Of a stretch of DNA of 49,496 nucleotides, positions 1 to 49,496 are shown one piece after another. Position numbers and translations under genes: made by a program. Positions within the stretch are counted from its first letter, which is position 1. Each line of letters begins with the position of its first letter. The notes beneath the pieces are model-generated. The model saw only the letters and a list, made by a program, of their open reading frames with translations. It did not search any database and was not told the DNA's origin. Location of the stretch: positions 1 to 49,496 of IMG/VR virus record IMGVR_UViG_3300038492_000107. One strand, given 5' to 3'. This DNA is from a virus (lineage: Duplodnaviria > Caudoviricetes).

Positions 1-98
1 CGAGACTACAGCCATCTCCTTTCCCTTGGACATTAGTGATGCGTAAGCGGCCTTAACCGTCTTCTCTCCTTCAACTACCAATACAGGTGCGTTGGGGT
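1..98. repeat. Terminal direct repeat, copy 1 (assembly overlap of a circular or circularly permuted genome)
   Basis: Bases 1-98 are identical to 49398-49495; the primase reading frame continues across the join. Confidence 0.95.
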
Positions 99-513
99 GC
101 CGTAGTAAAGTCTCTCGACCAAATAAAAATAAACCGGCAGGCATTCCAGGTTGAAGCCTTTCTCCATCATAATGCATAGGAAAAATAACTTTGTTTCCAG
201 GACCCTTATCTATACGCAAGGTTACTAAGACTACTTGACTCTCACTATCTTTGTACCTATAGTAAGTTCTTGTATCGTCGTCAGGGGGGATCAATTCCCT
301 CGGGATTGGTCTGGCAACAGCAGGGACATAAGGCTCCGCCTCTACCCCCAAAGCCTCGAACTGTTCTTCGGTTAATGTGGTAGGAGTGTTCCACTCACAG
401 GAAGCGGCGTGGAAGCACTTAACCACATACTCTCCATCCATATCCCTGACACTTAGTGACTTGGATGTAGATTTCTTTCTTAAGTGTGAACATTTAGGAC
501 ATACTGTATACAT
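1..513 (-). CDS. DNA primase, N-terminal part (Zn-binding domain); continues across the origin into 49397..49260 (216 aa in total)
   Basis: Manual translation from ATG at 513: MYTVCPKCSHLRKK...VVKCFHAASCEW (CxxC...C/H Zn ribbon); in frame with the TOPRIM fragment at the other end. Confidence 0.85.
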   Translation of the reverse strand, partial: MYTVCPKCSHLRKKSTSKSLSVRDMDGEYVVKCFHAASCEWNTPTTLTEEQFEALGVEAEPYVPAVARPIPRELIPPDDDTRTYYRYKDSESQVVLVTLRIDKGPGNKVIFPMHYDGERLQPGMPAGLFLFGRETLLRHPNAPVLVVEGEKTVKAAYASLMSKGKEMAVVS

Positions 514-514
514 A

Positions 515-2374
515 CTATTTCCAGAACTTTCTAGTTGATCCCATTCCTTCTTTACTCCAGTAATCTCCCATATCTGATTCGACAACTACTCGCACATCAG
601 GAAGGATTTCTTTCATGGAGTCTATCATTAAGTATGCCATGTCTTCTACATTGTTGTCAAGAGAGTTGTCATCTTTTATTTCAAACAACACCTCGTCATG
701 AATAAATGCTAGTGGGTAAATATCTTCTCTTTTGATCGTCGCTTGCAACAGTCTCCACAACATACGTTTAGTGCCAAAAGCAGCAGGCGTCTGCATTAGG
801 AAGCCATTACAGGCAGCGCTATAAGAACACCCTCTTCTAACTAGTTTTTTATATTTGTAGTAATACTCCTCAGGAATGTCGAAGGGTGATCTCGAGGGAT
901 TTAGGCGGGACTTGGTCTGACCAGATAGACAGAGTTGTTTGATATCGTGTTTTAAAAAGGATTGAAACTCAGGATACGTTTGAAAGAAAACTTTTCTATA
1001 GTATGCGGCTTGAGTCTGCGTCATATCAATTCCGTAAGACTCTTTAGCTGTCCTGGCCATGGTTTTAGGGCCGATACCTCCAGGATATCCGAGATTAAGT
1101 GGTTTGGCCATGGTGCGATACTTTCCATACGCAGGGTCTTTCTTGTTAGCTAAGAATTCTTCATAAGAGACCTCTCTCCCTACATCCTCTGACATCAATC
1201 TACATCCTAAGGCTGAGTGAAGGTCTGCAGGATATTCTCCTTCATTTAACACCTCAAGCATGGCAGACTTCTTATATAGCTTAAATAGTTGTTGTGCAGC
1301 ACACACAAGTTCCAAAGCAGAGTAATCTATAGAAACAAGTTTAAAGCCCTTCCTGGCACCGAAACATTCTCTAATACCGTCTCCTCTGGGGATGTTCTGG
1401 ACATTCAATGCAGGATACAATTTAGAGGCTCTCGCGCTTGTTCTACAAGTATCTACAACAACATTATAATCTGTCCTAACAACTGACTCGGCTTCTTGTA
1501 TAGTTTTGATATAAGTATTAGTTAGCTTCTCAAGGTGCATGTAGTCCACCCATAAAGACATAACTGAGTCATCTTTGTATTTAGCCAAAGTCTGCTTGTC
1601 TGTGGATACATTGCCTTTATCTGTTTTTGATACACCTGGAACGTTGTTTTCAAGGTAGTCCCTAATCGCTTTAGTCTTTTTCTTGAACTCTCCTTTTTTG
1701 TTGATCTCAGCAAAACCTGCCGCAATCAACTTCTCCTGCATGGGTCCCATTTTCTTCCTTAAGGACTCATAGACTTCTTTCACATGCTCAGGCCTCTTTT
1801 GAAAACCTCTGTCAGCCATCATACCCAAGCAGACAGAAGCCCTTACGGAGTCTACGTGAGTGACTTGTTGTTTCTGTCGTATCTGGTACGTATACTTCGA
1901 ATCCATTATACTATAATCTACGGCTGCTTGCGGCCATAATTTTAATGGGATATGAGCAAGCTCCGAATACCTGGTTCGCCAAGCGTCTGGGTCAGTCTTG
2001 GTTTCTGAAATATCTTCGCCTAGATAAGACTCGACCAAAGAAGCCAGGGTGAATTTCTGTATCTTATTAGGAAGTGCGATACTCCTTATCTGCTCGCTGA
2101 TCAATGTACACCATACAAGCTCCTTGTCTAACTTCTCCAGGACCCAATCTGTCAGTTCTGGGTAGTGCTTTAAGATCACAGAGAACTCGAACTTCACGTT
2201 ATGTGCTATTATCTCTTCGTCACCGTCGAGTGAAGACAAAAAAGAAGGGATGTCTGATCCAACAAACACCCCTTCAGACTTTCCGTCGTAGTAGGAAAGA
2301 CACACAGGAGTGGGAGCACTACCTTCACACTCGTTTATCAAGAATGTCTCGAAGTCGATTGCTACTTGTCTCAT
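515..2374 (-). CDS. DNA polymerase family A with 3'-5' exonuclease domain
   Basis: ExoI DFET, ExoII HNVKFE, ExoIII YSIMD; motif A DYSALEL, motif B RTMAKPLNLG, motif C IHDE. Likely start MRQVAIDF at 2374. Confidence 0.95.
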   Translation of the reverse strand: MRQVAIDFETFLINECEGSAPTPVCLSYYDGKSEGVFVGSDIPSFLSSLDGDEEIIAHNVKFEFSVILKHYPELTDWVLEKLDKELVWCTLISEQIRSIALPNKIQKFTLASLVESYLGEDISETKTDPDAWRTRYSELAHIPLKLWPQAAVDYSIMDSKYTYQIRQKQQVTHVDSVRASVCLGMMADRGFQKRPEHVKEVYESLRKKMGPMQEKLIAAGFAEINKKGEFKKKTKAIRDYLENNVPGVSKTDKGNVSTDKQTLAKYKDDSVMSLWVDYMHLEKLTNTYIKTIQEAESVVRTDYNVVVDTCRTSARASKLYPALNVQNIPRGDGIRECFGARKGFKLVSIDYSALELVCAAQQLFKLYKKSAMLEVLNEGEYPADLHSALGCRLMSEDVGREVSYEEFLANKKDPAYGKYRTMAKPLNLGYPGGIGPKTMARTAKESYGIDMTQTQAAYYRKVFFQTYPEFQSFLKHDIKQLCLSGQTKSRLNPSRSPFDIPEEYYYKYKKLVRRGCSYSAACNGFLMQTPAAFGTKRMLWRLLQATIKREDIYPLAFIHDEVLFEIKDDNSLDNNVEDMAYLMIDSMKEILPDVRVVVESDMGDYWSKEGMGSTRKFWK

Positions 2375-2400
2375 AATACCCTCTCTCCTGTCCCCAATTG

Positions 2401-2961
2401 TCAATCAAACACTGACTCGAAATCAGCATTGCCTTTTTTGCTGGTCTTTTCTCCTTTAACAGGATCTTCCGAGAAAGCGTAATCACTAGCTTTTTCAAAA
2501 GAAACAGAGCTACCTACTCCTCCACTACTTCCTGCCACAAACTCTTTCAACTTAACTATCTGAACACCTTGGATATATTTATTGACTCCATAATTACCTT
2601 TGACTAAAGCAAACTTTAAGTTGATTACCGTCCCTTTGTCGATGTTCGGTAACTGCTCTAGCGGGATGATGTTACCTTGGCCGTCAGCCACAGGCACAGG
2701 AACGTCTGAGTAGAAAGATAAGCGAAACCTACCTGTAGAGACAAGACCTGTCTCATCCTTTATATCCACAGGACCTCCTTTAGCCATTTGCTTCATAAGG
2801 TCAGAGAGGATAGCCAGGTTTTCTGGACTAGATTTGTCTTTGTCCAACTCAATGGACACTGAATACGAGGATCCATACTTAGAGGTGAAAGGTCTTTTCA
2901 AAGCTACGAAGGTAGTTTCTACGTCTTTGAGCATATAATTTTTTCTAGCAACTGTTGTCAT
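2401..2961 (-). CDS. Probable single-stranded DNA-binding protein (T7 gp2.5/DUF2815-like)
   Basis: Position next to the polymerase, YSVSIEL and IQGVQIVKLKEF segments, acidic/aromatic C-terminal tail (DFESVFD). Confidence 0.65.
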   Translation of the reverse strand: MTTVARKNYMLKDVETTFVALKRPFTSKYGSSYSVSIELDKDKSSPENLAILSDLMKQMAKGGPVDIKDETGLVSTGRFRLSFYSDVPVPVADGQGNIIPLEQLPNIDKGTVINLKFALVKGNYGVNKYIQGVQIVKLKEFVAGSSGGVGSSVSFEKASDYAFSEDPVKGEKTSKKGNADFESVFD

Positions 2962-3146
2962 TATTTCATCTCCTTTACTTTGTTACTCACTCGTACTACT
3001 TCTGAGGCAATGCGCTTGGCTAGTTTTATAACCTCATCCACCTCCACAACCTCTCCTTTAGAGTTATGTATAGACAACTTAGTGGCATGTCCTAAAGCAT
3101 TCTGCATAATGATCATTAATTGTCTTGAGTCACTATCATTCAACAT
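2961..3146 (-). CDS. Hypothetical protein (61 aa)
   Basis: ORF overlapping both neighbours; RBS AAGGAG upstream. Confidence 0.6.
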   Translation of the reverse strand: MLNDSDSRQLMIIMQNALGHATKLSIHNSKGEVVEVDEVIKLAKRIASEVVRVSNKVKEMK

Positions 3147-3604
3147 AGACTTCTCTCCTTTAACTGTTGTGCGTATTTCTTAAGCTTCTGCAAGGCCTTG
3201 TATCTCTCTTTGCGAGTCAGGTCGAATAACTCTTCCTGTTCCTTCTCAGAGATAAAACCTTCTACCGAGAGTTTATCAACTAAATTACTCTCTGTCAAGG
3301 TCCCTGAAGACATAATCTCATCATTGAACTTGAACTCTGTGGTATCCCCTACTCTTCTTCTCTCTTTGAAGAAGGTCTGCTTACGTATCTTATGAAAAAG
3401 AGCTATTGTCAGATCTTTGAATTTTGATTTATCAGTCAAATAAGTCATGGAACATAGAGTAGCCAAGGCTATCTCTAATCCATACTCCTTGTTGTACACT
3501 TTTTTTGTTAATAAGTCAATGATTATTGCGTTGACCTCCGCTGATTCTAAGGTAACTCCTTGTTTATTCACAAACGGATAGGAGTCTGGGAAACTTGAGA
3601 GCAT
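3140..3604 (-). CDS. Hypothetical protein
   Basis: 154 aa ORF with AGGAG RBS in the replication operon; no motif recognised. Confidence 0.7.
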   Translation of the reverse strand: MLSSFPDSYPFVNKQGVTLESAEVNAIIIDLLTKKVYNKEYGLEIALATLCSMTYLTDKSKFKDLTIALFHKIRKQTFFKERRRVGDTTEFKFNDEIMSSGTLTESNLVDKLSVEGFISEKEQEELFDLTRKERYKALQKLKKYAQQLKERSLC

Positions 3605-3634
3605 TTTTAATCTCCTGTAAATTCACTAGCTATG

Positions 3635-4333
3635 TTACTCGAAGACTGATAGGATTTTTGAAAACATAGCCTCAGCCTCGACTTCTTCAGGAATAGGGAT
3701 GTCTTTAGGGTAGATGATCTTCGAACTGCGGTTTAACAACCCCAAGGCTTTGGTCTTGACAGGCTCAGAAGCTCTCAAGGCTTTGTTTTCTTTGAAGAGG
3801 TCCCAGAACTTACGTACCTCCTCTTGCATCAAAGCTTCCATATCTTTATCCGCTACAACTTCCCAAACAACAAGCCTCCACTCACAAACATATGGATCTC
3901 CTGCCTCTAAGGCAGCCAAGTAACATACAGGAAGTCCTGTAACCATCATCTGAACATGTGCCTGCACTAAATAAGCAGGAGGAGCTTGATAGTACCACTT
4001 CTCGAAAGATTTGTACCCAATGGATTTACATTCGACCAGACCTTTCTTGTGAGTTAGGTAAGCGTCCGGAGTGGCGGCTATGCGATGATCTTTCATCACT
4101 ATAGTAGAGTCCTCGTGCCTGAGAGTCTCCCATCCTAGATCCTCTTTTAAGGCCTCCAGAACTGCTGGCTCCAACAAAACACCCCTACGTAAGTGGATGC
4201 TTTCTATTTTTTGAGGGTCTAATTTACCCTTACGGACAGCCGAAGCTGTCTTATAAGGATTGAGGCCAAGAACGGAACTCATCTCAGTGGCTGTGATATT
4301 CTCTAATCTTTCTTTTCTAAGATGTAATCCCAT
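3635..4333 (-). CDS. YqaJ/lambda-exonuclease-family nuclease
   Basis: ITATE..SVLGLNPY, RGVLLEP, ATPD, VECK (PD-(D/E)xK) and YLVQAHVQM motifs. Confidence 0.9.
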   Translation of the reverse strand: MGLHLRKERLENITATEMSSVLGLNPYKTASAVRKGKLDPQKIESIHLRRGVLLEPAVLEALKEDLGWETLRHEDSTIVMKDHRIAATPDAYLTHKKGLVECKSIGYKSFEKWYYQAPPAYLVQAHVQMMVTGLPVCYLAALEAGDPYVCEWRLVVWEVVADKDMEALMQEEVRKFWDLFKENKALRASEPVKTKALGLLNRSSKIIYPKDIPIPEEVEAEAMFSKILSVFE

Positions 4334-4334
4334 T

Positions 4335-5243
4335 CTAAACCTCTCTATTTTTTATTTTACTGTAGAACTCTTTAGCGATCGTTAAAGAAGCTCTGGCTTT
4401 AGTCAAGTTAGGATATACGATAACAATAATAGTAGAGTTAATCACAATCAGCTCGAAAGAGGCCACTCCTTTCATGAAAGCTCCTAGTGTGATCTCTCCG
4501 GCAAAGTAAGGGTAGGAGAGAAGTATATAAGGAACTAACGACCCAAGGGCTCCCTTTAAGCGACTAAACAAAGCGAAGTACATCACAACCTTAATGTAGC
4601 GGTAGTATGCAAGAGATATATTCTCAAGCTTTTCTTTGAAAGTAAAACAATCATTACCTGAGTAAATGTAACTCAACGTCTCTCGGAAATACCCTTCTTC
4701 TTTCTGCCATCCTGCATCTGCATTGACCATAGGTCGATTAAATAATACCGCTACAGCAATCATAATACCGGTGTATACAGCAGAAGCTTGAAGTATGACA
4801 GGTTGATCTAAGTTAACGAATATGAGGGAGATGACGATACTGAAAGAGATAAACAACTCAGTGCCGACCATTAAATACATCTCGGTAGCATTCCTTAAAG
4901 CTTCTGTCATAGCTTGGGTATAGTTAGGGATTTCTCTATCGCCCTTTACCCACTTCTTAAAAAGGAGCTTAGTGGAGGCTTTCCTCATTTCGAAAGACAC
5001 TAACTGCCCTGCCCAGACTTTAAGGCCTTGAGAAAACCCAAGGCCTAACATAAGTCCGGTAAAGTAAGTCAGGGACTTATAGAAATTGTCTTGATCTTTA
5101 GCCTCAAGAACATCATAGAAATGCTCCCGCCAAAGGGGAATGATGGCAGTGAAGAAGATCTCCACCACCACCACTAATACCAGAAGAGAAGTAAATAGAA
5201 CGAACTTCGATCTATCTACTTTTGATAAAGCATCTCTAAACAC
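4335..5243 (-). CDS. SbmA/BacA-like (ABC_membrane_2-type) transmembrane transporter domain, no ATPase domain
   Basis: About 6 hydrophobic segments; LWREHFYDVLEAKDQDNF, QKEEGYFRETL and PYILLSYPYFAGEITLG resemble SbmA/BacA/YddA transmembrane-domain motifs; no Walker motifs. Confidence 0.75.
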   Translation of the reverse strand: MFRDALSKVDRSKFVLFTSLLVLVVVVEIFFTAIIPLWREHFYDVLEAKDQDNFYKSLTYFTGLMLGLGFSQGLKVWAGQLVSFEMRKASTKLLFKKWVKGDREIPNYTQAMTEALRNATEMYLMVGTELFISFSIVISLIFVNLDQPVILQASAVYTGIMIAVAVLFNRPMVNADAGWQKEEGYFRETLSYIYSGNDCFTFKEKLENISLAYYRYIKVVMYFALFSRLKGALGSLVPYILLSYPYFAGEITLGAFMKGVASFELIVINSTIIVIVYPNLTKARASLTIAKEFYSKIKNREV

Positions 5244-5245
5244 AA

Positions 5246-6094
5246 CTAATCCTCCTTGTACTTGCTAGGATCGGGTTCCCCTAGGTGAGTAGCGATCCCT
5301 AGTTCGTAAGCTTCTCGGCCTGTGATGATTACATCTCGAGCATGTTTCTTAACAATGTGCACGTAGATATAAGCCTCTGTCATGTCAGGATTCTTCTCTT
5401 GTATTATCTGAACCAGTCTATCAAACCCTTTAGCGTTGGAACCAGCGAGGGACTGATAAGCAGACTCTAGTTCATGCAAAGCTGACTCTTTACCATAATC
5501 AATATAATGAGTTAAGGCCAATTGAAGTGCTATTGGGTCGCTTGTGTCAATGCCCAGCGTGTAAGCGGCTGAAACTATTGGCACCATGGCTTCTTCGTGG
5601 GCCTCCAGAATTCCCTGCTCTCGAAGGAGCTCCATGAGGATGGCCATAGTCGGGTCGTTTACCAACTCCACTGCTTTTTTAAGGCTATGTTCATTGAAAG
5701 CATATTTTCCAGAGTATGCCCCGTGCAGAAGCAACTCGGCGTCCGGATCGATATAACGATCTTGTCCGAGAATGAAAGTCTCCACTCCCATAGATGCAGC
5801 TCGTCTAGGTACGAAGGTGTCTACTGGAACGCCTTTCTTCATAAAATAGGCCATTTCCTCCCCTACGCTAACATACCCTCCTGAAGAAGTTATCTCAACA
5901 AGAGCCCGTTCATTAACTCCTTCATGTTCGTTGATGTCTTTCATATGTTCGACGAACTCTTCTCCTGCCTCGAAGGAGAATCCCGTGTCGAACGTGATTA
6001 TATTTTCATTGCGTTCCACCAAAGGTTCTGGAGTAACGTAGTAAAGAGCTGTTCCCAACAAGACCAGCCCAAGTACCGATACATTAATTCTCAT
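5246..6094 (-). CDS. ClpP/crotonase-fold serine protease with N-terminal signal or membrane anchor
   Basis: ITSSGGYV, AASMG (Ser), LLLHG (His), ARDVIITGREAYELGI (Asp region); hydrophobic N-terminus VLGLVLLGTALYY. Confidence 0.75.
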   Translation of the reverse strand: MRINVSVLGLVLLGTALYYVTPEPLVERNENIITFDTGFSFEAGEEFVEHMKDINEHEGVNERALVEITSSGGYVSVGEEMAYFMKKGVPVDTFVPRRAASMGVETFILGQDRYIDPDAELLLHGAYSGKYAFNEHSLKKAVELVNDPTMAILMELLREQGILEAHEEAMVPIVSAAYTLGIDTSDPIALQLALTHYIDYGKESALHELESAYQSLAGSNAKGFDRLVQIIQEKNPDMTEAYIYVHIVKKHARDVIITGREAYELGIATHLGEPDPSKYKED

Positions 6095-6127
6095 ATTAAT
6101 ATCTCCTATTGAAGGTCACATACTACA

Positions 6128-6160
6128 TATAGTATATAACACAAGGGTCGAACATGTCAA
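6128..6160 (-). promoter_or_regulatory. Sigma70-type promoter upstream of the protease-transporter pair
   Basis: Minus strand TTGACA (6160-6155) followed after 16-18 bp by TATATACT. Confidence 0.55.
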
Positions 6161-6174
6161 CCCTTTTGGTTTAT

Positions 6175-7208
6175 TTAAATTATTGGACATCCTCCCGATC
6201 CACATTCCAAAGACTCTTCTACATCATGCTGCGTCAGGTTCCAATCTACTTCAGTTATCTTACTTTTCATGTCATTATACACTTCTTCTGTTATCTCTTC
6301 TAAAGGAGGTTGCGAGAATCCGTGCTCACTGTGTAACAGAAAGGACACCGACTTAACAGAATTAGCGAAGTTTTCTCTCAGCCACTCCCTTATCTCAGGA
6401 AGCTCCTCCTTTTTATAGTAGACTGTACAAGACACACTGTTGTCCGACCAGTTGGTCTGTAGTTCTTTGACATATTCAAGTTGCTGAATGGCAGTCACAT
6501 CTTTTTCTAAGACTGCGTCTTCAGGAGACTCACAAGGAAAAGAAACTACATTAGTCATAGGATCGTCTACCTCAACAGGGGTTTGGATCACTACGCGGGT
6601 AGGACTTATGACTTTTTGAATGGAAATGTCCATATCTTTTACTGCTTCAAGTCCTCCTTCATCAAACTTATCTTTCACTAAGATCTTTAGTTTCTCGATG
6701 TCAATCTCTTCCACCTTAAGTTGGATGGTTTTTGCTGGCTCCATTGGATATCCACCTTCTTTAATGGCAGGAAGCAAGTGAGAACTTGTCGAGACCCTGA
6801 CGCGTCTGATATAATACCTACTGTATCCAGGATGGACTCCGGATGTCACGCCTGCTAGCAAAGATAATGTGCCAGAAGGCTTGACTGTGGTGAGTTTTAT
6901 ACTCTCGTTGAAACCGTGTTCAGCAGAGTATTTCTTATCTAGTTCGCGTAACTTGACATATGTATCTTTTAACCAAAGCCTTTGCTCCGGTGTGGATTGT
7001 AAGTAGCCTGTTACGCCTATACCCATGCGCATGTTCTTATGAACAATATGTTCTGTCTCTTTTAAGTGACATGGAAGGGCTAGACTGTGTTTATTGATCT
7101 TATATAAAAGCTCTACGATATCCCAAAGCTCCTCCTTTGTTTTGTTATTAGGTAAAAACACTTCTGCCAAACAACAGGTTTCATAATTGGCAAGAGATTG
7201 CTCTGCAC
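6175..7208 (-). CDS. nrdJ: Class II (adenosylcobalamin-dependent) ribonucleotide reductase, exon 2
   Basis: AEQSLANYETCCLAE, TTVKPSGTLSLLAG, DNSVSCTV, C-terminal CGSGGCPI; joins exon 1 in frame to restore NPCAE. Confidence 0.9.
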
Positions 7209-8017
7209 CATTTCTGTTATGCATATACCGTTAAGTGTATGCCTATATATTCCTATATAGATCAGACTATATCACCACCCTTTTGAAAGGGGCTTATCGT
7301 CCGAGCTTGTATTTAAAACTTGGTAAAATATGGTCTTCTACTAAGGACTCGAATTTGGCAACGTCCTTAGTTCTTAAAACTAGGTAATAGTAGTTATTTT
7401 GTCTATTAATATTAAACTCTAGGTCCAACTTCTCTTTGAGGGCCTTCTTGAGCAGCCACTGGTCTCCGTAGCTATAACCTTTGATGTTTAATGTGTATTT
7501 AGGAGACGCTTTGCATCTTTTATCGATGTATCTGCTACCGTCCGCCATAAACATAATAGCTAAGGCCTCTCGGTCTAGTAAGGTAAGCATGTGAGGATCT
7601 ATGACCTTGCGTCCATCGATGTACAACCTTTCCCAAATAGTTTGTAGCTTAGGATGTCGGCTCGATTGTGCCCTGCATTGCGGCTTTCTTATGCAGCCAT
7701 CTGTATTATAATCCTTTCGGTCATATATTTTGAAGCCTATGTTTAAGTCATCAAATGCTTCTTTGATTTTGTTGATGTAGTCTAAGTTCTCTTTAACCAT
7801 ATTAATCGCGAAATAAGCGTTGCCTGCTCCTTTTACGCGATAAAGTCCACCGTCAAAGGCCGAGTAATACCAAAGCCTTTTTACTAAGTGTTTTAAATCT
7901 TTGCTCATAGTCGTTGCACTCCTCATAACGAGTTAGCACAGGATTATCCGGTCTGGACGTCCCCTGTTTTTAGATAAGTTATTCGAAAAGGATCTCTCCT
8001 TTAAGCCGCCTGCTTTG
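7209..8017 (-). mobile_element. Group I intron (809 nt) interrupting nrdJ
   Basis: 5' exon ends in U (AAUCCGU), intron ends in G (AGAAAUG); P1 helix CCGUC/GGCGG with U-G at the splice site; P7 halves CAACGACUA and GAUAUAGUC; splicing restores the TGT Cys codon and a 723 aa protein. Confidence 0.9.
7294..7908 (-). CDS. Intron-encoded LAGLIDADG homing endonuclease
   Basis: Two motif-like segments (WYYSAFDGG and LAIMFMADGS); lies between the two P7 strands; likely start MSKDLK at 7908. Confidence 0.8.
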   Translation of the reverse strand: MSKDLKHLVKRLWYYSAFDGGLYRVKGAGNAYFAINMVKENLDYINKIKEAFDDLNIGFKIYDRKDYNTDGCIRKPQCRAQSSRHPKLQTIWERLYIDGRKVIDPHMLTLLDREALAIMFMADGSRYIDKRCKASPKYTLNIKGYSYGDQWLLKKALKEKLDLEFNINRQNNYYYLVLRTKDVAKFESLVEDHILPSFKYKLGR

Positions 8018-9155
8018 ACGGATTATAACCCTCTACATCAGGGTCAGGATACTGAGTTTCTCCCAGTCGTCCTACGGTCCTAGATAAGGGTAGATTAATT
8101 AAACCGTAAGGCTCTCCATTTCCCATATAACCTTCCCATAAGGCCTCTGGAAGATCATCTATATCCTTGACAACTACAGAGTTGTTTGACATGCTCCTGT
8201 AATATGGAGTAGCGCTTACTTTAACCCTGAGTAAATCAGCAGCAGCTGACTCTCCGTATTCCTTCTCTACTTTATCTCGCATCTCACCTAAATAACCATC
8301 CCATATATAAGAGGGGAGATCATCTTTGGTGTTTACGGTGATATCCCAGCGCTTAGCACTTAAGAAGTTAGTGTCAATAGGGTCGCCTAGAGCGATTTGA
8401 GCCGAGCGCCTTACATTACCTGCAACAACTATACTTCCTATCACGTTCATGATATCTAAAGCGTCTACAGGAGTTATCTTCCTACCTTGTCTGGTCTGTA
8501 GAATACGAGATATCTCTTTAATTCCAGTGATCAAGGGAGCTGGACCGGAAGCTGTGCCGCCGAAGCCTTTTATAACTTCTCCATATTTTCTTACTAGGAT
8601 TGTACTGTAGGTGAAAGACTCCCCTGTAACAAAATGAGATCTCAAAGTCTTGTCTAAGAGTGCGACCCAGCCTTCTCTAGAGTCAGGGACGATGAAGTCA
8701 GCATCTGTAGAGTCTTTGTGAGTTACCTCTACTCCAGGAAGGACTGGAGGTAATCCATACACGTGTTTAAGTTGAATATTGAATCCTACGCCACTTCCTA
8801 GCATCAACGCATCAAAAGCCCATGTAAATGGACGTATCGGATCGTTAACTACTGTGAAAGCACAGTTCTGTAAAGAAAGAAGACCCAGACGATCAACTGT
8901 TGTGGTACCCAATTGCCACAAAAACCTACCGGCCACAGAACCTTTAAGTTCTTTAAGCATACGGTAGGCTTTGTTGTAATATTCCTGGTCTTGAAGGTCA
9001 GGAACCTTTAACTGATCCCTGGCTGCGTTTAACACCCTTTTAATCGTCATGTGGAAAGACTCTGTGTCTTCATAGTCGTCTAATATACGTCTCGCGTATG
9101 TCCTCTTGTATACGAACTCTCCTATAGGTCCGAATGGTGTCTTAATATCTTTCAT
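8018..9155 (-). CDS. nrdJ: Class II ribonucleotide reductase, exon 1
   Basis: YKRTYAR, AGRFLW, LQNCAF, LMLGSGVGF, VVAGNVRRSAQI, SMSNNS, ends EGYNP at the intron. Confidence 0.9.
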
Positions 9156-9304
9156 CTATTTACCTTTCAAATACATCATCCATCCAACAACACTTAACCC
9201 TGCTCCTAGGGCTACCCCTAACCCAGCTACCAAAAGACGCTAGGAACAGCACCCCCAATGATGTGTTATATAAATCTTTCATATCATCTACCTTCCTTTC
9301 GTAA

Positions 9305-10000
9305 TTAAAGGTCCCCGTATAACTCCATAACAAACTTAACAAAAGGACCTCGTTGAATATCTTCAATGCCAAACCTTACGTGTCCTACATACTCTTGATT
9401 CTTATGTGTGTGTAACTTATAAATCAGATCTGCAAGTCCGTTACCTTTAGTTTGTGTCATATCTTCTTGCTTCATATCTCCTAATATAATCAATTGAGAA
9501 GAGTCTTCAATACGTGTTAATAATGTTTTCATCTGCAGCTGGGTGCTGTTTTGAAACTCATCTGCTATAACAACGCTATTTCTGAAGTTACGTCCTCGAA
9601 GAAAGCCTACAGGAATGAATTCGACTTTCTCTTGTATCTCTTCTATATCTTTCACAGATAACATAGGACTGAATTCAGATAAATATTCAATAAACTGTTC
9701 AGCATAAGGCCTTGTTTTCTCGTTAACATCTCCGGGCAAGAAGCCCATCTTCTCATTACCTACAGTGGTTAGAGGCCTGGTGAAGATGATCTTATCTTTT
9801 TTCCCGGAAAGCACTAAAGATAAAGCGTGGTGAACTGCTAAAAATGTCTTACCTGTACCAGCCAATCCCTCCATAATAACAACTTGGAAATCATCCATCA
9901 ACCCCATAGCCACTCGTTGATTATCTGTGGCAGGAGTTATAGGCGCTATAGATAGCTTAAACGGCCTGTTCTTTCCGACTTTCTTGGATGCTTTAGCCAT
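9305..10000 (-). CDS. phoH: PhoH-family ATPase
   Basis: GLAGTGKT, GFLPGD..EK, FLRGRNF, IADEFQN, LLTRI, GDMKQ.D. Confidence 0.92.
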   Translation of the reverse strand: MAKASKKVGKNRPFKLSIAPITPATDNQRVAMGLMDDFQVVIMEGLAGTGKTFLAVHHALSLVLSGKKDKIIFTRPLTTVGNEKMGFLPGDVNEKTRPYAEQFIEYLSEFSPMLSVKDIEEIQEKVEFIPVGFLRGRNFRNSVVIADEFQNSTQLQMKTLLTRIEDSSQLIILGDMKQEDMTQTKGNGLADLIYKLHTHKNQEYVGHVRFGIEDIQRGPFVKFVMELYGDL

Positions 10001-10015
10001 AAGGCAAATCCTTTC

Positions 10016-10324
10016 TTAATTAACTCTATTTAGATGTTTTTGTGACTTGTACCTAAAATACTTAAGGTAAGAACCGGCTAGCTTAAGAATGGGCTCACTA
10101 TCAGGCAGGCTCCTCATTATAAGCTCATCCACGATCGTCTGTAGAACAGCTATGATCTTATGCCTCGCCTCTGCGCTAATATTAATAGCCCCTACAATAT
10201 CCCTGGTCTGAGGGTCTATGGCTACAAAGCCTCCCAAATCCTGAATATATTCTTCGATCTCGGCCACGAACTCTTCTACTGAAGAAGCTTCTTGATAAGG
10301 TAGATATTCTAAATCTTCATTCAT
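10016..10324 (-). CDS. Hypothetical protein
   Basis: 102 aa ORF with AAGGAG RBS, in operon. Confidence 0.7.
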   Translation of the reverse strand: MNEDLEYLPYQEASSVEEFVAEIEEYIQDLGGFVAIDPQTRDIVGAINISAEARHKIIAVLQTIVDELIMRSLPDSEPILKLAGSYLKYFRYKSQKHLNRVN

Positions 10325-10347
10325 GTCTTACGCTCCTTCTTGCTTTA

Positions 10348-10740
10348 TTAGTCACTTGTCTTTTCTAAAACCCACTCCATAGGGATTTCTTTGTCATGGA
10401 ATAGGAATCCATGTTTATGGCACCAGTCCGCATAAGTTGTCTTTGAATTTTTGTGTATTTTCTTGTTGCTGTTATCGAATACGAAACGCAAGTCTATATC
10501 AGGATGCTGATCTTTTATGAGGAGATGCTTTGCTCTATCTGCCGCATCAAAGTATCCTTTGATCTCTATGATAATACCATTACTTAATAGTATATCTGGT
10601 GTGTAGACAGAAGGTTTCTTCTCATATTTTAACTTAACCGTTTCGTACTCATAAGACACTCCTTGCTCTTTAAGTTTGTTTGTGACTTTCTCCTCTAAAC
10701 TGCTTCTATACTTAGATAGATTTTTTCTCTGCCTTCTCAC
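10348..10740 (-). CDS. T7 endonuclease I-like Holliday junction resolvase
   Basis: YRSSLE, YTPD, IIIEIKG, KHLLIKDQHPDIDLRFVF, TYADWC.KHGF. Confidence 0.93.
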   Translation of the reverse strand: MRRQRKNLSKYRSSLEEKVTNKLKEQGVSYEYETVKLKYEKKPSVYTPDILLSNGIIIEIKGYFDAADRAKHLLIKDQHPDIDLRFVFDNSNKKIHKNSKTTYADWCHKHGFLFHDKEIPMEWVLEKTSD

Positions 10741-11360
10741 GGTACCCTCAATTCTGCCATAAGATTCTTAGGGAGCACCTCTTTGTCAGCAAACCCATAA
10801 CGAACAAGGTCATAAGAGTCCATGAACAAATCTTTTCTGCCAAAAAATGTGTTACGTACTACGAACTCACTTTGTTTTGTCTTTTTCATGTAGTTACTAA
10901 CTAAATTCTCTTCTAGGATCTTCATATGCTCCATAGAGTCTTTGATGTTATGGTAACTTCCTCCAGTGCTTGTGGCGAACGTGTGAGTCATGCCGATGGA
11001 GTCGGGTAAAACTATCCTTTTGGTACCATTAGCTAACAACATCAATCCTGCTGAATGGGCAGAAGTGTTAGCGACAGTCACTACAGGTTTACCTATAACT
11101 TCCAACAAATTGACTGCGGCGAAGGCTTCTTCTAAGCTCCCTCCTGGTGAATTGATCATTAGAATGAGGTGCGTAGGGTCTATTTCAGGGTTGTTTACGA
11201 GCATCTCAGCTTGTATCCCTAATAAACTCTTAACCAAATCATCTTTACCTAGCTCTCCGTTAACACTTAGAAGGATGGGAGAGGTGTCCGGACCTTCATC
11301 CAAGACACTCTCTTCACTTCCTTGAGAAAATAGTTCTAATTGAGTGTATTCTTTTGTCAT
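10737..11360 (-). CDS. clpP: ClpP-like protease proteolytic subunit
   Basis: LMINSPGG, AHSAG (Ser), GMTH (His), RKDLFMD (Asp region), YGFAD. Confidence 0.85.
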   Translation of the reverse strand: MTKEYTQLELFSQGSEESVLDEGPDTSPILLSVNGELGKDDLVKSLLGIQAEMLVNNPEIDPTHLILMINSPGGSLEEAFAAVNLLEVIGKPVVTVANTSAHSAGLMLLANGTKRIVLPDSIGMTHTFATSTGGSYHNIKDSMEHMKILEENLVSNYMKKTKQSEFVVRNTFFGRKDLFMDSYDLVRYGFADKEVLPKNLMAELRVP

Positions 11361-11371
11361 AATACTTATCC

Positions 11372-11695
11372 TTAGGTTAGAAGGGTCATTAAAGTTTGTA
11401 TGTTACGTGTTAACATAACACTTTGTGTTTGAAGAGACGTTAGTTCTTTTTGAACACAAGGTAGAATCTTTCTCTTTCCAGTTTTACTTTTACGCAGCCT
11501 AGCTTCTACCACATCTAACTTGCTCCAGACAGTGCTGCGGACTTTGAGAAGAGCTTCCATCTCAGATCTAATCCCGAATCGGTTACCTCTCATCGCATTG
11601 ATCGAAAGTAAGACACCGTCTTTATCGAAAGGAAGTCCTACCTTACGAGCAAGGAATTTAACACCTATTTCATATTCAGTACGCTTCTTTTTCAT
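11372..11695 (-). CDS. Hypothetical basic protein
   Basis: 107 aa ORF with GGGAGA RBS. Confidence 0.6.
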   Translation of the reverse strand: MKKKRTEYEIGVKFLARKVGLPFDKDGVLLSINAMRGNRFGIRSEMEALLKVRSTVWSKLDVVEARLRKSKTGKRKILPCVQKELTSLQTQSVMLTRNIQTLMTLLT

Positions 11696-11771
11696 GATAA
11701 TCTCTCCCTATATCTCTTCTTATTCTATAGGTACTACTTATAGTACCATAAAACACTCAAATAATCAAGGC

Positions 11772-12029
11772 TTATATTACTTTATTTAATCTTTCTAAAG
11801 TGTGTTGTGACAGATCTGATAGAGCCATGATCTCTGCCGTAAAATTATTTCTAGGTAACACGTCAGAGTGCTCCATGATGTCCCTCATCTTAGCTACAAA
11901 GAATTCAACTTCTTCCAAACGGAGGTTTATGTCTTCTTTTGTTGTTGAGTCAATAGGGTCGTGCCCCAGACCTTCGTCCACTACATCTTCCTGTGAAAAA
12001 TTATTAAACATCATACTATATCGATTCAT
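11772..12029 (-). CDS. Hypothetical acidic protein
   Basis: 85 aa ORF with AGGAG RBS. Confidence 0.6.
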   Translation of the reverse strand: MNRYSMMFNNFSQEDVVDEGLGHDPIDSTTKEDINLRLEEVEFFVAKMRDIMEHSDVLPRNNFTAEIMALSDLSQHTLERLNKVI

Positions 12030-12038
12030 GATAAACTC

Positions 12039-12392
12039 CTATCTTCTTTTTCTATGCTTTATGGCTTTTTCCTTAAGTCTTAGTTTGTTAATACAAGATC
12101 TACGCATAGCTAAGGCTATTCTATAGTCAATGTCGTCTTTGGACTGAATAGGTTTCTTACCTGTGTCGTTATGTCGTTTCACTGACCATATCAATATTAC
12201 TGCGGATGCGATGATTAACACTAAACCTAGAAATAACCCTATTGCTACGTTGTCTAAGTGATCCATACCGGATATAGTGTATTCTGTCCAAGCCCACCAG
12301 ACGTCCACAGCTGTAGCGCCTGTAGCACCTACAAGACTCACTGTTGCTGATAAGGCTGCTATGTGGAAGTCTGTTAAGCGTTTCATGACCAA
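12039..12392 (-). CDS. Hypothetical membrane protein (about 2 TM)
   Basis: Two hydrophobic stretches and a basic C-terminus; AGGAG RBS. Confidence 0.65.
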   Translation of the reverse strand: MVMKRLTDFHIAALSATVSLVGATGATAVDVWWAWTEYTISGMDHLDNVAIGLFLGLVLIIASAVILIWSVKRHNDTGKKPIQSKDDIDYRIALAMRRSCINKLRLKEKAIKHRKRR

Positions 12393-12404
12393 ATCTCCTA
12401 CTAG

Positions 12405-12611
12405 TTACTCTTCACCGAACTTAGCAGCGAACATACTTCTTTGTTTAGCTGCTCTTACCGCCTTGAACTTCTCATAAGAAATAATCTCGGCTGACTCTGG
12501 CATTGCGTATATATCGCACTTACTCATATCATGATCTCTAACCTTGTCAGCATAATCCTTAAAACATTTATCGATAAGGCGGTCCGTGATACTAATTACA
12601 TTGTTTTCCAT
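12405..12611 (-). CDS. Small hypothetical protein, paralogue A
   Basis: AGGAG RBS; shares NNVISITD and AEIISYEKF motifs with 12702..12911. Confidence 0.65.
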   Translation of the reverse strand: MENNVISITDRLIDKCFKDYADKVRDHDMSKCDIYAMPESAEIISYEKFKAVRAAKQRSMFAAKFGEE

Positions 12612-12640
12612 GATAAAATCTCCTGTTGCTTATGCCTGTT

Positions 12641-12682
12641 CCTTACATTATACAAGATAGTATTTTGGAACCGAATGTCAAG
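12641..12682 (-). promoter_or_regulatory. Early-type promoter
   Basis: CTTGAC-N16-CTATCT followed by TGTATAATGTAAGG on the minus strand. Confidence 0.7.
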
Positions 12683-12701
12683 AGCTAGAAGTAAATTATT
12701 T

Positions 12702-12911
12702 TTAATCTTTTCCTAAGTTTTTTTCCCAGTAGGTTAGGAGCCTGTCAAGTTCTTTCCAATCCCTATACTTAACAAACTCTTCATATGATATTATCTGAGC
12801 TATTTTACGTTCACTATGTTTAGTGTTACCTCGAAGTCTCTGCTCATACACTTCTTTAGCTCTGTTGTTTCCTATAACATCTGTTACATCTACTATGTTA
12901 TCTTTACTCAT
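12702..12911 (-). CDS. Small hypothetical protein, paralogue B
   Basis: Likely start MSKDNIVDVTD; AQIISYEEF motif. Confidence 0.6.
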   Translation of the reverse strand: MSKDNIVDVTDVIGNNRAKEVYEQRLRGNTKHSERKIAQIISYEEFVKYRDWKELDRLLTYWEKNLGKD

Positions 12912-12912
12912 G

Positions 12913-13086
12913 TTAGCAACCTTTCTTATATATGAACCTAGTGCCATCTGGTCTATGCTCTATGACAAAAACCGGTTTATCTTTTATGAATTCAAGTACT
13001 TCCTCTTCCCAGCACCCTCCAAAAGAAAGATACCAGTTCAATAAAAATACTATATTATGCTTATGTTCACTCAATCTTAATGTCAT
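12913..13086 (-). CDS. Small hypothetical protein (57 aa, below ORF-track cutoff)
   Basis: Manual translation MTLRLSEHKHNIVFLLNWYLSFGGCWEEEV...KKGC*; GGGAGG RBS; first gene after the leftward promoter. Confidence 0.6.
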   Translation of the reverse strand: MTLRLSEHKHNIVFLLNWYLSFGGCWEEEVLEFIKDKPVFVIEHRPDGTRFIYKKGC

Positions 13087-13126
13087 GACTTGGGTCCTCC
13101 CTATCCGTGCCTTCCTTATGACTTAT

Positions 13127-13222
13127 AATATAGTACTTTAAGGTCCTGTTGTCAAGGATAAATATTATTTTCATATAAAAAAGGTGCCAACCCTTGACAA
13201 AGAGGGTTATCTGCTCTATATT
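13127..13222. promoter_or_regulatory. Back-to-back divergent sigma70-type promoters
   Basis: Minus strand: TTGACA 13155-13150, 17 bp, TATATT. Plus strand: TTGACA 13194-13199, 17 bp, TATATT. Confidence 0.8.
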
Positions 13223-13262
13223 ATATAGTATAACAATAGTTACTTAAAGAAAGGAACAGGAC

Positions 13263-13748
13263 ATGAATATTTCATATAAAATAATGTTAGGGTTATTTGG
13301 TTTAGGTTTACTTGGAGCTTCTTATGAGATGCACCAGAAGCAAAGCACTCACCAGGCTGCTTCTACTCAGAGCTCTCAAGAAGAGATCAATAGACAGGTT
13401 ATGGCTGTTGTAGCTTATGTAGCCGAGCTAGCGGAACAGGATATGAGGGACATGGTTAAATATAACCTTGAGCCAGGAGCTGTTGTTCAATCATTTATGG
13501 ATAACCATATTGATCAAGCTAAAGAACAACACACATATGGTCTTGCAGCTAGCATCATTTATATGGTAAAAGAAGCTCCAGGAAGCAACTTTGCACAGAA
13601 ACTAGGTAACGGGATTTATAAGTTACTTAGTTCTAGAGAAGCAAGTCTGTTCTCAAAAGAAGCTAAATTATATAAATATATTAACGAAGACGAAACTTCA
13701 AAGAAAAACCATGCAGCACAGATACTGTTTCATGTGTTAGCTAATTAA
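13263..13748 (+). CDS. Hypothetical exported or membrane-anchored protein
   Basis: N-terminal hydrophobic segment MLGLFGLGLLGA; own promoter and RBS. Confidence 0.7.
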   Translation: MNISYKIMLGLFGLGLLGASYEMHQKQSTHQAASTQSSQEEINRQVMAVVAYVAELAEQDMRDMVKYNLEPGAVVQSFMDNHIDQAKEQHTYGLAASIIYMVKEAPGSNFAQKLGNGIYKLLSSREASLFSKEAKLYKYINEDETSKKNHAAQILFHVLAN

Positions 13749-13797
13749 TAAAACAGGAGGTTGCTATAGGTATGGAAACCCCCGGAACAGTAACCTT

Positions 13798-13901
13798 ATA
13801 ATAACATGGATTAGATCATTTGTCAAGAGGTAAATAGGGTTATTTTAAATATTAAAAAGTTTCACTTTGTCTCTTGACAAACAACACTAAAATACTATAT
13901 T
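13798..13901. promoter_or_regulatory. Second divergent promoter pair
   Basis: Minus strand: TTGACA 13826-13821, 17 bp, TATTAT. Plus strand: TTGACA 13874-13879, 16 bp, TATATT. Confidence 0.65.
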
Positions 13902-13934
13902 ATATTATATAAGAGGTTAGAAGGGAGACAGGTC

Positions 13935-14096
13935 ATGAATAAAGAACTTAAAAGAATCAAAGAAGAGATTCGCACGGAGAACCAGTATTGGATTTCTTAT
14001 TATAACGCTGTAGACGCTATGACTCCTCCAGCAGTTAAGTACTGGACAGAGGTGTTCAATAGATTCTATAGATCTACAGTAGACCAGGAAGGGTAA
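13935..14096 (+). CDS. Small hypothetical protein (53 aa)
   Basis: Manual translation MNKELKRIKEEIRTENQYW...VDQEG*; GGGAG RBS. Confidence 0.6.
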   Translation: MNKELKRIKEEIRTENQYWISYYNAVDAMTPPAVKYWTEVFNRFYRSTVDQEG

Positions 14097-14110
14097 GAAG
14101 GGAGTTTGTT

Positions 14111-14482
14111 ATGACAGTCCTACCTACAGGCTTATATGAGGAGGCCATAAAAGAATTGGTGTTAGAAGGACATGCGAACCCGGGATTCGATCCCTACAAC
14201 AAGTATGAGGGTGTTCAGACTTTTTACATGGGGAGTTTAGCTTCTTTTATCCTGTACCGAGTACTGGAATCACACATAATGATTGAGCTTATTTATGTGT
14301 CTAAAAAACGAAGAGGGAGCGGAGCGGGAAAGAAGATACTGTCTGAATTTGTTGCTTTAGTTCGCAGTAAAGCATCTTGGCCTAAAGCGATAAGGGCAGA
14401 GATAATAGAAGGAAACCAAGGATCTTTTTCACTATTCAAAGAGTTTAGAACCAGGCAAGTAGAGAAAGAGATCACAGTGTAA
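14111..14482 (+). CDS. GNAT-family acetyltransferase
   Basis: IELIYVSKKRRGSGAGKKIL (acetyl-CoA motif A, RxxGxG) and GNQGSFSLF (motif B-like). Confidence 0.8.
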   Translation: MTVLPTGLYEEAIKELVLEGHANPGFDPYNKYEGVQTFYMGSLASFILYRVLESHIMIELIYVSKKRRGSGAGKKILSEFVALVRSKASWPKAIRAEIIEGNQGSFSLFKEFRTRQVEKEITV

Positions 14483-14546
14483 CCAATCACCCGGACGGAA
14501 GAAGTGACGTTCCTGTGAGGTTCATAAGTAGATAAAGGAGATATGT

Positions 14547-14801
14547 ATGAGAACTGCACTTATAGTTATATTAAGTCTTTTAACCTTATTAACAACTTTT
14601 GTGGTAGGAGGTATTTCAGGGTATATGGTCGGCGCTGAAGATACAAACAAAATCCTTACTTCAGCCTCTGTGGAAATGGTTGATAGAGGTATGATCACTA
14701 TCAATAGGGTGCCTACTGACGAAGAAATGGAAGAGATTCTGAAAACAGCTACAGCAAGGCTACTAGAACAACTCTTAACTAATAGGGAGCACACATCATG
14801 A
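14547..14801 (+). CDS. Small membrane-anchored hypothetical protein
   Basis: N-terminal TM segment; AAGGAG RBS. Confidence 0.65.
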   Translation: MRTALIVILSLLTLLTTFVVGGISGYMVGAEDTNKILTSASVEMVDRGMITINRVPTDEEMEEILKTATARLLEQLLTNREHTS

Positions 14802-14857
14802 GAAACATACAAACTAAACTCCAGGTGTCTCATATCTTCGGCTCAGTTTATTAAGGA

Positions 14858-14927
14858 AGGAGGTGACGAGGACTGGTTCTCTCGTTAAATAAAGAACTAA
14901 AGGCTCACAAATAAGTGAGTCTTTTTT
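14858..14927 (+). ncRNA. Putative structured RNA element, copy 1 (H-type pseudoknot plus terminator hairpin)
   Basis: 35 nt identical to 15460-15494; stems UGACGAG/CUCGUUA and UGGUUCU/AGAACUA; then AGGCUCAC/GUGAGUCU hairpin and a U-run. Confidence 0.55.
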
Positions 14928-14937
14928 ATTATCTACC

Positions 14938-14979
14938 CTTGACATTCTAAATTATTGCCCTATATTATATAATATAAGG
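14938..14979 (+). promoter_or_regulatory. Early-type promoter
   Basis: CTTGAC-N16-CTATAT followed by TATATAATATAAGG. Confidence 0.75.
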
Positions 14980-15006
14980 ATATGATTAATAACAGGAGAT
15001 TTTAAA

Positions 15007-15381
15007 ATGAATAAGTTAGGTTTAGTGCTTTTAGGTGTTGTAGGCTTCAGCGTTGTAGCTAACGTAATGGACATCAAATCAAACCAAGCACAACATACTG
15101 TTCAAGTAGATATTAACTATGAGATGGGAGTAAAGATGCAATTAAATGATCTTCTAAAGCATATAACTCATGTTAGGAGCATGGTTAAAGATAATGCAGC
15201 ATTCCTACAGCTAGTTAATAAGATTGGACAAGAAGCTTTTAGTAGAGATAGTTCTGCATATAAGGCTGCTATAGTGAAAGGTGTTAATTATATGGCAGGG
15301 CAATTAGTTAATGACCCTCAAGTTGATAGAGATCAGCTACTTCGCTTCACTACAGCACAGGTTATGAGGGAGCTGCGATAA
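15007..15381 (+). CDS. Hypothetical exported or membrane-anchored protein
   Basis: MNKLGLVLLGVVGFSVVA signal-like N-terminus; own promoter and AGGAG RBS. Confidence 0.7.
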   Translation: MNKLGLVLLGVVGFSVVANVMDIKSNQAQHTVQVDINYEMGVKMQLNDLLKHITHVRSMVKDNAAFLQLVNKIGQEAFSRDSSAYKAAIVKGVNYMAGQLVNDPQVDRDQLLRFTTAQVMRELR

Positions 15382-15408
15382 TTTAATCATTTAAATCTCG
15401 GATTTACT

Positions 15409-15450
15409 CTTGACAAATTAAATTTTTGCTCTATCTTATATAATATAAGG
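15409..15450 (+). promoter_or_regulatory. Early-type promoter with no substantial downstream ORF
   Basis: CTTGAC-N16-CTATCT followed by TATATAATATAAGG. Confidence 0.75.
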
Positions 15451-15459
15451 GTGATATAT

Positions 15460-15578
15460 AGGAGGTGACGAGGACTGGTTCTCTCGTTAAATAATGAACC
15501 AGGAAGGTCACAATCAAGTGATCCTTACCTTTTAAACAAAGAAACCCCCTAAGGAAGCTTTTCCAAAGGGGGTTTTTT
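15460..15578 (+). ncRNA. Putative small RNA, structured element copy 2
   Basis: Bounded by a promoter and a terminator; stems UGACGAG/CUCGUUA and CUGGUUC/GAACCAG; hairpin GGUCAC/GUGAUC. Confidence 0.6.
15542..15578. terminator. Probable bidirectional intrinsic terminator at the convergence of plus- and minus-strand transcription
   Basis: AAACCCCCT...AGGGGGTTT stem with T-rich runs following on both strands. Confidence 0.8.
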
Positions 15579-15731
15579 ATGTCTTCTTGAGGTTAATTAG
15601 TTCTAGTGATATATTTCTCCGTAACATACAGCCATATAACACAGAAACAGAGGCTAGAGGATCAAGTGTATATGCTCTCGCATGTTATGTCCAAAATAGA
15701 CACTTGCTTCTGTACGGACTTGTATGAGGCC

Positions 15732-16289
15732 TTAACGTGGGTGTGCTGTAAAAGAACCATCTGCGTTTCGTATATAAGTGAAATTAGGATCATTAGCGTA
15801 TTTAGGAGGTAAAGTTCCTGCTGTTACAGTATTTGTGTGTCCAGGATCTCTCGCTACCCCATAAACCTTCTCATACGAACGCATAGCACCTAAACCCAAC
15901 ATACCCATAAGCACTGTCAGGAGAGATTGCATGTCGAAAGTAGGTAAGACTATCTGCTCTCCTAAGGAAACTACCAAGAAGGCCAGCATGGGTTGTATGA
16001 CAAAATGATAAGCGAGGGCGCTTCCACATATCCACCCGATGAAAGGCCTCCAACCGGAGACGAATATGTTTTGATGCTTGGCTTCTTCTTTATTGACCTC
16101 TATCTGAGCTTTATTGGCTTCTTGTATGGCCTTCTCTTGCTCGGCTATCAGTTTTTGCAACTCCAATTCAATATCAAGCCTCTTGCTTTTCATATCATCA
16201 GTAGACATGTCAACACCTAACTTAGAGCCAACAGTGTCTACAACCTTTCCTAGTATAGGCCCTAGGATGCCCATTATTATAGGTAGCAT
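15732..16289 (-). CDS. Holin of the 3TM (gene-transfer-release) family
   Basis: QIEVNKEEA..FVSGWRPFIGWICG and LMGMLGLGAMRSYEK motifs. Confidence 0.85.
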   Translation of the reverse strand: MLPIIMGILGPILGKVVDTVGSKLGVDMSTDDMKSKRLDIELELQKLIAEQEKAIQEANKAQIEVNKEEAKHQNIFVSGWRPFIGWICGSALAYHFVIQPMLAFLVVSLGEQIVLPTFDMQSLLTVLMGMLGLGAMRSYEKVYGVARDPGHTNTVTAGTLPPKYANDPNFTYIRNADGSFTAHPR

Positions 16290-16308
16290 ATTAATTTAAT
16301 ACCTTTCT

Positions 16309-16668
16309 TTATCCGTTGACTGCGCGTAACAAATCGTCCTTGATTCTTGCTATCCTTTTCTTTGAGACAGATTTATCAGGAAGCTCTTCAGCTACTTTTA
16401 AGACATCTCTTTGAAGCTTCAGTAAAGCTGTTTCTAGCGCCAGCAACCTTTTCCGGGTCTGATCCACCTCCTCTTTCAACTCTCTTATATCATCCAAGCT
16501 AGTGGACACTAAATCCAAAACTTTGACGTTAAAAGTATCCTGACCTTTCCTGCTATTCATTATAGTAGTAATGGCAAGGTATATCACATATAACACAGGC
16601 GCCAATACGATAAGAAAAGGAATCGCTTGAGGAAACACCTCACTCACTAAGGTTATCATAGTTTCCAT
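16309..16668 (-). CDS. Membrane-anchored coiled-coil protein, possibly lysis-related
   Basis: One N-terminal TM segment followed by a heptad-rich region; adjacent to the holin. Confidence 0.5.
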   Translation of the reverse strand: METMITLVSEVFPQAIPFLIVLAPVLYVIYLAITTIMNSRKGQDTFNVKVLDLVSTSLDDIRELKEEVDQTRKRLLALETALLKLQRDVLKVAEELPDKSVSKKRIARIKDDLLRAVNG

Positions 16669-17248
16669 AAAAAACTCCTTTCAGTATCTTTATTTGAATG
16701 AAACCTAACGCAAAGAAACTAGTGAATGTAGGCAGAGACATAGAAGTTAACGAGCTGCCAATCACTTCAAATATAGAAGCATATACACCTAAAAAACAAA
16801 CTGACATCAAAGATACTAAAATTCCTCCTAACAGTAGTCCCTTAAGCACAGAGTTCTTTTTCCAAGTAGTTACGAAAGAGAATGCACTACATAAAACCAA
16901 CAGATAAGAAGTGTGCACAGACGGTAGTCCAGGCTCAGGAGTCTTCTCCGTGTAGAAAAGGTCCCTCACAAACCACTCCCCGCTTCCCATATGAAGCCCA
17001 ACATCTAAAAGACTAACAACCCCGAGAGCGAGTAACAAAATACTAGCTCCTACATTCCATTTAATGTCTTTAAAAGGAAGTAAACTAAAAGCAGCCAGGA
17101 GTATTCCTATCAAAGTATTAGGTTGCATAGGAGCTAGAGAAGGGTACCAGGCAACTAAATACTCAGATTCCAAGACCCAACCTAAACTAACCGACGATGT
17201 GACTAAAAAGACGACCCAGAAGGCCGTCGCTATACGATCATTCAACAC
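16640..17248 (-). CDS. Polytopic membrane protein resembling the N-terminal membrane domain of bacterial sensor kinases/cyclases
   Basis: About 6 TM; LGW...PSLAPMQPNTLIG, PGLPSVHT and SMSLPTF repeats recall the M-x-P-x-T-A pattern of such domains (recalled, not searched). Confidence 0.5.
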   Translation of the reverse strand: MLNDRIATAFWVVFLVTSSVSLGWVLESEYLVAWYPSLAPMQPNTLIGILLAAFSLLPFKDIKWNVGASILLLALGVVSLLDVGLHMGSGEWFVRDLFYTEKTPEPGLPSVHTSYLLVLCSAFSFVTTWKKNSVLKGLLLGGILVSLMSVCFLGVYASIFEVIGSSLTSMSLPTFTSFFALGFIQIKILKGVFYGNYDNLSE

Positions 17249-17266
17249 AACAAACCTTTCACATAG

Positions 17267-18103
17267 TTATTGGTCTCCGTAAAAGACTCCCATAACATGG
17301 GTCCAGTCTACGGCTGTGCCTGCACTGTTCCCGACACCAAACCTGAAAGCCGAGGCTGTCACAGCTGCGTTAGCTGGGGCTGGTGTTTGAGACGAGAACC
17401 CTGAAGTCTCTTTACCGGCAGAGATCTGTCCTACGTAATTCACAGAACTGAAAGAAGTTGTGAAGTTGATTGTATAATCACCTACTCCATTGTCCGTCAC
17501 ACTACTTACGTTATAGGTTGTTCTCAGAGTACCAGTGGCAGTACCGTCAAAGTTAACGAAAGCTTTTGCTGCAGACGGATGGTATTGTTGTCGTCCTGGA
17601 GTGACATAGGCGGTAGTTGAAGTGGCCGTTTCCATATCAGCCTGAGTAGCGGTAGACACAGAAGTAGTCACATAGACTCGGAAGTTAGTACCATCATATA
17701 TTATCAAAGAGTCTTGACTTGCAGGAAGATCTCCAGCGTCCAGGTCCGTGGTCCCATCTGCCTTTTTAATGTTCTTCACACCTAAACCAGCCACGTTCAC
17801 TGTCGCAGCACCTGTGTTGGATGCTCCTGGCTTAAAGCGAACGGCCATGCCATTTGTGTAAGCAGTAGGAGCCTTATAAGACCCGACAGAAGTTAAGACA
17901 TAAGCATCCGCCACACCTGAATCTGTGTAGAAAGTGGATATAGCAGAATAAGAGGCTATTGCCTTCGCTAACTGATTAACGTCAGCCGAAGCTAAAGTAA
18001 GCCCGGCTGTAGTTATGGCATTCTCTAATTCATCAGCTATCTCATTAAACTCTGCTGCTGGTAAAGTAGAGGTACCGTCTATTTTTGTTGGTATATTGCG
18101 CAT
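17267..18103 (-). CDS. Tail fibre protein
   Basis: Mu-like fibre N-terminus (FNEIADELENAITTAGLTL..DVNQLAKAI), NTGAATVNV.GLG domain, C-terminal SSVTDNGVGDYTINF domain. Confidence 0.8.
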   Translation of the reverse strand: MRNIPTKIDGTSTLPAAEFNEIADELENAITTAGLTLASADVNQLAKAIASYSAISTFYTDSGVADAYVLTSVGSYKAPTAYTNGMAVRFKPGASNTGAATVNVAGLGVKNIKKADGTTDLDAGDLPASQDSLIIYDGTNFRVYVTTSVSTATQADMETATSTTAYVTPGRQQYHPSAAKAFVNFDGTATGTLRTTYNVSSVTDNGVGDYTINFTTSFSSVNYVGQISAGKETSGFSSQTPAPANAAVTASAFRFGVGNSAGTAVDWTHVMGVFYGDQ

Positions 18104-18107
18104 ATCC

Positions 18108-18605
18108 TTAACCCTCTTCTGTTAATGTTCCTAAAGACTTGATCTGCTCGATGACCTCTTGATCATTATAACCTGAGACATTTAAGTTTTTTAGAGGGTC
18201 TGTCGCGTCTCGTAATGTTTTCTTCTGCGTCTTGATCTCTGTTATTTTAGTTTCCTCTCCAGCTTCCAAGGCTATTAAGAAGTCTTTATCCAATTTCTCG
18301 AGTTCCTCATTCCTGGCTGCGCGAAGTTTCTTTAATTGAAGTTCTTTAGCCTTCTCGAGATCTATATCGATGGACGATCCTTCAGTCTGATCTGTCCAAG
18401 CGTCCCGAAACTCTCGATCTACAGGCACATCCTCGTCCTGTATCTCACGTACTTTAGTGGCATCTTCCGGAACAGCCTTCATGATAATATCTTTATATTC
18501 CTTTAGGGAGATACTTTTCCCCAGATCCTTCTCTATTACTTCTTTGGCAACTCCGACTACTATGTGTAGTTTACCATCTGCTTGATTTAAATAACTGATT
18601 TTCAT
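18108..18605 (-). CDS. Tail fibre assembly/chaperone-like protein
   Basis: VPVDREFRDAW and LRAARNEELEKLD...LRDAT motifs; lies between two fibre genes; likely start MKISYLN. Confidence 0.65.
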   Translation of the reverse strand: MKISYLNQADGKLHIVVGVAKEVIEKDLGKSISLKEYKDIIMKAVPEDATKVREIQDEDVPVDREFRDAWTDQTEGSSIDIDLEKAKELQLKKLRAARNEELEKLDKDFLIALEAGEETKITEIKTQKKTLRDATDPLKNLNVSGYNDQEVIEQIKSLGTLTEEG

Positions 18606-18628
18606 TGTACGTGTTCCTCTTGTTAAAG

Positions 18629-19579
18629 TTACTGATCGCCGTATAAAGCTACGTTTTGATAAGGTAAGTCTGAGACGACACTTGCGAACAAGGAGGTACA
18701 TCTCACAGCTGATGTGCTAGGGGCCTCAGCCTGATAACTAGGGTTATTCTTTGTAAACACAGATAATGTACCGATACCGCTAGCAGAACCTGCTGCTGCG
18801 GACACTGCTGTGATAGAGTCTGCGGAACTGAAGGCCGTTGTTAAGTTGATTGTAGTGTCTCCTGTCCCATTGTCAGTTAAGCTGGAAACGTTATACGAGC
18901 TCGTTATTGTAGTAGTGGTTACAGACGTCCAACGAACAAAAGCCTTAGCCGCTGAAGGGTGATACTGTTGTCGTCCGGGAGTCACTGCCACTGTAGTAGA
19001 AGTGCCTGTCTCCATCTCAGCTTGAGTAGCCGCATCAAGTCCTGAGATAGGGAGGTTATCTAACAACACCTTACGGTTCGCTCCAGCACTATCGTCATAA
19101 ACCAATATACTATCAGCGGCTCCGTCCAAAGTAGACTCCGTTGTGGTTCCATCTATATCAACCGCTATTGTTGGGTTACCCGCTACCCCGTTGCCGTTAG
19201 TTACAGTTATGCCGGAACCTGCTGTTATAGTACGTGCTGCAGCTGTACCTGTTCCAGTACGGACTACCATTCCAGAAACTGCCAAAGCAGCGAGAGCGGC
19301 TAGGTCAGCATCATATGCTTGTACATCACTACCTATAGCGACTCCTAGGTTAGTCCTGGCAGCCGAAGCGCTACTAGCACCAGTCCCTCCATCGGCTACA
19401 GCCAAGTCAGTTATCCCTGCTATACTACCTCCAGTGATGTTCACAAGAGATGAGCTTTGCAGGGCCATAGTCTGCAACCCAGATATACGGTAACTCGTCC
19501 CAGACCTCGCTATGACAAATTCATCAGTAGAGACAACTGTCCCTCCATCAGTCAAAGCGCTGATTTTCTTATTAGCCAT
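18629..19579 (-). CDS. Second tail fibre/adhesin protein
   Basis: MANKKISALT N-terminus, GGTGASSASAARTNLG motif, C-terminal domain paralogous to 17267..18103. Confidence 0.75.
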   Translation of the reverse strand: MANKKISALTDGGTVVSTDEFVIARSGTSYRISGLQTMALQSSSLVNITGGSIAGITDLAVADGGTGASSASAARTNLGVAIGSDVQAYDADLAALAALAVSGMVVRTGTGTAAARTITAGSGITVTNGNGVAGNPTIAVDIDGTTTESTLDGAADSILVYDDSAGANRKVLLDNLPISGLDAATQAEMETGTSTTVAVTPGRQQYHPSAAKAFVRWTSVTTTTITSSYNVSSLTDNGTGDTTINLTTAFSSADSITAVSAAAGSASGIGTLSVFTKNNPSYQAEAPSTSAVRCTSLFASVVSDLPYQNVALYGDQ

Positions 19580-19604
19580 TTTTGTTTCCTTTCATTAATC
19601 CCTA

Positions 19605-20306
19605 TCAACTCTCTAGGAGAAGTATATCATCAGACTCTGTTGCTAGATAGAACAGACCACTTTCAGTAATCAAAGCCCCTTCGTCAGGTAATACATATTC
19701 AAAAACAATCTCTACGTTCGCAGGCTTTAATTTCCTAAATAAACACTCTATCAACCCTTCCAAGTTACTTCCGAAAATTATCGGAAACTCTAAAGGGAAC
19801 ACGTTAGGAGCGTTTGTGGTCTCTACCACTACAACAAGAGTGTGTCTAGCTGTCTGAGGAGTGTCGAATAAGTAAACAGGGAAAGTAAGCTCAAAAGGAA
19901 ATAAACCCCTGTCAGCACCAGCCACAACACTAACAACGACCCCAAACAAAGCTGCTAAGTCTATAAAATCTTGGTCTGTTTGTAGTGACATTTTTGCTAA
20001 CTTAGCGAGTACTTGCAGTCTCCGTTCTTGTATGGTTCCTGTGTTTGAGAAACATGAGTCAGGTATCCCTAACGCTCTTTCCCATTCTTCTATTAAAGAA
20101 GTAGTTGTTGTTATCTCGTGCTCCGAAGTTATTTCATTTATAATACCATCCGCTCTCAATATCTCAGAAGCAAGTCCTGTCAATAAAGCCCTCAACTTGG
20201 TTCCAGTGAGACGGGCCGCTAAAAAAGGCCTGCCTCCTGGAACAAAAGAAACTAGCGAATCTGTTGCCTGTTCTTGGGTCTTATCTGTGAAGAGTTTCTT
20301 ACCCAT
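19605..20306 (-). CDS. Baseplate protein, Mu gp48/YmfQ (DUF2313)-like
   Basis: LIEEWERALGIPDSC, TIQERR..VLAKL, IECLFRKLKPAN. Confidence 0.85.
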   Translation of the reverse strand: MGKKLFTDKTQEQATDSLVSFVPGGRPFLAARLTGTKLRALLTGLASEILRADGIINEITSEHEITTTTSLIEEWERALGIPDSCFSNTGTIQERRLQVLAKLAKMSLQTDQDFIDLAALFGVVVSVVAGADRGLFPFELTFPVYLFDTPQTARHTLVVVVETTNAPNVFPLEFPIIFGSNLEGLIECLFRKLKPANVEIVFEYVLPDEGALITESGLFYLATESDDILLLES

Positions 20307-20324
20307 AACGATTCGATCCTTTCT

Positions 20325-21869
20325 TTAGCTAAATGTTATAGTACCTAGTGTCGGAATCTCTCCTTCCGCTATCACTACATCTGCGGTAGGTGTACTTAGT
20401 TCAAAATCCGTCACCAAAGCGCCAGTATTGTCGACTGTTTGCCAAATCGCAGCTATATAAGCATGTGATTGCAGATATGTCCCTACATTAACCTCTTCTG
20501 AGAACAAGGCTTCTAGGCTATTAGTTATAGCAGTTCTCATGGCAGTTGTGTTAGGGGTTAGTGATGTGAATGTGAAGTCCACAGGCACGGCCACAGGCCC
20601 TTTTACTATTACGTCAGAAGTGGCCGTATTGGCAGGCTTAATTGTCAGTACTTGTGTCTTCACTGCAGTAACTTCAGAGGCTGTTGGTATATTGGACGCA
20701 TCATTGTCCCTAGTAAAGTAAACTTTGACTTGACCATTAGGGATGGAAGGAGCGGCTGTTATAGTGCCTGTAGCAGGCGTTACTGTGGTGCTGTCTACTA
20801 TATAGGCAAATGATGTGTCATCTATAGGAAGAACTTTTTTGAGTCCGTTATAACCGGCCTGATCCGCTCCCGCAACAGTTACGTACTGTCCTGCTTCTAC
20901 GTAGTGATTTGCAGATGTAGTTAATGTAGCCACGCTCCCCGACCTAGTTATAGAAGACACTGATATCGGATCGCCAGCAGAGCCAGCCTCAAACACCCAA
21001 GCCCTAGTCACACCAGGCCTCTTAAAGACTTCCGTCTTAATAGAAGATTCATTGAAGAGGGATATAGGGTTCTGGTATCTATATAACACCCTAGCCCGAT
21101 ACTCTTCATCACTTTCAGCGTCAGTTCCTCCTCCTATCTCATCGAAGGAAACGTACGCAGTAGAGTCTACCCCTGAAATAGCGGAAGCCAGTGTTAACTG
21201 CGTACCAGACACTTGATTAGTCAGCGCCCCGTACCCTACAGAAGTTACCGTCACATAAGCACTAGTAGCGGAGACTGTGATAGTTCCTGTCGCTGGAGTA
21301 GTGGGAGAGCCTGTCACAGAATAAGTAAAGGAGTTAGCGCTAGTGACTGTTATGACCACACTTCCATTATATTCTGTCTGATCTGCACCGGCCACTGTAA
21401 CTGTCATACCTGTCGCCAATAAATGATCAGATGAACAGGTGGCTGTCGCTAAAGTGCCGGACCTCACAAGCGAAGTGATGTTAATCGTACTAAGAGATAT
21501 AGGTGTTGCGGTACTGGTTGTGTAGGACCTAGAGTCTGAAGAAGTCAACACAGTCCCTGATGGGATAGAAGTCGCTGCAACTCCAGTGAAGACAATAGAT
21601 CCCGTAGATTGAGTTGCAGGGTTCCGTGTAATAGATACATAAGAACCCCATCTCTCCAGATAGGCAGAAGAGGCTGTGTCAGGAAACATCTCCAACAGAG
21701 CATTCTTTAGTTGTAAGTAAAACTCATACACTCGCCCAGCATAACCTGTTATCAATGCTCCAAGGAATGAGTTCTTAAGCCAGGGGTTGGATTGAGTTAA
21801 TTGAGACTTCACGTCAGACTTGGCTCTGTCCTCCACCTGCTTCCTGTTTAAAGGGAATTGGATCGGCAT
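20325..21869 (-). CDS. Baseplate J-like wedge protein (Mu gp47-like) with two inserted beta-rich modules
   Basis: FPDTA..AYLERWG, GGTDAESDEEYRARVL, PGVTRAWV, GEIPTLGTITF. Confidence 0.9.
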   Translation of the reverse strand: MPIQFPLNRKQVEDRAKSDVKSQLTQSNPWLKNSFLGALITGYAGRVYEFYLQLKNALLEMFPDTASSAYLERWGSYVSITRNPATQSTGSIVFTGVAATSIPSGTVLTSSDSRSYTTSTATPISLSTINITSLVRSGTLATATCSSDHLLATGMTVTVAGADQTEYNGSVVITVTSANSFTYSVTGSPTTPATGTITVSATSAYVTVTSVGYGALTNQVSGTQLTLASAISGVDSTAYVSFDEIGGGTDAESDEEYRARVLYRYQNPISLFNESSIKTEVFKRPGVTRAWVFEAGSAGDPISVSSITRSGSVATLTTSANHYVEAGQYVTVAGADQAGYNGLKKVLPIDDTSFAYIVDSTTVTPATGTITAAPSIPNGQVKVYFTRDNDASNIPTASEVTAVKTQVLTIKPANTATSDVIVKGPVAVPVDFTFTSLTPNTTAMRTAITNSLEALFSEEVNVGTYLQSHAYIAAIWQTVDNTGALVTDFELSTPTADVVIAEGEIPTLGTITFS

Positions 21870-21872
21870 GTT

Positions 21873-22364
21873 CTATTCTCCTGTTTCTTCCCAAACATCA
21901 AAATATTTGTATTCGGTCTTGTTATCTTTTCTGATTAAATCTACTCTAATAGAGATATTAGGAGTATTTGATGAATAAGTCGGGGTAGAGGTTACGTTTA
22001 CCGAATCTATGAAATCATCAGTCACCAACCAGTTCAGCGAGTCTTGTGCGTACTGCTGTGCCAGATTCACATTTCCTATAGTCAACTTAGCTTGTTCTAG
22101 TAACCATAACTTAGATCCTATCTCAAACCCTTCCTCGTCTGCATTTGTATTACCCCACCAACCTCTTCTTAACAAGGGCTCTAGAACCTCCTCTCTAGTC
22201 GCCCTTCTTTCGCAGAAGAGAGACATGATTATGTTGGTATCAAAGCCCTGTTCCTTAGACACATCGCCATCTGCCGCTATCTCTATATCATAGTAGCCGA
22301 CAAGATCCACACTATCACTAACATTAATTAATTTGATATCAACATCATTAGACATAAGCCCCAT
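21873..22364 (-). CDS. Baseplate protein, Mu gp46-like
   Basis: IMSLFCERRA, RRGWWG, IGSKLWLL, AQQYAQDSLNWLV.D. Confidence 0.9.
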   Translation of the reverse strand: MGLMSNDVDIKLINVSDSVDLVGYYDIEIAADGDVSKEQGFDTNIIMSLFCERRATREEVLEPLLRRGWWGNTNADEEGFEIGSKLWLLEQAKLTIGNVNLAQQYAQDSLNWLVTDDFIDSVNVTSTPTYSSNTPNISIRVDLIRKDNKTEYKYFDVWEETGE

Positions 22365-22389
22365 ACCTTCCCTTTGCGTTTCTCGATTT

Positions 22390-22935
22390 TTAGTTTGTCT
22401 GAACCGTTGAGTCAGTACTTAATGGAGTACCTGAGCCGTTTAACTCTATGGTAGTTCCATCTATGGTAATGTCTCCGTCTGCTGCCAACGTCATGTCCCC
22501 TTCTGTTGACATAGACAGATTTCCTTTGGAGGATACATCTAACGTACCGTCAGTAGTCATTGAGATGTTTCCGTCTTTATCAATGGTGATTATGCAGTTG
22601 TTTTTTCCGGTAATCTTCACGACTCCCTCTGCCAAAAACTCCATTTTAGTCTCCGCAAGAGGGCTCCCTACTACCACCTCACCAGGGAGAAGGTTTTTAT
22701 ACCTTGTTTTAGGGGTGTTGCCGATACCGACCCTATTTTCTTCTTGTCCTTGAACATTCCAGATCGTCGCTATACCATCCTCAGGCAAGTTGCTGTATAA
22801 GCCATAAGGCGTTAATAACTCCACGTCACATACCTTACCCATATAATTAACTTGGGCTACATGGTAGTTACCGTCGTCTGAAGAAGTCCGGGAAAGCTTA
22901 GCCCTCTTAACAGAGGAAGTTACATCTCTAGCCAT
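22390..22935 (-). CDS. Baseplate spike, Mu gp45-like
   Basis: PYGLYS, RYKNLLPGEV, beta-helix-like C-terminal repeats; synteny. Confidence 0.8.
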   Translation of the reverse strand: MARDVTSSVKRAKLSRTSSDDGNYHVAQVNYMGKVCDVELLTPYGLYSNLPEDGIATIWNVQGQEENRVGIGNTPKTRYKNLLPGEVVVGSPLAETKMEFLAEGVVKITGKNNCIITIDKDGNISMTTDGTLDVSSKGNLSMSTEGDMTLAADGDITIDGTTIELNGSGTPLSTDSTVQTN

Positions 22936-22950
22936 AAGAACCTTTCTCCT

Positions 22951-24114
22951 TTAGTTGTTTTTGTTGTTAGTATTCCATAGATTCTCTATCTCTTCTGCAC
23001 TCTCACGCTCTCTAACTTGTTGACGCAGACTCTCCCTACCTTCTTTGGGCTGGAATTGATCAGTAGACTTCAATTTGCTATAGGCTTCTTTTGGTATTAG
23101 TGTGAGGGACGTAGTAGAACCCTCTCTAACAGAAAGGTTATATGTTACATCAGTTATCAAGAGCTCTCGATGCACTCCTGCAAAATCATCTGCCACTCTA
23201 GCCATACTATTAGGGGAATAAGGGGCTCCGTCTTTAGAAGGACCGAACCCCACTACTGTGCATTTATAAGAGAAACTCTTGGCTTTGCGGATCTCACCTT
23301 CCCATCTAACTCTTTCCTCTAGCGTCTCTTCCTTACTGGAACTCTCTGCTAAGTTACTATACTTCCTAGAGCCCCTGACCTCAGAGTCACTGAAGGTAGA
23401 AGTCCTGTCGGTTAATTGAGTAGATGATTCATTGGCATAAGGATCTCCTCCTGGATTTCCTTGGGAATAAAGTTTATAATCAGAATATCTCCTGGAATGA
23501 TCGTAAGAGACCTCGGCGGATTTGATGTTATTAGCATTTCCTCCGACAATGTTTCGGAACTCCAACGCAGTAGACGACTCCTTTGCTCTAGTTAATACTA
23601 GGTCCCCTTTTCCGTTTGTTGTTATTAATATCTGCCTTTTACGAGCATAAGACTCTATGAAGTCGAACGCTGTCTGGCCAATAGAAGCACTCAACAACTC
23701 ACCCTTCACAAACGGAGGTATATCCCCTACCTCAGAGACAACCTTCACTGAAGAGGCTCCTATGTTACTTAAAACCTGTTCTGCAACAGACTCTAAGGTT
23801 ATGGGAGCCTGAAACTCTATCTCATGATCTACTTTACTGTCTATGACATCAGAGGTTTTATCCCTACCAGACACTCTTATCACGTGGTTGTAGGCATCAT
23901 AAGCTACTTCCACTCTATCCACGAACCCTGAAATCACTGTCTTATTATTTATAACTACAGAGACAGGGTCTCCGGCTTTAACCGGAAGGAAATTATACTC
24001 ATCAGACGCTGAAGTGAATGAAAAGGTGCCTGAGGCGGCATCCATAGAACGAGTGATTTCTACATCAGTCCAGATAGAGAAGTCTGTGCCTCCCACTCTT
24101 AAAGAAATTGTCAT
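22951..24114 (-). CDS. Baseplate hub, Mu gpP-like
   Basis: W..VEITRSMD, VISGFVD, VSGRDKTSDVIDS, RRYSDY; synteny. Confidence 0.88.
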   Translation of the reverse strand: MTISLRVGGTDFSIWTDVEITRSMDAASGTFSFTSASDEYNFLPVKAGDPVSVVINNKTVISGFVDRVEVAYDAYNHVIRVSGRDKTSDVIDSKVDHEIEFQAPITLESVAEQVLSNIGASSVKVVSEVGDIPPFVKGELLSASIGQTAFDFIESYARKRQILITTNGKGDLVLTRAKESSTALEFRNIVGGNANNIKSAEVSYDHSRRYSDYKLYSQGNPGGDPYANESSTQLTDRTSTFSDSEVRGSRKYSNLAESSSKEETLEERVRWEGEIRKAKSFSYKCTVVGFGPSKDGAPYSPNSMARVADDFAGVHRELLITDVTYNLSVREGSTTSLTLIPKEAYSKLKSTDQFQPKEGRESLRQQVRERESAEEIENLWNTNNKNN

Positions 24115-24132
24115 CTACTCCACCTTCCTGAT

Positions 24133-25386
24133 CTACTCTTCTTCACCTACATAGACTTTAAAATCTTCTACCAGGTAAGTAGGATCTTGATTAGTTAATC
24201 TGTTTAATAATCTCAACCTGTCTGTTCTAGATAAAGACCCGTCTGTTATTAACGCTTCGTCTTCTAAAGATCCATAGAGTTGATACTCGATAACAGTCAA
24301 GGGCGTACCGAATACCTCTAAGGTCTGAATCTGAGGCGCCACTAAGGCTTGTGTCTCTAGATATCGGTTAGAAGCGGCTCTTAGAGTCTGTATGGAACTA
24401 CGTACCTCTGAGGATAGGGTCGTAGAGGCCAATAAGTCTTCGTACAGCGCTGTTAGGCCTTCTCTGAGGGCATTCACCTCATCCACACTGTTGGCTCTGT
24501 AGAAGCTTATATTACGGCAATACAAAGAAAAGGCAAAAACCTTCGCCATCTCTAATAATGTGTTCTGATTCGCTGTGCGAGCCTTCTGGGCCGCTGTAGT
24601 TCCTGTAGAGACAGGTAAGGATAGAGATATTTCAGAAAACCTGTTGGCGATATCGACGCCTTGTCGACCGTCAGAGGCCAATGCGTCAAGGGCAACCACA
24701 GTTAACCTGACTTTATCATAGAAAGATTCAGTAGAGGTCTCTGATGTAGCCAGATAATCCCCTAAATTATTATCTAAGTCATTTATTCTAGAACGGTATA
24801 CTGCTAGATCTTCTTCATTAGTACCACTACGTGTGGTGAAGTTACTAGCAGCCTCTCGTATTTGATTAACAATGTCCCTACCAGCACTGAAGGCCGCAGT
24901 AGAGGCTATAGAATACTGACTAGTCCCTGCATAAGAGTCGTAGAAGCCATCCCTATTAGCGTTTATTAAGCTAGCCGCTAATAAGCTTAGGTTTTCTAAG
25001 TTTATCACCCCTGTGGAGAACAACTCCTGTGCCTGCTTGAAAACTAAAGAAAGTTTAACATACCCTAACGTAGTAGTGTCTTCTGCTATAGAGTAAGACA
25101 TCACCGCGACTTGACGTATGCCGTAGAAAGGGTGAACTAGTGTGCCATACCCTTTTCTCTCTAAAGCGGCCTTTAAAGAGTCCCTTATTCTGAAATATTC
25201 AGCACTAGGCACTGTAGCGTTGATTGAAATTGTCTCGTTATCTAACCCTAAATCTTCAACATACCGATTATCACTGTTAGGAAACTCGTGAACAACTTGC
25301 TTTCTACCTCCTGAGACGTCCGACCCTTCTATGAGGAAAGGTACGCCCCTAAAAGATCCTGGGTAAAGGTTATCTAATATACTCAT
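24133..25386 (-). CDS. Mu gpN-like DNA circularisation/tail protein
   Basis: GSFRGVPF, GGRKQVVHEFP, YVEDLG, GTLVHPFYG. Confidence 0.9.
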   Translation of the reverse strand: MSILDNLYPGSFRGVPFLIEGSDVSGGRKQVVHEFPNSDNRYVEDLGLDNETISINATVPSAEYFRIRDSLKAALERKGYGTLVHPFYGIRQVAVMSYSIAEDTTTLGYVKLSLVFKQAQELFSTGVINLENLSLLAASLINANRDGFYDSYAGTSQYSIASTAAFSAGRDIVNQIREAASNFTTRSGTNEEDLAVYRSRINDLDNNLGDYLATSETSTESFYDKVRLTVVALDALASDGRQGVDIANRFSEISLSLPVSTGTTAAQKARTANQNTLLEMAKVFAFSLYCRNISFYRANSVDEVNALREGLTALYEDLLASTTLSSEVRSSIQTLRAASNRYLETQALVAPQIQTLEVFGTPLTVIEYQLYGSLEDEALITDGSLSRTDRLRLLNRLTNQDPTYLVEDFKVYVGEEE

Positions 25387-25406
25387 TCTTAAAATCTCCT
25401 TTACCG

Positions 25407-26891
25407 TTAATACCCATAGACTTCATTAGAGTTCAATGCACCCGCTCCATTTTTACCAACTTGATTAATAGGAGCAGTTCCTAGCTTAACCCCTTGTTCG
25501 TTCTTCACAACCACAGTGCCTGACACTTTGACGTCTTGGGAATTTGCATTGTTTGTGTTAAAAGGTTGTCCCATAGATAAGTTAGTCTGTTGTTGCTGTG
25601 CTTTGATGTCAGCCAAACCCGGAATACCAGAGAACATGCCAGATAATGCGCTCCCTATTCCTCCGAAGAGTGATCCCACTGAACTCCCTATGCCGGCTAT
25701 AATTGAATACAACTTCTCGAATGCTTTTATAGCCAATTCAACTCCAGAAACGATGATGTTAAGGGCAGGAAGCAAGGCGGCGCCTAACTTAGACCCGATT
25801 GCCACGATCCTGTTGCCGAGAACACTGAACCTAGCGGAAGTAGTGTCCATCCTGTTGGCGTACTCTTCTAAAGCAGACCCATCGAATTTAGATTTAACAT
25901 CAATTAACTCTAGGTTGCTTCTAAACTTTCCGATGTTGTTAGAAAGAATAACGATTTCGTCGGCCCATTGCTGTCCGAAGATATCTTTGATAGGGCCCAT
26001 TCTTTCGGCTATAGGTAATGCAGACAGTTTTTTCAGAACATTCAATAGAGCGTTAATTGGATTAACTGTGGCTTCTGCTTGTAGTTCCTTTAAAGAGAAC
26101 CCTAGTCCTTTAATTGCTTTTCTAGCGGGAACCGTACCTGTGGAAATAGATCCTAAAGTCATTAAGATATTATTAAGACCACGACCTACCATCGAAGGAG
26201 CACGACCAGCTTCGATTAAAGTTGTTGCTAATGCAGCTGCTTCTGTACCAGCCATTCCCATCGCTTTAGCGGTAGCACCGAAGACAGGTAAGGCGCTAGC
26301 AATCTCTGAAGCACTAGCGGCAGTATTGTTGGACAATTGGTTCATAGCGTCACCTAAGGAAAAAGTCTCATCGAGAGTCAATCCCAGTGCGTTCTTGATC
26401 TTAGCGAATGTGTTACCTGCATCAGAAGCAGTCATGTCAAAAGCAACAGAAAGTTTATTAATACCGTCCGTGAACTGTACGATATCTTCTCTACCGATAC
26501 CTAACTGACCACCTGCAGCCGCGATATCGGCCAAGCCTTTTGCTGAAGTAGTGGTTGATTTAGAAAGATCGAGTAACTCGTTACTTAAGGCGATTGTGTC
26601 TCCTTTAGTCAGGTTCATAACCTTACGAACGTCTGCCATAGAATCTTCTAGATCCATGGCTAAAGATACAGCTTTGTATATACCAAAACCTATACCGGCT
26701 GCTGCAACAGAGGTTGCTTTGAATCCCATAATCATAGGACCTGTTGCTGCGGCTGCAGTTGCTGCTTTTGTCGAGGCAGATACGCCTGCTAATTTGGTCT
26801 GCAGAGCTTGAGCGGAAGTTCCTACTCGTTTAGCCACTGCAGAGAAGGCATCTTGTAATGATACAATACCTTTTACGTTAAAACCTGACAC
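25407..26891 (-). CDS. Tape measure protein (TP901-type core)
   Basis: EDSMADVRKV, IAAAGGQLGI, LGDAMNQLSNN, IFGQQ; follows the tail chaperone gene. Confidence 0.88.
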   Translation of the reverse strand: MSGFNVKGIVSLQDAFSAVAKRVGTSAQALQTKLAGVSASTKAATAAAATGPMIMGFKATSVAAAGIGFGIYKAVSLAMDLEDSMADVRKVMNLTKGDTIALSNELLDLSKSTTTSAKGLADIAAAGGQLGIGREDIVQFTDGINKLSVAFDMTASDAGNTFAKIKNALGLTLDETFSLGDAMNQLSNNTAASASEIASALPVFGATAKAMGMAGTEAAALATTLIEAGRAPSMVGRGLNNILMTLGSISTGTVPARKAIKGLGFSLKELQAEATVNPINALLNVLKKLSALPIAERMGPIKDIFGQQWADEIVILSNNIGKFRSNLELIDVKSKFDGSALEEYANRMDTTSARFSVLGNRIVAIGSKLGAALLPALNIIVSGVELAIKAFEKLYSIIAGIGSSVGSLFGGIGSALSGMFSGIPGLADIKAQQQQTNLSMGQPFNTNNANSQDVKVSGTVVVKNEQGVKLGTAPINQVGKNGAGALNSNEVYGY

Positions 26892-26908
26892 TCATCACTC
26901 TCCTGTAG

Positions 26909-27112
26909 TTATTTATGTTTAGACTGAGCAGCTTTCATTGCTTTTTCTTCTCTGCTACTGACGTTGTTAGCCGCTTTGATCAATCTAAGAACAACGGCTA
27001 GAGGCATGGTTGTCAACTCCGTATAAGAGAGGCCTCCTTTAGAGAACCTCATCAAACTTAAGAAAATCTCTTCTAGTTCTTCAAAGCTTTCATTAATGAG
27101 GGGGCTAAAAAA
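26909..27112 (-). CDS. Tail assembly chaperone -1 frameshift extension (G-T type product)
   Basis: Slippery T TTT TTA at 27112-27106; -1 frame is open to TAA at 26911-26909 and reads SPLINESFEELEEIFLSLMRFSKGGLSYTELTTMPL...KHK*. Confidence 0.75.
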   Translation of the reverse strand, partial: FFSPLINESFEELEEIFLSLMRFSKGGLSYTELTTMPLAVVLRLIKAANNVSSREEKAMKAAQSKHK

Positions 27113-27522
27113 CCAGCAAAGTACTCCCCTAGGAGATTCTCGAGGTCATCAAGGTTGATACTGTCGTACAGATGAGAGGTTAAACTCACTCCATCACCAC
27201 AGACCACTGTGCCAGGAGATAAAAGCAGTTCTCGCATAAGATCATGGAACTCCAAGACATTGGCTTCGCTTAAATACATAAGACTCATTACCTGAGACCC
27301 GGTTAAACCTTCGTCTGAGTTGCCTGCATCCGACACTTCTGCACTACCGCCATTACTTGACTTTACTGTAGTGATGGCGTTATAAAATAATTTCTTTAGT
27401 CGTATTAAATACGCTCTGTGTTTAGCGGTAGGTCCCTTTAATGATAGTTCGTAAACTATTTCCTGCTCACCCTTGCGCGCTACAGTTAAAGGTTCTGTTA
27501 GAATAAACTTTAGATTTTCCAT
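27073..27522 (-). CDS. Tail assembly chaperone
   Basis: Between tube and tape measure genes; likely start MENLKF; slippery site near the 3' end. Confidence 0.75.
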   Translation of the reverse strand: MENLKFILTEPLTVARKGEQEIVYELSLKGPTAKHRAYLIRLKKLFYNAITTVKSSNGGSAEVSDAGNSDEGLTGSQVMSLMYLSEANVLEFHDLMRELLLSPGTVVCGDGVSLTSHLYDSINLDDLENLLGEYFAGFLAPSLMKALKN

Positions 27523-27611
27523 AATTGTTAATCCCTTACTTATGAAAGTAACAGGAGGCAGGAAGAGGAAGCACAAAGCTTCCCTAACCTTCCCGGCACT
27601 CTGGTGGTTAA

Positions 27612-27998
27612 TTAGACAGATGGGTTGCCGATAAACTCTAACTGAATCGTCTCTTCTGTTCCGAGAGAAACTTCATAGTTAGAAGTTAATACAGCGCCTG
27701 TGATTGTACGAGTCAATCCTGTTGTGGATATCGTAATAACGTGCCCATCTTGGTTATTTTTGATAGAGCGAATGAGTGAGATGTTAGCCGCTGTAGGCTC
27801 CACTTCAAACATAACGCTTGATTGTTTCATACTGACATCATCGGCCACGACCTGTTGTACCGAGCCTCCTCCACCAGTTTGAACCCTAACTGATTGTTCA
27901 CCGAAACCTTCAGTGAACTTTAGTGTATTAGGGACGTACCCAACGACATTGTTGTCGATTATGAGGGTTGCGTCCACTATCTTTCTTTGAACTGCCAT
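27612..27998 (-). CDS. Tail tube protein
   Basis: 128 aa beta-rich protein directly after the sheath, ends IQLEFIG. Confidence 0.75.
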   Translation of the reverse strand: MAVQRKIVDATLIIDNNVVGYVPNTLKFTEGFGEQSVRVQTGGGGSVQQVVADDVSMKQSSVMFEVEPTAANISLIRSIKNNQDGHVITISTTGLTRTITGAVLTSNYEVSLGTEETIQLEFIGNPSV

Positions 27999-28030
27999 TT
28001 TATCTATTCCTTATCTCTTAATTGACAACA

Positions 28031-29578
28031 TTAGCCGTTTGTGTTAAACGCCACACGCACAGTCGCAAGAATCGTACGCAACTGAACTACAATCGGTACA
28101 ATCATATCTACTGTCACCTTACCTAAAGACAAGTCCAAAGACACAGACAAGTTCTCTTTGAAGTAAGCGAGATTGGTTTCGCCTGCTCGAGTGAGTACAT
28201 AACCTTCTCCGGACAGATCTAAATAAAGGCCCACTAAGTAAGCTTTAATCGAATCAGCGTTAGCCATGTTATAACCTGGAACAAGGGCACCGTCTGTCAA
28301 GCGACATTGAGCGTACTGTGTACGTAGGTTATTGAACATGTACTCACGAACGTTAGATATAGTGTCTATGTAGTTGACGTACTTGAAACTTGTGTCCGCG
28401 TTACCGCCAGCGTCTGTTGTGTATGTAGTCACCAACTCGCCAAGTATGATGGAGTTTCGAGCCACGTTGTTACCTAGAACCGACACGCTTTTAGTCTGCA
28501 GTGTTTCTATTTCAGTTCGCGTAAATCCATCACCTGTCTTCACCACTGGTAAGTAAGAGAATGGAGTATTGAAGTAAGGTAGACTGGCTAAGTGAGGGCC
28601 TCCAAACACATCACGAGGACCATTGTTTCCAATCACATAACGTGAGATATTCGCCTCAGGAGTTAAGCGTAAAGAACGAATCGCGGCCAACTGCGCTGAA
28701 ATATTATCGCCCATCTCTACGATCGCACCGCCAACTAATCGAGAAGTGTCGCTCACTAACTTGTTGCCGATGAAGGTCAGAAGCGGTTGGTTCAGAGACG
28801 CAGCCACTGTTTGCAGGTTAGCGTAGGAGTCCTGTTTAGTCATGATGACAACACCATCCAAGATCTCATTAGTCGCGTTTAAACGACCGTCCATGATGGT
28901 ATCGATTGTCACTGTTGCCCATGTACCAGGGTAGACGATTGTGTGATATCGAACACCGTCTAAGAGATCCCCAAGTCCTGTTATAGTAGGGTCTGTGGCA
29001 CCAGATGCCATACCAGTTAAGGTGGCCGTTAGTCCTGCAGGTACCCCTGAGACTGCTAATGGAAGATTGTTACCAATGGTGCCATCATGAACATGGGTAA
29101 TAGTCACCGTTCCTGTAGTATTACTTGTCGTAAACTGAGATTTAGTGGCTGCTGCCACCGCTGTGTCTATGGCATCACCTACTTCAGTAGCGGTGTCTCC
29201 TACTGCAACGGCAATAGAATACTTCTCATCATAGTTAGAACCTAGCGTGAGGAGTATTGTGCCTGCAGCCGTGGCTGTTCCTGTCAACTCTATTTCGCCT
29301 GTAGCGTTAGTTCCACTAGCGTCGCTGTAAGCGATACAGTCTAAAGGAGTGATTGGGTTGATGCGGCGGAATTGACGTACCATAGAGGCTAGGTGAGAAG
29401 TGGCACCAAAAAGAGTGTCTGCCTCGTTGTCATTTCCTACATCCGTTGTGATTACACCAGAAGAAGCAGTTCCTCCTGACACTTTTTGTCCAATAAGCAG
29501 AACTCTGTGAGCAGTGTTGCCTACATCACGCTGTGCTGGGACGATATTTAGAGTGATATCTGGTTGAGAGATAGTCAT
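28031..29578 (-). CDS. Contractile tail sheath protein (Mu gpL-like)
   Basis: VLLIGQK, LFGATSHLASM, MASGATDP, VTTYTTDAGGNADTSF. Confidence 0.92.
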   Translation of the reverse strand: MTISQPDITLNIVPAQRDVGNTAHRVLLIGQKVSGGTASSGVITTDVGNDNEADTLFGATSHLASMVRQFRRINPITPLDCIAYSDASGTNATGEIELTGTATAAGTILLTLGSNYDEKYSIAVAVGDTATEVGDAIDTAVAAATKSQFTTSNTTGTVTITHVHDGTIGNNLPLAVSGVPAGLTATLTGMASGATDPTITGLGDLLDGVRYHTIVYPGTWATVTIDTIMDGRLNATNEILDGVVIMTKQDSYANLQTVAASLNQPLLTFIGNKLVSDTSRLVGGAIVEMGDNISAQLAAIRSLRLTPEANISRYVIGNNGPRDVFGGPHLASLPYFNTPFSYLPVVKTGDGFTRTEIETLQTKSVSVLGNNVARNSIILGELVTTYTTDAGGNADTSFKYVNYIDTISNVREYMFNNLRTQYAQCRLTDGALVPGYNMANADSIKAYLVGLYLDLSGEGYVLTRAGETNLAYFKENLSVSLDLSLGKVTVDMIVPIVVQLRTILATVRVAFNTNG

Positions 29579-29590
29579 ATCTAATCCTTT

Positions 29591-30670
29591 CTATAGTTCA
29601 TCATCTAAGTTAACATTTGTCGATAAGATCTCTTCTCCGAAACCTTGATTATTAAAGTCAAACTCAACGTCCCTAAACGCCCTAGTAAACTCTGGCTCGG
29701 TAACATCGTTCTTCGTTAGTTCCGTAGTAGTCTCGAAAGAGAAGCGATGGACATAGAATCCATTATTCCAAACGAAAACTCCGTGACTAGCAAAGTTGAG
29801 TACTGTGGCAGGCTCGTCCACTAAATAAGTAGAGTAAGTCCTTCCTAGCAAGCTCTTGTATAGATAAGTGCTTACATCTGTCATTACATCTCGTTCTAAC
29901 CTACCGGATAAAGTGTCTTTAGTAGGAACGAAAACGTAAAAATCAATATTATTTAAAAGTACTTGCCTAAACATAGATCCTGTAGTGTGTGTGGCTATTG
30001 CATCTGTGAAGTTATACCTATCTCTACTGGCAGTAACATCCCCTAGAACAACGAAGCCCCAGAAATTATCTTGGTTCATGCGAGTATACGCCTCGACGGC
30101 TCTGTCTACGCTCAAGGCTCCTGATATCCTAGGCAGTTTCCTTACTTTCATATCTCCTTGCGCAGAAGCTGTGAAACTATCATCTGAACTGTACGTGAAT
30201 GTTGTTGTGTCAGGGACTGTTGCCACCTGCACCCATCCGTTAAATCCTCTTCTATACGGTTCTAATAGAAACATTGTACCGGTCGCCGGTGTAGTGGCAC
30301 CAGAATCTACCGTGAAAGTGAATGTGTTTCTAGTGTTAGCGGACAACAACGTACTCGTTCCGTTATACTCTGCCTGATCGGCTCCTGTAATCTCTACCGT
30401 AGGATGCCAAACCTCTGTCAAATCATGTGGAGAAGAGGTAGTGGCTGAGGCAATGGCTCCTGAGCGCGTTATAGAGGCCACAGGCGTCTTTCTCGCGGCC
30501 CCTACGACATAAACATAGTCTCCAATAGATAGGCCATGAGCGGAGCTTGTAGTGGCTGTAACGGTGCTTCCTGTTTTAGATAGAGTGGATATAGTAACTT
30601 CATCAGAGAACAGATTTGTGAGTCCGGGCAATGATCTTCTGAGTTGTGTAATAATGTCTGATGCCTTCAT
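29591..30670 (-). CDS. Tail completion/terminator-position protein carrying two beta-rich modules
   Basis: Position between the gp10-like gene and sheath; AHGLSIGDYVYVVGA and GADQAEYNG modules. Confidence 0.6.
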   Translation of the reverse strand: MKASDIITQLRRSLPGLTNLFSDEVTISTLSKTGSTVTATTSSAHGLSIGDYVYVVGAARKTPVASITRSGAIASATTSSPHDLTEVWHPTVEITGADQAEYNGTSTLLSANTRNTFTFTVDSGATTPATGTMFLLEPYRRGFNGWVQVATVPDTTTFTYSSDDSFTASAQGDMKVRKLPRISGALSVDRAVEAYTRMNQDNFWGFVVLGDVTASRDRYNFTDAIATHTTGSMFRQVLLNNIDFYVFVPTKDTLSGRLERDVMTDVSTYLYKSLLGRTYSTYLVDEPATVLNFASHGVFVWNNGFYVHRFSFETTTELTKNDVTEPEFTRAFRDVEFDFNNQGFGEEILSTNVNLDDEL

Positions 30671-31077
30671 AAACTCATTACCTTTCTTAAGTTAGTTATC
30701 AAAGCTCTCTCGAGACTTCTAGTAGCCACTTCTAATGAAGGAGATATGAAAGGCCTAGCGTCCATCCGAGAAGTGCCTTTCTCCAGATAAGATCCATAAC
30801 CTTCCTCAGCACCAAACTCCAATCTATCCCAAGAATTCACTAAGTACCCGACAGACGACCTTAGTCTTCCGGACTGTACGGCGGGATAGGCTCCCGGCCT
30901 AGACGTTCCTATTTCCGTTAAAACAGTTGATGTCATGGCTCTGCGGATGTAGTCACGGATCCTCCTACCTTCTTGGTGCATAGTGACCTTTACGATAGCT
31001 TTTATGTTAGTGGGTAAGGCAGTTAAGGAAGAGAGGCTCTTTGCTCCCTTACCTTTAAAAAACAATCGTACTGTCAT
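30667..31077 (-). CDS. HK97 gp10-like neck/tail component
   Basis: PAVQSGRLRSS, YGSYLEKGTSRMDARPFI.P. Confidence 0.85.
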   Translation of the reverse strand: MTVRLFFKGKGAKSLSSLTALPTNIKAIVKVTMHQEGRRIRDYIRRAMTSTVLTEIGTSRPGAYPAVQSGRLRSSVGYLVNSWDRLEFGAEEGYGSYLEKGTSRMDARPFISPSLEVATRSLERALITNLRKVMSL

Positions 31078-31104
31078 CCAACTTCTCCTTGTATTATCGC
31101 ATCA

Positions 31105-31497
31105 CTAAACCAGATTTATCTCTTCAACGTCACTACCCCTTATTACAGTATCTATCTTCAAGAATTTACTATCTTCTTCTAAGTTCCAAACCTTAGTTAT
31201 GTTGAAATACTCGCTCCCAAAGCCTATGACATTCTCTTGAGTTATTCCTGCCTTGTATCTTATATAGAACACGTGAGTAGCACCTGACCCGGCTTGTTGA
31301 GTAGAGTCGAAGAAATCTCTGCCTGACAGTGTCTGTACTAGAGACCATACTTCAGCAATAGTAGTATATCCGACAGTAAAGTCTACGCTGTCATCAGGAG
31401 AAGCTGTTAAAGTCCTCGTTAGCAGTGAGATCTTTTTGTTGAGGTCGCCTATACATATCTTTGTGTTTGTTTTTTGTATTCTTTTGCATTTAACCAT
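31105..31497 (-). CDS. Head closure protein (SPP1 gp16-like)
   Basis: IGDLNKKI, VWS.V..LSGRDF, THVFYIRY, YFNI. Confidence 0.85.
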   Translation of the reverse strand: MVKCKRIQKTNTKICIGDLNKKISLLTRTLTASPDDSVDFTVGYTTIAEVWSLVQTLSGRDFFDSTQQAGSGATHVFYIRYKAGITQENVIGFGSEYFNITKVWNLEEDSKFLKIDTVIRGSDVEEINLV

Positions 31498-31519
31498 TAG
31501 TCAAACCTCCATCTCAAGT

Positions 31520-32170
31520 CTAGGCATTAACACCTCTATGCCTGTTGCCATTAATGTCTAGTATTCTGTACTGGTTGTAGATTGCCCTTACAGCCCCTCC
31601 TAGTTTATTTGAGCAAGAAGCCCCTTCGCAGTCGCCCCTGTTTTCATATAAAACTAACACATGTTCCAGTAACGCTCTTCTCAATTCAGCAGGAACATCT
31701 GAGGCACTGGATCCGTACCCAGCAACGAAGGTTATCTCTATAGGTTGTAATCGACAGGAAAGGGTACCTGTAGGCCAATCATTTCCATTGGAAGTATACA
31801 GCCTAGAGAAGTCTACTTCGTCTGTATGGGCGTATATGGAGCTAGAAACGGTACTTAAGACATCTGAGCCGTTGTAATACTTCACAGAAGTGATCGACTG
31901 GAGCTTAGAGCGCCTGATTTCGAAGTAATCTGCCCATTTGTTCCTATATGTTACATAAGTTTTGTTTATAAAATCTCTCTTTATGTACTTCTCAGCAAAG
32001 TCTACTGCAGATTCTATGAGAAGAGTCAAGAAGCTATCCTCTGATATATCTGACGCATCTAGTTTCAGAAAGTCTTTGACCTCAGCCAGGGATATCGGCG
32101 TCGTTGTTGGCCCTGTTACTAAGTTATACGATTGAGCTTCGTGTGTGTTCCAGTTCGAGCTTATTCTCAT
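31520..32170 (-). CDS. Head-tail connector (HK97 gp6-like)
   Basis: PISLAEVKDFLKLD, LIESA..AEKY, ITFVAGYG, VPAELRRALL..YENRG; likely start MRISSNW after GGAGG RBS. Confidence 0.88.
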   Translation of the reverse strand: MRISSNWNTHEAQSYNLVTGPTTTPISLAEVKDFLKLDASDISEDSFLTLLIESAVDFAEKYIKRDFINKTYVTYRNKWADYFEIRRSKLQSITSVKYYNGSDVLSTVSSSIYAHTDEVDFSRLYTSNGNDWPTGTLSCRLQPIEITFVAGYGSSASDVPAELRRALLEHVLVLYENRGDCEGASCSNKLGGAVRAIYNQYRILDINGNRHRGVNA

Positions 32171-32345
32171 AAATCCCCACCTCCCTCTTCTAATTAAGTA
32201 ATAAAAATCCCAGTTACACATAAAATATCTTTTCCTCATAGAAAAGTCTCTACAGACCCGATTTCTCATGTTATAATAAAGTTACATTTGATTATCAGTC
32301 CATACTATATAGACCGACATTAACTTTAATAAAATATGAGAGGGT

Positions 32346-32374
32346 AAAAGAACAACCTCCCCTGAAGAAGGTTG
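32346..32374 (-). terminator. Intrinsic terminator after the head genes
   Basis: Minus strand CAACCTT...GAGGTTG followed by TTCTTTT. Confidence 0.6.
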
Positions 32375-32387
32375 ATCCAATACCTAA

Positions 32388-32777
32388 CTAAGACCCGAAG
32401 GCTATCCAACGAACCACGTACCCGCTGGTAACTGCGAACAACGATCCGTCCGCAACTATTATGTTTCCTCCTGAGATAGAGACATCTGCGTCAGACAGAA
32501 CCACTACGTTCACCGCACTGACCACCTGAACAATCATGGAGGTCACAGTGGTTAGTCCAGTGCTTATGGTAGCTGATCCTGCTGTAGCATCATCTCCATC
32601 CATTGTGTACTGACCTCCTGTGATGGTTGATGCAGAGGAAGGAGAGCTGACGACATCATTAAGTTGAGCAGCAGTTGCCGTCACTTCAGTCCCATCAATT
32701 TTCCAGGTTCCATTCAAGTTAAGTACGTTGTCATCGCCTGTATCCGGCTGCTCGAAGTGATTTTTAACGTTAGACAT
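32388..32777 (-). CDS. Probable head decoration/fibre protein
   Basis: Follows capsid genes; IDGTEVTATAAQLN segment; beta-rich C-terminus. Confidence 0.55.
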   Translation of the reverse strand: MSNVKNHFEQPDTGDDNVLNLNGTWKIDGTEVTATAAQLNDVVSSPSSASTITGGQYTMDGDDATAGSATISTGLTTVTSMIVQVVSAVNVVVLSDADVSISGGNIIVADGSLFAVTSGYVVRWIAFGS

Positions 32778-32807
32778 TTAACCAACTCCTTTCCTTAGAT
32801 TGTTAGG

Positions 32808-33218
32808 TTACACTGTTTGTGTTGTCTCAGGGGCTACACGAGGGTGACCACCGAGTCCGATGATTGCAATATCAGCGTTACCTGTGTTATTAGCAGGAGT
32901 CAGCGTCAAGCGAACATAACGCTTAGCACCAGCATAACCGATTTTACCTGTTTTGTTATCATCATCAAAAGCAAGTCCTAGACCAGCTTCTGTACCTAGT
33001 AGATAATCATCAGCAACCGCAGCCCAAACTGAGTTATCCGCTGAATCTTCCACAAGAGCTGTGAAAGTAGCGTCAGCATCGGCAACTGTACCCAAAGCAA
33101 TCAACCACTCTACTGAGAGGTGATCTGTACGGTCCAGAGTAACAACGATAGCCGTGTTGTCTGTGGCACGAGTAACAGAGTCACCCAATACCTTTATATT
33201 ATTATGTATATCGTACAT
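32808..33218 (-). CDS. Probable capsid cement/decoration protein
   Basis: Immediately after the major capsid gene; VEDSADNS.W and GYAGAKRYVRL motifs. Confidence 0.65.
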   Translation of the reverse strand: MYDIHNNIKVLGDSVTRATDNTAIVVTLDRTDHLSVEWLIALGTVADADATFTALVEDSADNSVWAAVADDYLLGTEAGLGLAFDDDNKTGKIGYAGAKRYVRLTLTPANNTGNADIAIIGLGGHPRVAPETTQTV

Positions 33219-33247
33219 TGTCTCATCTTCCTTTCTGTGTTCAACTA

Positions 33248-34432
33248 TTAACTAGCAATTGTCATTGTTACGATAGCTTCAGGGTTCACAACAGCACCAC
33301 CTACACGGCGTGACATTACGAACTTTACTTTATCTTCTGAAGCAAGTGTGTAGTCATCACGAAGAACACGGAGACCAACACGATCTACGATCATATAAGC
33401 TTCTTGGCCGTCTATCAAAGCTACTGGAGTGTTTCCTCCACCGATATCAGGCATGTCTTGCATAAGCATGATAGGAACACCAGCAATCATACCGGCTACC
33501 CCACCGAGACGTCCGTCGAAACGACCATCCATACCACCTTGAAGCAAGTAGTCACCGCCACCTGATTTAAGCTTACGTGCAGCCGCAAAAGTCTTACGGT
33601 TCATGATAAAGGTTGGGTTACGGTATTTCATCTCACCAAGCATGCTAAAGAAAGCATCTGCTGTAAGAGCTGAAGCTGATCCTGAGTTAACGTTAATGAG
33701 ACCGGAAGCATTCAACAGGCCTTGAGGTTCGCTAGGGGAAGTGCCGTTAATGAACGCTTCACCTTCTACTTGAGCAAACTTCTCAGCAGCACGCATATTC
33801 AACTCAGACACCATGTCAAAGGCAGAGTCACCAAGCAGTTCGTGTGTGATACGTACTTCAGCCATCAGTTTGTTAGCTGGAATGATGATTTTACCATATT
33901 GAGGTGCGGAGTCTGTTACTGTAGCGCCTTCGCCCAAGAAACCTACTGTGAGGTCTGAGTCACGACGATCTACATCAAGTGCTTTGCCTGAGATCTGTAC
34001 CACACGAGCCAGACGGCGCATGTCAGATACTTCGATGATTTTATTAATGATTTGGTTGTGTAGTTCTTGAGGTACTAAGTAACCTCCATCTGGATCACGA
34101 TCTGTACGAAGGTATTTGTGATCGTTTGTGCGTAAGAAGGACTCGAATTCCTTTGTCTCTGTATTCATCTTATCTGTTCCTTTTGTTGTTGAACGGTATA
34201 CGGCCTTTTCCATAGTCTTGACTTGAGATCCGAGCTCTTCAAGCTTCTCTTCGATCTCTGCTTTAGCTAGATTCAACTTCTCTTCTTTGAAAGCCGCTTC
34301 TTCAATAGCTGCAATCTTAGTTTCGATCTCATTGATCTTCGCTTTAGCTTCTGCTGACTCTGATTCCTTGGACTCTAATAGGCTCTTGAGGCCTGCATTC
34401 AAATCCTCTAATTGATTTACTTGGTTTTCCAT
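33248..34432 (-). CDS. Major capsid protein, HK97 fold with N-terminal coiled-coil scaffold domain
   Basis: DGGYLVP, ELLGDSAFD, AFINGT...PQGLL, RRVGGAVVNPEAI. Confidence 0.95.
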   Translation of the reverse strand: MENQVNQLEDLNAGLKSLLESKESESAEAKAKINEIETKIAAIEEAAFKEEKLNLAKAEIEEKLEELGSQVKTMEKAVYRSTTKGTDKMNTETKEFESFLRTNDHKYLRTDRDPDGGYLVPQELHNQIINKIIEVSDMRRLARVVQISGKALDVDRRDSDLTVGFLGEGATVTDSAPQYGKIIIPANKLMAEVRITHELLGDSAFDMVSELNMRAAEKFAQVEGEAFINGTSPSEPQGLLNASGLINVNSGSASALTADAFFSMLGEMKYRNPTFIMNRKTFAAARKLKSGGGDYLLQGGMDGRFDGRLGGVAGMIAGVPIMLMQDMPDIGGGNTPVALIDGQEAYMIVDRVGLRVLRDDYTLASEDKVKFVMSRRVGGAVVNPEAIVTMTIAS

Positions 34433-34438
34433 GTTACA

Positions 34439-35359
34439 TTATCCTTTCAATGCTTTTATTAATTCTGACGTCTGACGTAATAAGTCATTGGTCTTGGTTT
34501 GAACTTCATCTGCCTCTGAAATCTCTTCAGTTACAGTTTTTTGCTCTGTTTCCATTGAACTTACCTCGCCTGCATCAGAATCCTTATGCAGTTTCGTCTC
34601 ATCGACGATAGAGGCAAAAAATACGGCCTGTGACCTTGATAAGCCTAAATCCCTTAAGCCTTTCTCCACATCCCTTTTTGTGTTTAGTGATTTCTTTATC
34701 TCTGTTATCGTTGCTTCCGGATTCATCGGCTCACTAACAACCGAAACCTCCCAAAGCTCTACTTCCTTCAACTCGCGGACACCGTGTTCCATGTTGAAGT
34801 CTATTACAGAATATCCTATAGAAAAATCTGATAGAACACCCTGCTTAGCTAACGCAAACACTTCACGGCCTCTTTGTACCTCAAGGTTTATCTCACCCTC
34901 TACATACAAGCCCTTCATGTCTTCACGCATCTTAGAGGCAGGAAACCCACCTATAATCTCTTTGTTGTCATGCTGATAGTACATACGTACATGACGATCT
35001 TTGCTTACGTGGCGCGCTATAGTGGACTTAAAAGCACCTTCCATAACCTTGTCACGTCCTCTGTCTACATTATTGAATGTAGAAGCATATCCTGCTACAA
35101 TACCGAGTTTCATACCGTCCCGTTCGATAGCCTTTACTTCAGTGGCTTCGAAGGAGAACGTCTTGGCTTCCATCTCACCCTCTTCTATTTCGGAAGCAGG
35201 CTCTGTACCAACCTCAGTACCTTCATCTTCAATATCCTCAACTCCGTCATCAACTTCACATACTGGATCTTTATCTTCAGCTTCAGGTCCGTCAACTTCC
35301 TGTGTAAGTAATTCATTAGTCATTTCCTTCTCTACAATATCTTCTGTCGTGTGTTCCAT
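34439..35359 (-). CDS. Prohead protease, HK97 family
   Basis: GYASTFNNVD, YQHD, GLYVEG, FSIGY, LWEVSVVSEPMNPEA. Confidence 0.93.
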   Translation of the reverse strand: MEHTTEDIVEKEMTNELLTQEVDGPEAEDKDPVCEVDDGVEDIEDEGTEVGTEPASEIEEGEMEAKTFSFEATEVKAIERDGMKLGIVAGYASTFNNVDRGRDKVMEGAFKSTIARHVSKDRHVRMYYQHDNKEIIGGFPASKMREDMKGLYVEGEINLEVQRGREVFALAKQGVLSDFSIGYSVIDFNMEHGVRELKEVELWEVSVVSEPMNPEATITEIKKSLNTKRDVEKGLRDLGLSRSQAVFFASIVDETKLHKDSDAGEVSSMETEQKTVTEEISEADEVQTKTNDLLRQTSELIKALKG

Positions 35360-35378
35360 AACCTATTTCCTTCTTTCC

Positions 35379-36239
35379 CTAAGTGCTGTAGGTTAGGAAA
35401 CACCTACAATTTATAGTATTAGCTGCTGATCCAATAGGATCTCCCGGGAAACTCAAAGCCTCCCCTCCTACATCAAACGTATCTCTGGGGTTGCTGATTG
35501 TTTGTCCTGTTGCTGCAGCGTGGCCTATCCTAGTAGAGCTGTCTAATACAGCATTCCATGTCCTAGACACTAAAAGTAGCCCTGCGCTCACAGCAGCAGC
35601 CGCTCCCATACCTTCAATAGAATCTAACTCTTCCTCGCTTAATTCATCCCCATAAGCTGTGTTGATTTCATCAGTAGTTAAATGAGATACTAACTGTTCC
35701 ACCTCTGTGCGCTTACTTAGTTCAGACACTCTTGTAGTTTCTGTGGTACTGATTAATCTCGCTCTAGGTGCTACGTTGGTTGTGAGTTCTTGGTGAATTA
35801 GATTGGCTTCCTGACCAATAGTAAGATCGCCGCTAACCTCCCTAACTTGCTCCACAGCACGCATCAGGTTTCGTTGAGTGGTAGTGGTGATAAAAGAGGA
35901 TTGCGTCTCTGACATAGCAAATAAAGAGCTTCTGAGGCTATCCTCTATAACAACCTCTACTTCAGCCAAGCGTTCGGGAGTTAGTGTTAGATAATCTCTA
36001 TGAAACTCTGAAAACAGATCAGCTGTTCTAGTGTACTCTCTTGCTAATAGAAGCCGTAGGGATTCGTTAAATTCCCCTGGAAACACGGGTAGCCCAAATG
36101 ATCGGTAACTAGCCCTAACATCCCCGGCATAACTCCTAAACAAGACACCTAACTTATTAGTCATCTTCTTAGTGCGTAAGGTATGCCAAGTAAGTTGTTT
36201 CTCTTTATACTCTTTTTTATCATACTTGAATAATGCCAT
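35379..36239 (-). CDS. Head morphogenesis protein (SPP1 gp7/Mu gpF-like)
   Basis: RARLISTTE, W.AVLDSSTR.GH, FPGDP...NTINCRC. Confidence 0.88.
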   Translation of the reverse strand: MALFKYDKKEYKEKQLTWHTLRTKKMTNKLGVLFRSYAGDVRASYRSFGLPVFPGEFNESLRLLLAREYTRTADLFSEFHRDYLTLTPERLAEVEVVIEDSLRSSLFAMSETQSSFITTTTQRNLMRAVEQVREVSGDLTIGQEANLIHQELTTNVAPRARLISTTETTRVSELSKRTEVEQLVSHLTTDEINTAYGDELSEEELDSIEGMGAAAAVSAGLLLVSRTWNAVLDSSTRIGHAAATGQTISNPRDTFDVGGEALSFPGDPIGSAANTINCRCFLTYST

Positions 36240-36244
36240 GCTGA

Positions 36245-37540
36245 CTATTCCTTATCTCTGTCCATAAGAGCTCTAGCCTCTGCTGCACTTGCTTCCAAGC
36301 TAGCATCTTCTAGCGCCATCTTATTAGAGTCTATGTATAAAGTGTCTCCTCCAGGTAATGGATCGTAGCCCATAAGTTTACGCACCTCGTTAGTGGTCAA
36401 CACATTACTTTCTTGTAAGAACTTTATCTGCTGAGTCCTACGAGGCTCTAAGGCCAGGATCTCTTCTCTGTCATAGCGTAAGATGATCTCTCGCTTCTTT
36501 CCGTACCTATGCATTAGAAATGCAGTTAACTCTAACAGAAGTCTTTCTGAGAGAGGTAGTACTGTGTTGTCATAAAAACTTAACTGCGCTAGAGATAGGT
36601 TGTTATAAGTAGCAGCATCAGTGGAAACAAGCACTAAAGGAATGTTCAAAGCACTGTATATTGTCTCTGTTATAGTCTTCTTTAGAGTCGCAAAGTCCAT
36701 GTCTTTGTTGGTCTGTGACATCTGAATAAAGTCACCACCTTCTAAGATCATCGACCTACCTGCGTTATGTGATCCGCTATAGAAGCGTTCCAGCTGGTGT
36801 TGCAGGCGTTGATACTGATCGTCCGTAAGCATCTCACCTACTTTGACCGCACCTGAAGGCCTGGCTCCTCGCTTGAGTAAAGAAAGGTTATGCACAGAAG
36901 CTTCAATGTACTGCTCAATCTCTAATGAAATAGAGGACAGTTGAGGTAGTCCCCAAAGCTGCCCTGCTCCGTATCGGGGGTGGAAAGACTTAATGTGCCA
37001 TAGCTCTGCTTCGCCACCATTGAAATATCTAAATCTACCGTCTACTTCTTGTCGTGAATAGGTAGTAGTTTCTCCTTGAGTACCGTGTACTTTAATCTTT
37101 TCTAAGAAGCCGTCGTCTCCTTCAACCAACTCTACTGTGGAGGGATTTATCACAAACAACTCTGCTGGAGGCCTGTTGACGGGTCCTGTCGCTAACAAGA
37201 AACAATTACCTGTAGCAGCGTAGAACACACTCAATTGTTTAATGAACTCTCCTTGAGTTAAGTCTGCGTTAGGAGCTTTAAGTAAGCTTAAGAGAGGGTG
37301 ATCATAGATCAACTCCTCTGTCTTTACGTCTTCTGCGATTATATCTAAAGAACTCACTTCATCACAGATCATGTCTATAGCTGTGTTGATAGGAGCGACT
37401 GTTTCGTAATAGTATAAGGCCCTTTTAGGCTCTACTGACAAGGTAGAAGAGCTACCTCCATACACCTGAGAGGGAAAGGAGGTAAACTTCTGCTGCGCTT
37501 TACTGTAGCGTCCTAACAAGCGATTAATTACTTTTTTCAT
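36245..37540 (-). CDS. Portal protein, HK97 family
   Basis: HPLLSLLKAPN, GARPSG, NAGRSMILEGG, DMDF, LTTNEVRKLMGYDPLPGGD. Confidence 0.95.
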   Translation of the reverse strand: MKKVINRLLGRYSKAQQKFTSFPSQVYGGSSSTLSVEPKRALYYYETVAPINTAIDMICDEVSSLDIIAEDVKTEELIYDHPLLSLLKAPNADLTQGEFIKQLSVFYAATGNCFLLATGPVNRPPAELFVINPSTVELVEGDDGFLEKIKVHGTQGETTTYSRQEVDGRFRYFNGGEAELWHIKSFHPRYGAGQLWGLPQLSSISLEIEQYIEASVHNLSLLKRGARPSGAVKVGEMLTDDQYQRLQHQLERFYSGSHNAGRSMILEGGDFIQMSQTNKDMDFATLKKTITETIYSALNIPLVLVSTDAATYNNLSLAQLSFYDNTVLPLSERLLLELTAFLMHRYGKKREIILRYDREEILALEPRRTQQIKFLQESNVLTTNEVRKLMGYDPLPGGDTLYIDSNKMALEDASLEASAAEARALMDRDKE

Positions 37541-37561
37541 ATCTTTGTTTACCTTCTCTGT

Positions 37562-38989
37562 TTAGACTACTGTGAACCTCACTTTGCGTTTCTGAGATAA
37601 TGCTCTATGCAGGTACTGAGTAACACTGTCAACGATATCATCATGAGGTTGATAACCAAACTCTGTGATCTCTTGAATGAAACTCAACTTCCAACTAGCC
37701 TTCTCTGGAATAAGTACCTTGCCTGCTTCAAACAAGCCCGCAACAATCTCTAACCGTTCTTCTTTAGACCCTGGCATGTCTCTACCGGGTATCACTGGAA
37801 TGACGGGTAGTTGTGTGAATCTCTTCAGATCCTGCACCAATGACTGTCCAGTAGCTTTGTCTTCCACAACAACTTCACTAGCAGGCTTCTCTTGATAAGC
37901 ACTGGAGATTAATTGTTTCAAGGCTGTGTACTCTAGCTTCTTTCTGATCATATCTACTAGATAGTAACCGTCTTCGCATTCAGCCCACAAAGTACCAACG
38001 GAGTAGTCATTCTTCTGACCTGTCTTGAAGGCTGTGTCCCATGACCAGGAGTACTTCTTTACGGCAGGCAGCTCTTTATACTCTCTTATCCACTCATTCT
38101 TGATGATAGATCCTTCAGCTGCTACAGGATGTTGTTGTAACTGCGAGGCTATGAACTGTGAACCGTTTGTCTTATAGCCTTCTATGGCTTCTGGGGTAAA
38201 GTACTGAGGGAACATAAGTTCTCCCTCTTCTGTTCGAGGATCTTTCCAGTCTAGTTTTGTTTTGCTTCTTTGGTTACCGTCCCATGTCATAGGAATGATT
38301 AACTTATCCCAAGTGTCGTCTTCTAGGTAAATACCGCTTAGATCTTGGTGATGTAGTCTCTGCATAACAATAACAACTCCGCCTTGTCCTGGAGGACTTA
38401 AGCGGGTCATGAACTGGTTTTGAAATGAATCTATCACAGTGTTGCGTTCTATTTCGCTGGTGGCCTTCTTAGCATTCATAGGGTCATCAGCTATTAGAAG
38501 CTCTGCTGTGTGTCCGGTGGCACCTGAGGTGATACCACGTGCTAATCGATGGCCTCCTTGCGTATTAGCAAAGTAACGCTTCTGGGCCTGATCGTCAGCT
38601 AACTGGAACTTGTTATCTTTGAATAATGATTTATACCAATCTGTGTTTACCAATGCTCTCATTGACCAAGCGTCTCTTAGGGCTAAGGCCTCGTCATAAG
38701 AGGTAGTGATAATCTTCTTAGAGGGAGTGTTCAACCAACACCATGCAGGGAACAAGGTGGAACATAGTGTAGACTTAGAACAACGGAAAGGTATGTTAAT
38801 GATTAACCTCTTAATCTTACCTTCTGCTACTGCTTGTAAGTGGTCTGCTATAGCATCTATGTGCCAGTTCCATAACAAGTCTACTGAAGGTTCTACGTGA
38901 ACCCAGGCTTGTTTAATGAACTCTGCGAAGGAGCGTCTGGCTAGTTCTTTATCTATTTGCTCAATTGAAGGAAGAGCATCTGAATGCAT
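37562..38989 (-). CDS. terL: Terminase large subunit
   Basis: LIINIPFRCSKS, LIADDP, IVMQRLH..DLSG, SWDTAFK..NDYS, VEDKATG, HDDIVDS. Confidence 0.95.
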   Translation of the reverse strand: MHSDALPSIEQIDKELARRSFAEFIKQAWVHVEPSVDLLWNWHIDAIADHLQAVAEGKIKRLIINIPFRCSKSTLCSTLFPAWCWLNTPSKKIITTSYDEALALRDAWSMRALVNTDWYKSLFKDNKFQLADDQAQKRYFANTQGGHRLARGITSGATGHTAELLIADDPMNAKKATSEIERNTVIDSFQNQFMTRLSPPGQGGVVIVMQRLHHQDLSGIYLEDDTWDKLIIPMTWDGNQRSKTKLDWKDPRTEEGELMFPQYFTPEAIEGYKTNGSQFIASQLQQHPVAAEGSIIKNEWIREYKELPAVKKYSWSWDTAFKTGQKNDYSVGTLWAECEDGYYLVDMIRKKLEYTALKQLISSAYQEKPASEVVVEDKATGQSLVQDLKRFTQLPVIPVIPGRDMPGSKEERLEIVAGLFEAGKVLIPEKASWKLSFIQEITEFGYQPHDDIVDSVTQYLHRALSQKRKVRFTVV

Positions 38990-39014
38990 GTATGCCTCCT
39001 TGTTAAAATGTGCT

Positions 39015-39476
39015 TTATTTCCAATGATTGAGTTTAGCTTCTTTTGCTAAGGCGTCTACCGCATCATTGTAATGGTTGTTGCTGTGACCTTTAATCCATT
39101 GAAGAACTATCCTGTCAGCAAGGGTAGCTTTAAGTTCTTGAAGCTGTATCCATAAGTCTTTGTTTTTAACATATGAAGGCCTGCCTTTATCTAGTCTCCA
39201 CCCGTCCATCCATGAATTATAGCCGTCTACAACGTACTTACTGTCACAGTGTATGGTTGCCTTGGTGTCGTCATCTAGGCTCTTCAGGGCTGCTATAAGG
39301 GCCGTGAGCTCCATTCTATTGCAGGTAGTGTCGTCCTCTGATCCAGTGATTGTTGTAGTGTCAGGAGTGCAGACGTAGTTTAATCCTTCACCTGACTGTA
39401 GAATAAGCACTGCCCAGCCTCCTCTGCCTACACCTGAAGTGCAGGAACCGTCCGTATAGATAGTTACTTCTCTCAT
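39015..39476 (-). CDS. rnhA: Ribonuclease HI
   Basis: IYTDGSC, TCNRMEL, CDSKYV, VKNKDLW, WIKGHS, NDAVDALA: all acidic catalytic positions present. Confidence 0.95.
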   Translation of the reverse strand: MREVTIYTDGSCTSGVGRGGWAVLILQSGEGLNYVCTPDTTTITGSEDDTTCNRMELTALIAALKSLDDDTKATIHCDSKYVVDGYNSWMDGWRLDKGRPSYVKNKDLWIQLQELKATLADRIVLQWIKGHSNNHYNDAVDALAKEAKLNHWK

Positions 39477-39505
39477 AGGACTGTCCTCTCTCTCTCTCTC
39501 TTATC

Positions 39506-40045
39506 TCATTGATCGTCTTCTGCTTCTATGACCATAGCTTCTGTTGCTGTTTTCTTTAAGATATCTTTAACAGTTACTAACTCGTCTATACTTAATGAAG
39601 ATAGATCATGGTTAATGGTGTTAGTGGTCTTTGATTCCATATTAACATCTGCGTTAATGTCTAATGCTGATTTAGCTTTACCTTCTAGTCTGTCGAATAT
39701 AAGCTCTATTGCTTTTAAGTTACCGTCCAGTCCTCTCTTAACTAATGAAAGCATTAATAACTCACCTGTAGAACAATACTCTAGCTCACCGGTTAAGGGG
39801 TTCTTCCTGTCTAACTTATAATCTAACATCTTGAGTAAGATATTCTTTAGTCTAGGTCTACGCTTCCTGTTATGTGAATCAAGTTGAGGATACTGTTTTT
39901 GTGAAGATAATGAATTAAGTTCTTCTGTTTCTATAGTTTCTTCAAGTTTCTCTTTGTCTGCTCTATTAAGCTTTCGCTGAACTTTACCATTAGTAACATG
40001 CTCTAAAGTATCCCAAGTTACTGTTTCTTCCTTTTCTTTAGTCAT
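39506..40045 (-). CDS. Probable terminase small subunit
   Basis: First gene of the packaging operon; GNLKAIELIFDRLEGK and DLSSLSIDEL segments. Confidence 0.65.
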   Translation of the reverse strand: MTKEKEETVTWDTLEHVTNGKVQRKLNRADKEKLEETIETEELNSLSSQKQYPQLDSHNRKRRPRLKNILLKMLDYKLDRKNPLTGELEYCSTGELLMLSLVKRGLDGNLKAIELIFDRLEGKAKSALDINADVNMESKTTNTINHDLSSLSIDELVTVKDILKKTATEAMVIEAEDDQ

Positions 40046-40376
40046 AACTTGAATTCCTTTTCTTATTATTTACTTATTGGTAATGTTACCAGGCTTTTTA
40101 TTTACAAAGAGTTAACTCTAAGTTACTTTATAGTAACAGGAACTAACTGTTGAGCAAGTAACATTTGGTTAATGTATTTTTAATCGTGTTGTGTATGTGC
40201 TTTCTTTGTTACTGACTAAGTAATTGATTTTATTTAATAATTTATTTGAGCAGGTACTGGTTACGGTGAATTAACTACAACCAGCAAAAGATACTATATG
40301 ATATATATAAGTCAATTTTCACACTTTTGTCCCCACCGCATATACCATAAATTGCATAATAGGTAATTTAAGATAC

Positions 40377-40410
40377 AAAAAAACCCTGAAGGAACAGTGT
40401 CCAACAGGGT
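40377..40410 (-). terminator. Intrinsic terminator separating the metabolic block from the packaging genes
   Basis: Minus strand ACCCTG...CAGGGT followed by a T-run. Confidence 0.7.
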
Positions 40411-40641
40411 GGTTAGATGAAAAAGACAGTATTCTCTTTCTAATATTTCCTTTTCTGTACTATAGAGTTTCTGCATCGGTTACTGAACGCTTCTCCAATG
40501 TACTTGAAGAACGAGGAAGGAAGAGTATCAGTAGCCTTATAATAACAAGCCCAGTACTTATTTTCGATTATGAAAGCACTTTTAGCTTCTTTGTGTTTCC
40601 TGCTCCTGCTTAGTTCCATAAGCTCTTGCCTCCCTCCTTTG

Positions 40642-41004
40642 TTATTTTTTGACTAGCTTCATTGTGGTTTCGATGGTCATGTCTTCTGGAATAGTCTGCT
40701 CAATCAATTTGATGGCCTCGTCTCGTGTGACCCTTCCTTCAGACATAAGCAGATCAGCTTCTTGTACCATACCAAGTTTATTTTGGGCTTCTTTGTCTGT
40801 GTGGTCTTTCTTGACTCGTTCTTCGAAGTATTCTACTGCCGCAGCAGTCAAGCGAGAAAGATAAGCCAGTTTAGTAATCATATTGGTTTGATAATCTGTT
40901 AAGTATTCACCGCTTAACCAAGTTCTGCCTCCAGGTTCTTTTGTATGTTGTGTGGCTTCTTTACGTTGATCCGCTGTCATGTTCAGGTTTGTACTAGTAC
41001 TCAT
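40642..41004 (-). CDS. Hypothetical protein
   Basis: Likely start MSTSTNLN after AAGGAG RBS. Confidence 0.65.
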   Translation of the reverse strand: MSTSTNLNMTADQRKEATQHTKEPGGRTWLSGEYLTDYQTNMITKLAYLSRLTAAAVEYFEERVKKDHTDKEAQNKLGMVQEADLLMSEGRVTRDEAIKLIEQTIPEDMTIETTMKLVKK

Positions 41005-41088
41005 ATATATATATTCTCCTTTTATGGTTACTACAATAAATCGTATAACATTCTTATTACTGTTTGTCAATAGTTAAGTATAAGGTAA

Positions 41089-41748
41089 TTAGAATTGCCC
41101 TATATATAAAACTTTACCTCCTTCTGGAGTCACTTCAATAGTGGCCTCCACGTGAGAGGATAAGCCCCCTTTGGTTGTACGCCACGTATCCTTGTTGAAT
41201 GAGTCCCCTGCTTCCGTTAGAAGAGGCTCAAGCGCCATACGCATACCTGTTTCAAGAGTGACGTCAGCGTAAGAAGGTTGTGGATCGTGGAAGTTACGTA
41301 TAGAAGGTTTCATATGAATCTCTGAGCCTATGAAGTGTCCACCCAACTCTCTAATCACTTGTACTGTGTCGTCCTTCTTTATCTGGGCGTGAATGGCCTT
41401 GGAGATGTCTGACAACATGTTACCGGCCTTAGCCGCTTTTATGCCTGCCTTGAGCGCTGCTTCTCCTGTTGCCACTATATTAGGGTTATGTTCCTTTTTA
41501 TACACCTGAGATATAGCGGCATCAAACCACAACCCATCGTACTTAAACCACGAGTCAAATTTAATCAGTTCTCCAGGCTTGAACACTAGGTCGTCTTTAA
41601 GGTGCGCTACACCGTCATCAGACGTCAAAGCCCAATCCCTGTCTTCCATATCCTTTGTGGCTTCTAAGAACGTCTCAGCCACCTCTTGTGTGGTCCTAAG
41701 ACTACCTTCCTTTATGCCTGCTTTAATTCTGTGTAGCACATCAATCAT
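41089..41748 (-). CDS. map: Methionine aminopeptidase-like enzyme (M24A fold)
   Basis: Metal ligands KFD, WFD, GGHFIG, ALEP, SHVE plus VAH and EIHM histidines; likely start MIDVL. Confidence 0.85.
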   Translation of the reverse strand: MIDVLHRIKAGIKEGSLRTTQEVAETFLEATKDMEDRDWALTSDDGVAHLKDDLVFKPGELIKFDSWFKYDGLWFDAAISQVYKKEHNPNIVATGEAALKAGIKAAKAGNMLSDISKAIHAQIKKDDTVQVIRELGGHFIGSEIHMKPSIRNFHDPQPSYADVTLETGMRMALEPLLTEAGDSFNKDTWRTTKGGLSSHVEATIEVTPEGGKVLYIGQF

Positions 41749-41933
41749 ATAATAAACCTTTCCTCTATCTTCCAAAATTTAGTTCGTAATGTGATTAGGC
41801 TGATCTCCGCAACCTCAGGAACAGGGTCGGTATTACCTCGGATGCGGAAATCCGCTGGCACAACCGTGAAGGTTGCTTTATATAGATGCCTACCGTTATC
41901 GTAATAAATATGATAAGCCTTTCTTTTTATCAT
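41745..41933 (-). CDS. Small hypothetical protein (62 aa)
   Basis: ATGA overlaps with both the deaminase and map genes. Confidence 0.6.
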   Translation of the reverse strand: MIKRKAYHIYYDNGRHLYKATFTVVPADFRIRGNTDPVPEVAEISLITLRTKFWKIEERFII

Positions 41934-42283
41934 AAATAAGGTTCTGGTAACCATTCTCGTATGAACCTTCCGCAAAGAAAGGTGCTACCACAAGCAAACT
42001 CTGACACAAGTTGCCTGCATCCTCCACAAGGAATGATGTCAAACTGCTTACCTTGCTTCCTCGCTATTACTTGAAGGCTTCTTATCTTCATTGAAGGGCC
42101 CTCCGCTACTACGGCTGTGAATATAGCCACCCGCTCTGCACATACCGACAGAGTAGGGCAACTAGACTCTACGTTAACTCCGAAGTACTCCCCGCCTCGT
42201 TCTGTTTGAAGGCGAGCAACTACTGCGGTCTTTCTAGCCTTAGCTTTCTCGAAGTAAGGAAGCGCCCAGTCAGTGTCAGACAT
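41930..42283 (-). CDS. cdd: Cytidine deaminase (homotetrameric, three-Cys Zn type)
   Basis: GVNVE, CAERVAI, PCGGCRQLVSEF, WLPEPY. Confidence 0.88.
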   Translation of the reverse strand: MSDTDWALPYFEKAKARKTAVVARLQTERGGEYFGVNVESSCPTLSVCAERVAIFTAVVAEGPSMKIRSLQVIARKQGKQFDIIPCGGCRQLVSEFACGSTFLCGRFIREWLPEPYL

Positions 42284-42377
42284 CTAAGTCGCACCATTCG
42301 CTCAACAAATCAAACACTCCTTCAGACTCTAAAAGACGAAGATACTCCTCATACCCTAAAAAACTCCCTTGCATAGA

Positions 42378-43295
42378 CTACTTCCTTTCTTTAATGATAA
42401 ATTTAAGAACAGTTGCCACTTCTTTAAGGCCTTCCCCGCTAACGTCTCCTTTATCGTCTGTGTCCATCGCAGCAATATCTAAGTGATGTAAGTTGGTCCC
42501 TTCTTCCACAAAGTTCTTTAGGAACGAGTAAGCTTCTTGTGAGCCTCCTTTACGTGCTGCGTTGGTGATATCTGCCACTCGGCGTTCACTTTTAACCCCT
42601 TCATCATATAATGTGTGTGTCGGCATAGGATAAAGCATGGTTCCTTTATAGAACTCGTCCATTACATGATGTTGCAGGGCTCTGTTATGTGTATGCAGAA
42701 GGCCTGCTTTAACAGGGGAGACTACCATGACCGCGTGACCCGTCAATGTGGCCACAGACACCATTTCTGTGCCTTCTCGTGTGGTACTAGCCTCTGCCAG
42801 TATATCAGCCAATCCTAGCCTGCCTTCTGCGTCAGTATGGTCTATCATTACCCTAAGGCCATTCTTACTTGTCAATACTTCACCGTTGACGTAAGATTCT
42901 TCACTGACCATATTATTAATAAGGAATATGATGGTCGGGATCTTATGGTGCTTTGCTAAGACTACTGAGAGCATGGCTCCATATTTGTCGTTAAACATGT
43001 CGCCCATGTGAGGGTAAGGTTTCATATACATCCCTCCCGAGTCATAGACAACGCCTTTACCGACTAAAGTCACCGGCATATCTGAATCATAGTTTAGTTT
43101 TACAACATATCCTCGTTTCTTAGATCCTTTATTTACTTGATAGGCTAAGGGATAATTCTTCTCTGTTATCTCTTCTACGCTATAATCAACCTTACCTAAG
43201 TATTCTTTAATATTGTCTAGATTCTTCCCTGGATCAGTAGACTTAAACTCCACTAATTCCGTAAGTTCCTTTTTCATCTGTTTAGTGATCTTCAT
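42378..43295 (-). CDS. M17 leucyl aminopeptidase, catalytic domain only
   Basis: LVGKGVVYDSGG..MKP, MFNDKYGA, HTDAEGRL.LAD, VATLTG, HLDIA. Confidence 0.9.
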   Translation of the reverse strand: MKITKQMKKELTELVEFKSTDPGKNLDNIKEYLGKVDYSVEEITEKNYPLAYQVNKGSKKRGYVVKLNYDSDMPVTLVGKGVVYDSGGMYMKPYPHMGDMFNDKYGAMLSVVLAKHHKIPTIIFLINNMVSEESYVNGEVLTSKNGLRVMIDHTDAEGRLGLADILAEASTTREGTEMVSVATLTGHAVMVVSPVKAGLLHTHNRALQHHVMDEFYKGTMLYPMPTHTLYDEGVKSERRVADITNAARKGGSQEAYSFLKNFVEEGTNLHHLDIAAMDTDDKGDVSGEGLKEVATVLKFIIKERK

Positions 43296-43435
43296 ACTAT
43301 CAAACCCTCTCTTTATAAGTGATTAGGAAATAAGTACCTGCGACATAGGATCCTGGTAATAATAACTCCATCATACTCATATATACCTTTCTTCTACCGA
43401 AGTGGTTAGTGCGTGTGTTAGGAGAATCTCCCACA

Positions 43436-43470
43436 TCACATAAGATAGTGTTTTAAAATCGTTTGTCAAG
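43436..43470 (-). promoter_or_regulatory. Early-type promoter upstream of the aminopeptidase-deaminase-map operon
   Basis: CTTGAC-N16-CTATCT on the minus strand, same pattern as promoters at 12.66 and 15.41 kb. Confidence 0.7.
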
Positions 43471-43589
43471 GTAGTTTAAGAAACTTCATATAAACACTCA
43501 TACAGAAGCAAGTATCTCCAGGTACTGTAACATACCTAGAAACTACTATTACTTCTGTATGGGCCTGTATGGGCCTTATTTAAGCCATC

Positions 43590-43799
43590 CTAAGCACTAT
43601 AGTGTTTTTTCATTTGATTAATCAATAGATCGTACGATTCTTGGGATATCTCAAGAGTCTCGCCTCCTTTAAGAAGGATGACGTACGAACCTTTTTGTTT
43701 CACTACTAACTGAATCTCGCTCATATTCACAACCCCACTGTCAGTCAAGTAAGCAAATACAACAAGTGAGAGCCCTGTAATAAATTTCCTTAATACCAT
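43590..43799 (-). CDS. Small hypothetical protein
   Basis: 69 aa ORF with AAGGAG RBS and hydrophobic N-terminus. Confidence 0.5.
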   Translation of the reverse strand: MVLRKFITGLSLVVFAYLTDSGVVNMSEIQLVVKQKGSYVILLKGGETLEISQESYDLLINQMKKHYSA

Positions 43800-43910
43800 G
43801 ATACACTCCTTTTAAAATTAACGACCCTTAGATGACACCAAGAAATAAATGGCTATAGAGTATAAAACAATTAAACCAGCTTCAACCATAAGAAACTACC
43901 TCCTGATCTA

Positions 43911-44363
43911 TTATTTACCGGTACTACCGAAGCCACCATGACCTCGTTTAGTTGGCGTATTGGGAACGCTCTCTGAATCGATCTCTCGGACCAACACAGG
44001 CATTGAGCGCAGGGCGCCTAGCACCATCTGAGCGATACGATCGCCTCGTGATATGTGATAGGTCTCATCCCCTAAATTCATTAGAATAACCTTAATCTCC
44101 CCTCGATAGTCTGCATCGATAGTTCCAGGAGAGTTTAACACGAATACTGCATGCTTGGCAGCCATACCTGACCTAGATCTGATTTGAATGTCTACTCCGT
44201 AAGCGTCTTCTACAGACTCTACTGCCAGTCCCGTGCGAACCAAGACGTGGTGACCTGGAGCAATCGCAACATCTTCAATAGCATACAAGTCTTGTCCTGA
44301 AGCCAGTCTAGACCCGACTGAAGGAACTTTAGCTCTCCGATCCACTTTCTTTAATATCAGCAT
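43911..44363 (-). CDS. dut: dUTPase (trimeric)
   Basis: ASGQDL, RSRSGMA, PGTIDADYRGE, GDRIAQ, RGHGGFGSTG; likely start MLILKK. Confidence 0.95.
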   Translation of the reverse strand: MLILKKVDRRAKVPSVGSRLASGQDLYAIEDVAIAPGHHVLVRTGLAVESVEDAYGVDIQIRSRSGMAAKHAVFVLNSPGTIDADYRGEIKVILMNLGDETYHISRGDRIAQMVLGALRSMPVLVREIDSESVPNTPTKRGHGGFGSTGK

Positions 44364-44487
44364 TAGGTGTCTCCTTATATTTAACATCAGCTCCGCATGT
44401 GGTACATTTATCATAATCAAAACATCGACCGCATCCAATACAGAAATGCCCATCCTCATCGAGCTGACATATCCCTATACAATACAT
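44329..44487 (-). CDS. Small Cys-rich protein, DUF1289-like (52 aa)
   Basis: Manual translation MYCIGICQLDEDGHFCIGCGRCFDYDKCTTCG...; AAGGAG RBS. Confidence 0.65.
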   Translation of the reverse strand: MYCIGICQLDEDGHFCIGCGRCFDYDKCTTCGADVKYKETPNADIKESGSES

Positions 44488-44488
44488 T

Positions 44489-44773
44489 CTACATCTCCTT
44501 AACTACTTTGTCAATAGTTTTATTAAGTCCTTTTTCAATTGTTCGTTGGTGTCGCGACCAAATCACTACTCCTACTAAATCAAAGCATAAGTAAGTAAGT
44601 TGAGACAGGTATATCCCTGGCTGACCTGTAACGAAGGCATACACCGACATAGCTGAACAAGCTACTGCGTGTATGATGAGGGAGTGCACCATGTATTTAG
44701 GTAGTAGAGACATAATCCCTACAGAAACCACACCAAGTGCACCCCCAAGATATTGTAGGGCTAATATATCCAT
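44489..44773 (-). CDS. Small polytopic membrane protein
   Basis: Three to four short hydrophobic segments; AAGGAG RBS. Confidence 0.6.
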   Translation of the reverse strand: MDILALQYLGGALGVVSVGIMSLLPKYMVHSLIIHAVACSAMSVYAFVTGQPGIYLSQLTYLCFDLVGVVIWSRHQRTIEKGLNKTIDKVVKEM

Positions 44774-44867
44774 GTCCTCTGTCTCCTTTTATTTACTAGG
44801 TTTGTTTTTCCGTAGGGAGATATCTAGTATTAGATACTTTATAAACTTACTTGTAAAGCTACTCACT

Positions 44868-45398
44868 CTAATCCCCTGAATATAAATTACGGAATACGCG
44901 CAAATACTTCTCTCGACTGGCCATTCCATTATACCCTCCGTTAATGCGACGAGTGACTTGACGAAAATCCCCTTCATCCGCATAATTGTTAAGTTTTCGG
45001 TCTTGCCAGTACACTAGAGAAACTTCCAAGGCTAGCGGCATGCGTTCCACGATAACCGGGTTACTTACTAAGTCCAAACCTAATTTCTCTCCGTACACAG
45101 TATAGTTATGTCGGCCTGTCAACTGTATAAGACCTCGCCCTCTAAATCGCCTACCGTCACCAGGCTCTGTGTTACCTAAATCACTACGACCTTCATAAGC
45201 ACTGCCTGAAGCGTATTCCCGGGTAGTTCGGAAACCGTCAGACTCGTGTGCCAACTGAGCTAATAACATATTACGTCGTTGATTTGTTGTTATCTCGTAC
45301 TTCTCAAATAAATCCTGATGTTTAACTAACCCTGCTAAGATAGAAGGATTAGCATATTTGAAGTGAGGTACTAAGTCGTTATAGTCTAGTTTTTTCAT
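44868..45398 (-). CDS. Glycoside hydrolase family 19 endolysin
   Basis: LAQLAHES, YEGRSDLGN..PGDG.RFRGRGLIQLTGR.NY, TRRINGGYNG; likely start MKKLD. Confidence 0.93.
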   Translation of the reverse strand: MKKLDYNDLVPHFKYANPSILAGLVKHQDLFEKYEITTNQRRNMLLAQLAHESDGFRTTREYASGSAYEGRSDLGNTEPGDGRRFRGRGLIQLTGRHNYTVYGEKLGLDLVSNPVIVERMPLALEVSLVYWQDRKLNNYADEGDFRQVTRRINGGYNGMASREKYLRVFRNLYSGD

Positions 45399-45840
45399 AG
45401 TCTCTGTTCCTGTCTTTAAAGGTGATTCCATTAAGGTGATCTATCTCGTGTTGAACAATCCGCGCTGCATAATCCTTAAAAGTAGTTTCTACTACAGCTC
45501 CTCCCATATCCCTATACCGTACTGTTATTTTAGTAGATCTAGGTACAGGAAGTATCTCATTAGGATAAGATAAGCACCCCTCATTACGTATTTTAGTAGA
45601 TCCGCTCTTTTTTATTATTTCTGGGTCTAAGAGGACCGTTACATTGTCGTGAAGTGATTCCAGGACCACTGCCACTCGCTGATCTACTCCGATTTGATTA
45701 GCAGCAAGTCCGACCCCTCCTTCGGTAATCATGACCCCTAACATGTCTTGAATAAGTTCAGTCAGTTCTGATCTCTCTAAGTCCACATCCTTTAAGCGTC
45801 TGTGGAGAAGTGGGTCGTCTCCGGAAATAAGTTCTAGCAT
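45379..45840 (-). CDS. def: Peptide deformylase
   Basis: GVGLAANQ, EGCLS and QHEIDH signature motifs. Confidence 0.96.
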   Translation of the reverse strand: MLELISGDDPLLHRRLKDVDLERSELTELIQDMLGVMITEGGVGLAANQIGVDQRVAVVLESLHDNVTVLLDPEIIKKSGSTKIRNEGCLSYPNEILPVPRSTKITVRYRDMGGAVVETTFKDYAARIVQHEIDHLNGITFKDRNRDYEKTRL

Positions 45841-45853
45841 AAATACTCCATTA

Positions 45854-46378
45854 TTAAATCAACACTGATACAACAAATCCCAGACCTGTCACAAACCCAT
45901 AGAGCACCTCAGCAGTGTCGTTTTTGTCTTTTATCTCAGTATCTGACAAAAAAGGAAATAAAGGTAGTTTGTGTACCGAGACATAGTAAATAGGGCCCAT
46001 CAGTAACCCTGTCACTAACAGGATTAAGGAAGCCGGGACAGATAAGAAGTAAGCAGCCGTAATGGCCGACAATCCTATTCCTATAACTCCACGCAAAGAC
46101 ATTCTAAACATGTCGTCCCTTTGCTGCATCCACTGCCAAGGACTAAAGCCTAATATAGCCTGTCCTAAGAAGATTGTGGCTAAGTTAATGCCTCCAATAA
46201 CCCAACTGCCTGTAAACAAACTTAGAGGTATTGCTATAGACCCTGCGTACAAGAGTCTTCCAGTATTTGTACCCCAAAAAGGAATGGTTTTCTTTATCCG
46301 GGTACCGAACATACCTCCTCGAACTCGGTTCGTTAACGCAGTCAGTAGAGGTAATAGTAGTATAATAGACACGATCAA
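45854..46378 (-). CDS. Hypothetical polytopic membrane protein
   Basis: Several TM segments; NRVRGG near the N-terminus and AEVLYG near the C-terminus. Confidence 0.65.
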   Translation of the reverse strand: MIVSIILLLPLLTALTNRVRGGMFGTRIKKTIPFWGTNTGRLLYAGSIAIPLSLFTGSWVIGGINLATIFLGQAILGFSPWQWMQQRDDMFRMSLRGVIGIGLSAITAAYFLSVPASLILLVTGLLMGPIYYVSVHKLPLFPFLSDTEIKDKNDTAEVLYGFVTGLGFVVSVLI

Positions 46379-46425
46379 TATCTCCTATGTGATGAAGTGT
46401 TGGTATGTATATAATCATAATCACC

Positions 46426-47106
46426 TCATCCGTATGGGTTTGATTGATATATACTATAGTCTTTAAGAGTTGCCATTACGTCAGGCGCTTCTTTAACAAG
46501 GATGTCGTGAATGGCGTAAGCGATCTCCCTATGTTCCTTCTGAGTCTCCACTCCCATACGTAAAGCTAAGTAGTGGATCCATGAGCGAAGAGATCCTTTC
46601 ATGTACAACACAGTCTGAGTACTCAAGGGAAGAACAAATCTGGCCTGCTCTTTGGCAATACCGTACTCAAGGGCCTGGTTGTAGAACTTCTCCGTACGCT
46701 TCTCCAGATCTCTAACCCCCTCCTGAAACCAAAGACTAAGATCGGGATCAAGATTCTCTGTAGAGTTCTGTTTGTTCGTAGGATCCTGTAGACGAGGCTC
46801 AATCTCTTCAAAAGCTTGGGCTGCGGAGTATCGCTGACTAAACTCTTGGAAGTTGAAGTGTCTGTGTCTAAGGATCTGTGCTGCAATACCTCGTGACGTT
46901 GTGATCTCGAAGGTGAAGTCTGCCATTTCAAAAATTGATACATGTCCATGCTTCATACAAAATCGCAACAACCTAGGGGCTGTGTCGAAGTTATCTTGAT
47001 TGCTTGGATTGCTTACCCTAGCGCAATACGAAACAATGTCCTGAGGGCCATGACTTTCTAACTCGTCACTCACTCCCATTGTCTTAGATATTAATTTAAC
47101 TTTCAT
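46426..47106 (-). CDS. thyX: Flavin-dependent thymidylate synthase
   Basis: ARVSNP, HGHVSIFE, QILRHR.F.FQEFSQRY, EQARFVLP, TQKEHR. Confidence 0.96.
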   Translation of the reverse strand: MKVKLISKTMGVSDELESHGPQDIVSYCARVSNPSNQDNFDTAPRLLRFCMKHGHVSIFEMADFTFEITTSRGIAAQILRHRHFNFQEFSQRYSAAQAFEEIEPRLQDPTNKQNSTENLDPDLSLWFQEGVRDLEKRTEKFYNQALEYGIAKEQARFVLPLSTQTVLYMKGSLRSWIHYLALRMGVETQKEHREIAYAIHDILVKEAPDVMATLKDYSIYQSNPYG

Positions 47107-47206
47107 TCTCTTCCTCCTCTACCTCAGAGATTCCTCGCACGATATAAGCGAATCCACTAGCTGTATGTACTGCGACTCTAATTGTGTTTTTTTCTGTCAT
47201 TGGTAC

Positions 47207-47542
47207 CTACCCTTCTTCCTCTGTATCTAACTCTTCATCAGAGTCTTCATAACCTCCATACCTAAATTCATTATGGCCGGTTTCTTCTTGTCTGTCAAGT
47301 AGAAAAATGATGTTTGTTAGGGCCAAGGCCAAGTGAGGTAATCCGCTATCTTTATCGACCTTCTCACCAGCCCGTGCAGCCTCCAAGTGTCTATATGTGG
47401 CGTCTACGTAGCGATGAGACTCCACAGACTTCCAATTAAACGGGCTGTATTTTTCTGCTCCGTGAGTGAGAGCCTCGGCAATCAAAGCTAATGCTTTAGG
47501 AGGAATCAATCCATACTTTAACTTACCTTTATCATATTTCAT
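47207..47542 (-). CDS. dATP/dGTP diphosphohydrolase-like protein (DUF5664 type)
   Basis: KYDKGK..Y.LIP, GAEKYS..NW, RHL, D.DSGLPHLA.A. Confidence 0.85.
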   Translation of the reverse strand: MKYDKGKLKYGLIPPKALALIAEALTHGAEKYSPFNWKSVESHRYVDATYRHLEAARAGEKVDKDSGLPHLALALTNIIFLLDRQEETGHNEFRYGGYEDSDEELDTEEEG

Positions 47543-47558
47543 AAATACTTACTCCTTT

Positions 47559-48314
47559 CTACAGTTCTTCGCCTTTATAAGAGGTGCCGCAGTTCTTACA
47601 AATAAGTCTCTGATATGTCTTTAATCGAGTAACTCTGCGTCCCTTACCTGTATAATCTGAGGCCCCGCAACTGGGACAGGACAGAAGAGCGTTAGGATCT
47701 AGGTGGCGGCCTACGTGAGGAAGATTGATACCAAGGCCTAGCATTTTATTATAGACCTGAGATAAAACCTCGCAATCTTGTTCACAATAAGAGGCCATCT
47801 CCAACAAGGAATCATGATTACCTGCCCAACAGTCTGCCCACAGTTTAGGGCTAATATTTGTTTTTTGTTCCACTCCAAAGTATTTAGAAGTGTTATTAAG
47901 ACTATTCGATGACAACCTTAGGTGTTTACTGGCTACTCTGAATAAGTCTATATGCCTAATTTTTGGGTCTAGGAACAATCCTTGTTGCGCGAGCCGTGTG
48001 TTTAAGAAGGGTACATCGTGACCGCTTCCATACCACGTAACAACAACATCTGCTTTTTCCATAATATCTAAGGAGGGTTTTAATAAAGGTTCGTCAGTTA
48101 GGGGGTTTTTCTTGAACTGCCGTTTGGTTAAGTGTATAGACTCGGCCTCTTGACCTAACCACTTATAACCAAAAACAAGGATGTACGCTAGGTCGGCACA
48201 GAATCCCGCTTGCCTACCACCGAACCTACTTCGTTTCCCCGGATGGAATATATGTTCAGGTCTCATTATGTTTTCGAGGTCCATGAACAATATGTTTAAC
48301 CCTTTTTTATTCAT
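47559..48314 (-). CDS. RNase H-fold 3'-5' exonuclease-like protein with C-terminal Zn ribbon
   Basis: LFMDLE, WYGSGHDVPFL, HIDL, SNSLN, YCEQDC; CPSCG...CKNCG. Confidence 0.8.
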   Translation of the reverse strand: MNKKGLNILFMDLENIMRPEHIFHPGKRSRFGGRQAGFCADLAYILVFGYKWLGQEAESIHLTKRQFKKNPLTDEPLLKPSLDIMEKADVVVTWYGSGHDVPFLNTRLAQQGLFLDPKIRHIDLFRVASKHLRLSSNSLNNTSKYFGVEQKTNISPKLWADCWAGNHDSLLEMASYCEQDCEVLSQVYNKMLGLGINLPHVGRHLDPNALLSCPSCGASDYTGKGRRVTRLKTYQRLICKNCGTSYKGEEL

Positions 48315-49267
48315 TATTTCTTCTCCTTTTTAGGCTTATTATCAGATAGCCCGATACCGTGTGCGGTATAAAGTCCTATCCTGTCTCCGGAAGTGCTTTC
48401 TCGATTTTTTAGTACGTCAATAGTAAAGTCATAATCATCTAACGCGAACATCATATCGTTCAAGGAACTACTGATAGACACATTATGTCTCCATATACGT
48501 AACAATAAGGAAGAAACCTCCTCAATCGTCCTACCCCCTTTAACGACGTCGAAGGCTGGAGACCTTTCGGTGGACTGAGTTAACTGAGAGCCTGCGACTA
48601 TCAACAACTCGTTCTCAATAACAAGAGAGTTTAGGGTATTACAGATAGCCCGGATCTGAGGCTCTGATCCTGCTGGATCTGATCGGCTATCTGAGCTTCC
48701 TATTTTTTGTATGTAGTCCAAGAACACAGTACTGCCTCGCAAGGAGTCTTTACTTAGCACGCTTTTTATCTGCTCTATAGAACTAATTTTGTGGGAAATA
48801 AATAAGTTTCTTTTTAGAAGGCTTTTAATTTTTTTATAGCCTGGAGTGGTTTCAACCTCTCCCCAAGAAACATTACGCTTCTCATATAGACTTATGAAGT
48901 TTAGGACTTCGTTGTGTTGACTGTATTCATAAGACAGGTAAACTACCTTGTCACCATTAAGGGCCTTTCTAAGTGCGATATTGCGCATCAAGGAGGATTT
49001 ACCATGGCCAGGCCTACCAGCCACTACTACCACTCCAGTAAGCGGGAAAGGAGCCCTGGAATCGATGTTATTGAAGTGTGTGAGTGATTGTCCCTCATCG
49101 ACATTCTTGGAAAGTTTATCAAAATCCTCTCCGGAAATAAACTGATCCATGACAGGAGAAGACTCTAGAGATTCTTGAACTTTGTTCAGGACTTCATCAG
49201 GACTTAAGTCTGCGGCGTCGTACCCTTTCGGGAACTCTGTTGTGTGAACTAGTTTTATATTAGCCAT
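48314..49267 (-). CDS. DnaB-like replicative helicase
   Basis: AGRPGHGKS (Walker A), YLSYE, FLDYIQ, GSQL, VLKNR. Confidence 0.88.
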   Translation of the reverse strand: MANIKLVHTTEFPKGYDAADLSPDEVLNKVQESLESSPVMDQFISGEDFDKLSKNVDEGQSLTHFNNIDSRAPFPLTGVVVVAGRPGHGKSSLMRNIALRKALNGDKVVYLSYEYSQHNEVLNFISLYEKRNVSWGEVETTPGYKKIKSLLKRNLFISHKISSIEQIKSVLSKDSLRGSTVFLDYIQKIGSSDSRSDPAGSEPQIRAICNTLNSLVIENELLIVAGSQLTQSTERSPAFDVVKGGRTIEEVSSLLLRIWRHNVSISSSLNDMMFALDDYDFTIDVLKNRESTSGDRIGLYTAHGIGLSDNKPKKEKK

Positions 49268-49397
49268 GCTCCAATATCTCCTTAATCTTGTTCATAGCCT
49301 TTATACCGGCTTCATCATTATCAGGCCATAATATAACTTCTCTGCCTTTCAAAGCGTTCCAGTCACCTTTCAGTATGTTACTACATCCCAAGGGCCA
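49260..49397 (-). CDS. DNA primase, C-terminal TOPRIM part (continues from 513..1)
   Basis: VVEGEK upstream in frame and VILWPDNDEAG (DxD). Confidence 0.85.
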   Translation of the reverse strand, partial: WPLGCSNILKGDWNALKGREVILWPDNDEAGIKAMNKIKEILEHG

Positions 49398-49495
49398 CGA
49401 GACTACAGCCATCTCCTTTCCCTTGGACATTAGTGATGCGTAAGCGGCCTTAACCGTCTTCTCTCCTTCAACTACCAATACAGGTGCGTTGGGGT
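49398..49495. repeat. Terminal direct repeat, copy 2
   Basis: Identical to bases 1-98; the final base 49496 differs from base 99. Confidence 0.95.
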
Positions 49496-49496
49496 A

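Follow-up and report, generated by a model that had tools for sequence, protein, structure and literature searches.

Phages recycle host DNA for nucleotides. Lactococci draw amino acids from protein by way of PrtP, Opp and PepN/PepC, that is, an outside protease, a peptide importer and cytoplasmic aminopeptidases. The phage locus described here has this logic in common with the lactococcal line, but the two have no homologous parts, and the latter is Gram-positive and ATP-driven. In the Fus system of Pectobacterium and the Ydd/PqqL system of E. coli, a periplasmic protease is described as being encoded together with a nutrient-import route (PMC6793856). The arrangement of a (here predicted) periplasmic protease beside an import route for protein-derived nutrients is shared, but Fus and Ydd employ an M16 protease and a TonB-dependent outer-membrane transporter and serve bacterial iron piracy, whereas the present locus has a ClpP-fold protease (or an M48 peptidase in relatives), no outer-membrane part that could be found, and a lytic-type phage as carrier. 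No TonB-dependent transporter or M16 protease was matched by Pfam in the window or in 207 relatives' ORFs. A literature search found neither an account of a phage module of exported protease and SbmA-like importer nor a described phage route harvesting protein from outside the cytoplasm.

Genome and gene layout

The window is the whole stretch of DNA analysed, 49,496 nucleotides from an uncultured, aquatic phage. The genome is complete: its first bases recur at 49398, which indicates a circle of about 49,397 bp. It encodes (Pfam and other searches) an HK97-type head, a Mu-type contractile tail, polA and a class II ribonucleotide reductase (RNR). No cultured relative was found, the best polA match standing at 25%.

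A preliminary description had joined seven genes into one pathway of N-terminal processing and peptide turnover: a peptide deformylase (PDF), a MetAP-like enzyme (M24), an M17 aminopeptidase, a GNAT, two ClpP folds and an SbmA-like transporter. All seven are present (Table 1), supported by Pfam or, for the protease at 5246, by fold, and alignment bears out that the peptidases keep their catalytic motifs (PDF, M24, M17 and both ClpP folds). The single pathway does not hold up. The genes occupy five separate places on the circle, with gaps of 3, 4643, 2751, 26607, 630, 2084 and 7892 bp between them, and they occur independently in relatives; patchy occurrence, named beforehand as evidence against the proposal, is what the 14-15 records with an SbmA-like gene show for the seven-gene set. 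The five-place spread, the export signal at 5246, the loss of the M17 N-terminal domain and the deaminase between M17 and MetAP had escaped that description.

Table 1. Genes and promoter-like sites considered in the window
Feature	Position	Strand	Remarks
SbmA/YddA-type six-helix inner-membrane transporter	4335..5243	-	302 aa; PF05992, AF2, Foldseek; module core
ClpP-fold serine protease, N-terminal signal/anchor, helical insert	5246..6094	-	S101-H124-D254; module core
sigma70-like promoter site TTGACA-18-TATACT, 11/12	6131..6160	-	consensus match only
Cytoplasmic ClpP	10737..11360	-	S103-H126-D177; Pfam CLP_protease E 3e-21; accessory
GNAT acetyltransferase, early region	14111..14482	+	Pfam E 3e-5
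Divergent MetAP-like M24 peptidase	41089..41748	-	219 aa from ATG 41748; rare accessory
Cytidine deaminase	41930..42283	-	between M17 and MetAP
M17 aminopeptidase, catalytic domain only	42378..43295	-	305 aa; Pfam M17 E 4e-54; optional third module part
sigma70-like promoter site TTGACA-16-TATCTT	43442..43469	-	consensus match only
Peptide deformylase, short C-terminus	45379..45840	-	Pfam PDF E 3e-40; accessory

The upstream promoter-like site of the transporter-protease pair lies in an 80-bp gap ahead of the protease gene, beside a hairpin (6143-6165). The other heads a row of M17, deaminase, ORF 41745 and MetAP, and the deaminase is likely to share a transcript with M17 and MetAP. Promoter scans gave counts little above those of shuffles (26 vs 21.5; 47 vs 39); perfect TTGACA alone is enriched between genes (12/38 sites in 7.3% of the genome). 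A contig covering 39000-44929, from the probable source run (DNA of an aquatic-metagenome study) and so not independent of the genome, is identical to it and places the terminase region on one piece with MetAP and M17; this speaks against chimeric host DNA.

The transporter, the signal-bearing protease and the short aminopeptidase

The transporter (Pfam SbmA_BacA, E 8e-7) is modelled by AF2 as a six-TM type IV ABC-like core (pLDDT 92), and its best Foldseek match is E. coli SbmA (TM 0.79, 17% identity). With E. coli SbmA and S. meliloti BacA (SLiPT; PDB 7p34, 9g3d) it shares an NBD-free six-helix core, there being no Pfam match to an ABC ATPase anywhere in the phage genome, and two coupling-loop spans as short as those of SbmA (28 and 40 residues); in the model, loops 101-107 and 195-201 are not helical. 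It differs from both in being phage-borne, in its partial glutamate ladder and in the absence of TM0: the model has no extra N-terminal helices, and the family is 266-311 aa long. In the tree, its family makes up a separate clade, apart from SbmA-type sequences. Profile searches of 401 Pseudomonadota genomes gave YddA/BclA-type ABCs as the best cellular matches (E 1.6e-25); the top 12 have frames of 566-746 aa, 11 of them with Walker A. Compared with these, the phage protein has no fused or operon-encoded NBD and no coupling loops, the corresponding spans in the 12 ABCs being 36-37 and 48-51 residues, and position 176 is acidic in 70/73 phage transporters vs 1/12 YddA-type ABCs. No match was found among 50,697 GenBank phage records, nor in 20 terminase-related control records (mostly fragments).

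The ladder of SbmA consists of E193, E203, E269, E276, E287 and E378, three of which are kept in the phage transporter (SbmA numbering, mapped). Acidic residues occupy the positions of E193 in 73/73, E269 in 70/73 and E276 in 72/73 phage transporters, and a basic residue that of R280 in 73/73. Equivalents of E203, E287, E378 and Y368 are lacking; the E203 register is hydrophobic and the E378 position holds K, Q or R. Two further glutamates, E28 and E129, are invariant (73/73). YddA is likewise described as lacking E203 and E287 (PMC13316013). Every Glu-to-Ala ladder mutant of SbmA is reported to have lost transport (PMC8442886), so with ladder residues missing, proton-coupled import by the phage protein is not assured.

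The gene for the ClpP-fold protease lies 3 bp upstream of the transporter gene. Its Pfam match (CLP_protease, E 0.0025) falls below the cut-off, and the ClpP fold is supported by the AF2 model (pLDDT 67.5, the insert poorly modelled) and Foldseek. S101 and H124 are conserved in 15/15 aligned sequences and D254 in 11/15. From a hydrophobic core near its N-terminus, with positive-inside charge, the protein is predicted to be oriented N-in/C-out and to face the periplasm rather than the cytoplasm; "exported" below denotes such an export-type N-terminus. All 14 exported ClpP folds measured have a hydrophobic core preceded by a charge of 0 to +6; 11 of the 14 contain cysteines (2-4, or one), and the window's protein contains none. 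The export signal may have arisen twice, to judge from a weakly resolved tree of the ClpP folds (165 columns).

The second ClpP is predicted to be cytoplasmic. It has a ClpP fold, with S103 and H126 in 9/9 aligned sequences and D177 in 8/9, and scores 45.5, below the NCBIfam equivalog cut-off of 308.6. A PHROG label would make it the prohead protease; this was set aside, since the head module has an S78 protease of its own (34439-35359). No ClpS or AAA unfoldase was matched by Pfam in the window, and a host partner is possible.

The M17 enzyme shares all seven metal and catalytic residues with PepA/PepB (PDB 1gyt, 6cxd), and K80, D85, K92, D103, D155, E157 and R159 are present in 7/7 aligned sequences. 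In contrast to the full-length enzymes (about 430-530 aa), short M17s measure 291-315 aa: the N-terminal domain (PF02789/PF21337) is almost absent, and the GKG motif lies near residue 80 instead of about 200-290. The short forms constitute one phage clade of their own (9 sequences, support 1.0), and the truncation in G009 is separate. Eleven GenBank M17 matches (<=34% identity) appear, from the type of record, to be host DNA.

Co-occurrence in relatives

Counts refer to 14 phage records, besides the window, that have an SbmA-like gene, 6 of them complete genomes; G015, a 19-kb fragment with a canonical SbmA and no ClpP, was dropped beforehand. A signal-bearing ClpP fold occurs in 11/14, the local ClpP profile having been built from the same loci that it scored. 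Its distance from the transporter is at most 700 bp in 7 records, at most 4 kb in 10, and 26 kb in G010; G006 and G013 each carry two. Two complete genomes (G007, G011) have no exported ClpP fold and encode a signal-peptide M48 peptidase instead; as they are sisters in the transporter tree, the swap counts as one event. An exported protease of either kind is therefore present in 13/14 records (13/15 with G015) and in 6/6 complete genomes, the sole exception among the 14 being a 12.9-kb fragment. The exported proteins G009 26244 and G013 36222 have no Pfam match of their own. The pairing is seen in three transporter lineages (the main family, G002's clade and G014's SbmA-type), in phages that differ in head and tail modules. 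The window, G003, L078 and L081 on the one hand and G004 and G005 on the other group together in both the transporter and protease trees, and to that extent the pairing reflects common ancestry. Among metagenome loci, an exported ClpP was seen in only 6/18 within the DNA examined, and at L091 it is absent from 10 kb upstream to 8 kb downstream of the transporter. The whole-record search left out 6 metagenome loci.

Cytoplasmic degradation sets recur in varying composition. Relatives carry a ClpX-like ATPase with an IGF-type loop (8/14), a ClpA-like protein (1), HslV-like proteins (6), a cytoplasmic ClpP (4/14) or PrkA-DUF444-SpoVR (3/14). M17 is found in 4 of 14-15 SbmA-like records and in 0/6 complete relatives, so all three steps need not occur together. 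From the M17 side, where the reverse test covered 21/36 loci, a transporter lies within 5 kb on 3/3 short-M17 contigs (L001, L023, L032). In addition, P0006 (short M17) and P0136 are both listed on a 6,044-base contig, and P0123 (MetAP) and P0129 (transporter) on one of 49,881 bases, which suggests a shared contig in each case. A canonical SbmA occurs in unrelated jumbo phages found by M17 (5/21 records), beside ClpS in three; these five have solely cytoplasmic ClpPs (10 of 11 matches examined).

On the explanation favoured below, PDF, MetAP and the GNAT are accessories acquired separately. PDF has intact GxGxAAxQ, EGCLS and HExDH motifs and a shortened C-terminal helix (9 residues beyond the equivalent of residue 145 in the 168-residue E. 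coli enzyme). It does not differ notably from other phage PDFs (cyanophage S-SSM7, PMC3660681; Vibrio phage orf60T, PDB 5mtc); PDF matches occur in 171 GenBank phage records, and this part is already known. It is present in 1 of 14-15 SbmA-like records. The M24 frame (41089-41775, likely start 41748; Pfam E 7e-20) keeps H58, D74, D85, H147, H154, E183 and E210 in 4/4 aligned sequences. All 38 of its PDB matches are MetAPs, and it scores 94 bits vs the TIGR00500 cut-off of 171. In common with E. coli Map (type I), it has five metal ligands, both catalytic histidines and the pocket tryptophan; in the rest of the Met-pocket region, Cys is replaced by Ala and Phe by Ile/Leu, and the pocket loop at the N-terminus is unaligned. 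In E. coli numbering, these pocket positions are C70 and F177, where the window's enzyme has Ala and Ile. The MetAP alignment search returned no viral locus and only three close homologues, proteins listed without DNA context, and M24 is found in 0 of 14-15 SbmA-like records. For the GNAT, the only homologue found is that of G003; some GNAT occurs in 3/14 SbmA-like records, and nothing ties the gene to the transporter and protease.

Function of the gene set

The explanation that we favour, tentatively and at slightly less than even confidence, is that cleavage takes place in the periplasm, that the peptides are then imported and that they are trimmed to amino acids in the cytoplasm, where one protease set may stand in for another. 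The ClpP-fold protease, predicted to face the periplasm, would cut envelope or outside protein into peptides; the ATPase-less SbmA/YddA-type transporter would import them; and host peptidases, together with ClpP and the short M17, would complete the degradation and so release amino acids for building virions. Of the earlier proposals, peptide recycling thus survives in a narrower form, carried by the exported protease with its SbmA-like importer, while M17 is optional and the cytoplasmic kit variable. PDF and MetAP probably help to process phage proteins, or free blocked N-termini so that the peptidases can act.

It seems rather unlikely that the genes are independent accessories, each serving a separate end such as proteostasis support or cofactor uptake, and that protease and transporter adjoin only through a co-inherited replication-region block. 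The patchiness of PDF, M24, M17, GNAT and ClpP, their five locations with separate promoter-like sites, the partly congruent trees and the variable spacing would suit such a history, but it does not account for an exported protease in every complete genome, even by a non-homologous substitute, for adjacency in three transporter lineages, or for the transporter on all M17-side contigs. Cobalamin import by the transporter, for the RNR encoded just upstream, is very improbable. In G003, L077 and L078, as in the window, the pair comes after an RNR, and the related Rv1819c is described as a cobalamin transporter; yet 5/6 complete relatives gave no RNR match (BLAST with the window RNR; Pfam, early/middle ORFs >=95 aa), and the protease is left unexplained. 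Equally remote is a takeover of N-terminal maturation or N-degrons as the unifying purpose, another of the earlier proposals. PDF and the MetAP-like enzyme are both intact, PDF adjoins both ClpP folds in L081, and the ClpS neighbours of SbmA in jumbo phages point the same way. Against this, MetAP occurs in 0/15 relatives and 0/5 jumbos and PDF in 1/15, the two genes are preceded by different promoter-like sites, the window has no Pfam match to ClpS or an AAA unfoldase, the Met-pocket region of the MetAP could not be aligned, and an exported protease and importer have no place in such a takeover. Because of the patchy occurrence, and since G003 has neither aminopeptidase, this proposal does not explain the set, and the N-terminal-pathway reading should be dropped.

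There are two further explanations for the pair. In one, distinctly unlikely, the protease cuts a specific host envelope protein (a receptor or sensor) or the ejected proteins of a second phage, so that the envelope is remodelled or superinfection excluded, and the transporter clears fragments or alters permeability. The host-type promoter-like site directly ahead of the pair and the doubled exported ClpP folds of G006 and G013 are in keeping with it, as is the narrow specificity described for the periplasmic proteases PqqL and FusC (PMC6793856). However, one specific target would hardly be common to ClpP-fold and M48 enzymes, and the short-M17 link and recurring cytoplasmic degradation sets go unexplained. 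In the other, also improbable, the pair imports and destroys antimicrobial peptides of a eukaryotic host or of competitors, as BacA does for rhizobia, and the infected cell survives. SbmA and BacA are described as importing antimicrobial peptides, and host colonisation as requiring BacA (PMC13316013); G011 carries ankyrin-repeat genes, a hint that its host may be associated with eukaryotes, but such genes occur in 1/14 records. E. coli SbmA is described as giving sensitivity rather than protection, microcin C as entering mainly by YejABEF, with SbmA serving long analogues only (PMC8323819), and no microcin biosynthesis or immunity gene was matched by Pfam in the window. Of the earlier suggestion that the set alters the handling of peptide antibiotics, import and destruction is thus retained as a rival, and microcin activation has no specific support.

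If cleavage, import and trimming operate as we propose, the module would add a phage route for extracytoplasmic protein harvest. Its minimal, separately derived NBD-free transporter would serve to test which domains and glutamates are required for proton coupling of the SbmA type, and would offer a clean case for the physiological role of SbmA, which is stated to be unclear (PMC13316013). The M17, pared down to its catalytic domain, and the ClpP fold predicted to face the periplasm are natural minimal enzymes. A wider generalisation is possible but doubtful: uncultured phages of 40-50 kb may, as a broad group, carry a dedicated protein-cannibalising line of exported ClpP-fold or M48 protease, independently evolved ATP-free importer and minimal M17, draining the host periplasm or surroundings to amino acids and allowing replication in starved or amino-acid-dependent hosts. 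Such a line would parallel, at the level of protein, the breakdown of host DNA to nucleotides.

As for the host, the PrkA of G002 shows 54-57% identity to those of various Gammaproteobacteria among 18 loci, which is not decisive. An Atlas search with the membrane ORF at 45854-46378 returned nothing above 0.83. The closest complete relative, G003, has ClpP, exported ClpP, SbmA, PDF, GNAT and deaminase in common with the window at 31-65% identity. Identity between the two by codon position (0.34-0.41 at position 3, 0.64-0.80 at position 2) fits purifying selection.

Genome and gene inventory

The window is a complete phage genome of ~49.4 kb whose start sequence repeats at 49398. It encodes polA, a class II RNR, an HK97-type head and a Mu-type contractile tail; no cultured relative was found, the best polA match having 25% identity. 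The preliminary description placed seven peptide-processing and transport genes here, and family profile matches bear out their positions and assignments. The seven catalytic residues of the M17 and of the M24 enzyme are intact and conserved (7/7 and 4/4 homologues, respectively), as are Ser and His of the ClpP folds (exported 15/15, others 9/9), and the three PDF motifs are intact; the alignment columns were checked against PDB alignments. Codon-position identities in the six genes of interest common to the window and its closest complete relative, G003, fit purifying selection (ThyX as control). On one contig from the likely source run, M17 and MetAP are joined to the terminase region with zero differences. 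Between genes, perfect TTGACA hexamers are over-represented (12/38 in 7.3% of the genome); two of them are the promoter-like sites at 6160 and 43469.

Coordinates of features in the window and in related phage records (G numbers)
Feature	Record	Position	Remark
SbmA-like transporter	window	4335-5243
Exported ClpP fold	window	5246-6094
Promoter-like site	window	6160	heads exported protease and transporter; consensus match only
Class II RNR	window	6175-9155	two ORFs; uninterrupted in G003 (634 aa)
LAGLIDADG homing endonuclease	window	7294-7926	interrupts RNR, probably an intron
Cytoplasmic ClpP	window	10737-11360
GNAT	window	14111-14482
Direct repeat, 40 bp, near-identical	window	14858-14897 / 15460-15499	early region, amid several TTGACA promoter-like sites
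RNase H	window	39015-39476	between small and large terminase genes
M24 MetAP-like	window	41089-41748
Cytidine deaminase	window	41930-42283	also in G003; with PnuC-like protein, possible nucleoside-salvage counterpart
M17	window	42378-43295
Promoter-like site	window	43469	heads M17, cytidine deaminase, ORF, MetAP; consensus match only
PnuC-like small membrane protein	window	44489-44773	also in G003
PDF	window	45379-45840
Membrane ORF	window	45854-46378	conserved, no family
DUF7338 protein	G013	34810-35415	between exported ClpP fold and transporter
DUF7338 protein	G014	8655-9377
PrkA-DUF444-SpoVR	G002	10244-14872
PrkA-DUF444-SpoVR	G009	34708-39414
PrkA-DUF444-SpoVR	G013	22962-29066
Ankyrin-repeat genes	G011	30240-31897
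GroEL-type chaperonin	G010	997-2580
L,D-transpeptidase	G007	4294-4782

Patchiness of the seven-gene set

The headline reading of the seven genes was an N-terminal processing and peptide turnover pathway. As one pathway this is not supported: the genes are spread over five places, are patchy in relatives, and G003 carries all of them except M17 and MetAP. Fifteen IMG/VR records that carry an SbmA-like gene were searched over their full length: PDF occurs in one, M17 in four and M24 in none. After removal of G015 (canonical SbmA, a 5% complete fragment), GNAT occurs in 3/14, homologous to that of the window only in G003, and cytoplasmic ClpP in 4/14. The six complete genomes hold PDF, GNAT and cytoplasmic ClpP once each, and neither M17 nor M24. 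As a single gene, PDF is widespread among phages (matches in 171 GenBank records) and is already described in a cyanophage (PMC3660681), the only relevant phage paper in the literature search. No paper on phage SbmA, M17 or MetAP was found, judging from titles and abstract openings; subscription papers and supplementary AMG tables may list such genes. G003 has a podovirus-type tail module, yet it shares middle genes with the window at up to 88% identity. Part of a tail fibre shows 72% identity in G003 and G005, a hint that hosts are shared.

The window M17 consists of the catalytic domain only. Nine short M17 sequences form one clade with support 1.0 (46 sequences, 291 columns), and G009 carries a second truncation apart from it. 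All three short-M17 contigs among 39 M17 loci have the transporter <5 kb away, the order in locus L001 being exported ClpP fold, transporter, small membrane ORF, M17. Canonical SbmA with cytoplasmic ClpP occurs in five of 21 further records with an M17; these five are jumbo-phage records or fragments, and their M17 is full-length. ClpS adjoins SbmA in three, PDF occurs in three, M24 in none, and no exported ClpP was seen. In three jumbo records (G020, G021, G027; loci L147, L146, L145) canonical SbmA has ClpS, NifU and an Fe-S assembly protein as neighbours, with a full-length M17 elsewhere. The M24 enzyme is MetAP-like, with three close homologues only; its Met pocket is altered, so Met specificity is no more than putative.

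The recurring protease and putative importer

A narrower module of protease and putative importer is real, and no description of it was found; among described systems, SbmA/BacA and protease-associated import systems (PMC6793856) come closest. The window's protease combines a ClpP fold that retains Ser-His-Asp with a hydrophobic N-terminal stretch of positive-inside charge. ClpP folds bearing such a signal are present in 11/14 records, <700 bp from the transporter in seven and <4 kb in ten; several of the signals resemble classical signal peptides and many of the proteins have cysteine pairs. G007 and G011, the two complete genomes that lack it, have an M48 peptidase with a signal peptide instead; as these genomes are sisters, the replacement counts as one swap. 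An exported protease of either kind is thus present in 13/14 records and 6/6 complete genomes, and the pairing is found in three transporter lineages. The transporter is absent from 20 terminase-related records (mostly fragments) and has no match in GenBank phages. Against tight linkage, exported ClpP is visible in 6/18 metagenome loci, mostly short, lies 26 kb away in G010, and is absent within 8-10 kb of the transporter in locus L091. The membrane ORF found at 45854-46378 in the window sits immediately next to the transporter in L081/L082, L085 and L091, and may be an additional component of the module.

With E values no higher than 1e-30, the transporter family has 89 representatives; it forms ~75 clusters at 90% identity, the longest contigs being <=53 kb. 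In its top Atlas cluster, 83% of the members that have a record are viral; a pattern scan of GTDB found no member, and the best matches in 401 Pseudomonadota genomes are full YddA-type ABCs. The model (pLDDT 92) best matches E. coli SbmA (TM 0.79). Like SbmA (features from PMC8442886 and PMC13316013) and unlike 12 YddA-type ABCs, it has both coupling-loop spans ~10 residues shorter and an acidic residue at the E269 position. It differs from SbmA in the absence of TM0 and in keeping only 3/6 ladder glutamates, plus invariant E28 and E129. It probably operates as an NBD-free SbmA-type importer, but in TM0 and the full ladder it lacks two features of SLiPT (SbmA/BacA) membership, and its NBD seems to have been lost separately.

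Protein turnover and competing readings

Relatives carry substitute degradation machinery: among 207 of their early and middle ORFs (mostly >=95 aa, a subset of all ORFs), a ClpX-like ATPase with an IGF-type loop occurs in 8/14 relatives, an HslV-like peptidase in 6/14, PrkA-DUF444-SpoVR in 3/14 and a ClpA-like ATPase in 1/14; ClpX-like, HslV-like and M17 genes are adjacent in G013. The window has ClpP and no unfoldase. Across the group, the common theme is turnover of protein in bulk rather than maturation of N-termini. Phage takeover of N-terminal processing is very improbable.

Gene content, residues, fold and co-occurrence are observed; the reading favored, tentatively and at somewhat under even chances, is peptide salvage. 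The protease, putatively exported and active, would cut a periplasmic or outside protein as its presumed substrate; the transporter, on a putative energy source, would bring the resulting peptides in; M17, ClpP and host peptidases would free amino acids, to the supposed benefit of virion synthesis. That these are independent accessory genes is unlikely: patchiness and loose linkage would fit, the recurrent pairing less so. Envelope remodelling or exclusion, which could employ the exported protease, is improbable, and so is import and destruction of antimicrobial peptides; for microcins, McC enters mainly via YejABEF and SbmA serves only long analogues (PMC8323819). B12 uptake through the SbmA-like protein is very improbable.

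In all three PrkA-trio records (36-44 kb) an exported ClpP fold, an SbmA-like gene and a short M17 are present as well. Among GenBank phages, PrkA matches of at least 50% come mostly from huge phages. Sigma70-like small proteins occur in four relatives (G001, G009, G011, G012).
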